Assembly (NCBI GenBank): GCA_977017575.1
Contig: CDRNVI010000040.1
Span: forward strand, 496,001 to 560,000
Length of the DNA stretch: 64,000 nt
Reading direction: 5' to 3'
From: Paramoeba atlantica
Taxonomy: Eukaryota > Protista > Discosea
Shown here: positions 1 through 64,000 of the stretch, one piece after another
Layout: each line of letters starts with the position of its first letter
Numbering within the stretch: the first letter of the stretch is position 1
The notes under the pieces: model-generated
Database searches by the model: none
The model's input: the letters and a program-made list of their open reading frames with translations, nothing else
What the model was told of the DNA's origin: nothing
Program-made: the position numbers and the translations under genes

Positions 1-2
1 AC

Positions 3-1400
3 ATTTTTTTAGGCAAGGAATCTTGGCTTGATAATAACTTGGTTGCCTCTTTCTTGAGGAAAGCTCTCGCAAGAAATTTATATTTGCCGAACGCGGTTCA
101 GCATAGAACCTTTTTTCACGCCGTTTTAGTAAGTAGTCCGTTTTCTCGAAAAACAAATTTATTATATCATTTGCTTCAGCTGTGTAGCATAACGAAATTA
201 AAAACCCGGACTGTAGATACACTGCTTTGTCACTCTGAATCGCGAAACCCAACACATACTAAAATTGTGGCCCTTTGTGTGCTCCTTTCGCGAGGAATAT
301 GGAACGAATCTTCTAACAGTTTATTGTCTGATATACATCAGCGCTTTGCTTCAAGCTACGATCTATTGTTTCTTGCATCCGCGCTTTCTCGAGTACCGCT
401 CCAAGGAGAAAATCGAGAGAAATGTATTAGTTGGGTGGAAAGTCGCATACCAAGATGTCATGCGTCGGAATTACGCTTGCTTGTGTCCCGCTTCTTGACG
501 AAATATCCAAGAATTACTCGCATGTTAATCAGAGAAATTTCTAAACGTCTCAAAATTCGGTCCATTCAAAGATGCGACGTGCTATCGATGCTTCAGGCAT
601 GTGTTACAATGGTAGAGGAAAATTTTGATAAAGAGTTTTTGATATGCATTGATTATCTTCTGAAAAGTTCATCTTGCGATACAGAGAGTGCTTTTATGGA
701 TCTTGTTTCGATATTACAGATGATGGGCCACGGCGGTTGGAAGCATGACGGACTACTGCGTAAATCGGTTTCGCGCTTCTTAGCTATAGATCATGGAAAG
801 ATGGTGCCTTACCACATAAGCTCTCTTCTGGCTACTTTGCGTCGAATAGAAGTCGCTGACGTCTACACCCCACGCGAATTTCAGCGCATATTGTTTCACC
901 TTTGTGGAAAAATAAATTGCATCCACCAATGCACTCCTATTTCTGGTCGTTTGGCTGTGTCCATAATGACCTCGTTAAGTACACTAAATTATCGTGACAG
1001 TTCTCTTTTGGCCTCTTTTGAAAAGTCGTTCCTTCGAGATCTCCCCACAATGGACTGCATTACAGTTTCAGCGTTGCTTTTGACGAGCTCACGCTTAGGG
1101 TATCACAAACATGAATTTCTGAAGTCATGTTTCGGTCGATGTGAAGAGTTAAACTGGACTAGGTTTCCTACGCAAGCCATACACGTGGTTTACGCCGCGT
1201 TTGATATGGGATACTTTTGCGATGTGCTCGTATTTATTATGAATAGCATTGAGATTTCTAGGGCTATGCGCTCCGTACTGGAACAGCATTCAATTTATCG
1301 TCTATTATCGGACGCAGTGTCAATAGCGCAGAAACGGGGTATGGAACATCTGTTGGATACTCCAGTAGCACAGTTGGTCACATGGGAAGGGTTCAAATAG
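3..1400 (+). CDS. 5'-partial hypothetical alpha-helical repeat protein (weakly FASTK/RAP-like, possibly mitochondrial RNA-binding)
   Basis: The frame is open back to the window edge (no stop between 3 and 38), so the true start is probably upstream. Leu/Ser-rich helical segments such as VSIMTSLSTLNYRDSSLL and LLLTSSRLGYHKHEFL. The family call is weak. Confidence 0.55.
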   Translation: MFLGKESWLDNNLVASFLRKALARNLYLPNAVQHRTFFHAVLVSSPFSRKTNLLYHLLQLCSITKLKTRTVDTLLCHSESRNPTHTKIVALCVLLSRGIWNESSNSLLSDIHQRFASSYDLLFLASALSRVPLQGENREKCISWVESRIPRCHASELRLLVSRFLTKYPRITRMLIREISKRLKIRSIQRCDVLSMLQACVTMVEENFDKEFLICIDYLLKSSSCDTESAFMDLVSILQMMGHGGWKHDGLLRKSVSRFLAIDHGKMVPYHISSLLATLRRIEVADVYTPREFQRILFHLCGKINCIHQCTPISGRLAVSIMTSLSTLNYRDSSLLASFEKSFLRDLPTMDCITVSALLLTSSRLGYHKHEFLKSCFGRCEELNWTRFPTQAIHVVYAAFDMGYFCDVLVFIMNSIEISRAMRSVLEQHSIYRLLSDAVSIAQKRGMEHLLDTPVAQLVTWEGFK

Positions 1401-1657
1401 GTGTACACAGTCATTCATTTTATATTATAAAATTTATAACCGATTTTTTGGCTCGCACAATTAGCATGGATTATTTTTCTCCTACGACGTGCACCTTTAA
1501 AAAAAATTAAAATACATCCTGTGCAGTGTACATACAGTATAGTGTATGTACAGCGTTTGCACTACACGTTGTATGCAAAACTACACATTTTGCTCTACTT
1601 TAATATCAAAAATATATTTTACCTTTCTTTTTATATTTCTCCTGGTAGTTCTCTACG

Positions 1658-2764
1658 ATGAGCTACTCGTCTACCGAGTTACCTCCTTCGCAGACGTCTT
1701 GCACGGAATCCTACAATTGTTCTCCACCAAGTCTTGAACTGGATCATCAAAATATATCCCGCTCCAGACCTCGAAGGCAGCGTCGGTCGCGTTATTCTCG
1801 AATTCCTCTAACGGGGCAAGGAAAAGATACTCGTGAAGCCGCTCCCGCCAATGCGGAATCTTATCCACCAACACCTTATCTTACATCTTACGGCGAGCCT
1901 TTCGAAGATTTAATTTTTCAGCTGCAGCAGGCACAAGATCATGTCGCTCACTTGCAGCAATGCTGCATGGCCTACGAAGCCAAAATTCAGGACCTCGAAT
2001 ATTGCGCTCAACAATCTGCACGAGGTACGAATTCCGCGTCGTTTTCAACTGCTTGTATTTCTCACGCACGGATCGAACCTTCTTGCGAAGATTCGCAGGA
2101 CAAGATGTCTTTGTTCGGTAGGAAAATTAAAAATAACACAGTTTCATCTGTGCGACTTACCGAAACAGGTAATCACGATATAAAAAATAGCATACAGCGC
2201 ATGAAGAAATCTACTCTTGATGCTGCCACAGACGTACTTGGTCTCCCGCAAGCTGTCCCGTTAGAAGATCAAATGGTTTTTCACACCTTGGTTGACCTTG
2301 GAAATCTTCATCCTATCCAAATCAACCTTTATAAAAACGTCAGCCCCATGTTACAAACCCAAGACACCTACGCCCGAGCCATCTTCGAACACTGTGACGA
2401 TGTCTGCAACCTTCTTCCCACCTTGAAACCCAATTTTACCTTTGGTTATGAGGTCTCTCAATCCTGGTACAGCGCGGACGACTCCCTCTCCGAGGACAGT
2501 CTCGAGGACTTTGCATCCTTCTCCCTACGCGGCAGCGCACCGCCTGCCCACCCCTCACAGTTTCCCTCACAGTCGCCTTCCTCTGCGGCCGTGAGATCCC
2601 ACGTACGCAGAGTTCCCTCCACCCCTACTGGTTCCTCCGGGCACAGCTCTTTTCGCAGTGCCGTGACACGCCGACTGACACGCGGGCTCGAGGAGCGCGG
2701 GGGGAGGTTTGACACAAAGATACCCTCCCCGAGTATCTCCTTTCGTCGCGCGCATCATAAGTGA
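1658..2764 (+). CDS. hypothetical protein (short coiled coil, Ser/Arg/Pro-rich C-terminus)
   Basis: 368-aa ATG ORF on the same strand as all other genes; no family motif recognised. Confidence 0.6.
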   Translation: MSYSSTELPPSQTSCTESYNCSPPSLELDHQNISRSRPRRQRRSRYSRIPLTGQGKDTREAAPANAESYPPTPYLTSYGEPFEDLIFQLQQAQDHVAHLQQCCMAYEAKIQDLEYCAQQSARGTNSASFSTACISHARIEPSCEDSQDKMSLFGRKIKNNTVSSVRLTETGNHDIKNSIQRMKKSTLDAATDVLGLPQAVPLEDQMVFHTLVDLGNLHPIQINLYKNVSPMLQTQDTYARAIFEHCDDVCNLLPTLKPNFTFGYEVSQSWYSADDSLSEDSLEDFASFSLRGSAPPAHPSQFPSQSPSSAAVRSHVRRVPSTPTGSSGHSSFRSAVTRRLTRGLEERGGRFDTKIPSPSISFRRAHHK

Positions 2765-3430
2765 ACGAGATGGAGCCATGGATACGCTCCACGCGTGCGT
2801 GTTGGGGGGGGGGGGGGTAAAAAAGAGGTGACTTTGCTTTTTTTTCTTGGGAATGATACAAGGTGTGAAAAAGAATACAGGATTATCATGTTTTAAAGAC
2901 TTTTCTTTCTTCTGTATAAGGATGTTTGACTTTTTTGAAAAAGGTCACTTATCCTCAGTCATGTTTAAGAACGGAAGTTATGATTGTTGCTCAATATTAA
3001 GTCCAAAAATAACGTGGTAAAGTAACTCTAAATTCATTTTAATTAAATATCTAAGATTTACATGGACAATATGGTGAACTATATTGTTAAGCAAATTTAA
3101 AATTTGTAATGACAAGTAAAGTTAAAGACATTCTAATTTGTGATTTTAAATTAAGTTTGTAAATATGCTTCTCTGTGGAAAATAAGCGTCCTACTGGGAG
3201 TGCTTAAATTGTTTTCATTGGTCAACTTTCGTTGTCTTCAGTAGAATCTCTAACTCTAAGGTGTTTCTTGCAGGATAGATGTACATACACTCTAATTTTT
3301 TATGAACCCCTTCTTGCCGAATAGCATATTCAGAAAACACGTCGCGTGACCTTATTTTTTTTAAATGTCGTCTTAATTTACTGATCGATACAACATTTCT
3401 TTACATAAAACTATACGTTCCACACACAAA

Positions 3431-4498
3431 ATGATACATACACGGCGTCTTCGTTGTTTAACAGGGGAAGCATGGATCAAAAGTAAGCTTCCGGCGGTCA
3501 AATCGCCCCTAACAGTACGTCCAACCCAAGGGCTATCTTCGCTTGAGAAATATGAAAACTACACCCTTCAAGGCAAAGCGCGGAAGAGAGGGAAAATGTC
3601 GAAACAAAGCGGGAAAACTGCATCAGATGTAGAGGTAATTCAGAAATCTGAAGAAGATTCTCTTCACATTCACACTACTCCGATACGCATGAGAATGCGT
3701 GAGGTATACGAAATCACACCTCACGAAGCCCAACTCAGTGCAGTTTCCGCACATCAACGCGAGATGTATAAAGGAGTCGACGTGCGAGAGCCCTCAACAG
3801 TTTCAAAGTATGATGGAACGCGTCCAAAATCTCTTTCAATGCAAGATAAAGTACAAGCTGTGGCTGATTTTATGAGTGGCAACTTAGCATTTCAGGTCAT
3901 GAGTCCAGAGTGGGTCAAACTTTTCAATTTACAGCACCTGGAACTTGACGTAATTTACTTTCTATGGGTCCTGCACCTTCACCTAATCGCTCGCCGGGCA
4001 CTTTCCGTATCCGTGGATGACTGGTCGCGTCGCAGAGAGGTTATGCAAGAAATGCTTGAATCCATGCGAACCTCGTGGGAGCAAAGTTGTCAGAGTCTAA
4101 TGGGCCGTCCCCCCATGTTTAAAATCCGACATTTTATTCTGGATATGTACTACGTAGTCTCTTGTAATCTTGAGGAGGCCCTCTCCCATGAGGGGCCTGG
4201 GGCGGACCTTGCAGTGCTCAGTGTTCTCATGAGGTTGATGCCTTTGCCCCGGCCGGAAGACCTCTCTTTCTACACATACTACGCTCTTGTCCACTACATT
4301 CGCTTTCACATTGCGCTTTTGGACCGAACCCCTGATGAGGAAATTTACAAGGGCAATTTTCATTTTCTGAGTCCACTTGACCCCGTTATTACTAGGCCTT
4401 ACGAAGAGGTTCCGATGGATGATGTAATTCGGCGATGGAGTGCAGAGAACTGCGCGTCAAGCGCTTCCTCAGAAAACAATGATCGGAAGAAGTCGTAG
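3431..4498 (+). CDS. CBP3: Cbp3/UQCC1-like ubiquinol-cytochrome c chaperone
   Basis: FLWVLHLHLIARR ... YYVVSCNLEEAL ... DLAVLSVLMR ... YALVHYIRFHIALLD follows the Cbp3 pattern; basic N-terminal leader (MIHTRRLRCL). Confidence 0.65.
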   Translation: MIHTRRLRCLTGEAWIKSKLPAVKSPLTVRPTQGLSSLEKYENYTLQGKARKRGKMSKQSGKTASDVEVIQKSEEDSLHIHTTPIRMRMREVYEITPHEAQLSAVSAHQREMYKGVDVREPSTVSKYDGTRPKSLSMQDKVQAVADFMSGNLAFQVMSPEWVKLFNLQHLELDVIYFLWVLHLHLIARRALSVSVDDWSRRREVMQEMLESMRTSWEQSCQSLMGRPPMFKIRHFILDMYYVVSCNLEEALSHEGPGADLAVLSVLMRLMPLPRPEDLSFYTYYALVHYIRFHIALLDRTPDEEIYKGNFHFLSPLDPVITRPYEEVPMDDVIRRWSAENCASSASSENNDRKKS

Positions 4499-4770
4499 TG
4501 GATGAAACGCGTAACTTACGAAATTGATGGCCGACATTTTTTTCGTGTCCAAATTTTTTCATCTCTTGCTGTTAAATCTCAAACTTGTTTTCTGTAGGTC
4601 ATTTTGATATTTCTTATAACTTTTTTTTGCTGTATGGGCTTCCTAAAAAAATTAAAATTCACTACTTTAAATATAAGGAAAACGTTTCTTATGTTTTTTC
4701 GAGCAGTTGAGACCTTAGTATAAATCTTTCATGTTTCAAAACAAGTGTGGCGCTACCCCTACTGTCAAAA

Positions 4771-6516
4771 ATGGTTAGTGCTAAAGATTTTTCGCTGCTA
4801 CGACAGGCCATATCGAAACGGGATTGCGATGCTGCTCTATTGTATCTTCGAAACTGGCTCAGTTCCACATCGAAAGCGCCTTCAACTTTGGTTTCTGACA
4901 TGAAATTTGCCGAAGAAATCACTCTGAAAACAAAAAAGCGGGTAAAAGATCCTGCGCAAGAAGTAATGTTGCCTCCTTCATTAGTTTCAGCAGCCCTGCA
5001 TTTATGTACATCTACGAACCGATGGTCGGACGCCAGTTCATTGTTACAAGATCTACTAAGGGTACATGATTTTCAATGGAATTCCTCAATTTTAGCCAAG
5101 AGCATTACTATCTTATGTAGAAATAGCGCTTTCTCCGGGGGTAACTCCGGCTATTCGTCTTCAGAAAACGAGGAGAAAAAGGGATTATCTCGAGAAAATG
5201 CTTTACCGCACGTGAAAAATGAATCCTGCTTAAAAAACGTGTTAGCAATATTGAAGAAGGCCCATTTTGGAAGTCTTGGGGAGGGTTCTGCTATTCAAAG
5301 ACGGCATTTTGCTCCTTTTTTTGAAATTTGCAGCAGCTTTGCTTTGCTGAACGAGGCGCGTGCATTCGCACGAAAGGCTAGCGTTGTTTTGGATCAAGTA
5401 GACTACGCTTGCATGCTCAAACTTCCTTTTGCGGGTCAGTTGCTTCACGGCATTCTTCAAGATATGAGAGAAGACATCCCATTGGTTTCGCATGACTTTG
5501 TCGATGCCGTTTTCTACGCGTGTAGAGATTCTGAGCCTGACAAGAACATTAAGCCAAATGCATCCGAGTGCACCATACGAGATGAGGTGGAAGTGGTGTT
5601 TCCCGCAGCATATGAACAAAAAGATACCGATATCCTTTGTAGGAGGCCATCCGAACAACATTTCGGTTACTGTAGTCATTGCAAAGGCGAATTACAGTTA
5701 TATCCTTTCAGTGAGGAGTATCGTGCACAACTTCTGGGCGATATTGAGAAAACATTAATACCTGCAGAACTTCCTAATGAGGTCATTTCCAAACTCAGGA
5801 AAATGTGCGATGATCGGGTCATTCGAGTGATTATTGATGGTGCCAACGTAGGCTATTGCGGTCTCTCAGCTTGGGGTGCTGAATCGATTGAATCTCAAAA
5901 CTTTCGAGAGAAGGAAGAGAACGTGATTGAAAAAATTCAGGACGAAGATCGTAAGTGGAGAAAGCGCGCTGCAACAAAAAAGGTTCCTGCTCGATTGGAG
6001 CATATTCAAGCAGTGTGTGAGGCGATAGAAAATGCGAAGCTGGGAACTCCTCTTATTGTTTTTCACGAACGTCACACGGCCAAAGAGGCCCTTCAGCCCC
6101 AGTATCAGGAGATGGTACGCAATTGGCGTGAAAGGGGCATTTTATACACCTCGCCCGAGGGGGTTTGCGACGATTATTTTTGGCTCTATGCTGCTGTGTA
6201 CCTTAGCCAGCCGAGTCGTCCTGCATATGTGATTACTAATGATAAAATGAGAGATCACCACTACGCGATGCTTTCTCAAAAATCCTTTTTGAGATGGAAA
6301 CAGACGAGTCAAATCTTTTTTGGGATTTTAGCTCCTGGGATGAGAGCGCGGTTGCAAGTGCCTCGTTCGTACTCTTTTTGCATGCAATATGAGGAAAGCA
6401 ACAGGCATTGGCATCTACCGTACCGCGATCGAGTAGATGACCAAATAAGATGGTTATGCGTTGAAATACCACAGCAGACGAGTGATACAACAAAAAATGA
6501 CACACCCGCTGTGTAG
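4771..6516 (+). CDS. PRORP: protein-only RNase P (PPR region + NYN nuclease)
   Basis: CSHC zinc ligands, [31 protein letters not shown] and a C-terminal WHLP. First ATG is at 4771 (the track starts at GTG 4747). Confidence 0.92.
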
Positions 6517-6820
6517 GAATTTCTTAAAATCCTTGCACATCTGTTGCCCATTACGTTCCTCTAATCACTTTTTACTGATTATTACGTTGTTTGGTCTTTG
6601 TAGGCTTCCAATTTTGCGATCACATCATAGCAAAGTGAACATGTACAGTGCTTCGAGTACACTGCGAGTTTCTAGTACAATGAGATTCTATGCAGTTTTC
6701 AAAGCACTAAATCACACACAGTACTTGAAATATAAGTATCTCATACATCACAGTTTGAAAATCCTAAGTGCTCTTTTTCTTGTTTATCGGGGTGCTTACG
6801 TCAATGTAACTTCACAAAGA

Positions 6821-7888
6821 ATGGACGAACAAAGTAGAGAACCGGGGGTTGCCCTTATTACTGGGATATCGGGTCAGGATGGCTCCTACCTCGCCGAGCT
6901 TCTCCTCGAGAAAGGCTACACCGTCCATGGCCTTGTACGCCGCACCTCCACCTTTTCCACCTCCCGCATCAACCACATCTACACCCACCCCCGTCTCCAC
7001 CTCCACTACGGCGACCTCACCGACACCCTCCCCCTCCTCCACCTCATCACCTCCCTCCGCCCCACCGAGATCTACAACCTCGGCGCCCAGAGCCACGTCA
7101 AAGTCAGCTTCGACCTCCCCGAGCACACCGCCAACGTCAACGCCCTCGGCTGCCTCCGTCTCCTCGAGGCCCTCCGTCTCTCCCCCCTCCCCCCCGCCCA
7201 CTGCCGGTTCTACCAAGCCTCCACCTCCGAGCTCTACGGGCAACCCACCGAGAGCCCCCAAACCGAGTCCACCCCCTTCCGCCCCCGCTCCCCCTACGCC
7301 TGCGCGAAGCTCCACGCGTACTGGTCCACGGTCGTCCACCGCCACGCCTACGGGCTGTTCGCCTGCAACGGGGTTCTGTTCAACCACGAGTCCCCGCGCC
7401 GCGGGGCGACCTTTGTCACGCGCAAGATCGTCCGCGCCGCGGTGCGTATCGCCGCGGGGCGACAACACGAGCTGTGTCTGGGGAATCTGGACGCGAAAAG
7501 GGACTGGGGGCACGCGAAGGACTATGTGGAGGGGATGTGGCGGATGCTGCAGCAGGAGGGGCCGGGGGATTACGTACTCGCGACGGGGAGGCAGTACGCG
7601 GTGCGGGAGTTTTGTGTGGCGGTGTTTGAAAGGGTGGGGATAGGGCTGCGGTGGGAGGGGGAGGGGGTGGGTGAGGTGGGGGTGGAGACGGGGGGGACAG
7701 GGCGGGTACTGGTTCGGGTCACGGCGAAGTATTTTCGACCGGCTGAGGTGGATTCGCTTCTGGGTGATCCGTCTCATGCGGAGAAAACATTGGGCTGGAA
7801 GCGAAATTTCGATTTTTATGGTTTGGTTGACGATATGGTGTCGAGTGAGATTGCCATAGAGAAATCGGGTCAAGACTGTTGGTCTTAG
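6821..7888 (+). CDS. GMD: GDP-mannose 4,6-dehydratase
   Basis: [74 protein letters not shown] 6821 sits just before the Rossmann motif; the upstream part of the 6461 ORF overlaps PRORP and is probably not coding. Confidence 0.97.
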
Positions 7889-8330
7889 GCTATTTTTCGT
7901 ACCAACTATTGGCTACCCAAAGACTTCTGTGGAGTGTACTCAACACAAAATTTTCAATACACAGCGCGTGATTCATGTGGTCATAGTCGAATATTGTGCG
8001 ATTGGGGGGTAGGCTTCCGGTGGGCCTAGGGGGTGTACACCAATTGTTATCCCCTTCATAGTAGCGCCCAACGGTAGTTACCCCTTTAAACTCTCAGAAA
8101 ATTGTGCAGTACGAAAAAAAATGGTAATCTCATGTGGATTAGCTGATGGATATAGTACATGTATTTCTGCCCTCTCTAAGTCTACCTTTCACGCTTATTT
8201 TTCACTTGGCTTTCTGAATAAAAAAAAGTGTGATGTACACGCTTGGTAATTACACCATGAGCATTGATGTTTAGGATAATATAGTGTTATACTTTTAGAT
8301 CTTGCATCGTGTAAATGAAGGGAGACGTTT

Positions 8331-8999
8331 ATGAGCTCTGATTTTGAAGATAAATTCTATCTTTCAAAGATTCTGCTGGAGGCGCACTCTCAGCAAGTAG
8401 AGCAGGCGGTTTCAAATTCAAAATCGGCGTCTCACTCCCTCGATTCACAACTATTAACGTATCTTTCGGCACGTGGACGTGAATGCGAAGAGAAACTGAA
8501 CGAAGTTGCAGAAATATTACCAACAATGGTGAGTGGAGCTCAGTCAAGAATACAGTGGACAGCAAGGCTTACCATGTTACACGAGGAATGCGAAAGGTTG
8601 CGCGGTATGCTGCAAAGCTTGGAAATTAAGAAACGTAAAAACGACAGAATTATACGCAGCAGAGAGGCCTTTAGACTCTCGGAACAAGATAAAAAGGTCT
8701 TGGAGGATTCATACGGGCCCGAATCGGAACTTCTCTCCGAGTATGACTCTCTTGTCCACACACAAAAGGAAGTTCAATCAATGACTTCCGAAAGTATTGC
8801 GGTACTCAATGCATTAAAGTCGCAGCGTGAGGGAATTCTTCACTCGCAAGACAGACTCAGTAAACTTTCCGCGTCATCTAGTTTTTCAACACAACTCCTC
8901 CGCAATATTATGAGTACGATACATTTAGATCGTATTTTCTTGTATTTCGGAATGATAATCATCACTCTTTTATTGCTTTTCATTTACATGAGAACTTAG
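8331..8999 (+). CDS. Qb-SNARE, Bos1/membrin (GOSR2)-like
   Basis: 222 aa, helical N-terminus, SNARE heptads (AVLNALKSQREGIL), C-terminal TM anchor DRIFLYFGMIIITLLLLFIYM. Confidence 0.8.
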   Translation: MSSDFEDKFYLSKILLEAHSQQVEQAVSNSKSASHSLDSQLLTYLSARGRECEEKLNEVAEILPTMVSGAQSRIQWTARLTMLHEECERLRGMLQSLEIKKRKNDRIIRSREAFRLSEQDKKVLEDSYGPESELLSEYDSLVHTQKEVQSMTSESIAVLNALKSQREGILHSQDRLSKLSASSSFSTQLLRNIMSTIHLDRIFLYFGMIIITLLLLFIYMRT

Positions 9000-9141
9000 T
9001 GTTTGTAATTTGTGTATAAATCTTCAATTCGTTCCTCGTCGTGATCTTCAAAAATAGTGTTTTCCTGTATTTCGGTATCTTTTTTCGTGGTACAATAATT
9101 TTCATTCAACTACTATCTGCTTAAGTACACGAATTTCGACT

Positions 9142-11028
9142 ATGGGACGGGAACGCGTCTTTCTTTTGAGTCCACACGGCACTTTTTGCGCCATTTTGGA
9201 GCACTTTGAGGACCCGGAAGAGTCGGATGAAATTCAAATAATCACTCCACAGGGAAAATTCTACGCTCCAGTGCGTCCTCCAGTGAGATTAAAAGGTCTT
9301 GTTCGAGACGATCTGCACAGTGCTTCTGATTCAACATCGAGTTGTATTTTTGCCCTTCCACAAGAAACGAAAAAGCGTTCAATATCAATTTCCAGAAAAA
9401 TCAGTACTGCAGCTTGGGATAGCGACTCGTCTCTTCTTGTGTGTTTCACTGATGCGAGCGTCTGGTCTTTGTTTTCGTCAAGTCTTGATAGGTTTGAGCA
9501 AGGGGCTGGCGATTATTACTTTCAATGGACAAAGGATCCGATACACACTTTAGAGGGCGGATCGCAGTTCGACGGAAATCTTTTTGTTTGTCAAATAGGA
9601 ATTGCACCAAGACTACGGAAACCATTGGGTAGTATTCCACCTTTTTCATACGTGGATACCAATTTTGCTCTCTGGTGGCATGATGGCAAGAAAGTACATG
9701 AGCTCCACAGTTCGCAAGCAGTTCCTATTACTCATATCGCTGCGAGTCCTAGTGGAAAGTTGGTCGCTATAGCTACAGAAAAATACATGCGAATATACAG
9801 TACCAGAAAACGCAAGAAAGTGTATTCTCTGAAATGGCGCAATAAATCTTTGATGGCCCGACTTTTCTCTCCCTTATCACTTCTTCACATGGTTGACGAC
9901 AGCCACCTCGCCCTGGGAACATTGGACGGTGAGGTTGCACTATGGAATACAAAGAGTTGCGAAACACCAAAGTTTATGTACAGTGGCTCCATGCGGTCCT
10001 TTTTGACGAGAAATGAGGCCCCGTGTGATTTGCCCTCACCTTCCTCTAATTTTCTTGTTGTTGCAAATGGTCGCTACTGCATGGTGGCTAAATTGGGGGA
10101 AGAAGCGCAAATACTTGATCTTGTTCTTCAGAAAGTAGAATCAGGACCAAGCTTACCCGACTCATTATTCGGCCTAAATGATAAAGTGCATTCTGAAAAG
10201 CCTTTTTTGCAGTGCAACAAAATTTCTCTTTTGAAAGACCAAAGCGGAATGTACTGGAACCCAAAATTTCACAGTATCGAATCTTTTTCCTGGGGAATTC
10301 TTCAGGAAACAAACTCTACGAATTTACTCACTGTTTCCGAGACTCCGTCCAATAAACTATCGGATGTCGCCTCTTTTGCGTCTACGGGGCTTCATATCTC
10401 AAATGTCTTTACCGATACAGTTGAGTACAAAGACATAAAAGAAGATTTGAGCCAACTATTACGGGAAGAAAGCGGAGAGTCCATGTCTTTGGAGTGCCTT
10501 TCCGCAACAGCACCGGAACCTATGGATATTTCTTCGGTAAAAAGGCTATTTAGCCTGATTCACCTCAATCGTGGTCAATTGTTTCGTGAGCAGAATCTTC
10601 GCGCTCTATCTCTGTTCGAGTCCATTCGTGTTGCTCGGGCTTCTACCCGCATAGCGACGATATCTTGGGTTCATTTCATTCGATCAGTACTTTGGCTCAG
10701 AGCCCTCCTTCACGCTCGTCCTGTGATGTCATCTCACCACTCTACAAAAATACTTGAAAGAACAAGCGCGGTGCTTTCTCTGAGTAAGCAAGTTACATGC
10801 GCCAGCATAGCAAGCTCCCTACGACGTTCGCAAGGGCTGTTGGACATTTTTGGGGTCACACGACCTAATTCTGTTTCTTATGAAGACATTGCATGTTCTT
10901 CATTCATAAAGAAAGCGATCACGATGAGCAATGACGCTTCGAATAATTCCAGAAAAGCAGTTATGTCAGAAACTACTTTTCACTCCTCTCCAATATCTGC
11001 AATGAAAAGGAGGCGTAGGAAGAGCTAA
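9142..11028 (+). CDS. WD40-like beta-propeller protein with basic C-terminal tail
   Basis: PITHIAASPSGKLVAIAT and HLALGTLDGEVALWN blades; ends MKRRRRKS (NLS-like). Confidence 0.65.
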   Translation: MGRERVFLLSPHGTFCAILEHFEDPEESDEIQIITPQGKFYAPVRPPVRLKGLVRDDLHSASDSTSSCIFALPQETKKRSISISRKISTAAWDSDSSLLVCFTDASVWSLFSSSLDRFEQGAGDYYFQWTKDPIHTLEGGSQFDGNLFVCQIGIAPRLRKPLGSIPPFSYVDTNFALWWHDGKKVHELHSSQAVPITHIAASPSGKLVAIATEKYMRIYSTRKRKKVYSLKWRNKSLMARLFSPLSLLHMVDDSHLALGTLDGEVALWNTKSCETPKFMYSGSMRSFLTRNEAPCDLPSPSSNFLVVANGRYCMVAKLGEEAQILDLVLQKVESGPSLPDSLFGLNDKVHSEKPFLQCNKISLLKDQSGMYWNPKFHSIESFSWGILQETNSTNLLTVSETPSNKLSDVASFASTGLHISNVFTDTVEYKDIKEDLSQLLREESGESMSLECLSATAPEPMDISSVKRLFSLIHLNRGQLFREQNLRALSLFESIRVARASTRIATISWVHFIRSVLWLRALLHARPVMSSHHSTKILERTSAVLSLSKQVTCASIASSLRRSQGLLDIFGVTRPNSVSYEDIACSSFIKKAITMSNDASNNSRKAVMSETTFHSSPISAMKRRRRKS

Positions 11029-11406
11029 TCAGGCGTATAATTAGTTTCCCTTTTACTCCGCATAAGAGTATTAAAATCAATATATTGCCAAATGGTGGGT
11101 CCTGTTGGGTTTTCTAATGTGCGAAATATTTATTTAGTAAATTTGGGCCCTAAAATTTGAACCTGGAAGTAGTTGCTGAAAGTGAAAATACTGCTATCTA
11201 GTGAACAGTCAAATTAGTGAACAGACTAATTGATTTATTTTTATTAGAAAATGGTGTATCTCTTGAACGAAGTTATAACAATACAATATTTATGCTAGAG
11301 ACGTTACATAGTGAACTTTTCGGTCTTCACAACTCTATTAAGAATTTTCTACTTTTACCCGATTAGATCTATCGTCTCTTACAAAGACTTTATAACTTAG
11401 GCTGCC

Positions 11407-13572
11407 ATGAAACAAAACGTTTCGGTCGCACGAGTCCTCAATCCTTTTACTAGCAAATTTCTCAATATTAAATCTCCGGAGTGGTTAAGGCTTCAAAAGT
11501 GGGGTTTCTCTCAGGATCCGAGTGGAAAAGTCGTCTTAAATAGTCCTGAAAAATTACAAACAATGGTTGAACATTATTCGGCTTCCATAAGCGCAGTCGG
11601 AAGTACAAACTTGAATGAACAGAAAGTACTCGCTGGCCAAGATACTGAGAATGGTCTACAAAGCAGCAAGTCTTGTTCTCGAACACAATCTCAGATTAAA
11701 GGTACGAAAAAATCTTGCATAAAACCATGTTCTTTGCTGTCTAGCCTAACTAAAGATCCATTAACTGCCGTAGACTCAGTCCAAAGGTTTCTTAAGAAGA
11801 TCAACGAGCAGTGCTCTGCGGTATTTACGCAAGAATTGCCATCTACTCTATCAGAAGAAGACCTATCTTCAGAACAAAAAAAGGTGTTACGCGTGGTTGA
11901 AGAGGGTCAATCGATTTACTTAACCGGTCCTCCCGGAACGGGAAAAACGGTTGTACTTAGGGTTATGGCACGTGTATTGCGTGAAAAAGGTTTATTGGTT
12001 GCTCTCACCGCAACAACTGGCATAGCAGCTCTGAACCTTGGAGGGCGTACCTTGCACCACACCCTGGGGATCAAGCCGGACGAAGAAAAAATGAATTTAA
12101 GTGTGTTACAGAGTATAGATGTTCTGATTATCGACGAAATTTCAATGATGGGCTCACAGCTTTTCGAAGCACTGGATGTCAACGCACGAAGTGTACGTGA
12201 CAAGGACAAAGTATTTGGTGGCGTCCAATTAATTCTGTCTGGGGACTTTCTTCAGCTCTTGCCACATTCTAGCTCTGCATTCTTCCTCCATCCCTTGTTC
12301 AAGACAAATTTTAAGGCGTATAGTCTGAAAGAAAATTTTCGTCAGCAACACACGCAATACTTAGAAATTTTGCGCTATATGCGGCATGGAAAATTACATC
12401 CGAAATTTTCACAAACGGTACGTGTTCTGGATTCTTTGAAAGATGCATCTAACGAAAAGACATCGTTGTTTCTTTTTCCTCGTCGGGCAGATGCCGAGTC
12501 CCACAATTCCGCGCAGCTTGAAAAACATAGTGGTGAGTTGTTCACCCTTGAGAGCTTTACTACGGAGCCGATGCTTCGAGGCATATGGACAAAGGTGCAT
12601 CAAATTGAGCACGCTCGCGCTACAGATGCAAGTCTTGTGTTGAATTGGCTAACAAATGAACTGCAACACAAATCTTCGAAACTTGTAGTTTCGCATTTGT
12701 ACGCCTATAATATTAATCCGAGTGTAATTGGTGTTCGATATTCATTCACTAATCAGGATCAAAGCGTGTTTTCGATCGATATGATGGCTAATGTGTCGGG
12801 TAAAGAAAACGATCCTGAAAGTGTGGACACTGATTCTACTTCCACTCGAGAAACTATTACTGATGAAGAGCGTTTTGAAGTTATCGGATCTTTGTCCGAA
12901 GCTCTTCGGGCGTATGCTGAGAGTCATCCTTGTCGAATCATTATTCGGGAACACGATACAAATATCGATGTCTCCCACAATACTCGGTCGGAATTGCTCC
13001 GCCTAGTGAAAACACAAAGTACTAACGAAACCACATCCGTCAAAATAGGTTGTAGAGTACTTTTAACTCGTAATCTGTCACAAACTTTGGTGAATGGTAT
13101 GACCGGTAATGTTAGTGGGATGGTGTCCGTCACTAAGCTGATTTCATGCCTTAATAAAAGGAACTTTGACAATCCATATTATTTGCGCCGTATGGCAAAA
13201 TTACTTCCTAGTACTATGGCAATTCCTGAAGTCGAGTTCGACACCGGACTGCGAATCCCTATTCCACCCGTTGTGCTTAGTTTCGGCGGGGCAGTTTATG
13301 ATTACTGTGAAGTACATCGCATGAGTTTTCCACTCTCCCTTGCGTATGCTTTAACAATTCACAAGTCTCAAGGTCTTACCATCTCTTGTCCGGTGGTGTT
13401 ACAATGCACGAAATCTTTCCCATGTGATCACATTATCTATGTTGCCTGCTCCCGAGTACGGGATCCATCGAAGCTTACAGTGGTTGGTCCTATTCAGAAA
13501 CATTTGAAGGTTAATAGTGCCGCATTGCAGCATGAGAAGGAGCTTCATTCACTCCCGCAGCAGTGCAATTGA
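11407..13572 (+). CDS. PIF1: PIF1-family DNA helicase
   Basis: GPPGTGKT, ATTGIAA, IIDEISM, LSGDFLQL, ENFRQ, KIGCRVLLTRNL, LAYALTIHKSQGLT, YVACSR. Confidence 0.93.
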   Translation: MKQNVSVARVLNPFTSKFLNIKSPEWLRLQKWGFSQDPSGKVVLNSPEKLQTMVEHYSASISAVGSTNLNEQKVLAGQDTENGLQSSKSCSRTQSQIKGTKKSCIKPCSLLSSLTKDPLTAVDSVQRFLKKINEQCSAVFTQELPSTLSEEDLSSEQKKVLRVVEEGQSIYLTGPPGTGKTVVLRVMARVLREKGLLVALTATTGIAALNLGGRTLHHTLGIKPDEEKMNLSVLQSIDVLIIDEISMMGSQLFEALDVNARSVRDKDKVFGGVQLILSGDFLQLLPHSSSAFFLHPLFKTNFKAYSLKENFRQQHTQYLEILRYMRHGKLHPKFSQTVRVLDSLKDASNEKTSLFLFPRRADAESHNSAQLEKHSGELFTLESFTTEPMLRGIWTKVHQIEHARATDASLVLNWLTNELQHKSSKLVVSHLYAYNINPSVIGVRYSFTNQDQSVFSIDMMANVSGKENDPESVDTDSTSTRETITDEERFEVIGSLSEALRAYAESHPCRIIIREHDTNIDVSHNTRSELLRLVKTQSTNETTSVKIGCRVLLTRNLSQTLVNGMTGNVSGMVSVTKLISCLNKRNFDNPYYLRRMAKLLPSTMAIPEVEFDTGLRIPIPPVVLSFGGAVYDYCEVHRMSFPLSLAYALTIHKSQGLTISCPVVLQCTKSFPCDHIIYVACSRVRDPSKLTVVGPIQKHLKVNSAALQHEKELHSLPQQCN

Positions 13573-14231
13573 AGCTGCAAAATTAAAGGAAATTCCAACT
13601 AAACGTTAGTCAGCGTGTACAATAGCACGTATTTTTACGGTTCCTTTGTTACATCAAAAAGGAATTCTCCGTTCGCCTTGCGTTTGTTTTCTCTATTCGC
13701 CCTGCATTTAGCGTACTGACGTTGCTAAGCTAAAATATATTTCAAAACTAACTGATTTTGTGTATACTTGCCACGTGCTCTGTTGAATTAATAATCTTGC
13801 TTCGATATATTTTTGTTTTGCTTTTTCTTGTTTTACTTTTAGTTGTTTTACTTTTAGTTGTTTTACTTTTACTACTCACTTTGCTTCTTCCCATTTTACT
13901 CTTTTCTCCTATTCTTTTCTCCTAAAGGTAAAAACCACATTTTCTGTGGGTAAAAGAAACGCATGGGTGCACAAGATGTACATGTATGTACATCTTGTAT
14001 CTCCTTTTTCCCATTATATTTTTGTTCTTCCATTATATATTTTTGTTCTTCCAATTCCTCCATCATATTTATATAAATCTGGTCTTTATTGTTTTTTAAT
14101 GTATCATTCGCATACTAAATTGTGGTTCAGTTCTTTTTTACGCAATTATACTAAGTATGTAGACGAGAAGAAATGTAGGATTTTTTACTAGGTAAACCTC
14201 TTTTTCAGCTTACGAAATTCTTCATAAAAAA

Positions 14232-14540
14232 TTGAGTGCTGTTCAACGAACAACGCCTCCTAAATTACAAAACTGGATTCCCTGGTGCGAAATTGAACAC
14301 CATTTCTCATTGGACAATGCGTGGATAATATACCACGGATCAGTATACGATATTACAGAATGGATTCCAATGCATCCAGGTGGTCAAAAAATCTTGCTAC
14401 CCTACCTCGGGCGAGACATCAGCCAAATTTTTGATAAAGTGCATGGATACGTGAATCTTGAAGTTTTTCTCAAAAAATTTCATTTGGGCTATCTCGATCC
14501 TATTTCCATACCTCGGCACATTTCAAAAGCCTCTGCGTAA
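14232..14540 (+). CDS. cytochrome b5-like heme-binding domain protein (no in-frame ATG before the domain)
   Basis: AWIIYHGSVYDITEWIPMHPGG ... GRDISQIFDKVHG. The ORF starts at TTG; there is an in-frame TAA at 14193 and no ATG in between. Confidence 0.75.
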   Translation: MSAVQRTTPPKLQNWIPWCEIEHHFSLDNAWIIYHGSVYDITEWIPMHPGGQKILLPYLGRDISQIFDKVHGYVNLEVFLKKFHLGYLDPISIPRHISKASA

Positions 14541-14920
14541 AATGCACAATAGCATAAAGCAACTGTGAGATCAGCTAAAACTATCCAGGATTATCCGTAA
14601 ATAAAATGCAATAGAGCGTAGAAATCATGGAAAATTAAAGATGAATGAGATGAAAAGTTTCAGCAAAGCGAAACATGTTATTGATGTTGATTACATGTGA
14701 AGGTTTCGATACCTATTACTCGTAGTTCCACTATCCGAACTCGACTAAAAGAAGAACTATATAAAACTGCGATTGAAACGTGTTTACGCCATTCGATATA
14801 CCAATGGAGGGCATTATATTTTTATAGCATGTTTAGTTAGGTTTTTTCATCGAATCTATAACGTTGCCTTTGTTTTTTCCTTTTGCGAAAAATGTTATAG
14901 AAAAAATACTTTTCTAATTA

Positions 14921-15330
14921 CGGTGGTTGTATAACTACAGCTCTACCCTCGATTATTGCAAAAAACGTGAACAAAAACAGTGAAAATATAAAGAGAAACA
15001 CAGTAATATAACAAAAAAAAGATGTAAAATGGGGCTCCGGTGGTCCAAAATTGAAAAAAATGGGGGGCCTAGGGGGGGACCCAGGGGGGGCGGCATACGT
15101 CAAGAAATTCTTTTCGAATTTTTTGCTTTTCAAAATCGAGCGCAGGGAAGTGGTACATGTAGAGTACGCCGCGGCGATATTTTCCATCCCCCCCTGGGGT
15201 ACCCCCCCTGGTACGCGCAGGAGGGGTTCGACAAGGCCAAAATTTCCGAAATTTTTGGGACGATCCAAAAAAAAGCAACAATATTATTTTTCCAAAATCG
15301 ACTCCTAAAACGTATTTTGAGAGTTTGGGC
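14921..15330 (+). repeat. dispersed ~400-bp repeat, copy 1
   Basis: Shares ctctaccctcgattattg...aaaacagtgaaaatata...ggggctccggtggtccaaaa...ggggg and later gcgcagggaagtggta and tatttttccaaaatcg with the copies at 19425-20295 and 21176-21406. Confidence 0.9.
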
Positions 15331-15497
15331 CCTCAGCTACCATTCTACGACGTTTTTTTGACAGATTCGCTTCCTGCCCCGACTGGTAAGGCATCCAAAA
15401 CTACCCAAACTCGGGTTAAAATTTCGCAATTTTCGCCTAAAACTCGAGCTTTTTCACCCAAAAAAAATGATTATTCATGATCTTTTGGAAATTTTTC

Positions 15498-15606
15498 TTT
15501 TTTAGGCTCTTCGTTAAACGCGGTGGTAGTTTTCAACGCGAAGCGCGCAGCATGAGTGACTTCTAAGTTGAAAACAGCCACCGCGTTTAACGAAGAGCCT
15601 AAAAAA
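15498..15606. mobile_element. ~110-bp hairpin/MITE-like element, copy 1
   Basis: 40-bp arms ttttttaggctcttcgttaaacgcggtggtagttttcaac / gttgaaaacagccaccgcgtttaacgaagagcctaaaaaa (2 mismatches) around a 29-nt loop. A second copy is at 25095-25203. Confidence 0.8.
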
Positions 15607-15718
15607 TATTTATATCGTTTTATTTTTATTTTTTTTGATAGTCTGGGATCATTTTTTTCGTTGTTTTGTACCTATCATATCTATTAAAAGTAGTGAATTC
15701 TTGCCCAGTTACTCATTC

Positions 15719-16624
15719 ATGATTTATCTTCCTGCTGCAAGTGGACTATCTCTTGTTGTCGCGGCGCAAAAAGATAATCAATATATGGAATCCATTAGAG
15801 AGCGCGTGGTAGATCTCTTAACCAGGCTTCTTGGCGGTCGGCTCGTCAATTTATGGGAGAACGAAATTCTTTACTTATTGGCCCCCTTAGCGTATTTCGC
15901 TCCTTCTGCTGTGTCTAGGCGTTCTACTTTAGGAGAGGAGCACAGTGAAATTCTGCCATTTCCTCCTTTCCGAAATCGATTACTGGGCGCTCTTTTGATT
16001 TCTACGTGCGGACAGTACATTTTTTTGCGGTTATTTCCTAGAGGAAAAGCTATATTCGAATATTTTCAACAGCTTCACTTAGCTATTTTTTATGTCGCGC
16101 AAAAGTATCGCGATTTCGGAAAAAGAGTTGTTGGTATATTTTATGTCAGCATCGCTAGAAGAATTCTTCATGCGCGGGATAGCTCGTCGGCTACTTTATC
16201 CTTTCTAGGTATTCTTCTGTTTGTGCAATTGCTTGTTCAACTACGCAATGCGATGCGCAAAAGTACTTTTCAAGCCATATTAACGTCCTTAAGAAGGCTT
16301 AGCGGAATTTTTCTTGGTCCGAAGAGGCAACTTGAAAATATTACCTGTATAAGCGACGAAAATCCTTTCGTACTAGAACAAAAATCCGTTCTCTTTTCCA
16401 ATTCTTCTAATATTTCAAAGCAAGGGTGCAGTGCACCAGAATGTACTCTATGTCTGGGGCCAAGGCAATTTCCTACCGCTACTCTATGTGGGCATATTTT
16501 CTGTTGGGATTGCGTTCTTTCTCTATGTTCGGCAAACTCTGGAAATGCGCAGTGTCCGTTGTGTCGTCAACCGGTGCAGCCACAGCATCTCGCGCCCATC
16601 TCTTCGCACTACGAACCACGTTAG
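15719..16624 (+). CDS. PEX10: peroxin 10 (Pex2/Pex12 N-terminal domain + C3HC4 RING)
   Basis: AAQKDNQY, TLGEEHSEI (cf. TLGEEY), C-terminal CTLCLGPRQFPTATLCGHIFCWDCV...CPLCR. First ATG at 15719. Confidence 0.85.
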   Translation: MIYLPAASGLSLVVAAQKDNQYMESIRERVVDLLTRLLGGRLVNLWENEILYLLAPLAYFAPSAVSRRSTLGEEHSEILPFPPFRNRLLGALLISTCGQYIFLRLFPRGKAIFEYFQQLHLAIFYVAQKYRDFGKRVVGIFYVSIARRILHARDSSSATLSFLGILLFVQLLVQLRNAMRKSTFQAILTSLRRLSGIFLGPKRQLENITCISDENPFVLEQKSVLFSNSSNISKQGCSAPECTLCLGPRQFPTATLCGHIFCWDCVLSLCSANSGNAQCPLCRQPVQPQHLAPISSHYEPR

Positions 16625-16819
16625 CAAGAATTGAATTCTGTCAATGATAACCTCTTTCTCATACGAATGATCTTTTGTTCATAGTAGTGTAACATTCAAG
16701 TAATTGGTACTAGAACATCACTTCTTACTAAAATCGAACTTAATATTTAGTCACAGCCGACTAATCAATTTTTTTAATTACGTTGCTTATTTTGTTCTGC
16801 TACTAATACAGTACTTAAA

Positions 16820-18058
16820 ATGTCAAAGCCCTGGGTTGAGAAGTACCGACCACGTGCGCTACAAGATATATGCTCGCAAGAAGCAGTCGTCAATGCATTG
16901 CAGGAGTGTATCAGCACTCCAACTAAAGCGGCTGCACTTCCCCATTTATTGTTCCACGGCCCAGCAGGTACGGGGAAAACAACTACGGCTCTGTCATTGG
17001 CTCGTCAACTTTTCGGCCACAACCCTGAAACTCTATCTGTTCGTGTTCGCGAGCTGAACGCGTCGGATGATCGTGGCATTGCTGTAATTCGAGAAAAGGT
17101 GAAACGCTTTGTACAAAATGCCGTAGGAAATTGTGCATCTCGAAACCAACGCAGCTTAGTATTTTCGAAATCTGGATCTACTGGACCTGGTCTGTCTTCT
17201 GATACTCTTACAAACGAAGCCCCTCTACCACCGTTCAAATTAGTGATACTTGACGAGGCTGATGCACTTCTACCAGATGCGCAAGCAGCGCTGCGTCGTA
17301 TGATGGAGGATTATGCCGCCAGCACTCGTTTTATTCTAATGTGCAACTATCTTTCTCGCATTATTGATCCAATTACCTCACGCTGTGTCAAATATCGTTT
17401 TCGTTCTCTTCCAAAGGAGGCAGTTCTTGAACGTCTGGGTCACATTTGTATCTCAGAAGGGTACGACATTTCTAGTGCACAAGAAATTACGGATGACACT
17501 ACTGCGCAACGTAAGGCATCAGACGAAACTGGAAATTTTTTTGAACTTTTATTTGAATCCTCAGGTGGAGACATGCGAAATGCCATCACACAGTTACAAA
17601 GCGTTGTAGAATATTCTAAGCCGAAGACGACAACAAAAGAAGTAAGCAACGGCAGTGTTTTGCGCTTACCTACGACCTCGGAGTTGTGCGCCGTCTTAAA
17701 TATTATTCCTGATGAAATCCTTTTAGGGTATATGTATCGAGGCTTGTTTTCAAGAAACTTTGATGATTTACAGCGTGAAACTAAAATTTTGTTGCAGCAA
17801 GGCTATGGTGCGAGTCAAGTTCTTTATCATCTTTTACCCTTTTTCTCGGGTGCCCGGGATACCGGAAGTTGCTCTAAAAATTTTATGGAAACTGATGATG
17901 TATGTTTTCAAACTCTTTGTTCTCTTTCGAATGTCCAGCGCGCTCGTATTTGTGAAAAGTTTGCTGATGTAGATAAGAGGCTTATGGACGGGGCGGACGA
18001 AACTATTCAACTGCTGGATGTTGGGTGTGCAATTCTTCAAATTGTAGAAAGGAAGTAA
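16820..18058 (+). CDS. RFC4: replication factor C small subunit (human RFC4 / yeast Rfc2 type)
   Basis: [43 protein letters not shown]...[21 protein letters not shown]. Confidence 0.92.
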
Positions 18059-18515
18059 TAGTTCCTATTTTTCGTACCTTTTTAAAAGAGTTCTGTGTTA
18101 CTTCCTGCTTTTTATTAGGCCCTTTATTACGCTAAGAGCAACACAGGTACACAAGTTGGAGTCTACAAGTTGCATGTACAGTTGTACAAGTTGCATGCAA
18201 CTGTATGTGGGCTGCGTGTCGCGTCTTGTATTATGGGGCTAAGATTCCTTCTGTAACTTTTTATCTAGAACGTAAATGCAGTACCGCAATTTAATACGAA
18301 TTGATGAAAGTTGGCCTCCTAATGTACTGATCAATCTTTGCAGATGCCTCTTTTGTTTTCTAAGATCAGTCACAGTCTTGTACTACTCTTTTTTGCTTTT
18401 GTATTTAGCTTGCCTGTGATACAGGTCCCACTTTAAATGGCTGTTGGTATTGCTGTATCCCCTTTTATTGCATAATTTTTCTCTTATTACGCCTCTTTTC
18501 TCCTCCTCTTACGCC

Positions 18516-19046
18516 ATGTCAACTCAACAGATCCCGAAATCGACTGGGGATGCAGAGTCATACGTTCCGTATCAGATTCCGGCTCCGAATTTGGCTTTGG
18601 TTTACATTTACTGGACTCTGGCTACAACGATGTTATCTCTGACAAGTTACATATGGTGGGTAAGGGTACACATGGGCCGTCTTACTTTTCTCTTTTCGCG
18701 CACAAACTTGGGAATGTTGATCGTTGCTCAATGTACGTTTTGGTTCATCAGTGGCCCATTTTCTATAGCTGCTAACACGAGTCCCTGTGGAAGCCGAGAA
18801 CGACGTAGGAACCTTTACAAGGGGATGACGGCATATTATTTCTTAGCAGATCTCCCGCTATGGATAATTGACATGTATTTGTTGTATCAATACGGTTGGT
18901 TTCATATCTGGCAGGGAATTTCTACCGTCAGTCGGTGTATCAGTTTTTTGATTCATTCATTTTTGCTATGGATGAAATACTTACTTATTGTGAGTGACTA
19001 TCTGCATGATCGAGTTCTCAGTTATGATTGTGTTAATGTAGACTAA
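18516..19046 (+). CDS. small multi-pass membrane protein, unknown function
   Basis: ATG at 18516 (MSTQQIPK); about four hydrophobic segments. Confidence 0.6.
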   Translation: MSTQQIPKSTGDAESYVPYQIPAPNLALVYIYWTLATTMLSLTSYIWWVRVHMGRLTFLFSRTNLGMLIVAQCTFWFISGPFSIAANTSPCGSRERRRNLYKGMTAYYFLADLPLWIIDMYLLYQYGWFHIWQGISTVSRCISFLIHSFLLWMKYLLIVSDYLHDRVLSYDCVNVD

Positions 19047-19208
19047 TAGAGGGAAAACTCTCCGCATATGCGAGTTTCTTCTAACTTAAATAAACCACAC
19101 GTCACGATACCTGACTTTAGCCTAACCTTTGGTATATGAGGCTGATTTAGCTAATTCTTGTTGCAATTTGCATATCTCAATACAATGTATTGAAAAACCT
19201 ATGATGTA

Positions 19209-19257
19209 TGTATGAGAACCTATGTATGAGAAACCTATGTATTGAGAAGCCTATGTA
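19209..19257 (+). repeat. short degenerate tandem repeat (acctatgtatgagaa-like)
   Basis: gtatgagaacctatgtatgagaaacctatgtattgagaagcctatgt. Confidence 0.65.
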
Positions 19258-19424
19258 GCGACTAGGCTAGTCACACTCCTGGCGAAAATGAAGGATCCCT
19301 GGCATGCCCTTCATCGACCATATCCCCCCTTTTTTTGAGATTTTCTCACCCTCCTCGATCCACCCTACCCCGAACAGCATAGAGAAGAAAGAGGTTGTGA
19401 ACAACCACCGCAATATAATACAAT

Positions 19425-20295
19425 TGCGGTGGTTGTAAAACTACCGCTCTACCCTCGATTATTGAAAAAGTGAACAAAAAACAGTGAAAATATAAAGAGG
19501 AACACAGTAATATAATAGAAGAAAAAAATATAAAAGGGGGCTCCGGTGGTCCAAAACTGAAAAAAAAAATTAAAAAAAATGGGGGGTCTAGGGGGGCACC
19601 CGCAACCTTATCTGTCATAGAAACTCGCACCCTTATCTGTCATAAATGCATCCTTATCTGTCATAAATGCACCCTTATCTGTCATAAATGCACCCTTATC
19701 TGTCATAATGCACCCTTATCTGTCATACTGCACCCTTATCTGTCATAATACAATTGAAATAAATGAGCGTCCAAAAGAAGTTCTTGGGAACGCTTCCCCA
19801 CTGAGCCTCCACAGAGATTTTAAAGTATCGCCCTCCGCTCTTGTATGACTCTCCCGACTCTGAGAATTCTCATGAAGCGGTTTCATCTGCTGGTGAAGAA
19901 GCGATTGTTAGCACCTTGGAAGTCGTGCGCAATCTTGCTACAATGGACAGATAAGGGTGCGAGTTTCTATGACAGATAAGGGTGCCGCGTTTATGACAGA
20001 TAAGGGTGCGAGTCGGGGGGGTCCATGGGAGGGGGGGGTCGAGCAAATTTTTTTGAAAAACTTATTTTTCGAAAAAAAAACGCAGAAGTGGTAGCCGGGG
20101 TCTTGGCGCGTATTTTCCACCCCCCTACCCGGGGGTGACCCCCCCCCTCGTATGCGCACGACGGGTCCGGTAAGTTCGGATTTTTTCGGAATTTTTTTTT
20201 TGAAAAAAACTTCAACTTGGCGAAAAAAATGGCAAAAAAAATATTTTTCCAAAATCGTTTCCCCTATTGTATTTTTAAAGTATGGGACCTATAAA
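19425..20295 (+). repeat. dispersed ~400-bp repeat, copy 2, interrupted by foldback element A
   Basis: 19425-19600 matches the 5' half of copy 1; about 20015-20295 matches its 3' half (cgcagaagtggta...tattttccaccccc...gtatgcgcac...tatttttccaaaatcg). Confidence 0.82.
19597..20014. mobile_element. foldback-type element A (inverted arrays of ~20-25-bp subrepeats)
   Basis: 7 direct copies of core ccttatctgt (19606-19743) and 3 inverted copies acagataagg (19947-20005) around a ~195-bp unique spacer; G6 runs on both sides. Confidence 0.8.
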
Positions 20296-21175
20296 CCCCT
20301 CGACACGAATAAAGCACCCCCCTTTATTTTTTGCGTGCGGGGACCCATGGGGGTTGCATGTCATACCACAATAGTAGAACTGCCATCTTTTCATTTGTTC
20401 TCTCACGCACTATCCACACGAAAGCGGGGGGCATTTGTGTAGTACAGCGTACTAATTGAGCATCGTACCCCGTTGGAGCACAAAGTAGTAATATGACCCA
20501 TGCTGTGCACTGAGCAATGTATGAGACCCATGAAAATCCCATTGGTAGTCCTCATTTCGAATATTCTTCCGCAACATCTAGTGGAAAATATTTGCCCACT
20601 AAGCTTGGAATCCTAATTTAATGAAATCAATGTCTGAGGTCTGCGGTGAGGAAGCTTCCATTCGGAAAACAAGAAAGAACATACAATAAACAATCTCTTC
20701 CAAAAGGAGAAAATTGACTCCTGGTGGAGGCGCGCACATCTCCTTTACAGGACTTGCATCTACTGTATTCCTTGAGCCTCCAGAGCTTTTCCGCACCTCG
20801 AAATACCTCAGAAACACTCTGGAATGTTTGTGCGAATCATATACCTCGTGAAGGACTCCCCATTTTGCCAGCGGTAATAAATTGGATAGCCATTTTTTTA
20901 TCCGTGCTACACCCGGCAGAGTTTGTCAAAGGTGACTGAGACAGAAAGGAGATAAACGTAACGGGGTCACCCAGTGCAAGGAGGCAATCCAATGCCCACT
21001 GCAACCCAAACGCTTTTGTCCAGGCTTCCGCACTTCGTATGCACAGACTACGAGCGACCTCGATAGGATCTAAGATACCTAAAGATGGACGGAGAGGCTC
21101 CAGATGCAATCAATAATTGCTCGCATATGCATGACGTATGAGTGGGTATAAGGGGCCCATTTAACAATGTGACAT

Positions 21176-21406
21176 TGCGGTGGTTGCATAACTGCCGCTC
21201 TACCCTCGATTATTGAAAAACAAGTGAACAAAAACAGTGAAAATATAGAAACACAGTAATATAATAGAAGAAAAAAATATAAAAGGGGGCTCCGGTGGTC
21301 CAAAATTGAATAAACAAATTGAAAAAAATGGGGGGTCCAGGGGGGGGCATACGTCGCGAAATTTTTTTTCGAATTTTTTGCTTTTCGAAATCGAGCGCAG
21401 GGAAGT
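21176..21406 (+). repeat. dispersed ~400-bp repeat, copy 3 (3'-truncated)
   Basis: tgcggtggttgcataactgccgctctaccctcgattattg ... gagcgcagggaagt aligns with 14921-15150. Confidence 0.88.
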
Positions 21407-21569
21407 TTATGGTTTTTTTTGAAAATCATATTCCCTTAATTAGTGTAATTCTTAATTAATGTTTCCACGGTAATTGGAATGTATGACAGTATACATCTTC
21501 GTACCCTCTTCAACACCACATCACTTTCCTAACTTCCGCCTTAGATTCATACGAATTTTCAATTAAATC

Positions 21570-21860
21570 TCAGACGAGTGCTATGTAGGTCGACATGATT
21601 TTAGGGAAAATATCCTCTTGCATCCAACCGGGTCCTGTTACGTGAGCGTAAATCTTCCCCAAATGGCTTCCAATGCTCTTGAGGTCCTTTAAAGTACCTG
21701 AGTTCTCTTCCTTGGTTGACCAGAAAAAGACGGTTGAGGGAAGTGTAAGTTTCTTGGAAGTATAAGGGGAGTGCTGATTCATTGTCTGCAATGAAAATGT
21801 AGGTATAAAGGGAGGGATCACCCTCTAAAATATAAAAGGGGATCACAGTACTATCCAAAT
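21570..21860 (-). pseudogene. possible frameshifted pogo/Tc5-like DDE_1 transposase relic
   Basis: Two overlapping frames give TYIFIADNESALPLYF and IYAHVTGPGWMQEDIFPKIMSTYI, which resemble DDE_1 blocks. No catalytic triad was seen. Confidence 0.25.
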
Positions 21861-21927
21861 TCTTCCGATATGACAATGATATTTTTCTATCTCCCGTATT
21901 ACTTGCTGCGGGTAACACCGAGTACCA

Positions 21928-22016
21928 TGCATACGGTACGCGAGTACGGTACTCGGGTACTCAAGGCCCTAGGTACTCATTTGAGTACCCGAGTACCGTA
22001 CTCGCGAATGTATGCA
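21928..22016. repeat. perfect 26-bp inverted repeat hairpin with outer 7-bp stem
   Basis: cgcgagtacggtactcgggtactcaa (21939-21964) / ttgagtacccgagtaccgtactcgcg (21981-22006), 16-nt loop; outer tgcatac/gtatgca. Confidence 0.92.
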
Positions 22017-22892
22017 AAGGGGTCTTTTTGGGTCCGAAGAATGGTGTGGTTGGGGTCGCATCCCCCACCCAATACGTTTGATAGCCTCGAATACATGCGC
22101 ACGAGTGATTTCCCACACGCAAAAGGCGAACTTAGAGGGGTGACTCCTATCCAGGCGCTTCTAGGCGCTTCCAGTGAACTTCTATGGTGTTCGGACTTGG
22201 TAATTTGAGGATAGCAACGTAAACCCCCCTATGGGGGGACATGGGAGGCACACTTTATTTTTATTTTCTAAAGTCTTGTCCAAGGAAGTGGCAGATTAGG
22301 CCGAGGCTATCGTTCGGTCCCAGTAATAAGGCATTTTGCACTGCGTCAACGAGAGATGAATGTCGTAAATTGTTGTTGTTTTTGTTGATAACAAGAGCGC
22401 CCGCATTACCCTCATGCAAGCGCCGCAAGTACCACTCCGGCTCTCGGGCTCCGCCCGAGTACGGGGACGCAAGGCTCTCCTAGGTCGCTTCACCAGCGTG
22501 TGTGTGTCTGTGCGTGTGATTCAGGCCAGTTGGCTCCGAAGAGCTGTGGCTTCCTACTTCACGCGTAGGTCGCGCTACCGGTTCTCCACGCACAAGCGTG
22601 ATCTTCTAACACGAGAGCATCGAAACCCCCAATCATACAAGAAGACACCGGACTTTCCTCACGGGCGGTCAGGATGGCGGCACATGGGTGAAGGAGGGTG
22701 CGAAGAGGGCGGGGCAGGGGGGCGAATTGAATGGCCAGGAGGCTGACCAAGAGTGGGGGCGAAGAGGGCAGGCCAAGACGAGGAGGGCAGGCGAGGAAGG
22801 CGGCCAGGGGGCGCCGAGGAGAGCGGCGAAGAGCAATGTGTGGGCAGGCTCACCAGTGACAATGAACACTCCATAGTTAGCCTACCATGTGT

Positions 22893-22954
22893 CAAAAAGA
22901 TATAAAACGACTCCGTTGGTCCAAAATTGAAAACAAAAATCAAACAATGGGGGT
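22893..22954 (+). repeat. fragment of the dispersed ~400-bp repeat (copy 4)
   Basis: gatataaaacgactccgttggtccaaaattgaaaacaaaaat...aatgggggtc matches ...ataaaagggggctccggtggtccaaaattgaataaacaaat...aatgggggtc in copy 3. Confidence 0.7.
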
Positions 22955-23166
22955 CGCCACACCTGAGGATGACCGCCCTGGTACATTCTAAAATATTTTA
23001 TGCGGTCGAAACCATGATAAAGTCTTGTAGGCTAAACATTTCCAACAACATGATTACCACATCCTCCAACTGAAGCAAAAAAGATTAAGAAAAAGTAAAA
23101 AGAAAAATTAAGACAAAGGTCCTTGGCGCTTCCAGGCCCACGAATGCACACATTCTCGGAAAATCC

Positions 23167-23920
23167 TTGCGTGCCCCGCGTATTTGCAATTTCCCACAGC
23201 CGAGCAGAAAAGGGATTTCGGCGCTCGAGGCCAATGAAAATGCGCAAATCTCCGGGCGCTTTGCAGTTCCCACGGATAATCCAGATGCTCCTTGCAACGC
23301 TGGGTCGACAGTGTCGATATCATCGATTTCGCTGATCTCCGAACGAGCAGAAAAAGGGTTTCGGCGCTCAAGAACGAAGCTTTCAGAATTAATCGATACG
23401 GCCGGATTATTGCAAAGGGCTTGAATGTTGACACCTCGCGTTTCGCAACTTACGAGGGGAGGCGGTCGCTCAATCTGCCGTATTCTGCCATATTCTGCCT
23501 ATCAGGGGGGATTCCACGTCAAAAACACTGCACCGCGTGGTGGTTATGTTGTGACAATAGAGAGATTCAATGCATATATTGACCGTCATAAGTTTATGCA
23601 TTTTTGCCAGAAAAGCCACGTAACTACATCAAAACTTTTCCGGCTTATGTGGAATGCGGAGTGCTTAACCTACGCGCTGGAGAAAAAAATATTGGTTGAT
23701 CCATCAACTGTCCAATTTGGGGCTAATGAAGACGGAAAATTAGCTTTTGCGCGACCCCCTGTTGAGCAATGTTTTTGTGACTTTGAGGCTCCTTCTCGAA
23801 CGGAAAGGGAAAGCCGCGAGCTAATTAGAACGTAGTATCGGGAAGCGCTAAGGGAATTTCCTATCCCCTCTGCCAAAAAGTCGAAAAAACGAGCGAAGTC
23901 GCCAGGACGGGATCGATAGT
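23167..23920 (+). pseudogene. decayed ORF (frameshifts and an in-frame stop), unknown family
   Basis: Overlapping ORFs in different frames share a repeated peptide (PSRKGISALEANE / TSRKRVSALKNE). Reading through TAG at 23833 gives YREALREFPIPSAKKSKKRAKSPGRDR. A tattctgcc element end interrupts it at 23454-23504. Confidence 0.4.
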
Positions 23921-24068
23921 ATGCCTATGATTAAATAATAATGAATAACCAGTCCATATTTATTTCCACATAATTTATGTATTGCAGAAAGCCAGTGGTT
24001 CTTCAACGAGCCTTATTCCTCTATGTTCCAAGAATCCATTCCTTCTTTTCACTTTCTTTCGTACGAAT

Positions 24069-24799
24069 ATGCCTGACGTCTCTGTACAAACCGAATCAGA
24101 GGAAATTCAGACCGAGCTTGATCTTTTAGAAAAGTACATCATGCAATGGAAGGCAGCGATACAAAAGCCATTGAAACAGTATCGCTTTGTTCGCGGAAAC
24201 ATCACTCTTCTTCAAGGTGACCCGGACGCAATTGATCGCGTCTTACGCGTGTAAATCGTTGTCTGAGCGCGGTTGCGTTCTACGACGATGTGTTGGTATG
24301 TTGTGTTCCGCTTCTTGCCACAGGGGTCGCACAATTGACACCTAATCTCATCACATATCGTGGTGGGTGGCTGGGTGCGGAGCACGTACGAGACGGCTTT
24401 ATTAGCGAAGCCGGCCTGGAACTTCGTTCTGTTGTTGCCTCACATGACGAATTCAATTCGTCTGATCCTGAAGCTGAATGCAAGGCATTCGCTGGTCGTG
24501 TTTGGGCCTACCTCGCAGGCCAGAACATCCGAGTGAGTCGCCGTTTACAGATGAACACTCCACAAGAAAGCGAAACATTGTCTATTATTCCTGTGAGTGT
24601 TCCTTCCCCTTCTTCCCACTTGGCAGATGTCATCCAAGATCCTCTCCAAATTGTCCGCCCCCCTCCACCCATCAATGTAAAAGTGCCGATACAGCCCCCT
24701 ATCGTCATTAATGGAATGTTCCCGAAGAAAAGGGGACGACCCATAGGTCCTCAGGCACCACCGCGCAGCGTGCAGGAAGACAAAAGTCAGAAAGATTAA
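24069..24799 (+). pseudogene. ~242-aa gene split by a 2-bp (GT) duplication; Pro-rich C-terminus with a KKRGRP AT-hook-like motif
   Basis: ATG 24069 frame stops at TAA 24252. Removing one gt from cgcgtgtaaat joins it to the 24290-24799 frame (LRVNRCLSAVAFYDDVLVCC...). Confidence 0.55.
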
Positions 24800-25094
24800 G
24801 TTTGATAATTTCCCCGAGAACTAAGCTAGTAAGGTCAGTGTGAAAGTAAATCTTGACTTTTTGGAAGTGTTAAAATTATTATTGAACTTTGACTACAGTG
24901 TTGAATCCCCGATTTCTGTTTTAATAACATTAGCGAAAGCAATAAACCAAGGCGCCGCGGAGCGGCGCGGAATTTTTTCCGATATACCTGATTTTATTAT
25001 ATTATACCGTATTCTGCCGTGTTCTGCCTATCACCACCGACCGGCCGCCCCCCCTCTACGTTTACACGTCTTCAGCGTCCCTGGCCAATTTTTC

Positions 25095-25203
25095 TTTTTT
25101 AGACTCTTCGTTAAACGCGGTGGTAGTTTTCAACGCGAAGCACGCAGCATGAGTGACTTCTAAGTTGAAAACAACCACCGCGTTTAACGAAGAGCCTAAA
25201 AAA
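25095..25203. mobile_element. ~110-bp hairpin/MITE-like element, copy 2
   Basis: Near-identical to 15498-15606, including the loop gcgaagc(a/g)cgcagcatgagtgacttctaa. Confidence 0.8.
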
Positions 25204-25978
25204 GTATCGCTTATATCGTTCGCGTGCATGGCTTGTTTATTTTAATGGGTATGCTTTGAACAAAGATAATCTTTAGTTAAAGAGTGGCAGTAGTGTACTG
25301 CACAGTTTCGCAATGTATCTTCACGATATTGTAAGTCTTTCTCTTGTTTCTGTACTTTATTCATTGTGTACGAGGGGCATGATTAAACCTGTTTCATACC
25401 TTCTTGAACATTTCACATAGCGCATCTTTCATCTCGTCCACAGCTTCCGCAGCTGCTAATGAGCATGACATCACCGCCGTTCCTCTTCAAACTTCCGTTA
25501 CACTTTTCAGTAATTGATTGAACTCGGTCTGATCTTTTGTCTCCCAAAATATCTGATCCTGGCTTGCTCCCCAAAACATTTCCTTCACACTTCAAACGTT
25601 TCTTGACCATAGAATTAGCACATTCGACAGTGTTTGTATCTACCCCCTCCGGGGTGACCCATTGCTGACGATGATTTACATTTCGCCACTCGTACTTGGA
25701 CCGAAGTTTTAGATTATGACGGGTGTCATCGGTCCAAATTAAGTAAGTAAATTAATGTACAATTCTTGTACAGTAGTATTCCTATTTTGTGCAGGGAAAA
25801 CTACCCGAATATTATTCGGGTAAATATGTGGGACTTCTTTCCCAATTTCTATTGTGGGCAGTTATTGAATAGCTACCCACAACAAAAGTAGTCCCCCATA
25901 TTTTTCGAACAATAAGATCAATAGTGTGACAAATAAACATACAGTACAAACCTGAAGTGTAAGTCTTAATATTAAGTA

Positions 25979-26797
25979 ATGCACTTTCTCTCATTAATGT
26001 GGACAACTATGCTCCCCCTTACCAGAACGTCTATGGAAGCTCTCGAAGAAGCGAACGTTCCTTTCAAAAGGCGTAAATTGGGAAAGGTGGGGTCCTCTGT
26101 TCTTCCTATTGAATATAAATTGACGCGTTTTGTTGCAAATCTTACGAATCTGCGTAAATCTTGGTCTGAGGGCACTGCTGGATGTTCGTGGGAAGAGGTT
26201 GAATGCAGTCAAGATGGACATCTTACTCATATAAACTGGGACTCCATGAAGCTGGGTGGCATTCCGGATTGGAAACAATTGCCATCCACATTACAATATC
26301 TAAATCTTTTTGACAACAAATTAGAAGGACCTGTCACCGGATCTGATATTCCTGAATTTGTTTCGCACTTTCATATCTTTGACAATCGCTTCTTTAGCAA
26401 TTTCTCACTTACCGAACTACCTCATCATATTTTAATTCTGAGCTTAAAAGATAATCGCTTTTATGGTCCACTGGACTTTACCCAGCTTCCAAAAGGCATT
26501 ACGAATATCCGACTATCTAAAAATAATTTTTCTGGGTCCATTGATCTGCAAAATTTGCCATGCAGTCTTCAAGAGCTCGCTCTTCACGATAATTCATTGA
26601 GCGGAGAACTTGATCTTACCAAATTAAGCGATGGTCTGAGGTCACTTTTCCTTAACGGTAACAAGTTCAGCGGAGTTGTAAACCTTGAAAGTTTATCATC
26701 AAGTCTAGTACTTGTCGGTGTGACAGATAATCCATGGCAAATAGAGGAATCTCATCAGTTTAGGCTTGAAAATGGGTCGCATTGGAGGATACATTGA
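25979..26797 (+). CDS. leucine-rich repeat protein (plant-RLK/GP46-like LRRs with a CxWxxVxC N-cap)
   Basis: CSWEEVECSQDG cap; repeats LPSTLQYLNLFDNKLEG, LPKGITNIRLSKNNFSGSIDL, LPCSLQELALHDNSLSGELDL. Confidence 0.88.
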   Translation: MHFLSLMWTTMLPLTRTSMEALEEANVPFKRRKLGKVGSSVLPIEYKLTRFVANLTNLRKSWSEGTAGCSWEEVECSQDGHLTHINWDSMKLGGIPDWKQLPSTLQYLNLFDNKLEGPVTGSDIPEFVSHFHIFDNRFFSNFSLTELPHHILILSLKDNRFYGPLDFTQLPKGITNIRLSKNNFSGSIDLQNLPCSLQELALHDNSLSGELDLTKLSDGLRSLFLNGNKFSGVVNLESLSSSLVLVGVTDNPWQIEESHQFRLENGSHWRIH

Positions 26798-26886
26798 TTC
26801 GTGGTTTTTAATCTTTTACTTTTTTTGATGGTCTTGCACATGTTCAACAACAATAAAGGTATGAGTCCCGTGTATTACATGAAAAC

Positions 26887-27523
26887 ACTGATAATGCATA
26901 ATGCACACTGATAATGCATAAAATTCGCACACTGATAATGCATATAGGCACACTGATAATGCATAAAACTCGCACACTGATAATGCATAGTAGCTCGCAC
27001 GCTGATAATACATAATGCACACTGATAATGCATAATGCATACTGATAATGCATGACGACTATATTCACACAAAGACTGTTTTTTAGGTTTCCCAAATTTT
27101 GTTGGGCTTCGCAAATAGCTTCCTACTAACGTCAGACGTCTTTGTGTTCAAGACGGGTAAACAAGGTCTTGGCTTTATTACGGGTTGGCTATGGTGAAAT
27201 TTTTTGGGCTTCGCAAACTGCTTCCGACTAACGTCAGACGTTTTTGTCTTGCAGACGCGTAAACAAGGTCTTGGCATGCAAATGGTTTTACTACAAATTT
27301 TTGTAAAGGGCCTTTCTTCAATTTTTTCCAAGGGCTCAATCCATTTTCGAAGGGATTGCAAAAATTATGCACTATCAGTGTGCGAGTTTTATGCATTATC
27401 AGTGTGTCTATATGCATTATCAGTGTGCTAACATGCATTATCAGTGTGCCTATATACATTATCAGTGTGCGAGTTCTATGCATTATCAGTGTGTGAGTTT
27501 TATGCATTATCAGTGTGCGAGTG
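26887..27523. mobile_element. foldback-type element B (inverted arrays of 20-25-bp subrepeats)
   Basis: 8 direct copies of core actgataatg (26887-27050; one variant) and 7 inverted copies cattatcagt (27370-27514; one variant). The ~310-bp spacer contains a 70-bp direct duplication (27104-27173 / 27206-27275). Confidence 0.85.
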
Positions 27524-27577
27524 GCTAGTCCTAGGGCTTCCCTGGCTCATGGGCCCGGCTGTCCCCTCCGTGTGTTC

Positions 27578-27688
27578 GGCCTCTCATATTCCCCAAAACA
27601 ACTACCACCTTCTCCCCATTTATCAAGGGTCGCTCGCGCGACCCGCGCTAAATAGGGGGGAAGGTGGTACTTGTGGGATATGGAGGCC
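27578..27688. other. long imperfect stem-loop
   Basis: taccaccttctcccc (27603-27617) pairs with ggggggaaggtggta (27655-27669); inner gggtcgc/gcgaccc; outer ggcctc/gaggcc. Confidence 0.7.
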
Positions 27689-28004
27689 TCTCACAACTCC
27701 GAGGCCTCACCGGGAGCAGGACAGAAGTGCAAGGACTTATTTTCAATGGTTTTTGACTTATGCAATATTCCTTTACTTACACATTATTCCTTGACTTATG
27801 CAATATTCCTTTACTTTGGCCGTAATACTCTACAATATTCCTAGGTACTTGACACCATTAAATAAAACCGAAAATTAGTAAATGTATCAGTACTTAGAGA
27901 ATAGGAGTTAGTTCAAACCCTGGAACTCAATTGCAAACGAAGCAAATTCTAAAATTGTTTAACACAAATTAACATTGTTTCATTTACTTATTGCTTACTC
28001 CTTT

Positions 28005-28763
28005 ATGCGAGTAGTCGGGCTTGTATCAGGAGGTAAGGATAGCACTCTAAATTTGCTGAAATGTAAAGATCATGGCCACGAGGTAATTTGTCTCGCTAAC
28101 ATGATGCCCGAGAACGGCTCTGATGCCGACGAAGAGCTCGACAGCTACTGTTTTCAAAGTGTGGGACAAAAACACATTCCAGCTTTTGCGAAATGTGCGT
28201 CTCTGCCGTTATATACCCAAAAATTGCGCAGAAATTCCTCCGTGAATCAAGATCTAGAATATCAAGAAACGAAAGGAGACGAAGTTGAAGATTTATATAC
28301 TTTGCTATCAACAGTCAAATCCGCGCATCCCGAAGTACAGGCTGTCAGTACCGGGGCAATCGAGAGTGTATATCAAAAAACGCGTGTAGAAAATGTGTGT
28401 ATGAGACTAGGGCTTGTGTCACTATCGTACTTGTGGAAAATGAGCGCCATGGATATCTTGAAAAACGTTCTACACTATAAACTAAAGGTCATAATAATTA
28501 AGGTTGCATGTGGCGGACTTCATCCTGCACACAAATTTTTGGGTCGTATTATTGACGAATCTCTTACAGATGAGCTTCTTAAAATTCCACACATGCATGG
28601 CGCAGGCGAAGGTGGAGAGTATGAAACGTTCACATTGGATTGTCCACTATTTTCATCTTCTTGTCTCGCTGTTCAAAAGTCTCACATACTAAATGTGGTA
28701 AATGACGCATATGCCCCTGTAGCATATCTGACTTTTGAGAGTACAATAGAAACGAAGGAATGA
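28005..28763 (+). CDS. DPH6: diphthine--ammonia ligase (single-domain form)
   Basis: MRVVGLVSGGKDS, DELDSYCFQSVG, GAIESVYQKTRVENVCMRLGL, GEGGEYETFTLDCPLF. Confidence 0.93.
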   Translation: MRVVGLVSGGKDSTLNLLKCKDHGHEVICLANMMPENGSDADEELDSYCFQSVGQKHIPAFAKCASLPLYTQKLRRNSSVNQDLEYQETKGDEVEDLYTLLSTVKSAHPEVQAVSTGAIESVYQKTRVENVCMRLGLVSLSYLWKMSAMDILKNVLHYKLKVIIIKVACGGLHPAHKFLGRIIDESLTDELLKIPHMHGAGEGGEYETFTLDCPLFSSSCLAVQKSHILNVVNDAYAPVAYLTFESTIETKE

Positions 28764-28810
28764 CTTTATCTTCAACTATCGCAGAAAAACAACGCTCCAC
28801 AAGAAAGTTC

Positions 28811-29214
28811 GGTGAAAGTCAAGCATTATTTCACGAAAAAAGCATAATATTCTCATTTTATCATATTTTACTTGCAAAGTCTTTTTTAGGGTATTTTTCG
28901 CATATATCTGCACTACTCTCGATGGATTGCTCGTTTTGCTCCGATTTCGAGTGTACAGATAGTATTAGCTATAGTGTGCTCGCCCGCGCCCCCGAAAATG
29001 ATATTATCGAGTGGTTGAAAGGCCACAAATTTGTTTTCCAGAGCGTCACCTGTAGCAAGAGGCATGAAACTTTCATTTGCGTCCTGAAAGGAGATCACTG
29101 GGTCTGCACCGATCGTTTGTGTCGGAGTCGTACATGCCACATGCAGACACTCCTAACTTCCTTCGGAGATACTTTATTATTTCTAAAAGTGTGAAATAAT
29201 GCTTGACTTTGACC
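28811..29214 (+). mobile_element. non-autonomous Merlin (IS1016/ISXO2-related)-like DNA transposon, 404 bp
   Basis: 24-bp TIRs ggtgaaagtcaagcattatttcac / gtgaaataatgcttgactttgacc (1 mismatch, GG termini). 8-bp TSD gaaagttc at 28803-28810 and 29215-29222. Internal ORF 28922-29194 IIEWLKGHKFVFQSVTCSKRH...HWVCTDRLCRSR resembles a Merlin N-terminal Zn ribbon. Confidence 0.85.
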
Positions 29215-29684
29215 GAAAGTTCTGGCAAACAAGAATTTTTCTTCCATTTTTCACTTCTATAGGAAACATAATAATAGTGCAGAAGTGTAATTCAATTACA
29301 GTAATTGTTTAAATGAGTACCGTACTACATGTAGTAGTACGTAGTAGTTGTACGTAGTACAACGGGGTAGGTCCATTATGCCTCACCGTTTAAAATGCAC
29401 GTTTTCGCTTTGTGACTTTATTAGGTGGGTAAATTCTTTTTTCCCCTGACGAGCCAAAAAAGCACCGAAAATTGGAGCATGTGGCTCCTACGTACAGTAC
29501 GCTTCTGCATATTGTTGAAGCATTATGCTTAAAGCACTGTATTTGAAAATGTTACTTTTTTTAAACACCATTTAAATGCTATTTTTCTATGCATTGAAGT
29601 AGTGTATTCGTTACCTGTAGGCATGCATGTAAACTTATGAATTTTAAGACTGGACTCGAATAAAAAAGGAGTACTCGAATCATA

Positions 29685-31829
29685 ATGCAAGCGCAAATGG
29701 ATGTCCTGAAAAATGTTGAATTCGAAGACATCGATGTTAGCAACACACGAATATTGTCCGATACATATCTGAGTGCCGCTCTTGCACGCGTGTTTTGGAA
29801 CAGGGTACCGAATCGATCGCAGTATCTGCACGATGCTTTAGATTCTACACGTCCGCTAATAGATTCGGGGGAGCATTGCAGCATTCAACAATGTATATTG
29901 AAAGCTATTTGCTTCCCCAAGGGATCATTCCTTCCTACGAGAACTATTATGGAATGTCCAAAAAAAGTTAAGTTATCGTTTGAAAAGGTGTATCAACAAG
30001 GTGCAGCAAAAACTAATGCCATTTTACAATGGATGCTACAAGTGTGTAACACGGGGTCTTCTAATACCGTAAAGATGGATCTTCGGGACAGAAAAATGGA
30101 AGCTAAACAACCGATGAAACAGAGAAAGTCTCAACCAGGAACACGTATCCCTGAAAGATCTGATAAAAATGTTCCTAGTGATACCGACACTCCCAATCAA
30201 TCTGTTCTTAATGTCCTTCAGCGAATAGGCCTCATATCGGATGAAACTAGAGATTCCGACAATCATGCAAATGTTTGGCGCGTCACCTCGGATGGTCTGC
30301 AATTTTGTCTTTCCTCTTCGATACAGCAAACTTTTCTTCTTTTTCGCGGGTGTGTATGTTACGTGTTGCAGGAAATGTGGTCGTTTTTGCTACCTCCACA
30401 TCTTCTTGTGAAAGAAAGAAAATCGGATCGAGCAACAATCTCTCTCTTTTTACATTCCCTTTCAAATAACGAACTCTCCACGAGACCTCTTCCAATATCC
30501 TCTCCAGAAGAACTCATAGGAAATCTTATCGAAGATCGTTTACTTAAGTTTTCACTTCTGTTGCTGGAGCATCGCACTGGAATCTTATACATGTATCCTA
30601 AGAGCTTCAATAATCTAGTCGCGTTTCTTACTCCGAAACTTACTGGTGTGGGGAGAAATGCCGTACTATCATTGCTCGAGTCCATGATAGCAACTTGGCC
30701 TTCCGGACCAGAAGGTAAACTATTGGACATGCTAGCGACTGTGGGTCTCATCTTCAAAGGGATGGCGCAAGATAAAAATCGAAAGCAAGATCAAGTGCAT
30801 ATGACATCTTACTACGCTGTACATCCCTCAATTTGTCAGGAAGGGTTGCGGTCGAAATTCTCCGGTGCGTACTCGCACTTCAACGTTCAAAATCTCTTCA
30901 GTGCGTCAAACTCAACCAACGACAGCCTATTTCGTTGCATGAGAAATCTAAAGAGGTTTGCATTGAACACAAGATTTGAGTCACCACATTCGCAACCTTG
31001 TCAGCATGCTCTTGAAGTCATTGTAGAAACGAATTTTCGCGTTTACGCCTACTGTCACGCAGTTTCCGGTGACGATGCGACCAAAGAGCCATCTTCCATT
31101 CTCTTGCACAAGTGTCTCATATCACAGTTTGCAAACATTGTGACCAGCATCCGACGTGGTGATAATTTGGGGTCCAGCGCAACTCGTGATGTAAGTGAAA
31201 GCTCAGATAGGGTGACATGGATAACAGTACTTGTCATCGCACAGATTACATACGAAAGTGTTATGCAAGCTTATCGCAACGGCATTACAGCAACTCAAAT
31301 CGTTGATTTTATTGAGAGGAACAAACACCTTGAGGCACTTTGTTCCGCATTGGGAAGGGAAGGCGCTAGCCATGTTATCATGATGCATAAAGGGAAATAT
31401 GGAAGAGGTGGTGTGAACTGGAGAGAATCAGAACACGCTCTTCCTTCTCCTATTCCTGATTCTGTACGAGAACAATTATATCAGTGGGAATCCGAGGCGA
31501 GACGTCTAAGTTTTTGTCTTTCCATAGAGGAAGTCCAACGCGAATCGCAGGCCTTGGGAAGCGGCGATCCAGGAGGAGAAATGGATCAGCCTTACTATGA
31601 CACTGGATCTGCCAACAATGATTCGAGGTATTGGATTCCGATTGGTGGGGGTATGGCCGGATGGCGACGTTTGGGGTTCGCTGATTTCAAAAAAGCTTTG
31701 GCACATTTACATATTCCTCTCAAAACGTGTTTTGAATTTGACTCCAAAGAAGAAATGGTAGATTATTTAAGGACTATCGATGAGAAACAAACTCCCATAT
31801 GCGTTCGAGACAAATTTTTCGTCGCATGA
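29685..31829 (+). CDS. TFB2: TFIIH subunit Tfb2/p52
   Basis: VIVETNFRVYAY, AQITYESVMQAYRNGITATQIVDFI, PIPDSVREQLYQWESEARRL. Confidence 0.85.
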   Translation: MQAQMDVLKNVEFEDIDVSNTRILSDTYLSAALARVFWNRVPNRSQYLHDALDSTRPLIDSGEHCSIQQCILKAICFPKGSFLPTRTIMECPKKVKLSFEKVYQQGAAKTNAILQWMLQVCNTGSSNTVKMDLRDRKMEAKQPMKQRKSQPGTRIPERSDKNVPSDTDTPNQSVLNVLQRIGLISDETRDSDNHANVWRVTSDGLQFCLSSSIQQTFLLFRGCVCYVLQEMWSFLLPPHLLVKERKSDRATISLFLHSLSNNELSTRPLPISSPEELIGNLIEDRLLKFSLLLLEHRTGILYMYPKSFNNLVAFLTPKLTGVGRNAVLSLLESMIATWPSGPEGKLLDMLATVGLIFKGMAQDKNRKQDQVHMTSYYAVHPSICQEGLRSKFSGAYSHFNVQNLFSASNSTNDSLFRCMRNLKRFALNTRFESPHSQPCQHALEVIVETNFRVYAYCHAVSGDDATKEPSSILLHKCLISQFANIVTSIRRGDNLGSSATRDVSESSDRVTWITVLVIAQITYESVMQAYRNGITATQIVDFIERNKHLEALCSALGREGASHVIMMHKGKYGRGGVNWRESEHALPSPIPDSVREQLYQWESEARRLSFCLSIEEVQRESQALGSGDPGGEMDQPYYDTGSANNDSRYWIPIGGGMAGWRRLGFADFKKALAHLHIPLKTCFEFDSKEEMVDYLRTIDEKQTPICVRDKFFVA

Positions 31830-32004
31830 CTCCTTTTTTATTGTCAGCAGCATTTGCTTGGTTATGACATTGATGTACCTACTTCAGGGGTATCAAATAT
31901 GGTACAAATTTTTATGTATAATTTATTGTATAATTATCTTTGCTCAGCAATTCCATTCCGATGTTTTATAGCTTTTAAATTCAAACATGTAAAACAGTTC
32001 CTTT

Positions 32005-32619
32005 ATGCATCCATATAGACAGGAATTCATGAATTTAGCAATGCGACAGGCACAGAATGCTCTACAGCATGGAGAAATGGCTGTGGGCTGCGTCTTGGTT
32101 TTACATAATAGGACGGTGATTGCTGCAACTCACAACGAAACGAATGCAACTCGAAACGCCTTAGAACATGCGGAAATAGTAGCAATGAAATTGGTACTGG
32201 AAGATCGTGCGACAGAAAGTAGTTTACTCACGAATGAAAACGAAAGGCCGAAGACACATTCGTCGTGTCCAAGGGATTCCACTTTGCTTCCCCTAAAGGA
32301 TCTATCAAACTGTGTGTTGTACGTGACTGTTGAGCCTTGCATCATGTGCGCAGCGGCTCTTCGTCTTTCCAATATTGCATGCGTATATTACGGGTGTAAT
32401 AATGATCGTTTTGGTGGAAATGGTACTGTCCTATCATTGCACCGAGATCCAACTTTCTTCCCTTTAGGCGGGGGTGATACGTGTCCTGTGTATCCCAGTC
32501 AAAAAGTTGGTGGTGACATTGAGCATCAAAGTATCTCTCTTATGCGCGAGTTCTATTCTGGAGAAAATCCTCATGCACCCTCGGAAATAAGAAAATCAAA
32601 ACGAAATAAGTATCCCTAA
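32005..32619 (+). CDS. ADAT2: tRNA-specific adenosine-34 deaminase, catalytic subunit
   Basis: HAE and LYVTVEPCIMCAAAL zinc motifs; YGCNNDRFGGNG. Confidence 0.9.
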   Translation: MHPYRQEFMNLAMRQAQNALQHGEMAVGCVLVLHNRTVIAATHNETNATRNALEHAEIVAMKLVLEDRATESSLLTNENERPKTHSSCPRDSTLLPLKDLSNCVLYVTVEPCIMCAAALRLSNIACVYYGCNNDRFGGNGTVLSLHRDPTFFPLGGGDTCPVYPSQKVGGDIEHQSISLMREFYSGENPHAPSEIRKSKRNKYP

Positions 32620-32651
32620 TTATCAGTACAGGTGAAGCGCCACTTTAATTG

Positions 32652-32776
32652 AGAGGGGAGGCAACCGCCAATGCTGCCGTATTCTGCCATATTCTGCCGA
32701 ATTTTTTTTTGCCGTTCATCTTTGAATTCTGCAATATTCTGCCAATCACCACAGACGCGTTGCCCCACCCCCCTCT
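32652..32776. repeat. ~125-bp element with AGAGGGG/CCCCTCT ends and internal tattctgcc repeats
   Basis: Its 5' half matches 23454-23504 and its 3' half matches 25006-25057. Confidence 0.6.
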
Positions 32777-32925
32777 GAGGCAACTTTAATTAAGACAATA
32801 ATTAATTTTAGAATTCGATCTGCCTTAATTACTTTTATCCTTAATAACCGCTTCACCGGTACATACATCTCCCTCTGCTTCACCGGTGTATATCTACACC
32901 TGTATATGCTAACTACAGTCCTAGA

Positions 32926-33435
32926 ATGAATGTAAATTTACCGGGTCACGCACTGGAGGGGGCCGATCTCCGCCTCCAGAAAGATATCTGCGAATTCGAC
33001 GTCGATAAAGTTACCTTGGCATACGACCCGTCGAAAGGAAGAGTTCTGCATCTCACTGTTTGTCCTGCGGAAGGAGCGTATGAGGGTGGTCGTTTTGTTT
33101 TCTGTCTTGAGTTTTCTTCGGGGTATCCTCTGGAGCCCCCGAAATGCCATTACATTGGGCCAACATTATTTCATCCGAATATCAATGAAACAGGCTCCGT
33201 CTGTCTGAACATTCTTCGACTGGACTGGAGGCCCGTGTTCACGCTTAATCATATCGCTCGAGGACTGTACCTTCTTTTTCTTGAGCCTTCTTCAGATGAA
33301 CCGCTATTCGGGTTGTCTAGTAAAGCCGCGGAGCTCATGAGAACGAACTATGATGAATTTGTTTATCGGGCAACAGAAAGTACAAAATATTCAAGAGAAA
33401 TCTCTGATCTCATGAAGTCATTGATTGGTAAATGA
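32926..33435 (+). CDS. UBC12: NEDD8-conjugating enzyme Ubc12-like E2
   Basis: LRLQKDI, YEGGRFVF, YPLEPPKC, HPNINETGSVCLNILRLDWRPV, PSSDEPL. Confidence 0.88.
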   Translation: MNVNLPGHALEGADLRLQKDICEFDVDKVTLAYDPSKGRVLHLTVCPAEGAYEGGRFVFCLEFSSGYPLEPPKCHYIGPTLFHPNINETGSVCLNILRLDWRPVFTLNHIARGLYLLFLEPSSDEPLFGLSSKAAELMRTNYDEFVYRATESTKYSREISDLMKSLIGK

Positions 33436-33678
33436 ATTAACTCTTATCCTTTCATGGTAAGACAATTTATGAAGGCAAGTTGTAGACGTGTGACATAGCT
33501 TCCAATCTCCTATTTTCCAAGTTGGCCAAGTTTTTGCAGGTATCACCCCTCTTATTTTCAGTCTAGCCTTGCATTTATCTCAAAGATTCTGACACATTTC
33601 TTGGCAAAATTTTCATGACACTATTCTTACAACATCATATAGATATCTTGTATTTCTTTTCTTTCGCTAAACTCTCAT

Positions 33679-34323
33679 ATGAGAATTGAAAAGTGTAACT
33701 ACTGCGGATGCCCAGTGTATCCTGGACACGGACAAATGTTTGTTCGTAACGACTGCAAAATTATTCGGTTCTGTCGGGCTAAGTGTAAAAAGAACTTTGG
33801 GTTGAAGAGAAACCCAATGCGCGTTCGATGGACGAAGACATACCGACGGGCGACAAATAAAGAGTTGACATTTGACAAGTCCTTGGAGTTTGAAAGAAAG
33901 AAAAATGTTCCGGTACGCTATGACAGAGAGCTAACAGAAACAACTATCCGCACAATGCGTAACGTTGCTGAAACCAAAGCGCGTCGAGCAGAGAGATTTT
34001 GGAAAAAGCGCATGGAGGCCAAGGAAGAGACAGAAGAAAAACAAGATTTGTTGGACCTCCGACGTAACATCGACATGGTTGAAGATCCCGTCCTTAAGGC
34101 ACACGCAAGCAAAACTCTTAAAAATAGTACCACGAAAGCTGACCGAACAAAGATTTCTGAAACTTCTCACGACTCTTCTATGATGATCGACGGTACTCCA
34201 GAGGTTCAGACCAATTTCAACACACAAAAATCAGAGAAAAAACAATTGAGAGGCACTAAACACCTTACGAAAGCCAAAACTCTGCGGCGTACAACAGAGA
34301 AAATTTCTTTAAATGCAAATTAA
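33679..34323 (+). CDS. RLP24: 60S ribosome biogenesis protein Rlp24 (L24e family)
   Basis: MRIEKCNYCGCPVYPGHGQMFVRNDCKIIRFCRAKCKKNFGLKRNPMRVRWTK. Confidence 0.93.
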   Translation: MRIEKCNYCGCPVYPGHGQMFVRNDCKIIRFCRAKCKKNFGLKRNPMRVRWTKTYRRATNKELTFDKSLEFERKKNVPVRYDRELTETTIRTMRNVAETKARRAERFWKKRMEAKEETEEKQDLLDLRRNIDMVEDPVLKAHASKTLKNSTTKADRTKISETSHDSSMMIDGTPEVQTNFNTQKSEKKQLRGTKHLTKAKTLRRTTEKISLNAN

Positions 34324-34679
34324 AAACAGAGTGAAACATTGAAAGCAAAATATGTAAGTCTCAATTTGACTTGTTTAAAATCAGCCGGTAAGAATGCGTT
34401 AAATTGATAATCTTTTATAATGTAGTACTATACTAGTAGGTTACCTACTATTTTGCCTAACTTTACTTTTTCTGGCTCGTAAGTACGTACATGGGACCAA
34501 TATTATAACACACAATGTGCTAGTCACGACAAAGAAGTCTATTGCAAACACAATATTTGTACCATGTTTGAATTCTTTTTCTATTACTTATAAGTAGGTA
34601 TTACCTATGAATAAGTAATATTACTTTAAAAAATGAACGTGAAAATATTGTTTGGCATGTCCAACACAGAATTTGTTCA

Positions 34680-36431
34680 ATGAAGAAATCCACAGAGGTC
34701 CTTGCATCAAAATGCTTGCCGTCGAGGATTGAAGTGAGGCCTTCCCGCACTTGGAGATTTCATATCCTCTTCGCAATAACAAGTCTTCTCTTCTTGGTGT
34801 TTCTGTTACGCTTTTGTCATCATCATTCGGACTACAATGAGCTATTACTAGGGCAGTCGGTTGTTTGGCTCGTAACAACGTTTGTCTTACAATGGTATCT
34901 TGCAGCCTTATTTAAGTCTTTACACCTTTATCTAACATGGTGCCTCATTCACCGATCTGATGAGGCTCCGTCTTTGACTTTTAGGGATAGTTGGAAGCAC
35001 AGTCTCCAATGTCTTATCTCAGCGGATGCCTCAACTGTGGATGCATTTTTGGCGGGGAGCGAACTGAGCACTATGCTAATATTATTTTACATTTGCGACA
35101 GAACGCCTTTGCTTGCACATGCACCTCGTCAGTTTGATGCTCAATCACTTTATGGGGCATGGCTCTTAATTGCGATATTCGCATTGTGTACAATAAGAAA
35201 AATACCTCAAAGAGTGAGCCGTCGGAAACCCTACATGCACGGCGAATCAATAGACGACTTAATGGAAGTAAATGATGTTTCATCATACCACATACCTCCA
35301 CTACCCAGACATCAAACTGAGGAGTGGAAAGGATTGATGCAGCTTATGTTTCTTCTATATCATTATTACAATGCAACTCAAACTTACAGTCTTATCCGGC
35401 TTTGTATTGCAGGATATGTTTGGCTAACAGGTTTTGGGAACTTCAGCTATTACTACGTCAAACAAGATTTTTCGGGACGTCGAGTAGCCCGCATGTTATG
35501 GCGTTTAAACTTCCTTGCAGTGTGTACCTGTCTCATGATGGGCAACCAGTTCATGCTGTACTACATCTGCATGCTTCACCTAGTTTTTACACTATTTGTC
35601 TTCGCTACTGTGGCGATTCTTCCGTCGATTAATACTTCTACAAAAGGTATGACCAGGAAATTTCTTCTTGTTAGCCTTTTTACCGCACTTATTTGGGAAA
35701 GCTCTCGGTCTGTTTTCGAAATTATTTGGACTCCATTATGGCCCTTCGTGATATATGACCGTTCAGCTCCCCAGCAAAACTTGGCGCACCGTATGTACGA
35801 ATGGTATTTTCGCTCGAAACTTGATCACTGGATTTGGATTTTAGGGATGATCACCGCATTCGCTCTTCCATATCTAGACGATGCTTTAAAGCACTTGGAC
35901 AGTTCCGCACGCTCGCGCCAAACAAAAATAAAAAGCTTCGCTGCTGTAACAGTCTTTGCTCTCCTTTTTTCGTGGTATGTTTTTCTTTTTCCTTTGGATA
36001 AATATTCATACAATGTTCTACATCCCTACACTTCATGGTGGCCGCTGCTTGCTTACGTCACGGGACGCAACCTCTTTCAGGTCTTTCGTATGCATTATGT
36101 TTCCGGTCTGTCATGGTTTGGGCGCATCACCCTCGAGACCTACATCTGTCAATTTCACATATGGATGGGAACCTCAGAGCCCAATGGAAATCCGAAAACT
36201 GTACTACAACTTCTTCCTCGACAGCACAGTGGGCTGAATTTCCTACTCTGCTCTACTCTATTTATTTTTCTTGCCTTTCGTGCTGCCCATATCACGAACG
36301 TAATTAAAATGTGGGCAATACCAGAAGTTGATACGACAGCACGCACAAAATTTTTGCTAAGATGGATCCCCATCATTTTTCTCTCCCTTTATGTCTTAAG
36401 TTGGCTTATGCGAACTCTTGCATTAGGGTAA
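34680..36431 (+). CDS. Cas1p/RWA-type multi-TM O-acetyltransferase
   Basis: FYICDRT, QTEEWKGLMQLMFLLYHY, IRLCIAGYVWLTGFGNFSYY, MLWRLNF, YYICMLH, EWYFRSKLDHWIWILGM, FGRITLETYICQFHIW. Confidence 0.88.
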   Translation: MKKSTEVLASKCLPSRIEVRPSRTWRFHILFAITSLLFLVFLLRFCHHHSDYNELLLGQSVVWLVTTFVLQWYLAALFKSLHLYLTWCLIHRSDEAPSLTFRDSWKHSLQCLISADASTVDAFLAGSELSTMLILFYICDRTPLLAHAPRQFDAQSLYGAWLLIAIFALCTIRKIPQRVSRRKPYMHGESIDDLMEVNDVSSYHIPPLPRHQTEEWKGLMQLMFLLYHYYNATQTYSLIRLCIAGYVWLTGFGNFSYYYVKQDFSGRRVARMLWRLNFLAVCTCLMMGNQFMLYYICMLHLVFTLFVFATVAILPSINTSTKGMTRKFLLVSLFTALIWESSRSVFEIIWTPLWPFVIYDRSAPQQNLAHRMYEWYFRSKLDHWIWILGMITAFALPYLDDALKHLDSSARSRQTKIKSFAAVTVFALLFSWYVFLFPLDKYSYNVLHPYTSWWPLLAYVTGRNLFQVFRMHYVSGLSWFGRITLETYICQFHIWMGTSEPNGNPKTVLQLLPRQHSGLNFLLCSTLFIFLAFRAAHITNVIKMWAIPEVDTTARTKFLLRWIPIIFLSLYVLSWLMRTLALG

Positions 36432-36668
36432 AACTGTATTCCGTTGTATTTGCAACGCCTAAAATTAGTTCTTTAAAGATTTTCAAATCTTTATACATGG
36501 GTGACCAATAGAGTACACTAAAGTATAAGCACCAAAAAATCTGTAACCAAGAAAAATATCAAGCAAAAACTTCCCAGCAAGCATCACTCTACACAACAAC
36601 AAAAACAAAAAACAAAAAACAAAAAAAAAATTACTCGTCCTTACGAAACCTTCCCTACCCCCTCCCCC

Positions 36669-37895
36669 ATGCCCCTCTCCCCTCTCCACCCCCCTCCTCT
36701 CCTCCCCTCCCCCTTCCACGCCCCCCGACGCTTCCTCCACCTCTACGAGGGGGTCGCCAAGCGACTCCTCTCCCCCGTCGCCGCGGTCCAGAACGGGTTC
36801 GTGTGCCCCACGGTGGCCCACGCGGCCCGGGCCGGGGCGCGTCTCCCCGCGGGCCGTGCCGTCGTCAAGGCCCACGTGCTGGCCGGGGGCCGCGGCAAGG
36901 GGGTGTTCACCCACGGGCTCAAAGGGGGGGTCCACCTGTGTGCCTCGCGGGACCAGGTCGCGGGGGTCGCGAAAGCGATGCTGGGCCACACCCTGGTGAC
37001 GAGCCAGACCGGGCCGGGGGGGTGTGTGGTGCGGGAGGTTTTCGTGGCGGAGTGCTTGGAGTATGAAAGGGAGTACTATGTGGCGATTACCCTGGAGGCG
37101 TCCGCAGGGGGGGCGGTGCTGTTGGTGTCGGCGGCGGGTGGGGTGGAGGTGGAGAAGGGGTGTCCGGGGGAGGTGGTGAGGGTGGGGATTGCGTACGACA
37201 CGGGGTTGAGTTTGGAAAAGGCTCAGGAGGTGGCGCAGAAATTAGGCATGAAATCACAGGCGGCGCAGTTTTTTGTGGATCTTTATGAATTCAGCAGGTC
37301 TAATGATGCGCTGTTGGTGGAAATTAACCCTTTTGTGGAGCTGTCTGGGGGGAGAGGGTACGCCTGTGTGGATGCCAAGATTACTATAGACGATAACGCC
37401 CTTTTTCGTCACAAAGCTCTTAGCGAAGAATGGTGCCGAGAAGTTCTTGATCCTCGAGAGGCAGAGGCTCGCAAATGGAATATTAATTATATTGGTCTTG
37501 ACGGAGATGTCGGCTGTCTTGTCAATGGCGCAGGATTGGCGATGGCAACAATGGACACCATTCACCTTTTCGGTGGAACCCCTGCTAATTTTCTTGATAT
37601 TGGTGGATCTGCTGACGCAGAGCAGGTTAACGCGGCGCTTCAATTAATTCAAAAAGATCCTCGCGTTAAAGTTATTCTCATTAATATTTTTGGGGGGATT
37701 ATGAAATGTGACACAATTGCGCAAGGCGTCGTGCAGGCGTGTAAGGCCGTCACCCCTCGTGTGCCTCTTGTGGTCAGGCTCTCAGGCACCAATCAAGATC
37801 TGGGCATACAAATTTTGGCCGAAAGTGGCTTGAAAATTGAATCAGCCACCGACTTGTCTGACGCAGCCGAAAAAACTATGAAATTCTTGAAATAG
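36669..37895 (+). CDS. succinyl-CoA ligase beta subunit
   Basis: VVKAHVLAGGRGKG, EREYYVAI, LVEINPF, DAKITIDDNALFRH, GCLVNGAGLAMATMD, PANFLDIGG, NIFGGIMKCD, VRLSGTN. Confidence 0.95.
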   Translation: MPLSPLHPPPLLPSPFHAPRRFLHLYEGVAKRLLSPVAAVQNGFVCPTVAHAARAGARLPAGRAVVKAHVLAGGRGKGVFTHGLKGGVHLCASRDQVAGVAKAMLGHTLVTSQTGPGGCVVREVFVAECLEYEREYYVAITLEASAGGAVLLVSAAGGVEVEKGCPGEVVRVGIAYDTGLSLEKAQEVAQKLGMKSQAAQFFVDLYEFSRSNDALLVEINPFVELSGGRGYACVDAKITIDDNALFRHKALSEEWCREVLDPREAEARKWNINYIGLDGDVGCLVNGAGLAMATMDTIHLFGGTPANFLDIGGSADAEQVNAALQLIQKDPRVKVILINIFGGIMKCDTIAQGVVQACKAVTPRVPLVVRLSGTNQDLGIQILAESGLKIESATDLSDAAEKTMKFLK

Positions 37896-38084
37896 TGTTT
37901 GTATACGAATTTATGAGCGGTTTTCATTATGCCTATCCTTGACTCCGTACTTTGCTTCGGAGTTTGTATTCTCCTACTATAGAATTGAAAACGTTTGTAT
38001 TCTCCTACTAGAATTGAAAACGGCCTTTTGTCGACAAATTTCAATTTTGCACTACAGTAATATTTCTTTATGTTACTGTAATAA

Positions 38085-38309
38085 ATGTCGGAGAGCACAC
38101 CCGATTTTGAACGGCATCTAAGGAGTTGCATGAGCACGCTGTTAGATGAGACAAAATCCAAATTTGATACTATTGCTTCTCGAGTTACAGCTAAGGTAGA
38201 TGAGATTGGCATTGTTTTAAATAAGTTAGAGAATCAATTGGAGTCATCTCTCATGAGCTTAGTGGATCCACCTGACAGCGAATGCAATAAACCTTCGCCG
38301 GCGAAGTAG
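38085..38309 (+). CDS. HSBP1-like small coiled-coil protein
   Basis: LLDETKSKFDTIASRVTAKVDEIGIVLNKLENQLESSL follows the heat-shock-factor-binding protein 1 heptad pattern. Confidence 0.6.
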   Translation: MSESTPDFERHLRSCMSTLLDETKSKFDTIASRVTAKVDEIGIVLNKLENQLESSLMSLVDPPDSECNKPSPAK

Positions 38310-38986
38310 TGTTGTTTTGATTGCAATACTTGACATGAAAATTATTAAAGAAAATCCTACTTTACAGTAGCATTTATTTCTAAGCAGCGTGGTGACAGGA
38401 TTTTAAAAAGCACACAGCTCGAAAATGTACGCATAGAAAAAAAAGGTACATATCCCTACCACTCCCTTTACTTTTGTCTTCTAAGCACGCCTGAAATGTG
38501 GTTCGAAAAGATTAAATGTGGTTTGAAAAAAGAAATATGGATTTCTTGCCTTTCCTTGAAATGAATTTCACCTGACTTTTGCTGTCGATTTCTTATGACT
38601 TAGTATTTTCGGCTTGTGTTATTCTTTAGTCAAAAATAATGGGATTATCCGTGATGCCGGATAAAGAATAGCGAATTTAATAACAATAATTTAGTCAAAC
38701 TTAATATCACTAAACTGTACTGTGAAACACACAAGATTTCGTATTTTCCCCAAATTTAAAAAGGGACTGAAATGAGAATCAGGAACACGAAAACAAGGCT
38801 TTTATTCGCGGCCCTTACAATGCAAACTTACGAACTGTATCGGGTCCTTTTACTCCATCGATGGAATAGGTCCTGTTTCTATGATTCATAAACTTTCGGA
38901 TGACAATCAGCTTCTTAGAAGCAATATTGATCAACACTGTCAAGTTGCATAAAATAGAAGTATCGCGCACAAGGGAAACTAGGTGA

Positions 38987-41797
38987 ATGTCATCCAGATG
39001 TATTTTTATACAGCCCAGTAAGCTACCAGTATTAGCTAAAACCTGTTTTTATTGCGCTCGCGCAAGCCTTTACCTTAGCATAGCTCGTTCGTGTGCAACC
39101 CAGACACCTTGCACGACCAAAGACTCTATGTTCGATGGATCCCAGCGTCCGTCTTCTACTCAATTTGCTTTAATGTTGCATCAAGATATAGCAAGGTTTG
39201 AAGCCCAGTCTATCAGCAATTTGGATAACATGAGTTTAGCTCGAGTAGCAAATTTCGTTACTCGTCTTGAAAGAATACGACGCAATTCAAACTATGGGGC
39301 CACGTCAAATTCTTGTACGCACAAGGTCGAAGCAGATGATCTCTATCTAATAGCATCCATAGAAGCCGGTGAACAGTATGGATTTCGAAGGTTTTCAGCT
39401 ACTCTCAACTTGTATTTGCCGTACCCTTATGGCACTCGCACAGCATGCGGGGTGGGCATAGATCCCAAAGAAGCAAGAGTACTTGCGGCGATGCACGCCG
39501 AACGCATTCTAGGAGCCCTAGGTTTTCCTCTATTTCGCCTTTCTTCTGCTCAGCTTAATTACGCTAATTCTGTTGGAGATAAATTTACCATACATTCACA
39601 AAAACAGGATCCGAAAGTGCCGACACCACCGATACTCATATCAAAACGAATTGCAGTGAAAGATAGCAGAGAAAGGAATGCGGTAACCTCTACCCTTTCA
39701 GCTATGTGGCCTCGAAGAAAGGAAGCTTCTCTCTGGCATACCCTCACCTCTCCAAGTGTTGTCGATAAGAGAAGTCTAGCCCGCATTAGTCGCTGGTATA
39801 GATCACACACGCCCAGAAAACTTGGTCACTTTGCTCACTATTCCAAAGTATTGCTAAAATCTGATGAAAACTCCCCGAAACGTTTATGTCGCATAGTTCT
39901 TTATATGCCAAAATACGTCTTACAGGCTTACACTGATGAACGGGTGTATGCTATAGGTTACGGGATTACGTGGCGACGGGCGCTTTTTGCAGCAGCGATG
40001 CACGCCGAATTGCTACTAGATTACTATGGCGCTCCTTTGCATAAACAAGCTTTCTTTCAGCAAGCTCATGAGAGCACGTTATTTTTGCTGAAGAGAGTTT
40101 TTAACGAACAAAAAGTTGCAGCCGACAAGAGTAGCTCTTCTCAAACGGCCGATACTTCTCCGCCTCTTCCTATTCGCATATTTTCGCAAAGGGTCAGTAC
40201 TCAAACCTTTGGATCTTATAAAGAAATTGTTGATCTGGACGACATCGAGGCTACGAAAACGAGTCATCAAAATTTACGACACTCCAGAATTAATATGTCC
40301 AAAAGCGAAAACAAAGTGCTTTTTCAAAATGGACTTCGAACCGCAAACGAATTCAATATGTCACACGGAACCATTCTTGTAAAATCTGTCTACGTTCATC
40401 GTGCCAAGTTGTGGAGAGTGCAATGTTTCAATGCTTCTAATAAAGATGTCGAAGGCGTAGGAGTAGCACGTAGATACTACAATGCGTATCGACTTGCCGT
40501 CATGCATCTTTCTGAAAACAATCTCGTACGGAACAAAGCGGAAATGGCGACACATAGCATAGAATTCAAAGATGTTTCTACATGCAAAAACTCTTTCACA
40601 TCCACTACTGTCGATGAGCAGTCTGATATTTGCGTGGAAGCACGGAAATCAAGCACCCTATCAGCAGATCAAAATTCATGCAAAAGCGAAGGGAAGATCA
40701 CTTGTCAAAGCAGAAGCACTGGTCATCCAGCTTCGGAAAATCGGTGCGATTTTTACTATCATGTGGAAAAGAAGTATATTGCTCCCATCGTTTACGGTCC
40801 TGCAAGGGAAACTCTCGAGCATGAAGGATATACAGTTGTCCCCGCCAACCTAGGAAAATGTGGAAATCCATACGCGCAAATATCTCTTCAGGATGTAGAT
40901 CCCAATTCCATAAGAAGAATGACTCATTACTTTCAACGGCTAGGGCTTCATCTACGTGAATTTTTGCATGCAAAAGCTACATCGTCCCTGTGTTCACACA
41001 AAACTTATCAAGTCGAGCTCAAGTTCCCGTTACCATACACGATCAGGAGATCTGTTTCTTTTAAGCAAATCGATTCGAATCACGCAATCGATGTTGCCTC
41101 TCCTTCAGTTTCTATTGGTGTGGGACATTCTATAAACGAAGCACTTTGTCTAGCTTGCATGCATGCTGAGTGTACGCTTCAATACTATGGTGTACGACTT
41201 TTTGATAATTTGAACACTCAGTATCTTCACGATATTTTAGTTGTCCGTCGTCCATCCTCCATTCCGCTTCCTATTCGTTATGAATGTGAGGAGAGTGTGC
41301 GTTGGCTACGGTTTGTTCAGTGGCGACAGGGTAAAAAGAAGGCACGAGTTCCCGAATACCAGTCACAAGACTTGACGTCGTACGAAAAATTTTCTTATGG
41401 GAAAATAGATCACCGCGCAGAGTATCGTGTTCGACGCTACTTAGAAGTATATTTTGGCTGTTCGTTGCGGGAACAAACTTTATTGTGGAGGATTGATCCT
41501 AAACGATACTTGGCATGTATTGATATTCCGTTGCATTTAACCGGACAGGAATTGCCGGATATCAAAAATAAAGAAACTTTTGTGCAAGCTTCCTGCAGTT
41601 TCGGTGACAAAGAAACCCAAATCAAAGCCTACGGTATCGGATTTTCTGAAAAACACGCCCTTATTGCTGCTTGTATTCACGCGGAGCGGCTACTTCGTCG
41701 TAGGAAAGTAACCATGTTTGAAGACGAACTACTGAATGACAAATGGATCGAATCGTATTCTGTTGTTCCCTCTCTTCGTCCCATATGCATCGAATAA
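38987..41797 (+). CDS. protein with four REH2-type dsRNA-binding-like repeats and no helicase domain
   Basis: Repeats: ACGVGIDPKEARVLAAMHAERIL, AIGYGITWRRALFAAAMHAELLL, SIGVGHSINEALCLACMHAECTL, AYGIGFSEKHALIAACIHAERLL. No Walker A or DEAH motif; leader resembles a mitochondrial presequence. Confidence 0.75.
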   Translation: MSSRCIFIQPSKLPVLAKTCFYCARASLYLSIARSCATQTPCTTKDSMFDGSQRPSSTQFALMLHQDIARFEAQSISNLDNMSLARVANFVTRLERIRRNSNYGATSNSCTHKVEADDLYLIASIEAGEQYGFRRFSATLNLYLPYPYGTRTACGVGIDPKEARVLAAMHAERILGALGFPLFRLSSAQLNYANSVGDKFTIHSQKQDPKVPTPPILISKRIAVKDSRERNAVTSTLSAMWPRRKEASLWHTLTSPSVVDKRSLARISRWYRSHTPRKLGHFAHYSKVLLKSDENSPKRLCRIVLYMPKYVLQAYTDERVYAIGYGITWRRALFAAAMHAELLLDYYGAPLHKQAFFQQAHESTLFLLKRVFNEQKVAADKSSSSQTADTSPPLPIRIFSQRVSTQTFGSYKEIVDLDDIEATKTSHQNLRHSRINMSKSENKVLFQNGLRTANEFNMSHGTILVKSVYVHRAKLWRVQCFNASNKDVEGVGVARRYYNAYRLAVMHLSENNLVRNKAEMATHSIEFKDVSTCKNSFTSTTVDEQSDICVEARKSSTLSADQNSCKSEGKITCQSRSTGHPASENRCDFYYHVEKKYIAPIVYGPARETLEHEGYTVVPANLGKCGNPYAQISLQDVDPNSIRRMTHYFQRLGLHLREFLHAKATSSLCSHKTYQVELKFPLPYTIRRSVSFKQIDSNHAIDVASPSVSIGVGHSINEALCLACMHAECTLQYYGVRLFDNLNTQYLHDILVVRRPSSIPLPIRYECEESVRWLRFVQWRQGKKKARVPEYQSQDLTSYEKFSYGKIDHRAEYRVRRYLEVYFGCSLREQTLLWRIDPKRYLACIDIPLHLTGQELPDIKNKETFVQASCSFGDKETQIKAYGIGFSEKHALIAACIHAERLLRRRKVTMFEDELLNDKWIESYSVVPSLRPICIE

Positions 41798-42130
41798 GGG
41801 TAGGTCCGAATAACATTGTAGTCAAGAAAAGATAAGCGACTTGCGGAGTCAAATGGAATGTTTAGAGCTTGTGGGTGAGTCTGCAATATGCAAAGCCTCT
41901 TTTGTAACATTGTTGCAAAAAGTCTAATTTATTAAGCAAATGATTTTCATAGTCGAATGTATCTGAATCTTGATAGGTAAGAACCTTGACTAAAACAGCA
42001 ACAGTGGAAGGATATTGTATCCGTTCTTTAATCCTTACTTAAACAATATCTACACCGTACTGCTTTTTACCGATGACCCTATCACTTTTAGTAATTTTTT
42101 GAAATTCTATAGCAATAAAAAAATATTAGA

Positions 42131-42838
42131 ATGGCGTCCCGGAAGTCTGTAAAACGAACACCTGCCAAAGATTCGAATCTTGCTTCTAAAACGCCGAAGA
42201 CGAAAAAAGTAGCGCGCAAGAGACAGTCTTCACACGGAAAAACGTACGTTTCATTAGGCAGCCCGGTACACACATCACGAGAAGCGTCCCTTGAAAGCCT
42301 GACTAGCAATCCACACTTTGAATCTCCGGTCCTTCTCTCAAGTCCTTTTGATTCCTTCCAATACGGTTCACTTCACATAGAAGGGAATAGAGCACGCCAA
42401 GAAGAGGATGTCGGCACTACAAAGGCATCAATTGTAGTGCCCTCAGCTGGAACTTTATTTTTTCCTTTCCATCAAAGAGAGCGCCTAGTTTTTCGCCATC
42501 AATTACCTGATTCAGGAAAGGAGGACACTCTTAGTTCACAATTTGCTCCAAAGCACTATTTTTTTATTTACGCTTCCTTTGACGATTCTCAAGGCTATCT
42601 ACAGATTCCAATACCAAGCGTAAAAAACTTTTATGGCGTTTTATCCGCAAATTTTACAGAAAATTTAGAAGCCGATTGTTTCTTTGTACTTGAGAACAAA
42701 GAGAACAACGATGTAGTTCACAAAGTTTATTTTGGTCACGACCCTGCCTTAATGGAGGCTTTCAGACGTGGCATCATGCACTTGGGTGTTTGTTTGTTTG
42801 CTCCTAGAAGCGAAGTAAACATCATGAGATCATGTTAA
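42131..42838 (+). CDS. hypothetical protein with basic N-terminus
   Basis: 235-aa ATG ORF; MASRKSVKRTPAKDS...KTKKVARKR. Confidence 0.6.
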   Translation: MASRKSVKRTPAKDSNLASKTPKTKKVARKRQSSHGKTYVSLGSPVHTSREASLESLTSNPHFESPVLLSSPFDSFQYGSLHIEGNRARQEEDVGTTKASIVVPSAGTLFFPFHQRERLVFRHQLPDSGKEDTLSSQFAPKHYFFIYASFDDSQGYLQIPIPSVKNFYGVLSANFTENLEADCFFVLENKENNDVVHKVYFGHDPALMEAFRRGIMHLGVCLFAPRSEVNIMRSC

Positions 42839-43153
42839 ATATATCGTACTACTACACTACCGATTGCTTCGTTTTTTTAAAGCACCAAAAGATTTTTTCA
42901 TACTACAAATTTTATTCGTTGAGAGAGGCCCTTACATGGCTGGTAAATAATCTAGCTTTCGACTAACTCAGTCCAATACTGAATGTAGGAAGCAAAACAT
43001 TCGAAATATTTTAGCGAGCATTAAAAAAAATTACAACACAAAACAAATGCTAACTTATACAAATGTATGCCTGTACGTATACCTGCCTGCCATGTACAAG
43101 GCTGGTTCAATTGATCCCATACTTTTTCGTCTTAATATTTTTTTCTCTTTCCC

Positions 43154-44302
43154 ATGAATGACAGTGTCCAAGACAATCTTGGTCCTCTCTTGGTTAGCGA
43201 AGTGCCACGGGCCATTATTCTTCTTTTGGATCTCACTCCGTATGACGGAACCATCAATCTGAATTCAGATTCTTCACATATACTCAACGCTTCCTCTTTG
43301 CAAAGGATTCCTTTTTTGGACCAAGTCTTGTTCATTCTTACGGCTTGTCAGTCTATGGGGCACACGGTACAAGTTTTGGTATTATATGGTCCTCATTGTG
43401 CATGGATAGACGTTGATTCAGTTGGTCCAATTGTAGGGAAAGTAATAGGGGACTCTGACATCATGCCAGACTCATTTGCGCCTGTTCCATCACTCGACAA
43501 TATAGTAAATGACACTTCAGCAAAGTCTCCTGAGGGTGAGACTCCAGAAGAAGAAAAATACACTTATCCTCAAGCTGCATTCTTCATGCAATCTATTCTT
43601 TCAATCCTACAAAATATAAAGTTGACCGCATCTGTGCTGAAAGAAAAGACGGACAGTGTCCGAGCAGTCTTACCCCCTTCTGTAGACATTGGCACTGCTC
43701 TTAGTTTAGCTTTATGCGCTTGGCATCGTATTCAATCTCAATTTTCCACAGCAAATTCCAGAAATATTGGTCATCGTCAAGAGTCTACATTAGAATTTGA
43801 TGCCAATATAGAACCTCACGTAATTCTTCTCCTTCCAGAGTGTGCTATCACACAACAAAATCAATTTACGAATTCTTCTTGGAAGAAACTTATGAACGCA
43901 ACCTTTTGTTCAATGCAGGAGGGCGTTTCTTTCTCTACAGTTCTTTGGAAAAATAAGTTTTCTGAAGCAAATAGGAGCAGCCGTTCTGAACATTTCACGA
44001 CTGGTTCGTCAAACGATTTAAACATTCTTTTAGCTTTGCGTCACGTTGCATACCTGACTCATGGAGTAGTAGTGCACGCTGCACTGGATGAAATCGTACC
44101 CGTCGTTCTTGAATCGCTAAAGAGGTCTAGATCTAATATTGGATCCCTTAACACTACTAGCACAGAAACCCGGTCCGACTTGAGACCTGCATGTTGCTGT
44201 CATGGAGCTCTAACGGGAGTAGCGAATATATGTCCTCAGTGTCTGCGCGTGTTCTGCAATAATTGGAAGTCATCTTGCTGTCACGTTTGCTCTGGAAAGT
44301 GA
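43154..44302 (+). CDS. TFB4: TFIIH subunit Tfb4/p34
   Basis: vWA-like N-terminus (IILLLDLTP, ALSLALC) and C-terminal RPACCCHG...ICPQCLRVFC...CHVC zinc finger. Confidence 0.8.
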   Translation: MNDSVQDNLGPLLVSEVPRAIILLLDLTPYDGTINLNSDSSHILNASSLQRIPFLDQVLFILTACQSMGHTVQVLVLYGPHCAWIDVDSVGPIVGKVIGDSDIMPDSFAPVPSLDNIVNDTSAKSPEGETPEEEKYTYPQAAFFMQSILSILQNIKLTASVLKEKTDSVRAVLPPSVDIGTALSLALCAWHRIQSQFSTANSRNIGHRQESTLEFDANIEPHVILLLPECAITQQNQFTNSSWKKLMNATFCSMQEGVSFSTVLWKNKFSEANRSSRSEHFTTGSSNDLNILLALRHVAYLTHGVVVHAALDEIVPVVLESLKRSRSNIGSLNTTSTETRSDLRPACCCHGALTGVANICPQCLRVFCNNWKSSCCHVCSGK

Positions 44303-44891
44303 CAACTACATGTACGAAATCGTAGGACACATTCACGTAGGAGAGTGTTGTGAATGATCCTCGAAGTCCTTCCAAGAAGTTAGTGAACAATTCGGTTACT
44401 TCACTTACCTTACGTTGCTGACTCCTACTTGTTTCTGGTCTATGCGTCCTCAGTTGTCGCCAAGGGCCATGCACATCACAGGTTACATTTTACAGTGCAT
44501 CACACTTACAGGATCGTATCTTTACTCTTGAAATTTTGCGACGGGCTCTGCGGGCGCCTCTCATGATTTCATTATTTCTCAAATGTACAGTGCCGAATCA
44601 CCCGTAGCAAATATTTAACACCCTTACCTTCTCATATTCACACTGTACATGCCAAAATGGGCACACTGTCTAAATAAAGTATATAGACAGTGTGTCATAG
44701 AGTGACACACCAAAAAGAAATATAACCGTACAAGCTCTCCTAAGCACTTTTATTTCTTTCATTGGGTAAGATTTACTACACTGGATGAAAATGAACACAC
44801 CACTACTCCTCACAAGTGCTGTTTACAAATACAATTGATAGCGATAAACATGTTCTGTTGTTGCTAACGTTAGCACCTGCTAATCAAGGTT

Positions 44892-46415
44892 ATGGAAAAA
44901 TCACTTATTGATGTTAAATATTTAAAGGACATAACCATTCGCGGAGCGCGAGCTCTGTCCTGTGGCGTCAGCGGGGAACGCTTGATATCTCTTTGTTCAA
45001 CTCGGCGTGAAGAGTTTCAAACCATCACTAACTTTATTCGTAGTTGTCATGAACTACGTCGCACAGAATTTTTTCTTGTTAGCGGTACTCCTGGAGTAGG
45101 AAAAACATTTTTGCTTCGCCAGGTCATGACGACCCTCGAGCGCGAGGGTATTGTTCATCCAGTCTATATCAATTGCTTCGAAATAGATAACCCCAAGAGC
45201 ATTGCAAACGAAATACTACATGAAATACAACACACTTATAGTCGTGCTAGAGCTGATTCACGTAAAAGAATGACGCGCGTTCCCTCAACGAAATCTGCCG
45301 CTACTCGACACGCTTCAGATACCCTTGAGCGGCTGTGCGAAAGTGGTTGGGACGGAATACGATCTCCATCAGATAGCAGGTTGATCCTACTTGTTCTTGA
45401 TGAAATCGACAGGTTAATTGTCTCTCAGGAGCGTACGAGAACAGTCTTTCAATTGCTCGACCTGTTACGCTACCCTCTCAGCAATCTCTGTATATTTGGT
45501 ATCTCAAATCAAATTGGTATACCTGCGTTGTATGAGTCAAAAATGTTGTCACGTGTCTCGGGACAATGCATCATACGCTCCTACACAGAGGAGGAATTGG
45601 TTCGATTGATTAAGCAACGTCTCCACGTTTTTGATGCAGAAATCGTTTTACAGAAAGAAACAGACGCAGACTGTGGGACCCTCTATCCTTTATTTGCTCC
45701 AATCGCTCTTCAGGTTCTAATGCGGAAATGCGGGGGTACGCAAGGGGATGCTCGTAGAGTACTTCACGCTTGCGAGCACGTACTGCTTCGATTATTCGGA
45801 GAGCGTGATGCCGTATGGAAAAGTTTGTCTAAACAAGCTTGTAGTGTTCAGATTGATCCAAAACTTCTACAAAATCCAAGAACTGGACTTATTAGTCCTG
45901 AATATACAATGCTGGTCGCGCATGAATTGGTACCCAGCCAGTATCCAGAGCTACGCAACTTACCTTTTCTTGCACATATCGTGCTTGCTGTGTTTTGGAA
46001 TGCACAAAAGGTGCAAGGCTGTGCGGAATCCGTGCAACATCGTACCTCCACGCAAAATACGAATCTAGGAAACTATATTGCCCCAGAAGTCCCAGTCGCG
46101 CTCTCATCCGACATAATTATGGATGTTGTATGGTGCATGTCCCGACGACTTGAGGTGATCGAAGAAATGCATTCGCAAAATTGTGAAGGGGATTCGATTT
46201 CTAACCTCGCGCAGAGAATGCGCAATTTTGCTGGCATACAAATAGTACTACAGTCACTTGTCGATTTGCATATTCTACAACAGCTTCGAACTCCTGATGG
46301 TTTTGAATCTAGGGCCTCATTTCGTCTACTCACACCTGCGGCACAGGTGGAGCGAGTGCTGCATGAAGCTCAAAGCTCGGCTTACCCTTTTTTAAAACAT
46401 TTAGCACCAGAGTGA
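44892..46415 (+). CDS. ORC1/CDC6-family AAA+ ATPase
   Basis: REEEF, SGTPGVGKT, VYINC, LVLDEIDRL, FGISN, YTEEELVRLIKQRL, GDARRVLHAC. Confidence 0.85.
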   Translation: MEKSLIDVKYLKDITIRGARALSCGVSGERLISLCSTRREEFQTITNFIRSCHELRRTEFFLVSGTPGVGKTFLLRQVMTTLEREGIVHPVYINCFEIDNPKSIANEILHEIQHTYSRARADSRKRMTRVPSTKSAATRHASDTLERLCESGWDGIRSPSDSRLILLVLDEIDRLIVSQERTRTVFQLLDLLRYPLSNLCIFGISNQIGIPALYESKMLSRVSGQCIIRSYTEEELVRLIKQRLHVFDAEIVLQKETDADCGTLYPLFAPIALQVLMRKCGGTQGDARRVLHACEHVLLRLFGERDAVWKSLSKQACSVQIDPKLLQNPRTGLISPEYTMLVAHELVPSQYPELRNLPFLAHIVLAVFWNAQKVQGCAESVQHRTSTQNTNLGNYIAPEVPVALSSDIIMDVVWCMSRRLEVIEEMHSQNCEGDSISNLAQRMRNFAGIQIVLQSLVDLHILQQLRTPDGFESRASFRLLTPAAQVERVLHEAQSSAYPFLKHLAPE

Positions 46416-46586
46416 AAGCACGTTTTTTCAATGTTTACGAATCTCTTTGTTCAAAAAAGAAAAATTAGTCAAAAAAGTTGAATAATGTTTTTGCATAAAT
46501 TAACTACAGCAGCTTTTTTCTGTGTAAAGAGAATTAATTTTAGAACACTGTTTTAGAAAAAAGTGGTCTCTGTTTGAAACAATTTT

Positions 46587-47357
46587 ATGTATGAAAATAT
46601 ACTCCGGATCCTCCAGGCGAACTTGCAATACGGAAACAGTGATGCGACCGACGCGTTGTTAAGCCTGCAGACCATAACTGGGAACGAGCGTTTTTGGTTT
46701 GAATTCATCGAATGTTCTACATTGGCACCGCTTCTTGCCGCTTATGTATGCAAAAAGGCCGTGTTACGATGTGAGCAATCGGAATTATCTCAAGGTCAAG
46801 ATACGTCAAACCACCTTGAAATAGCCACCCTCCATGCAGCATTGGAATTTCTGCAGGACGTTCTTCCTTTTGCGCTCTTGACGTTGAAGGGGCGCACGCG
46901 GTCTTCTCTGTCACGACTATGTAAGCTCGTAACACAAGCGACGCCACACCAGGAGAGTTCGCATGTGGGTGACGTCGCTGCGGAATGTGCTCATATTCGG
47001 GGTCTTTGTGATGATATCACCCAGGCCTGTAGAGAGGACTACGGGGCCGCACTCCCCATTCTCCCCTCTTCGTGTCTGACAAGCACCCCGCTTTGTGTGC
47101 AGCAGTACAATAATTTCAACGATATCCCAGGGGAGCAGCAAACTACCCCAACGTGTGGTCCGATGGGACACCACCCCTCCCGTCGAGGGCTCACGGCACC
47201 GTTTTCTCCCCGGGAGGACGAAACGATACGCACAGGGGTGCGACTTTTCGGGCACAGGTACCGGCAAATATACGACGCCAATCAGGGCGTGTGGGCTCCT
47301 GGGAGATCTCCAGATCAAATCGAATATCGGTGGAAGCATTTGAAAACGCTTCTGTGA
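46587..47357 (+). CDS. TRF: telomere repeat-binding factor-like protein (C-terminal Myb)
   Basis: C-terminal PFSPREDETIRTGVRLFGHRYRQIY...GRSPDQIEYRWKHL after a helical N-terminal domain, as in kinetoplastid TRF. Confidence 0.7.
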   Translation: MYENILRILQANLQYGNSDATDALLSLQTITGNERFWFEFIECSTLAPLLAAYVCKKAVLRCEQSELSQGQDTSNHLEIATLHAALEFLQDVLPFALLTLKGRTRSSLSRLCKLVTQATPHQESSHVGDVAAECAHIRGLCDDITQACREDYGAALPILPSSCLTSTPLCVQQYNNFNDIPGEQQTTPTCGPMGHHPSRRGLTAPFSPREDETIRTGVRLFGHRYRQIYDANQGVWAPGRSPDQIEYRWKHLKTLL

Positions 47358-47547
47358 AATCGAAAAAAATGTTTTATCCTTTGTAAATTAGTAATATTCC
47401 TATGAAGGTCAAAATTATTAGGATATTTGTTCAGTATTTTCTTTTGCCTTACTTGATAAGTGTGGGGTAGGCTTTCATGGGCTACACAATGATTTTACAT
47501 GTATCTTCTCTTAATTATAGCAATACCCACCTAGTGTTTTCCTTTTA

Positions 47548-48714
47548 ATGCACTCCTCCCGACTTCTTTCCGCGTTACAGACCTATGCCACGCTTCCCCC
47601 CTCGGATGTCTTCCCCCTCCCCCTCGTAAAGTGGGCCCAGCGACACAACTGTAACTTCTCCTCCGGCTTGCGACAGGCCTATGTCACCCTGGGCTACGCC
47701 GCCGCCGTAGACCCCAGCATTGACCCCCCTGAGTCACAAAACAACACCCCCGGCGATGCTACAACCGGGTCCTCTCCTCCACCCCCCCTCCCCCTCTTCT
47801 CCCCCACTCTCCTTCGTGCCGTCCAGGAATCCAACTACCAACTCGCACACTGCTCCGACTGGGTAGAACACATCGCCGTGACCCAATTCGAATACGCTCA
47901 TCGAATACCCCATCCCCCCGTGGCCGTGACGCACCCCTCTACATTGGAAACAGAAAAACAAGAACAAAACGAAAAAGAACAAAAACAAGAACAAGAAGAA
48001 CAAAAACAAAAAGAACAAAAACAAAAAGAACAAGAACAAAAAGAACAAGAACAAAAGCAAGAAGAACAAAAGGAACAAGAACCCTCCACCCCTTCCACCC
48101 CCCCTATGAACCCCTCCCCTACGTGGACCGCCATCCCCTCCTCTGAGGTCGACACGGGAAAATTCGACATCCCGATTCACCCCACCAATGCCTCTTCCCC
48201 CCTCTTCCCCTCCTCCATACCCCCCAGCGGGCAGCACGACCCCACCGGTCCCCTCCTCTCCCTCCGCATCCGTGCCGTGCTCACGGTACGGGTCAACCCC
48301 GCACGGTTCCTCCCGCACTACCGCTGGTGTCACCAACGGATTCACGTCCCCGAGGGGGGGGCGATCGGGGGGGCTGTCGCGGGGACAGAGCCCGGCAGCG
48401 TCGGGGAGGGGGAGAGCTCTGTGCCGTTACGGCACCAGGCCGCGACCTATGCCGCGACCCGCCCCTGGGCGCGGGGGTTGTTAAAGGTGTTTCGCTCGGT
48501 GACGTTGGATCCGGTGATGCGGACCATGGTGCCGTATGTTCCGGCGAAGATGACCGTGATGGAGATGTGTCTGGGTCCGGTGGGGAGAGGGGAGAGGGGG
48601 GGTCCGTCGTGTGCGGTGGGTGCGGAAATGAATTGGAGAGTGACGGCTCTTAGGCATGCGGAGGAGGTGGCGTATCCGGTTTGGGTACAGCGGAGTAAGC
48701 AGGAGGGTTTGTAG
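47548..48714 (+). CDS. hypothetical protein with an E/Q/K low-complexity insert
   Basis: 388-aa ATG ORF; caa/gaa/aaa repeat at about 47950-48080; spans a C-to-G island. Confidence 0.6.
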   Translation: MHSSRLLSALQTYATLPPSDVFPLPLVKWAQRHNCNFSSGLRQAYVTLGYAAAVDPSIDPPESQNNTPGDATTGSSPPPPLPLFSPTLLRAVQESNYQLAHCSDWVEHIAVTQFEYAHRIPHPPVAVTHPSTLETEKQEQNEKEQKQEQEEQKQKEQKQKEQEQKEQEQKQEEQKEQEPSTPSTPPMNPSPTWTAIPSSEVDTGKFDIPIHPTNASSPLFPSSIPPSGQHDPTGPLLSLRIRAVLTVRVNPARFLPHYRWCHQRIHVPEGGAIGGAVAGTEPGSVGEGESSVPLRHQAATYAATRPWARGLLKVFRSVTLDPVMRTMVPYVPAKMTVMEMCLGPVGRGERGGPSCAVGAEMNWRVTALRHAEEVAYPVWVQRSKQEGL

Positions 48715-48933
48715 TCCGAGGTTTGTAGTCCGGGTGTGTTCGTTGGGGTTAGTATAGTAATTGTAGCACTTGTAGCATTGTTCAATTTTGGCAAATAATG
48801 TGGAAGGTAAACATGACAAGGGTGTGGGAATGTAGACATCGGGTTCACTAAAACGATTCAGAATAGTCTATGGGAAACTAATCGCTGGTAGTCTTTTTAC
48901 CTTCTAACATCCTTGTTTCCAAAATTTATCCGT

Positions 48934-49620
48934 ATGAACCGAGATCAGATTAAAGCGCTAAAATTGAAAGCGCAACAAGAAGCAGCGTGTCCAGATTCGG
49001 ATGCTAAAAGCGGCAGAAATCATATTGAGCACGCCGCAAAAATGCGTCAACGTGCATTGAAACAGAAAAAGAAGGAGGAAGAGGTCGCAAGGGGAAATGA
49101 GAAAGCACGTCAGGCGGAGGAACAGAAGCGCCAATTTTTGGATGCGTTAGAAGACAAAACCGCGGAAAGCTCTGCCGATTCTCTTGAAGCACTTAAACAA
49201 TCGGTAGAACAACTTGATATCAAACAAAAGGAAGCACAGCAACGCGCCCAAAATCACGCTCTAAAACTTGAGGAAGATGCCTTACAGGCGGAGCGTGAAC
49301 GAGTGTTGAATATGAGTAGCGATGAACGCGATGCGTACCTACGTGGTCTGGAAACTAAAATACACCAAACACAAAGCGTAATTGCTGAAAAACAACAGTC
49401 ACAAAAAAACATGGAGAACTCGGTAGAAACTCGACGGCACGAACCCAGGAAAAAAGAAAAAGCAACGAAGCCCAATAATGTGTTGCCTTCTTTTCTCCAC
49501 GAGGCGGAAGAGGCCGACTTTGATCATGAAAATGAAAACTACAAGTCGGGGACACCCGCTGACCTTCTGCTTATTCACAAAAATACGAAGGCACTTAGAA
49601 AATCGGGTGAAATCTTGTAG
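48934..49620 (+). CDS. coiled-coil hypothetical protein
   Basis: ATG at 48934; K/E/Q/A-rich helical composition. Confidence 0.65.
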   Translation: MNRDQIKALKLKAQQEAACPDSDAKSGRNHIEHAAKMRQRALKQKKKEEEVARGNEKARQAEEQKRQFLDALEDKTAESSADSLEALKQSVEQLDIKQKEAQQRAQNHALKLEEDALQAERERVLNMSSDERDAYLRGLETKIHQTQSVIAEKQQSQKNMENSVETRRHEPRKKEKATKPNNVLPSFLHEAEEADFDHENENYKSGTPADLLLIHKNTKALRKSGEIL

Positions 49621-49848
49621 CCTGCTAAATCTGCTACATCCGAGTTTCCAGTTGGGCATTCACATTTTTTTGAGATAAAAAGCGTCACTTAATGTGGATG
49701 GTGAGCTAGTTACTCATATGTTTACAAAACTCATATGTTTCCTCATATGTATCACCTTTGTTTTTAAACCTTGGTATACGAAACCGTAATACAACTTCCT
49801 ACATCATCTTGCCATTTTTCACACACCTCATACCTTTACACCTCCCCT

Positions 49849-50904
49849 ATGTTCAGCGTTCGTCCCCTGGTCTCTCGAAACTTGAGAGATCTTTGCAACA
49901 TCGTAAGCACAGACGATTACGTCATCTCTTTGCTCAACAAGTCCAAGCTACGTTCCTTTGCGGAGTTTATCTCCTGGCCCGGGGCGGGGGCGAGAGAGAT
50001 TTACCGATACGTGCTTACCCTCCCAAAAGAGCAGCGTGCCCTACACGCGGTCTTTGGACGAGAGGGGGTTCCGTTGGACTTTTGTGCTGATCTCGACCTT
50101 CCGTTGTCTCCGTCAGATCCGCATGCGCAGCAACAAGGACAGCTTCTTATGGAGGCCACCTGCGACGAAACAGAGCGTACGCTGCAACTCGCCTACGGGA
50201 AGCAATTCTCGAAACTGGTCGTCCTGCAGAGTTTCGCCGTGAACAAACTTTCCTATCACATACATGCCCGGATCGCAGAGGATGTGGCATTCCAGGACAT
50301 CTCGGATTTGTGCAATTTCTCTCGCATTGTGGCGCGTTCCCTCAAGCTACGCTGGAAGAAGGAAGTTCTTGATTCCGGAATTTACCGTACTGGGGGACAG
50401 CTGCGGTTGTACGACTGTGTAAAGAGTATTGGTGATGACGCCACTCTGGACAAGCTTGCGTTGAAGAGACCACTACACTGGAATCCCTGCCCCGACGACC
50501 TTTTTGAGCTCTCCTTAGTCACCCGCCCGCGTTCTGTTGTGCGCGAGCTAATCACGTCCAAGTCCACAGCCCCGGTCGTTAAAATGGAAGATAGCTACGA
50601 TAACTGTATGGATTTTGTAATTAAGACTGTCCCTCGGCTGGAAGAATCCGTAGCACACGCTTACAGTTCTTGGATTCAAATCGGGCTGGCACTGAAAAGT
50701 TTGCACCTGGTTGCACAGTCAAGACCCGATGGGGTGTTATTCGATTTTGAGGATCTTTTTCACACGTTTAGTGCAAAGTCGCCGAAGTACTCACGCGGAG
50801 ATTGTGATAGACAGTGGGCCAGAATGAAAGTGAGGGATGCTGACTGGTTGCGAGCTGTACGGTGTGTTCGGCGATTTTGTAAGAAAAATGTTGACATGCC
50901 ATGA
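49849..50904 (+). CDS. AEP primase with a C-terminal PriCT-2 domain (kinetoplastid mitochondrial primase PRI1/PRI2-like)
   Basis: DFCADLDL (DxD), SYHIH, DSGIYRTGGQLRL; C-terminal YSSWIQIGLAL...FSAKSPKY...CDRQW; presequence-like MFSVRPLVSR. Confidence 0.8.
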   Translation: MFSVRPLVSRNLRDLCNIVSTDDYVISLLNKSKLRSFAEFISWPGAGAREIYRYVLTLPKEQRALHAVFGREGVPLDFCADLDLPLSPSDPHAQQQGQLLMEATCDETERTLQLAYGKQFSKLVVLQSFAVNKLSYHIHARIAEDVAFQDISDLCNFSRIVARSLKLRWKKEVLDSGIYRTGGQLRLYDCVKSIGDDATLDKLALKRPLHWNPCPDDLFELSLVTRPRSVVRELITSKSTAPVVKMEDSYDNCMDFVIKTVPRLEESVAHAYSSWIQIGLALKSLHLVAQSRPDGVLFDFEDLFHTFSAKSPKYSRGDCDRQWARMKVRDADWLRAVRCVRRFCKKNVDMP

Positions 50905-51218
50905 CGTAGGTTTATGGCTTTCAATTCCGTACCTTCAGTCTTCTGTTTTTCAGAACAACTTCACACTTTTAGAAATTTTTCATTTTTCACAAATTTAATT
51001 TAGAACGCAACGTTCAATCACGTTTCGTATCCTTCAGTTTCTGTTATTCCTATGGTCTCTCAACACATCACCTAACTCACTAAAAAACATTTACTGTCAT
51101 AAAAACATTCATTTCTTTGAAGTAGTCTACGAGATGTACATCTTTCTACTTCTGCAACACGTGCACCACCTATTCGCCAAAATACAAAACCACTCGTTTA
51201 TTCTCCTCACCCCCATTT

Positions 51219-52898
51219 ATGTCTTCCCACTGCCTCATCCTTGAGCGACCCAAACCCGGAGCAGACCTCCATCACGTCCTGTTCGTCGACCTCGACAACG
51301 TTGCCTTCTTTCGCGGTGTAGACGAGCGGTTCAGCACCCCCCGTCCCATCGTGCCCCCTCGTAGCTTTGTGTTCTGTATCGTCGCCGCGGACACCATGCT
51401 AAACGTCGCCATTGGCAAGAGTCCGGGCTACTTCCACCTTGTCCAGCGTCACGGTATCGAGATCTGTCCCCTCGGGAGCTGGCGTCCCCCGTTCGTTCTT
51501 CCCCCCGGGGAGGCCAGCAACACCATGAGCCCTTGCCAGGCCCTGCAGCGTCTCGTGCGCTGGGCCCACACCGTGCTGGACCCCGCGATCTCGTTCACCC
51601 TGCTGTACTTCCCGGAGGATAGCGCCTCCGAGACCTCACTGCAGGACTATCTCCAGGGAAGGGACGTGGAGACGATACGACCAGCTCGACACCACTGGTG
51701 GGATCGCGTCGCCTCCCGGCTGGCACGCCGTAAGCCACAGCCCCCTAAGGTGAAGACATCGGAACCATCTCCTCGTAGAGAAGGTGAGGAGGAGGCAGAA
51801 TCAGGGGTTGAAAATCCGATTGAGAACAGGGAGCGGATAGAACCGAGCGCACTCACGGAGGAGGCGTTGCGGTCATGGGGTATTGGAATGGCAGAGCCGG
51901 AGCTGAACGGTGATGCGGGAGAGGGGAAGGAGAAAGGAGAACTTTTTCGGCAGGAAAGTAGGAAGGTGGAAGATAGATGTATCTTAGATACATCTGAGGT
52001 GGTGAAGGAGAGAAGTTTTTCTGTCGAGCCAACATGTGACATTGAGGTGCCGAAGACAGCGGGGGACAAGTTGAGTACCACAGAGCGTCCGACTGTGCTG
52101 GAGCCCGTAAAACAAGTACCTGAACGTGCTTTACCTCCTACAGAGGATGTGGCGACCACGAATACAAAGGATCCGCACATTGCGGAGACTTCTTCGCACC
52201 GAAAACCGTACCGCGAGGTGCCAAAACGAAGCAAAAAGAAAGTAAAGGAACCAGTTCCTGTGGAGTCCTACAACCCCGTAACTTCGCTCCTTCTTAACAT
52301 GAGTGAACCGGAGACATCTCGATCCAGAAAGCGTCGGCAACACCCCGAACTCGCCACGATGGACTCTTTTCGGGCCAACGACATGTTCCCCTCGGAGCAG
52401 CGTGATCTCTCTCCAATAGAAAAGGGTACGACTCAGGAGATACATCCAGGGCCTATAGATAAACATTCTTCACCACAGTACCAGGGGCGTGATGCTCTGC
52501 GTTCTTCTACACATCATCCTCATGCGCACCAACATCGACATCGGCATCACCACCACCATCATCATCATCATGAACGCAGAAGTCATCATACAAGGGAGCA
52601 ATGTCCCACTCACGACCATCCTATTCAATCCAAAGAACATAAAGGTTTTCCTGCGAGAGATGCAGAACGGCACAGAGACGCACGGAAACACAGAGCCCAT
52701 ACCCATAACGAGTCTGATTCTGACTCGCTTAGCAGCGCAGAGGCTTCCGACATGAGTTCTGACTTTAGTTCCTCAGCTTCTCGGCAATCCTCGCTTTCCC
52801 GATCACTTAGTTCACTTAGCTCGGATTTGACAGCTTCTTCGATCTGTTCGAATTCCCTTCGCACCAAATTGATCGCGGCGACAAAGAAAAAATACTAG
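51219..52898 (+). CDS. N-terminal PIN-like (ZNF451-type) domain with a long disordered, His- and Ser-rich tail
   Basis: HVLFVDLDNVAFF motif near the N-terminus; HQHRHRHHHHHHHHE tract; poly-Ser C-terminus. Confidence 0.6.
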   Translation: MSSHCLILERPKPGADLHHVLFVDLDNVAFFRGVDERFSTPRPIVPPRSFVFCIVAADTMLNVAIGKSPGYFHLVQRHGIEICPLGSWRPPFVLPPGEASNTMSPCQALQRLVRWAHTVLDPAISFTLLYFPEDSASETSLQDYLQGRDVETIRPARHHWWDRVASRLARRKPQPPKVKTSEPSPRREGEEEAESGVENPIENRERIEPSALTEEALRSWGIGMAEPELNGDAGEGKEKGELFRQESRKVEDRCILDTSEVVKERSFSVEPTCDIEVPKTAGDKLSTTERPTVLEPVKQVPERALPPTEDVATTNTKDPHIAETSSHRKPYREVPKRSKKKVKEPVPVESYNPVTSLLLNMSEPETSRSRKRRQHPELATMDSFRANDMFPSEQRDLSPIEKGTTQEIHPGPIDKHSSPQYQGRDALRSSTHHPHAHQHRHRHHHHHHHHHERRSHHTREQCPTHDHPIQSKEHKGFPARDAERHRDARKHRAHTHNESDSDSLSSAEASDMSSDFSSSASRQSSLSRSLSSLSSDLTASSICSNSLRTKLIAATKKKY

Positions 52899-53275
52899 AC
52901 GTTCTGAATGGCGTGACAGACTTTTAGGTACGGAGGTTGTTTCGTACACTGTTTGTCAAGAAGTTTTGTCATCTAGCTCAAGAGAGAGGGAGATCTACGT
53001 CTTCTCAGTTTTCCTACAAACTAAATCTATTTTTGAACGCAAAAATTATCTGTGCTTTAGTAGTCCAAGCTTATAGCTCCATATGGTGCCCTATTTTTAC
53101 TAAGTTTTGGCATATTGACTAACATTATACATTATCTATTTCCTTTCCTTGAATAGAGAAGACCATTTCTTGAATGTTTAATTCTTTCTCCTTCACAAAA
53201 TAAAGGTTTATTAAACAAATTTAAATATACCAATTTCATTTTTTCGCTCCCCTCCGCCCTCCTCCCCCCCTCCCC

Positions 53276-54376
53276 ATGCATCGTACCTTCTTCCGCTTCC
53301 TCTACCGCTTCACCCCACCCCATCTCCGAGACCCCAACCCTTTACCATCCAGTTACCCACACGCCCTTGCCCTCCTTCCCCACTCCCCCTCACCCTCCCC
53401 TACCCCCTCCTCCCCTTCCCCCACACAACCCTCCCCCACCCCCTCCTTACCCTCATCCTCCTCCCCCTCCTCTACCGCCTTCACCTTATCCCACCCCTCT
53501 CCCACCCCCACCACCACCACGGATTCCACTCTCCCCGTTGTTTCTGTCCCCTCCAACGCCTTCATCCTACAAGATCCTCCACAACACAAACCCGAACACA
53601 ACCCTCAACACAACCCCCAGCACAATCTCCAACACAACCCCCAACCCAGCACGCAACACAATCTCCAACACAGAGCACAACACAACTCCCAACACAGTAC
53701 GCAACACACCCCCCAACACAGATCCCAGCACAGCAGGCAACACAACCCCCAGCACAGTCCCCAACACAAATCCCAACACAACCCTCAACGGACAACACAG
53801 CACCGTTCACAACGAAGCACACAACACAGTCCCCCACACCACTCCCCACTGAGCACCCAACACAGTCCCCAACACAGTCCCCCACACAGTCCCCCACACA
53901 ACCTACAGCATCGTCCCCCCCACAGCTCCCCCCACAGCCCCGACCCCTCCCCCCTCGACGCGCTCCCCCTCCCCCTCTCCCCGGCCTCCCAGGCCCAGGT
54001 CGCCCGCCTGGTCGCGGCGTACCGCGTGTTCTGGGACCACATCCGGTTCCGCAAGGCCTGGGCCGTCCCCCCCTTCACCTACGACGAGGTGCAGCCCGAG
54101 CTCTCCCGTGCCGCGGAGTACGTGGTGCGGGTCCGGCGGTACCTCGACGGGGTGAGCCCCGGGATGAAGATGCGTATGCTCGACGGGGCCGCGCAGGGGT
54201 TCCTGCGCTCCCGGCGAAGGGAGCAGGTGGTGGGGGACCGGGGGGGGTTTGTACGGGGGTTGGTCCACCACACGTTAAGGGACGCCACGGGGTATGTGGA
54301 GGGGCTGAGTGAGGGGGTGGTGGAGGGGTTGCTGAGGAGGGTGAGGGAGGGGGAGGGGGGGAGAGGGGAGGGGTAG
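53276..54376 (+). CDS. hypothetical protein with Pro/Ser and QH(N/S)P low-complexity repeats, presequence-like N-terminus
   Basis: MHRTFFRFLYRF leader; about 25 QHxP-like tetrapeptides; ordered C-terminal block ARLVAAYRVFWDHIRFRKAW... Confidence 0.6.
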   Translation: MHRTFFRFLYRFTPPHLRDPNPLPSSYPHALALLPHSPSPSPTPSSPSPTQPSPTPSLPSSSSPSSTAFTLSHPSPTPTTTTDSTLPVVSVPSNAFILQDPPQHKPEHNPQHNPQHNLQHNPQPSTQHNLQHRAQHNSQHSTQHTPQHRSQHSRQHNPQHSPQHKSQHNPQRTTQHRSQRSTQHSPPHHSPLSTQHSPQHSPPHSPPHNLQHRPPHSSPHSPDPSPLDALPLPLSPASQAQVARLVAAYRVFWDHIRFRKAWAVPPFTYDEVQPELSRAAEYVVRVRRYLDGVSPGMKMRMLDGAAQGFLRSRRREQVVGDRGGFVRGLVHHTLRDATGYVEGLSEGVVEGLLRRVREGEGGRGEG

Positions 54377-54633
54377 AGGGGGGGTGGCTGGCTTGCGGGT
54401 GTATGGTGGAAAGAAATAGAGTGTAGGAGGGAAAGAATAGAAACGGATTTTTTATAGGGTATTTATGGTAGGATAAGTTTTACTTTGAAGAATGACCCAT
54501 TTTAGCATTTTTAATGTTCTAGTTTTCTTGTACGCTTACTTGCTTCTTTTCCAGTATTATCACGCCGCATTTTTCTTTATACGCTCACAAAATATATTCG
54601 AGTACTTCACACTCGTATCCCTTTTTGTTTGTG

Positions 54634-55278
54634 ATGCTTCAAATTTTGAATCGCGCACAGTTTGAGGCAGCACGCGCGAGTCGAAACTTTCTTGTGGTAC
54701 ACTTCGCGGCGGAATGGTGTGCGCCGTGCAAGCAATTAAACACCGAGTTGGAGTCTTGGGTCAAGTGTCAGCGATTCCCGCTGGTCACCTTTGCGACGAT
54801 TGACGGAGAGGCAAACGAGGACGTCTCCACTGCGATGAACATTCATACCGTACCCCATGTCGTGTTCTTCCGAAAAGGAAAATACGTGTGTGACGTCCAA
54901 GGTGCAAATATACCCGAGATCGAGAGTACGGTTCATCGGGTCTATCAATGCCCCGATGCGGACCAACCACTGGAGGAACGTCTGAAAAACTTAATACACC
55001 GTAGCCCAGTGATGATCTTTCTAACTGGAACTCCTTCGCAGCCTAGGTGTGGGTTTACTGCTCGGGTGTGTGAGGTGTTGAATCGCACCGGCGTTCCGTA
55101 TGACTCATTTGATATTATGAGCGACTCAGAAGTTTTGGACGGACTTAAAACGTACAGCAACTGGCCCACGTACCCACAGCTTTATGTGAAGGGGGAGCTG
55201 ATCGGGGGGTGCGATATTATTTTGGAACTGGACCGAAATGGAACTCTTGAAGCGACATTAAAGGGGGACACTGCATAA
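54634..55278 (+). CDS. Trx-Grx fusion monothiol glutaredoxin (Grx3/4, PICOT-like)
   Basis: HFAAEWCAPC Trx domain; TGTPSQPRCGFT and YSNWPTYPQLYVKGELIGGCDII Grx domain; ATG at 54634. Confidence 0.92.
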   Translation: MLQILNRAQFEAARASRNFLVVHFAAEWCAPCKQLNTELESWVKCQRFPLVTFATIDGEANEDVSTAMNIHTVPHVVFFRKGKYVCDVQGANIPEIESTVHRVYQCPDADQPLEERLKNLIHRSPVMIFLTGTPSQPRCGFTARVCEVLNRTGVPYDSFDIMSDSEVLDGLKTYSNWPTYPQLYVKGELIGGCDIILELDRNGTLEATLKGDTA

Positions 55279-55800
55279 GGTGAATGATTGAGCGCAAGTG
55301 GACGAGTGAAGTTCTTTTTCACATTTTTAGATGAAAGGACTAAACGTGTATGAATTTCACTGGTGACGGAGAACGAATTTAATTTTTTGGCTGTCTCAAG
55401 TGTCTTATAGCAAAAGTAAAGTCTCATAGCGAGTGCAGTTGCAGTTCCCTAATCGACACAATGTAAGCGCGACATACATTATTATTGGGCCAAAAATGGA
55501 CACAATTTTCTCATAAATAAATAACTTTATAACAACAAAAAGAGTGTAAACTACTGTAAAATTTATACTGAGAATTCAAAGTTGTATGGTGTACCGATCA
55601 TAAATTTATTATAGTCTGTATTTGCGTTTAGAGAAATGAATATCCACGTATTCAATAGCACATTTGCAAAACTGTTTTAAACAATGCAGAATTGTTTTCC
55701 ATGTAATATTTCATGTCATGTACGATTATCACATGAAGCGCAATATTTTGCCTAGTAATCACGTAATTCTGCGCGTGTCATTCAGGAATTCTAGTCCACA

Positions 55801-58800
55801 ATGCTGGAGCGTTACGTTGCCAGTGCTTTAGCAAGCATTCTTAGTGATTACATACAGGATGTAAGCGCAGATAACTTAAAATTGTCATTGTGGGCCGGTG
55901 TGGCACATCTGCACAACATTTGGTTTCGACGGGATGCTCTTGATCGGTTTGGGCTACCTTTTTCTCTTCAATATGGCTACATTGGTGAAATATCGATACA
56001 AATTCCATGGTCCGCCATATACACTCAGCCCTGTCGTATTATTTTCAATAAAGTTAGCCTCGTTCTAGAACTACAACAGGGGAATGACTGGAGTCAAGCT
56101 CGAGATCTTCAAAACATATGGAAAATGAATGAGGAGTGTGTTGCTCTGCTTCTAAAAAGGACGCAAAAAAATACTGGGACGCAGTCTTCTGGGGTAGGTA
56201 TGGTGGCAAGTACTTTGGCTTTTGTTAGTAGACTCGCGCAAGCTATTCGTGAAAACATAGAGTTGCAAATCTATGATGTAATGGTGTCTTTGAAATGCGA
56301 AAGAAGTGTATTTGGTTTTCACATCGAACATGTATCTTGGTTAAAAACTTCTAATGTTTGTCCTGAAGGGATTCCCGTTGTCCAAACCAGTCACGGAACA
56401 GAAAGAGTCTTACATCTCCGCGAAATTCTGTCATTTATTGGGCCAGGACCAGAAAAGACAAAACTGTTTATGCCAGATGAGCGATCCTTCAAAGAAGATG
56501 CAGAATCATATTTCGAATCTCTCAGAGAAGTTGCTCCGAAGTATTCGGCATCAGCGTTCTCTGATTGCTATCTTCATGTGGGAGAAGCGCACTGTAAATC
56601 TGTGGCTACTTTGAAGCTTAACACATGCCGGTGGTCCTTCACTAAGAGTCAGTGGAAATGTATCCTTAAACTGTTAGCATGGTGTAATAGCGATCCAAGG
56701 AGGGAACTTGACAGCTTCCTTCCGATACAGCGACCGTGTATTGAGTCATGTCCGCGAAGCGGGTGGAAATATGCAGCAAATTTAATATTCAAAGGAAAGC
56801 ACGTTGCACACAAACGGGTTTTCCTTAATGCAATCAAAGAAGAATACGAGCAAGTATATCGTGATCACATTATAGGAATGCTAAAGAAAACTAATGAGAA
56901 GCTTTCTCTACCCGATGTTATTACCCGTCCGAAAACAATGCGATTGCTGGAAAGAGAACTCTCTCTATCAGAAGTGCTCTCTTCCAGAAAAACCGTTTAC
57001 AAAATTCTTCTTCGTGAAATTTCGACACAAGATCCCCGTTTGCTCTCACCGCTAAACAATGAGGTGTCGTCCACTGGGCGAAAACAATCTTGGAGCGAAT
57101 GGTGGTATGGGGAAAAAGTATTTGAGCAAGATGGTGCAACCGCAGAAGAAATTGCTGAAATTCGTCATATTGTAGATGATCTGAATTCACCTAATGCATC
57201 CGATGGTACGGTGGATGAGTTTTCGGGATCGTTGTTCGAAATTATCACGAGCGAAGTTTCTGTGCATATTGAATCCGAGAAAAATTATCAATTGGAAATA
57301 GAAATGAGCGAGCTGGGCTTCACACACGACATAAAATATAATGAAGAGATATCTGCTTGGAGACTTGATCTTAAAGCGTTTTCCTTCGAAGTCTCAAATA
57401 TTATTTGGGCATCTTGTGTCGCTAATCAGGATATAATGTATTCTTCCGAGATTACAAATCCTCCTGTTCAAAAATGTGTCTCTAACAGTCTTCTTTCACT
57501 CAAGAGCAGTACATCGGATAGTCGAGGCCCACACTTTATCTCTGTGCTATCCTCTCCTGTACATACCAAATATAGTTGGTGTATCAAAAATTTATGTTGC
57601 ATTCTTTCTCCAGGTATGTTTGATTGGGCGAATGATGTTCTTGTATATTGTTCGTCTCACGGGATTGAGCGTAATAAGCACGCGATTAGGAACTGTTTAG
57701 GTCCAAAGGTTCAACGAAGGAACTCCGATATTGATTTCGATGGGCTCTTCCAGAGCACAAGAATTATTCTGTGCAAGGATCGCAGTCGAAACTTAAACAA
57801 GTTCTCACATTGGGTGACTATGGAAATGGATTCGATCTCAATGGGGAAAATTCGTGAAATCAATAATCCCGAACAACCTCGAAAGCACGTGCTTGATTTG
57901 GACTCTTCATCACCTAACAAGTCGCTGCTTGTCTGCGGAGCCACCGTAAAATGCCTATTTTCCGAAGGAGAGGTGTGTTTATTACGCAAATTTTCGTTCA
58001 CGATACAATATGTACGTGCATATGAGATGTTGCAAGATGATCCGCGCTTAATTCTCACTTTTAAAGACAACTTATCAATATGTCTGAAAAAGGAGAATCT
58101 TATTGAGATCAGAGAGCAGATAGGTTTATGGGCAGGACACATTACATATGATACTCAGAAGCCGATTCCCAGGAGAGCTGGCGATCACTTAGCTCTTCTT
58201 TTCGAACTTAGTGCTATCGAAGCTGAAATGACGTCACATGAAGCTAACTACTCGGTTTTAGTTGTCAAGCCTATGGTTTCGTATTCTAGAAAACGTATCT
58301 CAGGGTCGATATCTAGCCTTCAGTTACTTTCCTCTAAGCCCGAAATAATACTTCAGTCATGTAACGACTATTTCAAATTAAGCGATGTGAAATGTGATCC
58401 AGCTTTTGGAAATCATTCTCAAACGAATCTGTTTGCGCGATCTTTTTACATGGTATTGGCACCGGAAGTGGTATCCTTTTTAGAGGAGCTATGGGACGTA
58501 TTTCTTCTCTTTTATTCGGAGCAAACTGTGGATATAACATGCGCTACCATTGACAAAGGTTCTCCTTCTCAGGGAGGAGTTTCCTCTGGAACTTTGGATG
58601 ATGAAAACGATTTAGCGATCAAAATAGACGAAATGGTGATCGATCTGCCTCACAGCTCTACTTCAGGTTCGGAAATTTTGAACGTTCCTCTTAGTATTAA
58701 ATCTCGAAAATTCTGCACCGCTGTCAAGAGATTTCCTAACGTTAACGACTTTCAGAGTTCTCTTGCTCAGTTAACGGGCGAAATAAAAGTCCAAGGGATT

Positions 58801-61800
58801 GAGTGTTGTACAAATAATGATTTTTCTGCTGCCCAGTTTTTGATAAAATGTCCTCTTTTGCGTTGTTTCTTCGGAGTACAGCACAGAATCACCGAATTTG
58901 GCGTGCTGAACGACATTCCTACCCTAAACCTCGAATTTGGTGCTTGTGAATTTGAGATCGCGGATATATTAAACACTGCGATCATCCACGCCGTACGGAG
59001 TGAAGTCTTAATAGAAACCTGGAACAGACTTATCAGCATACCGTCCAGAATTTTTATTGATAATCTCGTTTCCGTAGCTGTTGAGGAGGACCCTATGCAG
59101 CTCAACATATCCTTAAAAGAGGTTTTTATAAATGTGAGCAGTGCGTCGTGCAACGATTATGTTATCTCGATTAGAAATATGCAAATGTACAGTGCGCCCT
59201 TCGTGAACTTTTATCAAACAATTGAGAAGAAAGACGCATTTTTGGAATGTGTTATGGATCATTTTCTTCTACAATGGAAAGCAAAGGACGATCCCATCCT
59301 GTTATTTTCAGAATCCGGTTGGCAATGGGAGCGAACATGCACTGCAGTTTCAAGAAACACTATACAGGTCTATCTTGGAAAGGTGGAGGTCGGTCATATT
59401 GACGAATTGATGGAATTTTATGAAACCTTCTTTCATCACGCTTTGTGTTTAAGAAAGTGCGATCAATCCGAAGAAGTTCTTAATGATTTATTTTATAGTA
59501 CAAGTGTCGACACCAAGAGTACTAACCTAGGCGTCGAATCCTATTTTCATTCATGCTGGACCGTCGATTTTCGCGTGGGAAAGACGACATTCTTGTACCG
59601 CACGTCAAGATTTGTTTTGGCCGATTCGAAACATCGTTTCACTTGGGACAAAGGCTTGTCAAAAATTCTTAATTTTAGGCACACGGCCTCAGATTCTTCA
59701 CTCCAGATCGGTGATTTTGTTATGTCTACCTCCTCACACGATATTCTTTGTAAAGCTAACTTCACCCTCCGCCGCTTCAAGTTCCAAAGCGAAGTTCAGA
59801 ATCCGTCAATACAGTGGAGAGAGCAACCCTCTCTTCGCCTAAGTGCAGATTTCGTTTTTCTACAGATGATTTTTTATGAATGCAGTTCTTCTCTGTGGCG
59901 AAGCTTTCTGTCTTTTTTTACAGCGGAAGTCGATAAAAGTAACCCGGATGAAATTATGCGGCATGTCAAAAAAGGGCATCTTTCTTGTTCCAATCTTTCA
60001 TATCTCCAATCTGAAACTTTTTCAAAAGATCCTTTTCTGCGATTTACGTGCTGTAAATTTTGTTTACACTTTCCTGAAATTAGAGAAAGAGGGAAAAACA
60101 AGTCTGACTTATCTCGATCGAGGGAGGAAAGCAATGAAAGTTTGGTATCTGAATTCGCTTCTCAAAATGCTCAAAATGGATCTGTCTCGATTTCAGGTGC
60201 TGAAGCACTTCTTCTAGGCTCTCCAATCCTGCAAATGCATTCATCGGGAGTCTTCAATGTAAAGCTAATTACCGAATCACTTTTTAGCTTTCCTGTGCGT
60301 GCTGCTCTTTTAGCGAGTGCATATCACTGGTGTTGGCTTTCGCAGCTTCCTCACATTACTCTCAGGCTGAATTCAGACCAATACACTACGCTGATCGGCG
60401 GAAATTTTTTCCCATGCAATTCTTTCGGTGCCCCACTCAGAAACGAAAACTCTTTTTCTATGCATCTTTTTCAGGCCGCTCTGATGAATCTTAACCAATA
60501 TTCCTTGCATTTTCTCGCCATTTCCTGTACCATGGATCTAGGGGGCGACTCGAAGAATAGCTTAGAGCTCCAATTACATGACCTAATTGCTTCGAAAGGA
60601 ATCGATTCTGTGGTACCGTTATCTGGTCAAGACGGTGAAATTTTGATTCGTAAGATTGTTCTTTGTACTGTTCATGGAGGAGGAGGAGGAGGAGAAGAAG
60701 GGGTCGTTTATGCTTCTGGTAGCCCAGAAATTCAACATTTGTTGAGAGCATCAAGTGATACAGGCTCCGATGACTTTTTGGAATCCCTTGAGATCAACCA
60801 ACTTTCAAGCTGCGCATCTGGTAGTTCCATGGAGGCAGATAAACAAAGCACATTCCCGAGCAATTGTTTTCATTTAGCATACTCTGCCAAACAATGGCGT
60901 TTGCAACTCCACCATCTAGAATTCTATCTTGATCTAAATGAACTTCGTCACCTAATACACGATGTTACTCGCTTCATGGAGATTAATCCCTTTCGAACAG
61001 ACTTAACTGTGGGTCTACTTTTGGAAAATCGTGTAACACAACTTTCCTGCAATGCTATCGTATCTCCCTCCCAGGTTTTACTTATTGTCGAAGAATATTT
61101 GTTAGATTATGTCCTTGACCTTGCATCTCATACACTGGAAATCACACGTGATTCGAGGACGTTTTCATCTACTCAAGCGATTATTCTACCTGATTTTACT
61201 AGACTGCGTGTCAAGAACGGAAAAATCAAAATTCCGTATGCGACGAGTATTAACGATTTTGTGCGCCTCGGTAAGCACTCTATGCTTCACGTCGATGAAG
61301 CTTCCGTCTCATACGAATTCGAAGAAACTAAGTTACCTGACTTAAACAAAGAGACAAATGATGCAACGTTTTTGTCGCCTCTTAACGGGTTCGTTGAAGT
61401 TAAAATTAATATTGTATTTCCGATGTGTTCACCAAAATGCTGGTCTTCTATGCTTGAAATGCAAGTAGAATGTTCTAAGGAATCACTTAGTGCTGTGGAC
61501 TACACGTCATTTTCATGGAAGATGCGTTTCTCAAGCAACAAAGACCTTTCGACATCAACTCAATGTGTCCGAGGTAGTATAGAGAATAACAATGTTATCT
61601 TACATCTTCCGAAAATTCGGGGTAACTTAAACCTTGAAAATGTGTACGCCACACTGGAGTCCATGGGTGTAAGTAATTTACGTAGCCCGGAAGTGTTCAA
61701 CGCTTCACCTTCATTTCTTGATACAGAACTCGTCTCCACGATACGGTCATGGTTTAAAAACACGAAAAAACGTTTTCAAGTATTTGTCCAAGGGCTTAAT

Positions 61801-64000
61801 ATTTCTCTTTTTTTATCAGATATCTCTCTTTTGAACTTCACCGTTGGCAGTCTAGAAATCAAAGGTGAGCATAAAAATATATGCTTGCTCTTAAAACAAA
61901 CTGACTTCAGTTCATCCTCGCATCAAACTGGGATACTTGAGCCAATTTTGGAAAATTTGGAGCTTTGTTATACAAAGGTAAGTGAGACTCATAGCACATA
62001 CCACAGAGTTGAAGTGGAAAATTGTGAACTAGTGATCAACCCTATCACCTGGCACCGTCTCATGAACTTGCCGGGCCGAATACTAAACCGAAAATTGGTC
62101 TCCTCACAACTCACTCTTGTGAATCATACTAGAGATATCTTTTCTATTGAGCTAGATAGCGCGGAAAAGCGTTGCGAGTCCTTTACTCTGGAAGCTGCTC
62201 AGTTAGTAAACACAACTCTTAGCTCCTCTAGCGATCGAATTTATTTTGCTGTTGAGGGGTCCAAAGATCAGAAACAAGTTATACACGTGCGTCAAAATGG
62301 TTATCAGCTGTACTTCCCGTTTCTCTGCTACATCACGTGGAGTTTAGATCAAATTATGATCCGTTTCATGCATATTTATCTTTATTACTTTCCAATAGAC
62401 GATGCCAAGAAACGCTATAATTCGCTCCATGAACTTGCAGGGCAGAAACCTGCACTCATCAAATGTGAGAATCGCTCTAGTCATTCACTAGTCCTTAACA
62501 AAACGGTTATTCTTGTCCCATCGAATTCTTTTATTACAATACCTCACCAACTAGACAATCAGATTCAACCTTCTCTGCTTCATACGGGAGGTTCCTCAAC
62601 TACCGAAAATGCTTTATGCGAGTCAAAAAGTGTGATTTTTTGCAATAATCTAATAAAAAAGAATGGGAGCGCCACCCTTCGCTTTCACAGGGAAAACACG
62701 AGTGATGTGTTCCTTCTTGCAAATTGGGAGACCAATCGTCATGAGGAGTGCTTCGTTATTTCCCATCTTATTTTCTATGACCCCATTTACATTGTGAATA
62801 GCCTTCCTGTACCATTACGATTGAGCTTGTTGTCACTACAACCGGCTCTTACTTTCATTTCCGAGGAAGGACTTATTGCTTCACATTGCGATGACTCGTG
62901 GGAGAACAAGAACACAGTAGAGATTGTCGTGGAAAGTGGAAAAAAATATAGAATTGATGAAATTCATCCTTCTCAGGAATTGAAGTTACATCTAAAAGTT
63001 GAACAAGTCGAACTTTACGAATTACGCACTCAATGTGCGACAACCCAACTCACCTTGCCGTGCACGAGTTCACAAGCATGCCCTCCTGTTTGTCTGAAAT
63101 TAAAGGATGAAGTAAATGCAAATTGCGGTTATAGGGAACTCTTATTTAGCGCTGATTTCGCTATTCTAAATCATACGAATCTTCCTCTCCAAGTAAGGTT
63201 CCGAACGCACGCTTCGTCATCAAAACATGTGTATATTCTTCATGCACTTTCAACTTGTCCGCAAATATCCGGAATGCGGTATCATGATGATTTACAATGT
63301 TGTGCGTCCATTTTAAATTCCAAAGTTTCCTCATCTTGGTTTCACGTGCAGTCTATGGTGGTCCCAAAAGTAGTTGCTCTTTCGAGTGCTCAGAAGAATT
63401 CAGTTCATGTGACGTGCAGTTTGGAAACCGTCTCAAATTCTCAGACTCGTATTTTGCACATCAGTGCCCCACGCGTTGTGCGTAACTACACTGATTCCGA
63501 TATGACTTTCACCTACACGATGAAGGGGGCAGTAACGGAGAAACGCATTAAGTTTTTCTCTAAGGCGAGCACTCCAGTTTACCACAACTTCGGTGAAAAT
63601 TGTAAAATTAAGTGTAGTTGCGCTTCCTTCAGTGAAGGTCGCGCTTTTTCTTTGGAAGATCAGCATCGAATTTCACGGACCTTGTGCAAAACTCCTTTCT
63701 TTACTCGAACAAATGAAATATTTGGAACAGAAGTTATCAACATTTTACCAATTACGCATTGGAAGACGCTTTGGCTAGTAAACTGGACTAATCAGTCTTT
63801 TAAACTTGGCCATATTTTGCAAGAAACTGTTCTTGGACACGCGTTTTGCTCGGAGACTCTTTCTGTCGGAGAGCAAAGGGTTACCCGTATCGAAATATGT
63901 GATAACATTGCATCATTGGTACTTCATTCTTCTTGCTCCTTGGAGATTCCATTGGAGAAGCCTTTTGCACGAGAATGGGGGTCAGTATCTTCTTTCGAAA
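55801..64000 (+). CDS. VPS13: VPS13-family lipid transfer protein, 3'-partial (>2700 codons)
   Basis: Hand translation from ATG 55801: MLERYVASALASILSDYIQDVSADNLKLSLWAGVAHLHNIWFRRDALDRFGLPFSLQYGYIGEISIQIPWSAIYTQP (chorein-N). The ORF track lists nothing in this frame downstream, consistent with a stop-free frame running off the window; I did not read every codon. Confidence 0.9.
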   Translation, partial: MLERYVASALASILSDYIQDVSADNLKLSLWAGVAHLHNIWFRRDALDRFGLPFSLQYGYIGEISIQIPWSAIYTQPCRIIFNKVSLVLELQQGNDWSQARDLQNIWKMNEECVALLLKRTQKNTGTQSSGVGMVASTLAFVSRLAQAIRENIELQIYDVMVSLKCERSVFGFHIEHVSWLKTSNVCPEGIPVVQTSHGTERVLHLREILSFIGPGPEKTKLFMPDERSFKEDAESYFESLREVAPKYSASAFSDCYLHVGEAHCKSVATLKLNTCRWSFTKSQWKCILKLLAWCNSDPRRELDSFLPIQRPCIESCPRSGWKYAANLIFKGKHVAHKRVFLNAIKEEYEQVYRDHIIGMLKKTNEKLSLPDVITRPKTMRLLERELSLSEVLSSRKTVYKILLREISTQDPRLLSPLNNEVSSTGRKQSWSEWWYGEKVFEQDGATAEEIAEIRHIVDDLNSPNASDGTVDEFSGSLFEIITSEVSVHIESEKNYQLEIEMSELGFTHDIKYNEEISAWRLDLKAFSFEVSNIIWASCVANQDIMYSSEITNPPVQKCVSNSLLSLKSSTSDSRGPHFISVLSSPVHTKYSWCIKNLCCILSPGMFDWANDVLVYCSSHGIERNKHAIRNCLGPKVQRRNSDIDFDGLFQSTRIILCKDRSRNLNKFSHWVTMEMDSISMGKIREINNPEQPRKHVLDLDSSSPNKSLLVCGATVKCLFSEGEVCLLRKFSFTIQYVRAYEMLQDDPRLILTFKDNLSICLKKENLIEIREQIGLWAGHITYDTQKPIPRRAGDHLALLFELSAIEAEMTSHEANYSVLVVKPMVSYSRKRISGSISSLQLLSSKPEIILQSCNDYFKLSDVKCDPAFGNHSQTNLFARSFYMVLAPEVVSFLEELWDVFLLFYSEQTVDITCATIDKGSPSQGGVSSGTLDDENDLAIKIDEMVIDLPHSSTSGSEILNVPLSIKSRKFCTAVKRFPNVNDFQSSLAQLTGEIKVQGIECCTNNDFSAAQFLIKCPLLRCFFGVQHRITEFGVLNDIPTLNLEFGACEFEIADILNTAIIHAVRSEVLIETWNRLISIPSRIFIDNLVSVAVEEDPMQLNISLKEVFINVSSASCNDYVISIRNMQMYSAPFVNFYQTIEKKDAFLECVMDHFLLQWKAKDDPILLFSESGWQWERTCTAVSRNTIQVYLGKVEVGHIDELMEFYETFFHHALCLRKCDQSEEVLNDLFYSTSVDTKSTNLGVESYFHSCWTVDFRVGKTTFLYRTSRFVLADSKHRFTWDKGLSKILNFRHTASDSSLQIGDFVMSTSSHDILCKANFTLRRFKFQSEVQNPSIQWREQPSLRLSADFVFLQMIFYECSSSLWRSFLSFFTAEVDKSNPDEIMRHVKKGHLSCSNLSYLQSETFSKDPFLRFTCCKFCLHFPEIRERGKNKSDLSRSREESNESLVSEFASQNAQNGSVSISGAEALLLGSPILQMHSSGVFNVKLITESLFSFPVRAALLASAYHWCWLSQLPHITLRLNSDQYTTLIGGNFFPCNSFGAPLRNENSFSMHLFQAALMNLNQYSLHFLAISCTMDLGGDSKNSLELQLHDLIASKGIDSVVPLSGQDGEILIRKIVLCTVHGGGGGGEEGVVYASGSPEIQHLLRASSDTGSDDFLESLEINQLSSCASGSSMEADKQSTFPSNCFHLAYSAKQWRLQLHHLEFYLDLNELRHLIHDVTRFMEINPFRTDLTVGLLLENRVTQLSCNAIVSPSQVLLIVEEYLLDYVLDLASHTLEITRDSRTFSSTQAIILPDFTRLRVKNGKIKIPYATSINDFVRLGKHSMLHVDEASVSYEFEETKLPDLNKETNDATFLSPLNGFVEVKINIVFPMCSPKCWSSMLEMQVECSKESLSAVDYTSFSWKMRFSSNKDLSTSTQCVRGSIENNNVILHLPKIRGNLNLENVYATLESMGVSNLRSPEVFNASPSFLDTELVSTIRSWFKNTKKRFQVFVQGLNISLFLSDISLLNFTVGSLEIKGEHKNICLLLKQTDFSSSSHQTGILEPILENLELCYTKVSETHSTYHRVEVENCELVINPITWHRLMNLPGRILNRKLVSSQLTLVNHTRDIFSIELDSAEKRCESFTLEAAQLVNTTLSSSSDRIYFAVEGSKDQKQVIHVRQNGYQLYFPFLCYITWSLDQIMIRFMHIYLYYFPIDDAKKRYNSLHELAGQKPALIKCENRSSHSLVLNKTVILVPSNSFITIPHQLDNQIQPSLLHTGGSSTTENALCESKSVIFCNNLIKKNGSATLRFHRENTSDVFLLANWETNRHEECFVISHLIFYDPIYIVNSLPVPLRLSLLSLQPALTFISEEGLIASHCDDSWENKNTVEIVVESGKKYRIDEIHPSQELKLHLKVEQVELYELRTQCATTQLTLPCTSSQACPPVCLKLKDEVNANCGYRELLFSADFAILNHTNLPLQVRFRTHASSSKHVYILHALSTCPQISGMRYHDDLQCCASILNSKVSSSWFHVQSMVVPKVVALSSAQKNSVHVTCSLETVSNSQTRILHISAPRVVRNYTDSDMTFTYTMKGAVTEKRIKFFSKASTPVYHNFGENCKIKCSCASFSEGRAFSLEDQHRISRTLCKTPFFTRTNEIFGTEVINILPITHWKTLWLVNWTNQSFKLGHILQETVLGHAFCSETLSVGEQRVTRIEICDNIASLVLHSSCSLEIPLEKPFAREWGSVSSFE

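Follow-up and report, generated by a model that had tools for sequence, protein, structure and literature searches.

Gene-abutting islands of single strand polarity, running from C-rich to G-rich, in a one-way gene array of a prokinetoplastid

Short GC-rich islands that turn from C-rich to G-rich along the same strand overlie genes in the window, a stretch of 64,000 nucleotides filed under Paramoeba atlantica (GCA_977017575.1, contig CDRNVI010000040.1, positions 496,001 to 560,000), and their landmarks are the outer borders, located at coding-sequence ends, and not the centre. With a probability of roughly 40%, we read them as a lineage-specific, strand-polar footprint of mutation or biased fixation laid over ordinary genes; the best reading of the island sequence is that it is not selected for protein or RNA function. 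Such islands were nowhere described in the literature that we searched. The DNA comes from a prokinetoplastid, a relative of Perkinsela, which is itself an amoeba symbiont.

Islands were called by segmenting C-rich and G-rich runs on log-odds scores. The segmenter recovered all six islands that the first-pass annotation had listed, with offsets of at most about 60 nt; in each of them a C-rich segment directly adjoined or overlapped a G-rich one, and shuffled sequence (n = 20) gave no such segments. A switch score with 300-nt arms placed its centres on the same six islands and detected no reversed one, its sole "G to C" signals being side lobes at island edges. The 32 kb of the same contig to the left of the window contained three further C-to-G islands, and a different contig of the same sample a tenth, weaker one of the same polarity. 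No reversed (G-to-C) segment pair was found among the nine islands of the contig and this tenth, and the single polarity of the nine gives P ~0.002 in a sign test. Both the positions and the C-then-G order that had been claimed thus hold. Some 10 of roughly 65 ordinary genes bear an island, about one in six.

According to the segmenter, island 1 (2482–2818), the weakest of the six, consists of a C arm (2482–2683) and a mixed stretch closing in a run of 14 G (2804–2817); its anchor is the 3' end of the ORF 1658–2764, and its right edge lies 54 nt beyond the stop codon. Island 2 (6883–7751; C arm 6883–7440, G arm 7396–7751) lies inside a plus-strand GDP-mannose 4,6-dehydratase gene (6821–7888; PF16363, 9e-135) and covers nearly all of it, third positions reaching a C fraction of 0.93 and then a G fraction of 0.80. 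Island 3 (36649–37235; C arm 36649–36875, G arm 36795–37235) starts 20 nt before the start codon of a plus-strand succinyl-CoA ligase beta gene (36669–37895) and fades gradually within it. Island 4 (47551–48748) spans a whole plus-strand ORF with no known domain (47548–48714); an A-rich coding repeat separates its two C arms (47551–47939 and 48082–48351), and the G arm occupies 48352–48748. Island 5 (51203–51969; C arm 51203–51745, G arm 51778–51969), of moderate strength, begins 16 nt before the start codon of the plus-strand ORF 51219–52898 and has a gradual, intragenic right edge. Island 6 (53245–54431; C arm 53245–54114, G arm 54108–54431) is the strongest, with a GC skew going from −0.89 to +0.81, and spans the whole plus-strand ORF 53276–54376, from 31 nt upstream of its ATG to 55 nt beyond its stop codon. 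The intact housekeeping genes overlain by islands include those for GDP-mannose dehydratase, succinyl-CoA ligase beta and a RuvB-like protein. A lone G-rich segment at 22663–22848 (G 0.53, GC 0.69) has no C partner, is surrounded by gene-poor sequence with repeats, and is an uncertain member of the island family.

A second assembly, 99.83% identical to the window DNA, holds islands 1 and 2. Island 2 is base-for-base identical in both, and island 1, on an ENA contig, differs in the length of its G run and by three SNPs, the only ones found inside an island when the two assemblies were compared. We give almost no credence to a technical or foreign origin, be it assembly chimeras (an alternative already raised in the first reading), miscalled modified bases or segments acquired from a GC-rich genome. 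The assemblies do differ by 17 homopolymer indels, so that at least one of them contains errors. However, ORFs remain intact through the islands, Pfam matches stay full-length with colinear homology, and a single ORF passes from AT-rich sequence into an island and back again. Unlike errors, the changes obey the genetic code, affecting third positions most and leaving two-fold purine-ending codons of the C arms untouched; and a C-to-G ramp is absent from GC-rich donor genes.

The islands are boxes of 0.3–1.2 kb with about 65% GC (plateau 0.61–0.69), outside which GC falls sharply to about 0.40. Across the whole box G/(G+C) rises as a linear ramp from 0.21 to 0.80 (r = 0.98), and no island has a sharp central flip. 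The skew is most extreme beside the borders and returns to background within about 100–200 nt outside, and C arms and G arms have AT skews of −0.02 and +0.01, respectively. A very local footprint had been proposed, and this is what we observed; the flip within ~100 bp and the A/T component (C+A to G+T, an amino-to-keto switch) proposed with it are replaced by an island-long ramp and a pure C-to-G switch. Comparison of the island centres revealed no shared motif. CpG observed/expected is about 1, in the islands as in the background.

The distance from an island edge to a start or stop codon is at most 70 nt in eight of the nine islands, and at most 165 nt in all nine. Random placement gave means of 1.3 and 2.9, respectively, and never reached the observed figures in 5000 trials. 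Borders at gene ends are sharp and free borders gradual, in agreement with the earlier claim that islands begin or end in intergenic DNA and fade inside genes. Candidate splice-acceptor AG dinucleotides do not coincide with the left borders but precede them by 12–85 nt. Since the flanking genes show background G/(G+C) (0.41–0.61), two-sided breaks in the spacers are excluded.

The main rival explanation, possible but somewhat doubtful in our view, is that the islands are bounded zones of bidirectional initiation: replication, or else divergent transcription accompanied by RNA:DNA hybrids, would start anywhere inside an island and move outward, and the displaced strand or lagging-strand template would be the exposed strand gaining G. 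This comes near the first-pass idea, with a zone in place of a point. RNA:DNA hybrid tracts measure about 1 kb, as islands do, and initiation spread evenly over a zone should produce precisely such a linear ramp while the total effect stays constant. The G-quadruplex motifs, which are almost confined to islands, lie on the outward-running strand, and cleavage at the polyadenylation site during transcription could conceivably impose a hard stop at the right border. The polarity, as initially recognized, is that of bidirectional origins and divergent promoters, and is shared with bacterial origins and human CpG-island-associated asymmetries (PMC2817419). A fixed origin or start site at a sharp switch point is nevertheless not supported by a linear ramp with motif-less centres and landmarks at the outer borders, and the absence of a common motif weighs against a zone as well. 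Forks and RNA polymerase would also pass the border, yet the expected persistence of skew along a replicon or transcript was not seen, composition being at background directly outside the box and neighbouring genes unaffected. The coupled A/T skew usual in replication and transcription asymmetries elsewhere is lacking, island spacing is irregular (2.4–29 kb), the zones would sit within coding sequence and each end at a gene boundary, and left arms would require antisense transcription within a one-way array. The suggested trypanosomatid parallel is not supported, the source being a prokinetoplastid and not a trypanosomatid, and mapped Trypanosoma brucei origins are intergenic with the opposite quadruplex strand arrangement (PMC13179062).

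We then looked at codon-class composition, computed leave-one-out. At fourfold sites, where the background for C or G is about 0.2, C reached 0.69 in C arms and G 0.73 in G arms. In two-fold codons (background: C fraction 0.38, G fraction 0.40), C arms showed a C fraction of 0.82 in the pyrimidine-ending class and a G fraction of 0.46 in the purine-ending class, and G arms 0.41 and 0.91, respectively. The complementary transition is not favoured in either arm, meaning that the drive is strand-specific and not ordinary GC-biased conversion. In each arm the remaining three bases are depleted about equally, which, together with an AT skew close to zero, fits base-independent insertion of C better than a transition-only process. 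Third positions are shifted far more than first and second ones; synonymous sites, non-synonymous sites and untranslated flanks are all affected. This supports the earlier proposal that the islands depend on position and that gene origin and codon usage do not account for them: the preferred synonymous codons move from NNC to NNG within single conserved genes, and the untranslated flanks change too. At the protein level, Pro makes up 14% of residues in C arms, and Gly, Val and Glu about 12% each in G arms. Replacements at GDP-mannose dehydratase residues conserved across 7 or more of 9 orthologues use CTC, CCC, CAC or ACC codons in the C arm and GGG, GCG or AGG codons in the G arm; these replacements in island 2 are lineage-specific. 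Succinyl-CoA ligase beta is 39–45% identical to orthologues within the island and 58–63% elsewhere, a divergence ~20 points above that of the rest of the protein (the same region ratio among prokinetoplastid orthologues is about 0.9–1.0). The force thus overrides protein constraint, and conserved enzymes are rewritten.

These data make it very improbable that the composition itself is selected, whether for quadruplexes, protein binding sites, a long-range 5'-3' mRNA stem or special codon usage. Quadruplex motifs do cluster in the islands, a preference for C on one strand would produce the same equilibrium as mutation bias, and the C-rich and G-rich arms could pair through composition alone. 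Yet the arms are not inverted repeats and are no more complementary than codon-shuffled arms, with no excess of shared 7-mers (P 0.05–0.5) and no longer matches (0.03–0.86), island 2 alone being marginal. Conserved enzyme residues are lost, untranslated flanks and unrelated genes are covered, and translational selection cannot explain a preferred synonymous codon that changes with position. Nor are islands present in Perkinsela-like succinyl-CoA ligase beta genes, in 63 kb of Perkinsela-group sequence or in another succinyl-CoA ligase beta gene of the sample itself.

Recombination hot zones with breaks inside the island and strand-asymmetric biased gene conversion are, in our judgement, unlikely. 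Heteroduplex would always join the old 3'-ended strand to a newly copied one, and T:G-specific base-excision repair atop nick-directed mismatch repair would fix C on the old strand. Worked through, this scheme should yield the observed polarity; its fixed geometry predicts that one of two complementary transitions is favoured per arm, island size fits conversion tracts, and amino acids are altered as by GC-biased conversion in gerbils (PMC7403616). The SNPs between the assemblies, limited to window positions 1–5000 with none in the following 18 kb, suggest the presence of two haplotypes and of loss-of-heterozygosity tracts. However, under a transition-only scheme the C arms should have lost far more T than A, whereas A, G and T are depleted alike there. 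A central break with the asymmetry of human hotspots would place G to the left and C to the right, the reverse of the islands (PMC7615360), and the sharp borders and gene-end abutment of every island are left unexplained.

Under the footprint reading that we favour, the central observation is that the strand entering an island 5' to 3' from the nearer border is driven to C from every other base, and its complement to G; two such opposed gradients, overlapping, give the linear ramp. The recurrently single-stranded strand would be the G-rich one, with its 3' end toward the nearer border. Lost or damaged bases on it may be bypassed by a C-inserting polymerase (a Rev1-type deoxycytidyl transferase or an equivalent bias); whatever base the exposed strand had carried would become G, and GC enrichment and pure G/C skew would follow in a single step. 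The best-fitting geometry would be 5' to 3' excision or resection inward from both borders of a gene-sized segment, either defined by paired strand-specific nicks at gene ends or represented by a linear gene-length DNA intermediate (e.g. cDNA) whose two ends undergo resection before it converts the chromosomal copy. The borders would be the starting points and the "switch" merely the crossing of two gradients. A precedent comes from human meiotic break hotspots, where C>G and A>G changes are in strand-asymmetric excess on the resected single strand, an excess put down to translesion synthesis (PMC7615360); by that signature, the G-rich strands here would be the 3' overhangs of a segment resected from two ends. 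The same equilibrium composition would follow from mutation bias, from fixation bias or from selection for G on one strand. Several points count against the footprint reading: it does not account for the restriction to about 10 genes, 5'-anchored partial islands require diffuse internal right-hand ends for the G arm, and the left borders are offset from the candidate splice-acceptor AGs. The cDNA variant is not favoured, as ribosomal-protein genes, presumably highly expressed, have no islands.

Among known systems, vertebrate skewed promoters form RNA:DNA hybrids. GC-skewed vertebrate CpG islands resemble the islands in being ~1 kb GC-rich stretches at gene 5' ends in an AT-richer genome, whose top strand changes across them from C-rich to G-rich in the same direction (PMC2817419), and in their undepleted CpG, a feature that is not distinctive here given the background. 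They differ in that our islands lie within the coding sequence of a one-way polycistronic array, with a far stronger skew (up to ±0.9) that forms a linear ramp with extremes at the borders and has neither A/T component nor long-range tail. The skew jumps of bacterial oriC and human skew domains likewise pass from C to G excess on the reference strand, but are abrupt, T>A-coupled and replicon-long, whereas the islands are gradual, pure G/C and boxed within 1.2 kb. Trypanosomatid Pol II start regions extend over several kb at array boundaries and are G+T-rich, unlike the islands, which show no T excess. T. brucei origins mapped by stranded nascent strands are, like the islands, found in one-way kinetoplastid arrays, with strand-specific G-rich or quadruplex motifs around a centre, but in the reversed arrangement (PMC13179062). 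In human meiotic hotspots, mutation asymmetry also reverses across a fixed point over hundreds of bases and the single-stranded 3' tail gains G (PMC7615360); the islands, at compositional saturation, resemble the segment between two ends and not the flanks of one break. Runaway GC-biased conversion in GC-rich gerbil genes brings local GC3 near 1 and changes amino acids against constraint (PMC7403616), and grass GC3 gradients are 5'-anchored (PMC2895627). Such conversion drives both strands towards G and C, in contrast to the one complementary change per arm of the islands. Kataegis and single-strand hypermutation in yeast produce strand-coordinated clusters on exposed single strands near DNA ends, with Rev1-type insertion of C opposite lost bases. 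The islands share this strand coordination, strand exposure and C insertion on our reading; those clusters are somatic or experimental and comprise few mutations, whereas the islands are fixed, saturated and evolutionary, at recurrent genomic positions.

A switch score computed over 300-nt arms and a log-odds segmenter for C-rich and G-rich runs both recovered the six GC-rich islands proposed by the first-pass annotation (2482–2818, 6883–7751, 36649–37235, 47551–48748, 51203–51969 and 53245–54431, islands 1 to 6), with borders no more than about 60 nt from those first given and with a C-rich half (C arm) directly abutting a G-rich half (G arm). On shuffled sequence the segmenter returned zero such segments. 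The survey covered about 117 kb of this genome. In the 32 kb of contig to the left of the window (negative coordinates) we found three further islands, one in a RuvB-like gene and one over a whole small gene, and a weaker island lies on another contig of the same sample, at the 5′ end of a dihydrouridine synthase gene. All 9–10 islands read C then G, and there was no reversed pair. They occur about once per 10 kb of the one-way array and hit roughly one in six genes. Lone G-rich segments were also seen, one at 22663–22848 (G 0.53, GC 0.69) in a repeat-bearing stretch, with the C-rich partner absent, and two to the left of the window, at about −18900 and −7950.

The same DNA is present in a metagenome assembly (ENA ERZ24900291, contig ctg3918l, 62.5 kb), which overlaps window positions 1–23442 at 99.83% identity and runs 39 kb further to the left; the comparison took in islands 1 and 2. 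Island 2 has the identical sequence in both assemblies, open reading frames and Pfam matches continue unbroken through the islands, and the changes respect the genetic code; it is therefore very unlikely that chimeras, foreign patches or base-calling artefacts are the source of the islands. The 19 SNPs between the assemblies all fall in window positions 1–5000, with 0 across the next 18 kb, a distribution suggestive of two haplotypes with a loss-of-heterozygosity tract. Three of the 19 are in islands, all in island 1, a number too small for a polymorphism spectrum. There were also 17 indels, mostly of one base and in homopolymer runs; most lie at 15.2–23.4 kb, and an indel at 17989 alters the C-terminus of RFC2 (412 aa vs 438 aa).

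Within a single gene, synonymous codon choice moves from NNC to NNG. Along the GDP-mannose 4,6-dehydratase gene (6821–7888, + strand), which carries island 2, third-position C is 0.80–0.93 in the first part and goes down to 0.03, and third-position G climbs from 0 to 0.80 (in background, C is 0.20 and G 0.21). Codon classes were then pooled across all islands with leave-one-out classification. At fourfold sites the C fraction was 0.69 in C arms and 0.13 in G arms (background 0.19), and the G fraction 0.09 and 0.73 (background 0.21). For two-fold pyrimidine-ending codons the C fraction was 0.82 in C arms and 0.41 in G arms (background 0.38); for two-fold purine-ending codons the G fraction was 0.46 and 0.91, respectively (background 0.40). 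This two-fold codon test shows that the drive is strand-specific and not a general AT-to-GC pressure. Strand-asymmetric gene conversion would account for a bias in one transition, but the T-specific depletion expected from it is not seen, A, G and T each being reduced in C arms to about a third to two-fifths of background; we regard this explanation as unlikely.

The islands had initially been described as amino-to-keto switches with a sharp switch point, and hence as candidate fixed origins or internal re-initiation sites. Neither property was borne out: the C arms have an AT skew of −0.02 and the G arms one of +0.01, the change being purely from C to G, and G/(G+C) climbs linearly from 0.21 to 0.80 (r = 0.98), with its extremes at the borders and no mid-island step. 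The impression of "C+A-rich" first halves is accounted for by A-rich coding repeats in the C arms of the three whole-gene islands. Such low-complexity coding repeats (Glu/Gln/Lys-type or CAACACAA-type units) occur at 47940–48081, 53560–53900 and about −14750 to −14600. In the meta-profile, GC forms a box of 0.61–0.69 that falls to about 0.40 within one bin outside. CpG is not depleted in the islands, and its observed/expected ratios (0.6–1.1 in islands, 0.9–1.1 in background genes) showed no contrast between the two sets. G-quadruplex motifs are nearly confined to islands, on the outward-running strand (minus upstream, plus downstream).

No common motif emerged from the island centres, as k-mers of 6–9 bases were shared among them without excess over shuffles. 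Compared with codon-shuffled arms, the two arms had no excess of shared 7-mers or longest complementary matches in four of five islands (P 0.07–0.86), and island 2 was marginal (P 0.05 for shared 7-mers, 0.03 for the longest match). Arm complementarity is about that given by composition and the genes are colinear with their orthologues, so we rejected an inverted repeat, a foldback or a selected hairpin. A homopolymer-extension signature was rejected too, run lengths being barely above the composition-based expectation, as were structural RNA genes as the source of the GC peaks, since an Rfam and tRNA search of the window, repeat-bearing stretch included, gave no match.

Looking at the position of the islands relative to genes, we observed that every island abuts the end of a coding sequence and that none is internal to a long gene. 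The left edges of seven islands lie from 161 nt before to 62 nt after a start codon, and the right edges of five lie about 70 nt or less from the stop codon; three islands cover a whole small gene and a fourth nearly a whole gene. Random placement never reproduced this anchoring (5000 trials). Borders at gene ends are sharp, whereas free borders within genes fade over about 200 nt. The untranslated flanks inside islands are rich in pyrimidines at the left and in purines at the right, and the facing ends of the neighbouring genes are at background (G/(G+C) 0.41–0.61). A general gradient from C to G at third positions in all genes was rejected, since 34 non-island genes of this organism have none. 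Altogether, we show that the strand entering an island 5′ to 3′ from the nearer border is driven toward C, that the borders and not the centre are fixed, and that the action is one-sided. Long antisense open reading frames (− strand) run over islands at 6812–7873, 36483–36989, 47734–48345 and 51647–52234; they are by-products of GC richness. Gene callers mis-handle island genes: a prokaryotic caller run on the public contig gave wrong-strand or truncated genes at islands, the dehydratase being called as 114 aa only.

The proteins are altered as well. Pro reaches 14% in C arms, compared with 4.6% in background, and Gly, Val and Glu about 12% each in G arms. At positions where at least 7 of 9 dehydratase orthologues agree, the C arm of this lineage's gene now encodes residues with C-rich codons (Tyr to His three times, Ile/Met to Leu-CTC, Val/Gly to Pro), and the G arm residues with G-rich codons (Lys/Asp to Gly-GGG, Ser/Pro to Ala-GCG). 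The high-scoring dehydratase match P0001 is a bacterial protein with an internal duplication and was set aside as irrelevant. Succinyl-CoA ligase beta (36669–37895, + strand), which carries island 3, is 39–45% identical to its orthologues over the island half and 58–63% over the remainder, whereas in prokinetoplastid orthologues the two halves diverge equally. Judging from these protein changes, a strong force of non-adaptive character lies behind the islands. That the sequence itself is under selection is quite improbable.

The window has a GC content of 43.8% and about 35 open reading frames, every one on the + strand, whose products are ordinary eukaryotic housekeeping proteins: PRORP, GDP-mannose 4,6-dehydratase, PIF1 helicase, Pex10, RFC2, diphthamide synthase, the TFIIH subunits Tfb2 and Tfb4, a tRNA-type deaminase, a Cas1p-type acyltransferase, succinyl-CoA ligase beta, an ORC1/Cdc6-like ATPase, a Myb protein, a PrimPol-like protein and a thioredoxin-glutaredoxin protein. 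The RFC2 sequence matches that of Perkinsela sp. CCAP 1560/4 at 46% identity and those of relatives on Mb-scale contigs at 46–50%, above its identity to other kinetoplastids (trypanosomatids and Bodo, 38–45%); the adjacency of Pex10 and RFC2 is common to the window and Perkinsela-group genomes; and succinyl-CoA ligase beta has its top matches in Papus and the Perkinsela group. On this sequence evidence, the organism is placed in Prokinetoplastina and is not a trypanosomatid. The ORC1/Cdc6-like, Myb-domain and PrimPol-like genes (44892–50904) adjoin the densest island cluster (47.5–54.4 kb), an observation of position only. A gene-poor stretch at about 19–25 kb breaks the one-way array, and the ENA contig ends there; it bears repeats, namely a 21-nt tandem repeat (19627–19708) and a dispersed family with copies 66–93% identical (14916–15333, 19422–19577, 20224–20290, 21173–21406 and 22894–22947).

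We then looked at relatives. No island was found in 63 kb from three Perkinsela-group genomes, syntenic region included, nor in the syntenic ligase beta gene of a Perkinsela-like species (L012). The window's own sample contains a second ligase beta gene (locus L011, 10001–11275, ERZ24900291 ctg3990l), which has no island; it sits in the Perkinsela-type order RPL26, SpoU methylase, ligase, GIY-YIG, whereas the window copy is in another context. The two copies share about 60% identity and are either a paralogue pair or from two organisms in the sample. At about 60% protein identity, the relatives compared are too distant for the islands to be dated. In a GC-richer Perkinsela-like species (L006, ERZ25071330), 11 of 15 genes have a weak trend from C-ending to G-ending codons (P = 0.026; for instance 10001–11089, 11845–13398 and 15556–19044), perhaps the same bias in diffuse form; in the window organism the islands are discrete.

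The reading we prefer, at a probability of about 0.4, is an edge-in repair footprint, in which resection would proceed inward from both ends of a segment and leave the G-rich strands as 3′ tails. Insertion of C opposite lost or damaged bases (Rev1-type bypass) is established biochemistry, and on an exposed single strand it would lead to a base-independent gain of G and to no A/T skew. The G-rich strands are the bottom one on the left and the top one on the right; they would be 3′ tails by the signature of human meiotic hotspots, where C>G and A>G are in strand-asymmetric excess on resected 3′ tails, an effect attributed to translesion synthesis (PMC7615360). A single central break hotspot of the human type does not fit, as it predicts G on the left and C on the right; the observed polarity is the reverse and agrees instead with ends at the borders. 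Two-sided breaks in spacers were excluded because the neighbouring genes are unaffected, which leaves two geometries. Either strand-specific nicks at both gene ends would be followed by inward 5′ to 3′ excision, or free gene-length linear DNA (e.g. cDNA) would undergo resection from its two ends before being copied into the chromosome.

The main rival, a bounded zone in which replication or divergent transcription would initiate, is possible and predicts both the linear ramp and the polarity. However, it leaves three things unaccounted for: the halt of the effect at the borders, the absence of A/T skew and the fact that zones always end at gene boundaries. T. brucei origins mapped by stranded nascent-strand sequencing are intergenic (PMC13179062), whereas the islands are in coding sequence with the G-quadruplex strands reversed. 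Tentatively, we would see here either a gene-unit-bounded hypermutation/conversion system of an early-branching kinetoplastid, undescribed so far, or the first marks in base composition of gene-bounded zones, internal to polycistronic arrays, where transcription or replication would start. Under the hypermutation/conversion reading, gene-length DNA with ends at transcript boundaries (possibly cDNA) would be resected from both ends, filled in by a C-inserting polymerase and copied back to the chromosome; the inward-running strand would progressively gain C and its complement G, the proteins being dragged along.

Kinetoplastids transcribe long one-way gene arrays, and where and how DNA and RNA synthesis starts inside them is a long-standing question. 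The islands are discrete, sequence-readable landmarks at gene boundaries with a defined strand polarity, and the underlying process operates one gene at a time in a genome in which DNA metabolism is believed to have no gene-level units. Its force suffices to alter about a fifth of conserved residues in core enzymes, making the islands an extreme natural case of composition bias driving protein change. Neither ordinary GC-biased conversion nor the skews of replication or transcription share their pure G/C strand-specific signature, and the islands may offer a natural system for base-independent C insertion on exposed strands.

Compared with known systems, all 9–10 islands share with bidirectional replication origins the passage from C excess to G excess on the reference strand, but an origin has an abrupt jump, a skew persisting along the replicon and a coupled T>A and G>C skew, whereas the islands form a linear ramp in a box with background outside and have no A/T skew. 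Like skewed CpG-island promoters and RNA:DNA hybrid zones, they are GC-rich over about 1 kb (0.61–0.69, compared with 0.40 outside), with a G-rich, quadruplex-bearing outward-running strand in both arms. The earlier likening to trypanosomatid Pol II start regions does not hold: these have a G+T-rich sense strand over several kb at the boundaries of polycistronic arrays, whereas the islands lack T excess, measure at most 1.2 kb and lie inside a one-way array. GC-biased gene conversion also yields a tract-sized GC peak driving non-synonymous change, but it favours weak-to-strong changes irrespective of strand, which the islands do not (G in C arms 0.46 vs 0.40, C in G arms 0.41 vs 0.38), and in its ordinary form it was rejected by the two-fold codon test. 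Our literature searches gave no description of such islands for Perkinsela or other kinetoplastids. In polarity they are most like skewed CpG-island promoters and origin-associated asymmetries (PMC2817419), in signature most like resection-tract mutagenesis, and in their effect on proteins most like runaway GC-biased conversion (PMC7403616), yet they fail defining features of each of these systems. They are strand-compositional islands, a known kind, and there is a fair chance that the process behind them is new.

What the first reader, a model, noticed from the sequence alone, without database searches (positions are those of the whole stretch)
6880..7750. GMD flips its synonymous codon endings mid-gene
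Seen: from about 6880 to 7320 nearly every codon ends in C (CTC, GGC, GCC, ACC, CGC, TAC, TGC). From about 7440 to 7740 four-fold sites end in G (CTG, GGG, GCG, ACG, CGG) and two-fold sites shift toward T (TAT, TGT, AAT, GAT, TTT). The last ~130 bp revert to AT-rich. The conserved enzyme sequence acts as an internal control, showing the effect is at the DNA level. The two halves could also pair into a long intramolecular mRNA or ssDNA foldback (inference).
Basis: seen in the sequence. Interest (0 to 1): 0.75.

Follow-up and report, generated by a model that had tools for sequence, protein, structure and literature searches.

The report
Mirror-skewed GC island rewriting GMD gene
An intact sugar-nucleotide enzyme gene (GDP-mannose 4,6-dehydratase) of a kinetoplastid-like protist lies in a 0.9-kb GC-rich patch that is almost pure C at silent sites in its first half and almost pure G in its second, one of several such patches nearby, and this looks like the scar of a two-sided, strand-specific DNA mutation process that I could not find described.

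Summary
In the GMD gene (6821-7888, +), third codon positions are C:G = 147:32 left of about 7436 and 16:88 right of it (Fisher p 2.5e-29; 0 of 100,000 permutations). Four other GMD genes, including GC3-rich ones, show no flip.

The effect is at the DNA level:
- Five or six more islands in this window have the same C-to-G polarity.
- Some extend past start or stop codons.
- In GMD the bias has also replaced conserved residues in its own direction.

The foldback idea is not supported. Composition-preserving shuffles reproduce about 94-97% of the folding energy and all of the long-range pairing.

New here: in the G-rich arms, two-fold C/T sites stay at the genome background while A/G sites go to G. 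The C-rich arms show the mirror pattern, less cleanly. The force therefore pushes toward G on the strand running 5'->3' away from the centre. It is not a plain AT-to-GC push, so GC-biased gene conversion alone does not fit.

My best reading, by inference only, is repeated single-strand exposure of that strand with cytosine inserted opposite damaged sites.

The scan has already noted this phenomenon many times elsewhere in this genome.

The parts
6821..7888 (+). GDP-mannose 4,6-dehydratase (GMD) coding sequence, 355 aa, intact
   Evidence: Pfam PF16363 E 8.9e-135 over profile positions 1-332 of 332. 61-65% identity to kinetoplastid and other GMDs. 131 of 139 columns invariant in 17 orthologues are kept, including the GxxGxxG motif, the STSE motif and YxxxK.
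6880..7300 (.). C-rich arm of the island (+ strand C-rich, - strand G-rich)
   Evidence: Third positions are 13-20 C per 20 codons. In 6900-7300 the four-fold sites are C 77, T 4, G 2, A 1. GC skew reaches -0.8.
7300..7500 (.). Transition zone with the skew change point at 7436-7438; both C and G are high and A/T are nearly absent at silent sites
   Evidence: CUSUM minimum at 7436 for third positions and at 7438 for all bases. C3/G3 per 20 codons runs 13/7, 11/7, 8/8. CpG observed/expected is 1.27.
7500..7750 (.). G-rich arm of the island (+ strand G-rich)
   Evidence: Four-fold sites are G 40, A 4, T 3, C 2. Two-fold A/G sites are G 15: A 1, but two-fold C/T sites are C 5: T 7. GC skew reaches +0.82.
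7751..7888 (+). 3' end of the GMD CDS outside the GC island (GC 0.48), still with G3 > C3
   Evidence: Third positions in 7741-7885 are T 19, G 18, A 6, C 5.
7632..7706 (+). Three canonical G-quadruplex motifs on the + strand in the G-rich arm
   Evidence: Regex scan. 18 of the window's 22 such motifs lie in the islands, always on the strand that leaves the centre 5'->3'.
7182..7199 (-). Canonical G-quadruplex motif on the - strand in the C-rich arm
6988..7006 (.). Left arm of the only unusual inverted match (19 nt, 18 of 19 complementary to 7676-7694)
   Evidence: pair I4. Reached by 0-1 of 200-300 block shuffles. The other four islands have no counterpart.
7676..7694 (.). Right arm of that inverted match
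36640..37350 (.). Second island of the same polarity (centre about 36875). It starts about 30 nt upstream of the start codon of succinyl-CoA ligase beta and ends mid-gene.
   Evidence: Pfam ATP-grasp_2 and Ligase_CoA.
47548..48760 (.). Island of the same polarity (centre about 48351) over ORF 47548-48714. An A-rich insert at about 47920-48100 splits the C-rich arm.
   Evidence: The ORF has no Pfam or Atlas relative.
51200..52000 (.). Weaker island of the same polarity (centre about 51774) over the first half of ORF 51219-52898
53240..54420 (.). Strongest island (centre about 54107, skew -0.89 to +0.81). It runs about 35 nt before the ATG and about 45 nt past the stop of ORF 53276-54376.
   Evidence: The ORF has no Pfam or Atlas relative.
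2300..2840 (.). Weak island (centre about 2681) at the 3' end of ORF 1658-2764; its short G-rich part lies past the stop codon
22400..22850 (.). Weak island-like stretch (GC 0.55-0.62, skew about 0 to +0.36) with no long ORF
   Evidence: Not followed further.

Best explanation
The gene is an ordinary GMD under purifying selection. It happens to lie in one of this genome's recurrent ~1-kb 'mirror-skew' GC islands.

Shown here: the island is the footprint of a DNA-level, two-sided, strand-asymmetric substitution drive around a ~200-bp central zone. On each side, the strand that runs 5'->3' away from the centre is driven toward G from any other base. Its complement is driven toward C. Where only a C/T choice is silent on that strand, nothing happens. 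Selection holds the catalytic core, but the drive has fixed about 30 residue changes at conserved sites.

Inferred: that outward-running strand is repeatedly exposed or damaged as single-stranded DNA on both sides of a fixed site. This is the geometry of the non-template strands of divergent R-loops, or of the lagging-strand templates of an initiation bubble. Base loss on that strand is then bypassed by a Rev1/Pol zeta-type polymerase that inserts C, which turns any damaged base into G. Because G-rich displaced strands favour R-loops and G-quadruplexes, the process could feed on itself and run to saturation in some genes and not in others.
For: - The flip and its significance.
- Specific to this copy: four other GMD genes show no flip.
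- Recurrence with one polarity: all six GC-rich switch points in the window are C->G. G->C changes occur only at island edges.
- DNA level: islands cross start and stop codons.
- Residue changes at conserved GMD sites: in the C arm, 24 base changes go to C and 5 away from C. In the G arm, 7 go to G and 2 away from G. Transversions are included (A>C 9, G>C 8, T>G 4).
- Strand specificity, strict two-fold families pooled over islands: in G arms A/G sites are 80% G but C/T sites are 43% C, against a background of 38% (p 2.4e-6; not different from background, p 0.5). In C arms C/T sites are 87% C against 53% G at A/G sites (p 3e-8). GMD plus SCS-beta alone give p 0.02 and 0.0008.
- Pooled four-fold sites on the outward strand, my sum: G 72%, C 11%, T 9%, A 8%. 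All three other bases are lost about equally.
- G4 motifs sit on the outward strand.
- Polarity equals that of E. coli and human origins and of transcribed strands (PMC2817419).
- In yeast and metazoans Rev1/Pol zeta insert C opposite abasic sites. This gives T>G and C>G on the damaged strand, and T>G rises on the non-transcribed strand when R-loops accumulate (PMC6063437).
- Rev1 and Pol zeta homologues exist in trypanosomatids (PMC12578213).
Against: - No direct evidence for single-stranded DNA, R-loops, antisense transcripts or initiation at the centres.
- All genes here lie in one unidirectional array, where internal divergent transcription is not expected.
- Leishmania initiation sites are AT-rich and mildly depleted in CDS (PMC12890776).
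- Classical replication and transcription skews also carry a T>A skew. Silent sites here show none.
- The arms are not perfect mirrors. If the doubtful ORF 53276 is left out, A/G sites in C arms are 72% G against 35% background. A weaker general AT-to-GC component, or a sense-strand A>G effect, therefore coexists.
- C arms are longer than G arms in 4 of 5 islands.
- No shared sequence motif at the centres.
Confidence: 0.4

Rival explanations
1. Stable meiotic (or mitotic) double-strand-break hotspots lie inside genes. GC-biased gene conversion over the ~0.5-kb resected and heteroduplex tracts on each side builds the GC island. The opposite strand polarity of heteroduplex on the two sides gives the skew.
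For: - GC enrichment strong enough to override selection on conserved residues is typical of runaway gBGC, as in gerbil genes (PMC6573468 and PMC7403616, listed).
- Arm lengths of 0.2-0.9 kb are in the range of resection tracts (my own knowledge).
- The gradual 250-bp transition fits a hotspot of finite width.
- In C arms, A/G two-fold sites are moderately G-enriched, so some general AT-to-GC push exists.
- Perkinsela keeps Spo11, DMC1 and HOP1 (PMC5601477).
- Earlier notes of this scan favoured this reading.
Against: - A strand-symmetric AT-to-GC drive that takes four-fold sites above 90% G+C should also take two-fold C/T sites to C in the G arms. They stay at background: 43% against 38%, p 0.5.
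- After a break, the surviving single strands are the ones ending 3' at the centre. Deamination or abasic-site bypass on them predicts G-rich left and C-rich right, the opposite of what is seen (inference from the standard resection model).
- Islands have flat GC plateaus with sharp edges, not a peak decaying from the centre.
Confidence: 0.2
2. The C-rich and G-rich halves are kept by selection because they pair into a long mRNA (or single-stranded DNA) foldback with a function.
For: - The CDS folds at -475 kcal/mol, with half of its pairs joining the two halves.
- Folded alone, the two halves give only -160 and -144 kcal/mol.
- z is -2.1 to -3.6 against shuffles.
- There is one 19-nt 18/19 inverted match.
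Against: - Shuffles that keep local composition reproduce about 94-97% of the energy and all the long-range pairing, and one shuffle beats the native fold.
- Four other islands have no inverted match above chance and z of -0.3 to -3.6.
- Islands cover different parts of genes and spill into non-coding DNA.
- The bias destroys conserved residues, which is costly for a structural role.
Confidence: 0.05
3. The pattern is not a process in this genome. It reflects a chimeric or horizontally acquired GC-rich gene, or an assembly or base-calling artefact.
For: The gene's GC (0.63) is far above the window's (about 0.41-0.43).
Against: - Both halves are equally similar to the same set of kinetoplastid and other GMDs.
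- GC-rich GMDs elsewhere have balanced C3/G3.
- The first 60 and last 138 nt of the same ORF have ordinary composition.
- The reading frame is intact over 1068 nt and matches the Pfam model end to end.
- Several unrelated loci share the pattern.
Confidence: 0.03

Closest known systems
GC-skew sign switch at bidirectional replication origins (bacteria; human origins and CpG islands: Touchon 2005 and Polak & Arndt 2009, as described in PMC2817419)
   Same: Same polarity: negative skew upstream and positive downstream on the 5'->3' strand. Centred on a point. Attributed to strand-specific mutation.
   Different: Known cases are weak (a few percent), extend over tens to hundreds of kb, come with a T>A skew, and do not raise GC. 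Here skew is +/-0.6-0.9, confined to about 1 kb, sits at GC 0.65-0.72, shows no T/A skew at silent sites, and lies inside coding sequence.
GC-skewed CpG-island promoters that form R-loops (Ginno et al. 2013, PMC3787257), and, from my own knowledge, immunoglobulin switch regions
   Same: About 1-kb GC-rich islands with a G-rich non-template strand and G4 potential. The displaced strand is the mutated one. CpG is not depleted (observed/expected about 1).
   Different: Those sit at promoters or specialised loci. Here the islands lie inside genes of a one-directional gene array, with no known start sites. The skew is near saturation and mirrored on both sides.
Abasic-site bypass by Rev1/Pol zeta in highly transcribed yeast DNA (PMC6063437)
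   Same: Gives T>G and C>G on the damaged strand, and more so on the non-transcribed strand when R-loops persist. This matches the 'any base to G on one strand' spectrum inferred.
   Different: That is a laboratory mutation spectrum in repair mutants, not a fixed genomic landscape. No evidence here that this pathway acts.
Runaway GC-biased gene conversion islands (gerbil Pdx1 and ParaHox region, PMC6573468, PMC7403616; bird and dog hotspots from my own knowledge)
   Same: Local GC enrichment that overrides purifying selection and changes conserved residues.
   Different: gBGC is strand-symmetric AT-to-GC. Here two-fold C/T sites in the G arms are untouched, and each arm is nearly mono-C or mono-G.
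[quoted passage not shown]
   Same: Kinetoplastids. Strand-specific G and G4 enrichment on either side of a centre, with two flanking RNA:DNA-hybrid summits.
   Different: Opposite polarity (G and G4 upstream on the + strand). [quoted passage not shown] Enrichment is only 24% against 20%. Leishmania sites are AT-rich and depleted in CDS.
GC3 and CG3-skew gradients along grass genes (PMC2895627)
   Same: Silent-site C versus G preference changes along the coding sequence.
   Different: Amplitude is about 0.05-0.1 and there is no sign flip inside an island.

Membership tests
GDP-mannose 4,6-dehydratase (short-chain dehydrogenase/reductase fold, Pfam PF16363) | Full-length match to the family profile above the curated cut-off | tested here: met
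   449.8 bits against a cut-off of 27, profile positions 1-332 of 332.
GDP-mannose 4,6-dehydratase (short-chain dehydrogenase/reductase fold, Pfam PF16363) | Nucleotide-binding glycine motif and the catalytic Thr/Glu and Tyr-x-x-x-Lys residues are conserved | tested here: met
   G15, G18, G21, S134-T135-S136-E137, Y159 and K163 are in invariant alignment columns. 131 of 139 otherwise invariant columns are kept. Enzyme activity was not tested.
GC-biased gene conversion island at a recombination hotspot | AT-to-GC enrichment irrespective of strand (both C/T and A/G silent sites go to G+C) | tested here: not met
   In the G arms, A/G sites are 80% G but C/T sites are 43% C, against a background of 38% (p 2.4e-6). 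In the C arms, 87% against 53% (p 3e-8).
GC-biased gene conversion island at a recombination hotspot | Coincides with a site of elevated recombination or double-strand breaks | not testable with these tools
   No recombination or population data.
Replication-origin skew switch | Skew changes from negative to positive on the 5'->3' strand at the origin | tested here: met
   All six GC-rich switch points are C->G. Polarity is as in E. coli and human origins (PMC2817419).
Replication-origin skew switch | Skew persists along the replicon and is accompanied by a T>A skew | tested here: not met
   Skew returns to about 0 within 0.3-0.9 kb of the centre. A and T are about equal at four-fold sites.
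Replication-origin skew switch | Resembles mapped kinetoplastid origins (intergenic, A/T-tract flanked, AT-rich, G upstream on the + strand) | tested here: not met
   The islands are intragenic and GC-rich, with G downstream on the + strand, unlike PMC13179062 and PMC12890776.
GC-skewed R-loop-forming island (CpG-island promoter type) | G-rich non-template strand with G4 potential downstream of a start site, mirrored at divergent promoters | tested here: inconclusive
   Composition and G4 motifs fit, and CpG observed/expected is about 1. No start site, antisense RNA or RNA:DNA hybrid could be tested.
Foldback / inverted-repeat structure (hairpin or cruciform) | Complementarity between the arms beyond what composition gives | tested here: not met
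   z is -2.1 to -3.6 for GMD with one shuffle beating the native fold, and -0.3 to -3.6 for five islands. The best inverted match exceeds shuffles only in GMD.

The most novel reading that the evidence does not exclude
A germline, genome-wide, self-reinforcing hypermutation process. At fixed intragenic sites, paired divergent R-loop/G-quadruplex structures (or initiation bubbles) expose one strand on each side. Abasic-site bypass writes G into that strand until silent sites saturate and proteins are rewritten. This would resemble immunoglobulin switch-region chemistry turned loose on perhaps one gene in five of a protist.
Probability: 0.2. Interest if true: 0.85.

Novelty: new variant of a known kind. 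Interest (0 to 1): 0.72.

Why it matters
Strand-asymmetric footprints around origins and promoters are normally faint statistical signals. Here the signal is near saturation, kilobase-sized and inside essential genes, where conserved proteins act as a built-in control.

That makes the underlying process readable gene by gene. One can see which strand is hit, which base changes occur, how far they reach from the centre, and how strongly selection resists.

If the cause is single-strand exposure with C-insertion bypass, this organism would be a natural system for studying R-loop- or initiation-linked mutagenesis and its cost to proteins. If it is a form of biased conversion, it would show that conversion can be strand-specific.

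In practice, these islands create spurious ORFs on other frames. They distort protein similarity (this GMD is the longest branch among 18 orthologues) and will mislead gene finders, codon-usage measures and tests for horizontal transfer in this genome.

Tried and rejected
There was no test of polymorphism, expression, antisense RNA or assembly support.
- Closest protein hit P0001 (689 bits) is a bacterial GMD with an internal duplication in a capsule-type gene cluster, so it is irrelevant.
- No close relative of this GMD exists in the protein collection (best 65% identity). The one longer contig with an orthologue (L004) shares no neighbouring genes with the window. A syntenic comparison of this gene was therefore impossible.
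- Chimeric origin is rejected. Both halves are equally distant from all reference groups.
- Centre motif: no k-mer shared beyond what GC-rich DNA gives.
- CpG depletion or methylation decay: CpG observed/expected is about 1.
- 'Islands are bounded by genes': GMD's island lies 60 and 138 nt inside the CDS, and three islands begin within about 35 nt of an ATG. However, two of those ORFs (47548, 53276) have no Pfam or Atlas relative. C-rich or G-rich DNA also makes long ORFs by itself, as shown by the spurious ORFs 6849-7643 (+) and 6812-7873 (-). I do not claim gene-bounding.
- Literature: searches and look-ups in papers on Prokinetoplastina, Perkinsela and free-living kinetoplastid genomes found no mention of such islands. 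This is a limited search, not proof of absence.
- Grass CG3-skew gradients are far too weak to be the same thing.
- Three paper-tool calls failed on term format, and two paper-reading runs likewise.

Full report
**What is there.**
The finding lies in a 355-codon ORF, 6821-7888 on the + strand. It is a full-length GDP-mannose 4,6-dehydratase (Pfam PF16363, E 8.9e-135, profile 1-332 of 332). The longer ORF listed from 6461 is an upstream extension without support. All long ORFs of the window are on the + strand and lack introns. The best named GMD relatives are kinetoplastids: PhM-4, Neobodo, Trypanosoma and Trypanoplasma at 61-63% identity. Neighbours include a protein-only RNase P. This fits the earlier scan notes that call the genome a Perkinsela-like kinetoplastid. 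I did not test the taxon further.

**The observation.**
Window GC is about 0.41-0.43, while the stretch 6880-7750 is 0.65-0.72. Its GC skew runs from -0.8 to +0.8.
- Third codon positions in 6880-7320 are C in 119 of 146 codons.
- In 7440-7740 they are G in 67 of 99 codons.
- The last 48 codons fall to GC 0.48 but keep G3 > C3.
- A cumulative-sum change point lies at 7436. C3:G3 is 147:32 to the left and 16:88 to the right (Fisher p 2.5e-29), and none of 100,000 permutations reaches the observed depth.
- The change is gradual, over about 7300-7550.

Four other GMD genes read as DNA, with GC3 0.69-0.92 and including T. cruzi, have balanced C3 and G3 in every block. High GC3 alone does not give the pattern. 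Two-fold C/T sites in the G-rich arm (5 C: 7 T) are at the genome's usual ratio, 38-39% C. They are not shifted toward T.

**It is a DNA-level, recurrent feature.**
A scan of the window finds the same C-then-G pattern at about 2681 (weak), 36875, 48351, 51774 and 54107, and faintly at 22660.
- All six GC-rich switch points are C->G. G->C changes occur only where an island ends.
- Because the pattern is its own reverse complement, gene orientation cannot explain the polarity.
- Islands run into non-coding DNA. One starts about 30-35 nt before the ATGs at 36669 and 53276, and one runs about 45 nt past the stop at 54376.
- In GMD the island sits 60 nt inside the start and 138 nt inside the stop.
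- I do not endorse 'gene-bounded'. Two ORFs that coincide with islands have no detectable relatives, and the GMD island itself creates spurious ORFs in another frame and on the other strand.

**Effect on the protein.**
Against 17 orthologues (alignment A1), the window's GMD keeps 131 of 139 columns that are invariant in the others. These include the glycine motif, STSE and YxxxK. It is therefore under purifying selection.
- It is nevertheless the most divergent sequence of the set in every part.
- At positions conserved in at least 70% of the others it has 24 private replacements in the C arm and 7 in the G arm.
- The underlying base changes go to C 24 times against 5 away from C in the C arm. 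They go to G 7 times against 2 away from G in the G arm.
- Many are transversions: A>C 9, G>C 8, T>G 4.
- Both halves are equally related to the same reference groups, so a chimera or a transferred gene is not indicated.

**The foldback.**

| Sequence | Energy (kcal/mol) | z |
|---|---|---|
| Native CDS | -475.4 | - |
| Synonymous shuffles, 60-codon blocks | -450.7 +/- 8.6 | -2.9 |
| Synonymous shuffles, 178-codon blocks | -445.0 +/- 8.5 | -3.6 |
| Base shuffles, 60-nt blocks | -453.5 +/- 10.7 | -2.1 |

- The best base shuffle (-484.8) beats the native fold.
- The native fold has 182 of its 363 pairs joining the two halves. Shuffles have as many, 175-190.
- Folded alone, the halves give -160 and -144 kcal/mol.
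- One 19-nt match with 18 of 19 paired (6988-7006 / 7676-7694) is rarer than in shuffles, being reached by 0-1 of 200-300.
- The other four islands have no such match, and their fold z-scores are -0.3 to -3.6.

The capacity to pair is therefore a by-product of composition. A specific selected structure is not supported.

**What kind of force.**
This is the main new result. If the islands were built by a strand-symmetric AT-to-GC push, as in GC-biased gene conversion, both kinds of two-fold silent site should go to G+C. They do not. With strict two-fold families pooled over the islands:

| Arm | A/G sites | C/T sites | p |
|---|---|---|---|
| G arms | 80% G | 43% C (background 38%; difference p 0.5) | 2.4e-6 |
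| C arms | 53% G | 87% C | 3e-8 |

- GMD plus succinyl-CoA ligase alone give p 0.0008 and 0.02.
- Summing the four-fold counts and expressing them on the strand that runs 5'->3' away from the centre gives G 72%, C 11%, T 9%, A 8%.
- So A, T and C are all replaced by G on that strand, while a silent C/T choice on it is left alone.
- The mirror is not perfect. Without the doubtful ORF 53276, A/G sites in C arms are 72% G against 35% background. C arms are also longer than G arms in four of five islands.
- A weaker general GC push, or an effect tied to the direction of transcription, therefore coexists.

**Mechanism (inference).**
'Any base becomes G on one strand' is what abasic-site bypass by Rev1/Pol zeta produces, since C is inserted opposite the lost base.
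- In yeast this gives T>G and C>G, and T>G rises on the non-transcribed strand when R-loops persist (PMC6063437).
- Homologues of both polymerases are listed for trypanosomatids (PMC12578213).
- The strand that becomes G-rich here is the one exposed as lagging-strand template on either side of an origin. It is also the non-template strand of divergent transcription.
- The polarity equals that of E. coli and human origins (PMC2817419).
- After a double-strand break the exposed strands are the opposite ones. Standard single-strand damage would then give G-then-C, not C-then-G.
- Eighteen of the window's 22 canonical G4 motifs lie in the islands, on the G-rich outward strand. This would favour R-loops and could make the process self-reinforcing.

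Several facts count against this reading.
- Mapped T. brucei origins are intergenic and have the opposite G polarity (PMC13179062).
- Leishmania initiation sites are AT-rich (PMC12890776).
- There is no T/A skew at silent sites.
- Nothing is known here about transcripts or hybrids.

I put the general statement, a two-sided strand-specific drive at the DNA level, at high confidence. The specific chemistry and context I put at about 0.3-0.4.

**Comparison with earlier notes and the literature.**
The scan has noted this phenomenon many times on other pieces of this genome; 77 notes hold the search words. Those notes favour recombination hotspots or origins. My two-fold-site test argues against plain biased conversion. 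The published T. brucei topology argues against a simple equation with known kinetoplastid origins. Searches and look-ups in papers on prokinetoplastid and free-living kinetoplastid genomes gave no description of such islands.

**Limits.**
- Only one 64-kb window was available.
- No close relative's DNA for this gene could be found.

Noticed in passing
window 6849-7643 (+) and 6812-7873 (-): Two long ORFs (264 and 353 aa) overlap the GMD gene in another frame and on the opposite strand. They span exactly the island and encode proline-, glycine- or arginine-rich low-complexity strings. They look like by-products of stop-codon-free C-rich or G-rich DNA and would mislead gene callers.
   Followed up: partly
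window 53276-54376 and 47548-48714: Two ORFs are almost exactly coextensive with strong islands. Neither has a Pfam hit or a usable Atlas hit. ORF 53276 shows only weak codon periodicity (C fraction 0.55, 0.45 and 0.61 at positions 1, 2 and 3). It is unclear whether they are heavily rewritten real genes or ORFs created by the islands.
   Followed up: partly
window 47920-48100: An A-rich insert (up to 75% A in 60 nt) splits the C-rich arm of the island at 47548-48760 into two lobes.
   Followed up: no
window 36580-36635: A long A-rich tract (about 55% A, with runs of A interrupted by C) lies directly upstream of the island that starts at the succinyl-CoA ligase beta start codon. The first ~30 codons of that gene, the presumed targeting peptide, are almost only C and T.
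   Followed up: no
window 22400-22850: A weak GC-rich stretch has G-rich DNA on its right side and no long ORF. It may be an island in non-coding DNA.
   Followed up: no
window 49849-50904: ORF with PrimPol-like (Prim-pol family 5) and PriCT_2 domains. It is a primase-polymerase-type gene sitting between islands, with a mildly raised GC3 of 0.57.
   Followed up: no
window islands at 6880-7750, 47548-48760, 51200-52000, 53240-54420: The C-rich arm is longer than the G-rich arm in four of five islands (GMD: 558 vs 312 nt). All genes are on the + strand, so the longer arm is always the upstream one with respect to transcription.
   Followed up: partly
L001 5102-6739: A bacterial GMD of 545 aa carries an internal duplication of its C-terminal ~200 residues. 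It lies in a polysaccharide-synthesis gene cluster (NCBI assembly GCA_029782595.1). It topped the protein search only because it matches twice.
   Followed up: partly
window 4771-6516: The gene just upstream of GMD is a protein-only RNase P (PRORP domain, E 1.7e-25) with ordinary composition. Downstream, 8331-8999 has a weak V-SNARE match. Neither has an island.
   Followed up: no

Follow-up and report, generated by a model that had tools for sequence, protein, structure and literature searches.

Opposite core orientation in the terminal arrays of sister IS30-family transposons from Paramoeba atlantica: probable divergence through a near-palindromic intermediate

Results and discussion

Two small array-built elements, A and B, in the 64,000-nucleotide stretch of Paramoeba atlantica contig CDRNVI010000040.1 analyzed here (the window) belong to two sister families of an IS30-family DDE transposon resident in a eukaryote, and their ends consist of 20-25-bp units in inverted arrays. 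The units of the two elements share their spacers and carry a 10-nt core with the GATAA motif in opposite sense. We propose that this opposite sense probably arose through successive point changes, by way of a palindromic intermediate, with frame and termini held constant, in a lineage of IS30-family origin; the core inversion claimed in an earlier note on this DNA would then most likely be ordinary point evolution. The new contribution is to compare units across the families: at least six siblings share termini and frame but differ in the 10-nt core, the core differences track the transposase tree, and transitional arrays are still present in the genome.

Two separate elements in the window

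The observation of the earlier note is confirmed, and the strings that it quotes are all present in the window. The span 19597-27523 given there is not a single object: it comprises two distinct elements, of 422 and 641 bp, separated by 6.9 kb in which other repeats and an LRR gene lie. Their features are:

19592..19594, no strand: putative target-site duplication (TSD) GGG, left copy, placed by a boundary rule from 11 copies
19595..19748, + strand: element A 5' terminus (11 nt, GGCACCCGCAA) and 7 units with core CCTTATCTGT
19749..19945, + strand: 3'-end remnant (about the last 66 codons) of a family-A IS30-type transposase gene
19946..20016, - strand: element A 3' array, 3 long units and 3' terminus GTGCGAGTCGG (canonical GTGCGAGTGG[CG])
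20017..20019, no strand: putative TSD GGG, right copy
26885..27053, + strand: element B 5' array, 8 units with core ACTGATAATG
27054..27365, + strand: element B internal non-coding part with two direct repeats of about 80 bp
27366..27525, - strand: element B 3' array, 7 units and 3' terminus GTGCGAGTGGC

Element A (19595-20016) has seven units on the + strand (cores 19606-19743), the outer two with long spacers and the others with short ones, and three on the - strand (19946-20013). Its transposase gene is deleted apart from the 3'-end remnant, which is 96.4% identical over 195 nt to positions 1461-1657 of a long copy (L061), the end of a 362-aa ORF; judged from its sequence, element A is an internal-deletion derivative and a non-autonomous copy of its family. 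The left GGG is uninformative by itself because it lies inside a G run, and a G run is also present, at 15071-15078, in an uninterrupted paralogue of the surrounding host repeat. Element B (26885-27525), with eight units on the + strand (26885-27053) and seven on the - strand (27366-27522), has lost GGCACCCGCAC, the canonical 5' terminus, along with its outermost units, and is therefore 5'-truncated. Its interior (27054-27365), in which the transposase gene is absent, carries the direct repeats at 27095-27173 and 27197-27275 and is homologous to the region 3' of the transposase gene in full-length B copies (84-92% to L062 2265-2972 and to L066 and L081).

The unit motifs of A and B match the window 9 and 14 times, where 0.09 and 0.03 matches would be expected by chance, and both are multi-copy in the 45.7-Mb genome, with 501 and 728 matches at one mismatch or fewer. 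Reversed-pattern controls for both units gave 0 matches in the whole genome, and an Rfam search of the window found no family. The two unit types share a short spacer, CATAA(A)TGCAC, and a long one, CATA(G)AAACTCGCAC, with identities of 10/10 and 14/15, and the right ends of both elements close with GTGCGAGT, part of the conserved 3' terminus. The 10-nt cores match at 8/10 positions as reverse complements and at 4/10 directly; random 10-mers reach an 8/10 reverse-complement match with P = 0.0005. Long copies supply an independent polarity, in that the + units lie upstream of the transposase gene in both families, and the same spacer sense with opposite GATAA sense holds relative to that gene. 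Homology of the whole units in reverse orientation was rejected: once the cores are paired as reverse complements, their flanks agree at 0/4 and 3/10 positions (by eye), and the termini, which anchor the direct frame, oppose it too. Units of A and B were not found within one array among the roughly 30 loci examined.

A diversified IS30-type transposon with arrayed ends

Long copies elsewhere in the genome, of the kind that the earlier note proposed to look for, encode IS30-family DDE transposases for A and for B alike. The 362-aa (A) and 338-aa (B) ORFs score 252.4 and 253.2 bits against the NCBIfam IS30 equivalog NF033563 (curated cut-off 80 bits), covering model positions 1-266 of 267, and are 58% identical to each other; Pfam recovers rve and HTH domains and nothing else. 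In our alignment (A1) D180 and D234 are invariant and E268 nearly so, with 33 residues between D234 and E268; a hallmark of the IS30 family is a DDE triad whose second D and E are separated by about 33 residues. There are 114 transposase matches in the genome, falling into several identity classes, with at least six diverged sibling families coexisting. The tree recovers the array-bearing clade (support 100/100), A+C (95/95) and D+(B+E) (86/86); it is rooted on a split supported at 86-95%, with an uncertain placement of the outgroup families G/H/I relative to bacteria. Copies from ENA (P0001-P0005) lie at zero or near-zero tree distance from proteins of this genome. The assembly comprises 248 contigs, and the elements are nested in other repeats among eukaryote/archaea-type genes, those in the window being RFC-like, LRR and diphthamide-synthase genes. 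In the papers searched for IS30 in eukaryotes or kinetoplastids, no eukaryotic IS30 lineage is described; underlying these arrays is an IS30-type transposon lineage resident in a eukaryotic nucleus, which has diversified there and has ends rebuilt as arrays.

Families A, B, C and E have common 11-nt termini (5' GGCAC[CA]CGCAC, 3' GTGCGAGTGG[CG]), each followed in full elements by 3 to 35 tandem 20-25-bp units. Full elements measure 2.3-2.6 kb and include an internal hairpin module, and there are many deletion derivatives. With these termini a 3-bp TSD fits 9/11 copies (AGC, CTT, ATT, GTC, CAT, GAG, CCC, and GGG twice). A 2-bp (GG) model fits every A copy but fails in B, and a 4-bp model is perfect in only three informative copies.

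It is extremely improbable that the transposase genes simply have host minisatellites or unrelated foldback DNA as neighbors and that the spacer likeness of A and B is due to chance. The satellite-like look of the arrays is all that speaks for it, but the arrays always come in inverted pairs that enclose an IS30-type gene, or what is left of one, and that have 3-bp TSDs and the same 11-nt termini as boundaries. The spacer identities together with the shared termini and the related transposases cannot be chance, and the array content follows the transposase tree. The earlier note's reading of A and B as related mobile elements with tandem arrays of probable transposase-binding units is supported, the binding role being predicted from sequence.

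IS30 ends are bipartite, with a terminal and a subterminal site (PMC7780238), and we read the same logic here. On this reading the array unit is an IS30-type inverted repeat that has been reiterated. If the parts work as in IS30, the catalytic domain would act on the conserved terminus, and each unit, made up of the GCAC frame, the 10-nt core and CATAA, would offer the N-terminal helix-turn-helix region a subterminal site. The arrays would then be stacked transposase-binding sites, and copies that have arrays but no gene may be mobilized in trans.

Cores linked by same-frame intermediates

A census of cores over about 30 loci, combined with whole-genome pattern counts, places the core classes on the transposase tree. 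Arrays of family A contain only TTATC cores, and those of B and D only TGATA cores, whereas family C, the sister of A, mixes TTATC and TTATA cores in a single array, and family E, the sister of B, likewise mixes TTATA and TGATA. Intermediates and mixed arrays, which the earlier note suggested looking for, therefore exist, and array core content tracks the tree. All the single-step variants from A to B occur, in the same frame and orientation: CCTTATCTGT, CTTTATCTGT (7 genomic copies), CTTTATCTGG (31), CTTTATATGG (7), CTTTATATTG, CTTTATAATG, CCTTATAATG, CCTGATAATG and ACTGATAATG. The invariant part of the core appears to be T3, A5 and T6, plus the frame. TTATAA-type cores are 8/10 self-complementary, and the TTATAA-type units of C (CTTTATATTG) and E (CTTTATAATG, CCTTATAATG) are directly identical at 9/10 positions in the same long-spacer frame.

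We propose that the core diverged alongside the transposase clades while frame and termini stayed unchanged, by substitutions at the mirror positions 4 and 7 of a near-palindromic C-TTATAA-G core. The path would run TTATC <-> TTATA <-> TGATA, new core variants probably spreading through the arrays by unit duplication. It bears directly on the mechanism that the in-frame rc(B)-type core CATTATCAGT between GCAC and CATAA has 0 exact occurrences in the whole genome, as has the in-frame rc(A) core. Given the intermediates in C and E and these zero counts, we read the apparent flip as two mirror-image point changes.

The same counts weigh against a micro-inversion, in which the 10-bp core of a unit was inverted in the ancestor of one clade, with spacers unchanged, and then amplified through both arrays. 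TTATC-class cores consistently match TGATA-class cores better as reverse complements (7-8/10) than directly (3-5/10), and an inversion plus two substitutions takes fewer events than a direct path of 5-8 substitutions, which counts against point changes. The variant CATTATCTGT, 9/10 to rc(B) and present in five copies, might also pass for a relic of inversion; these near-matches, however, are plain one-mismatch variants of A, and the intermediate that the inversion requires is the very in-frame rc(B) core that is absent. Moreover, the direct identity of C and E would need convergence at about four positions, and positions 4 and 7 are polymorphic inside single arrays, as point substitution predicts. 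We accordingly regard a micro-inversion as very unlikely: the inverted core of the earlier note is not needed and is disfavored.

A different question is whether point changes were guided by the binding site itself. When neutral substitution was simulated from a palindromic ancestor, a reverse-complement identity of at least 8/10 arose in 0.7-2.6% of runs, in a test that was post hoc; chance is therefore uncomfortable as an account of the full 8/10, and selection for a common half-site, on one strand or the other, may contribute. In its strong form, this would make the core a quasi-palindromic functional mirror site whose GATAA-like half-site was fixed on opposite strands by two clades, the DNA-binding domain being reversed relative to the terminus in A/C versus B/D/E. 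The excess over the neutral expectation (P 0.007-0.026) is consistent with this, as is the recurrence of the consensus [AC]C[AT]GATAA.G, which terminal units of A and C carry on the bottom strand and B, D and E on the top strand; both point changes, too, create the same G:C pair at mirror positions. In C and E, however, a single array accommodates both states of positions 7 and 4, which suggests that these positions are weakly read, and the supporting statistic is post hoc. We consider a functional mirror site rather unlikely, and it is doubtful that the same half-site came to lie on opposite strands by way of the TTATAA bridge extant in C and E with a reversal of binding-domain polarity. If true, such a polarity switch would be a stepwise natural route to mutually orthogonal sibling transposons with the same termini. 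Because the inferred ancestral core is self-complementary at 8/10 positions, a weaker version of the earlier note's option, a core recognized in either orientation, may still hold. The series of sibling families brings a general question within reach of direct experiment: how a transposase and its binding site drift into non-cross-reacting families, and whether a palindromic intermediate can let a binding site change polarity.

Relationship to known transposons

The family-model score, the DDE spacing and the 3-bp TSD, within the short 2-3 bp of the family, all place these elements in the IS30 family, bacterial members of which have the same equivalog transposase (NF033563) with the family D, D and E positions. 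They depart from it in host and architecture: the family is prokaryotic and has single 20-30-bp IRs in elements of 1-1.3 kb, whereas the present elements, in a eukaryotic nuclear genome, have arrays of 3-35 units and an imperfect 11-nt terminus in 2.3-2.6 kb. The closest relatives identified are 1.21-kb IS from Verrucomicrobiota (L092-L095), whose transposases are 46-48% identical to those of the array elements; they share the 3-bp TSD but have single IRs of about 25 bp. Comparison of the bacterial IRs with the array units revealed no convincing similarity. A possible homology of a TTATC box and a GCAC box with outgroup families H and I is a lead only.

The elements do not belong to Foldback/Galileo, FARE or CACTA, the known systems named in the earlier note. 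Short copies of Foldback/Galileo (P superfamily) and FARE are, as here, mostly long, hairpin-prone inverted arrays of tandem subrepeats. Membership is rejected on transposase type and TSD, those elements having THAP/P or Mutator-like transposases and 7-9-bp TSDs, 7 bp in Foldback/Galileo, against the IS30 type and 3 bp here; the present arrays, unlike theirs, repeat a unit that resembles the element's own terminus. CACTA (En/Spm), which has CACTA/G termini and an En/Spm-type transposase, is likewise rejected on the termini GGCACCCGCAC and GTGCGAGTGG[CG] and the Pfam content of rve and HTH only; the likeness, a 3-bp TSD and ends beginning CAC, is superficial. The idea of multiple transposase-binding motifs at each end also applies to the subterminal repeats of CACTA and Ac/Ds and to the end sites of Mu, Tn7 and IS21, but the transposase family here is different, and the motifs follow one another strictly in tandem, with a single orientation at each end, within a conserved 20-25-bp frame.

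Two elements sharing a unit frame with cores of opposite sense

The window contains two small elements built of tandem 20-25-bp units, each comprising a GCAC frame, a 10-nt core, and a CATAA spacer:

19595-20016, element A: 7 tandem units on the + strand, 3 on the - strand
26885-27525, element B: 8 tandem units on the + strand, 7 on the - strand

The element A unit has the form GCAC + core CCTTATCTGT + CATAA(A)T, with a long-spacer variant CATAGAAACTCGCAC, and that of element B has the form GCAC + core ACTGATAATG + CATAAT, with the long spacer CATAAAACTCGCAC. The two cores are identical at 8/10 positions as reverse complements, as against 4/10 directly; among random 10-mers the probability of 8/10 or more is 0.0005. 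The observation of the earlier note, viz., the units, the shared spacers, and the 8/10 reverse-complement likeness, is correct in every part, except that the span that it quoted joins two separate elements, with 6.9 kb of other repeats and an LRR gene between them. Both unit types are multi-copy: their motifs occur 9 (A) and 14 (B) times in the window (expected 0.09 and 0.03) and 501 and 728 times genome-wide, with reversed-pattern controls giving 0 matches. In window A, the interior (19749-19945) matches the final ~66 codons of the A gene at 96.4% identity, which indicates an internal-deletion derivative. The interior of window B corresponds to non-coding DNA that follows the B gene. A canonical terminus was absent from the left side of window B, which is thus a truncated, gene-less copy. 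The window genes are of the eukaryote/archaea type.

Elsewhere in the genome (45.7 Mb, 248 contigs), both families have the long, transposase-encoding copies that the earlier note had suggested seeking, with one ORF between the arrays:

C5:184600-187966 (locus L061), family A: ORF of 362 aa
C28:112600-116200 (locus L062), family B: ORF of 338 aa

These ORFs are 58% identical and match the NCBIfam IS30 equivalog with 252-253 bits (cut-off 80), alongside weak Pfam matches to rve and HTH. The 114 tblastn matches in the genome fall into distinct identity classes (~100, 67, 58-54, and 44-42%), pointing to several families. Unlike the foldback alone, the transposase gene supplies an independent polarity: in gene sense, both families have GCAC-core-CATAA units on the upstream side of the gene and the complementary units on the downstream side. 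Hence, the claim of the same spacer sense with opposite GATAA sense is true for homologous positions.

Termini, target sites, and placement in the IS30 family

An end alignment of 11 copies from families A, A2, B, and E (A2 and E, like C and D below, being sibling array-bearing families) recovered an 11-nt 5' terminus, GGCAC[CA]CGCAC, and a 3' terminus, GTGCGAGTGG[CG], both conserved across these families; the ends seen in family C are near-identical. When the ends are set in this way, a 3-bp duplication is present in 9/11 copies (AGC, CTT, ATT, GTC, CAT, GAG, CCC, and GGG twice). Element A is inserted into a run of Gs within a ~400-bp host repeat (window 19422-19594 and 20017-20340), of which an uninterrupted paralogue occupies 14916-15333 and a further paralogue 21174-21343; this setting is consistent with a putative GGG duplication, though uninformative taken alone. 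This host repeat ends in the G-rich motif GGGGTC.AGGGGGG, and ends of other A and B copies (loci L063, L069, and L037) abut the same repeat family, which suggests that the elements either favor G runs as targets or are nested in this repeat.

The transposase and the target-site duplication place these elements in the IS30 family. The closest bacterial relatives, 1.21-kb Verrucomicrobiota IS (46-48% identity), likewise show 3-bp duplications (ATA, GTT, TCC, and CTG in four copies), but possess single ~25-bp IRs in place of arrays. The single IR, compact element, and prokaryotic host of the IS30 family are all absent here, and no eukaryotic IS30 lineage was found in the literature searched. The parallel with Foldback/Galileo, FARE, and CACTA drawn earlier is a likeness of shape only, as the IS30-type transposase and 3-bp duplication point elsewhere.

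IS30 and related copy-out/paste-in families have bipartite ends, at which the catalytic domain binds a terminal site and the N-terminal domain a subterminal one; in IS30, the region protected by the N-terminal fragment spans bp 9-35 (PMC7780238). By analogy, we infer that the family-invariant 11-nt terminus would be a putative catalytic-domain site, the core with CATAA (bp 12-27) a putative subterminal site, and the arrays stacked copies of the latter. Such a mapping would account for conserved termini with family-specific cores, the variation in array length between copies (3 to 35 units), and the retention of arrays by gene-less copies. The long spacer ends in ACTCGCAC, a sequence shared with the inner portion of the 3' terminus; hence, each long unit has the appearance of a duplicated terminus together with its neighboring site.

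Origin of the apparent core flip

In the transposase tree, whether bacterial sequences are included or omitted, the array-bearing clade is monophyletic (100/100) and splits into A+C (95/95) and D-group+(B+E) (86/86), with B+E at 100/99. The ENA proteins P0001-P0005 lie at zero or near-zero tree distance from this genome's own proteins, so that their source appears to be the same organism or one very near to it. A census of about 30 loci, combined with whole-genome pattern counts, gave the following states.

Core positions 3-7 in the array-bearing families
A, A2: TTATC only
C (sister of A): outer long units TTATC, bulk TTATA
E (sister of B): long units TTATA, short units TGATA, plus B-type cores
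B, D: TGATA only

Mixed arrays, for which the earlier note had suggested looking, therefore exist as TTATC with TTATA in C and TTATA with TGATA in E; none among the arrays examined (~30 loci) combines TTATC-class and TGATA-class cores as classes. In the E copy L076, the unit farthest out at the 5' end has the core CCTTATCACG and lies outside the tabulated range of the census, and a family C unit in L070, with the core CTTGATCTGG, was scored as "other". Intermediates are also available: CCTTATCTGT (A), CTTTATCTGT (7 genomic copies), CTTTATCTGG (31), CTTTATATGG (7), CTTTATATTG, CTTTATAATG, CCTTATAATG, CCTGATAATG, and ACTGATAATG (B) are all present in the same frame and orientation, so that the path from A to B is wholly populated by single steps.

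The TTATAA-type cores are 8/10 self-complementary, and TTATC (positions 3-7) and GATAA (positions 4-8) are each one change away from TTATAA, at the mirror positions 7 and 4, with both changes giving the same G:C pair. We favor substitution through this palindromic bridge as the source of the opposite GATAA sense, because it needs only the toggling of positions 4 and 7, which is visible inside single C and E arrays. By event count alone, the direct path is longer than an inversion of the core within the unit, as originally proposed, plus two substitutions; however, the intermediate needed for inversion was never seen, and inversion would render the 9/10 direct identity of TTATAA-type units between the clades convergent at about four positions. 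Genome pattern counts for the in-frame reverse complements of the A and B cores were both 0, the five one-mismatch matches to the latter being plain variants of A. With the single-step path populated, inversion is disfavored. A caveat to the palindromic-bridge scenario leaves room for a refined form of the other earlier suggestion, recognition in either orientation, as selection for a common half-site on either strand: in a post hoc neutral simulation from palindromic ancestors with the observed change numbers, reverse-complement identity of 8/10 or more arose in just 0.7-2.6% of runs. Against such selection, C and E tolerate both states at positions 4 and 7, the invariant features being T3, A5, T6, and the frame. 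What is new is the core series across families and the account given of the apparent flip.

Families H and I, which belong to the outgroup, carry 2-3 subterminal repeats at each end, in which, in gene sense, TTATC or TTGTC is followed after 8 nt by TGCAC or CGCAAC. Given the ambiguous placement of H and I relative to bacteria in the tree, this is no more than a hint that the A-like core sense is older than the B-like one. In more distant IS30-type families (42-44% to A), each end bears only 2-3 subterminal repeats, 22-32 bp long and of the pattern TTATC/TTGTC, 8 nt, TGCAC/CGCAAC, which may represent a stage between the single bacterial IR and the long arrays:

L074: 1347-1436 and 2688-2811
L077: 1347-1434 and 2743-2801
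L073: 1209-1262 and 2547-2618

Neighboring repeats and related copies

Adjoining the 3' end of B, on its outside, is a ~180-bp module (27543-27720) with a 20-nt-arm hairpin (27598-27617/27655-27674), which probably belongs to a neighboring element; the same module (89-93% identical) recurs in full-length copies of families A, B, and E, where it is placed after the gene and before the 3' array. A further array family has 19-bp units with the core AGGAATATTG before CATAAGT, 6/10 like the family C bulk core:

Window 27756-27816: 3 units, beside B
L071 3424-3614: 10 units

The long near-perfect hairpin at 21925-22005 (arms around 21940-21965 and 21975-22000), with GAGTAC/GGTAC-type words, is unrelated to the A and B units. 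At 25095-25205 lies an inverted repeat of about 35 nt enclosing a short loop; it shares a ACAACCACCGC-type word with a hairpin at 19401-19436 and probably belongs to another repeat family. Finally, locus L064 (C11:1-6500) consists of two identical 2.9-kb tandem blocks, each with a 10-unit A-type 5' array and an A transposase gene cut down to its first 23 codons, after which comes a tract of CT/AG dinucleotide type that reads as an (LS)n ORF; the locus represents a truncated A copy that underwent segmental duplication.
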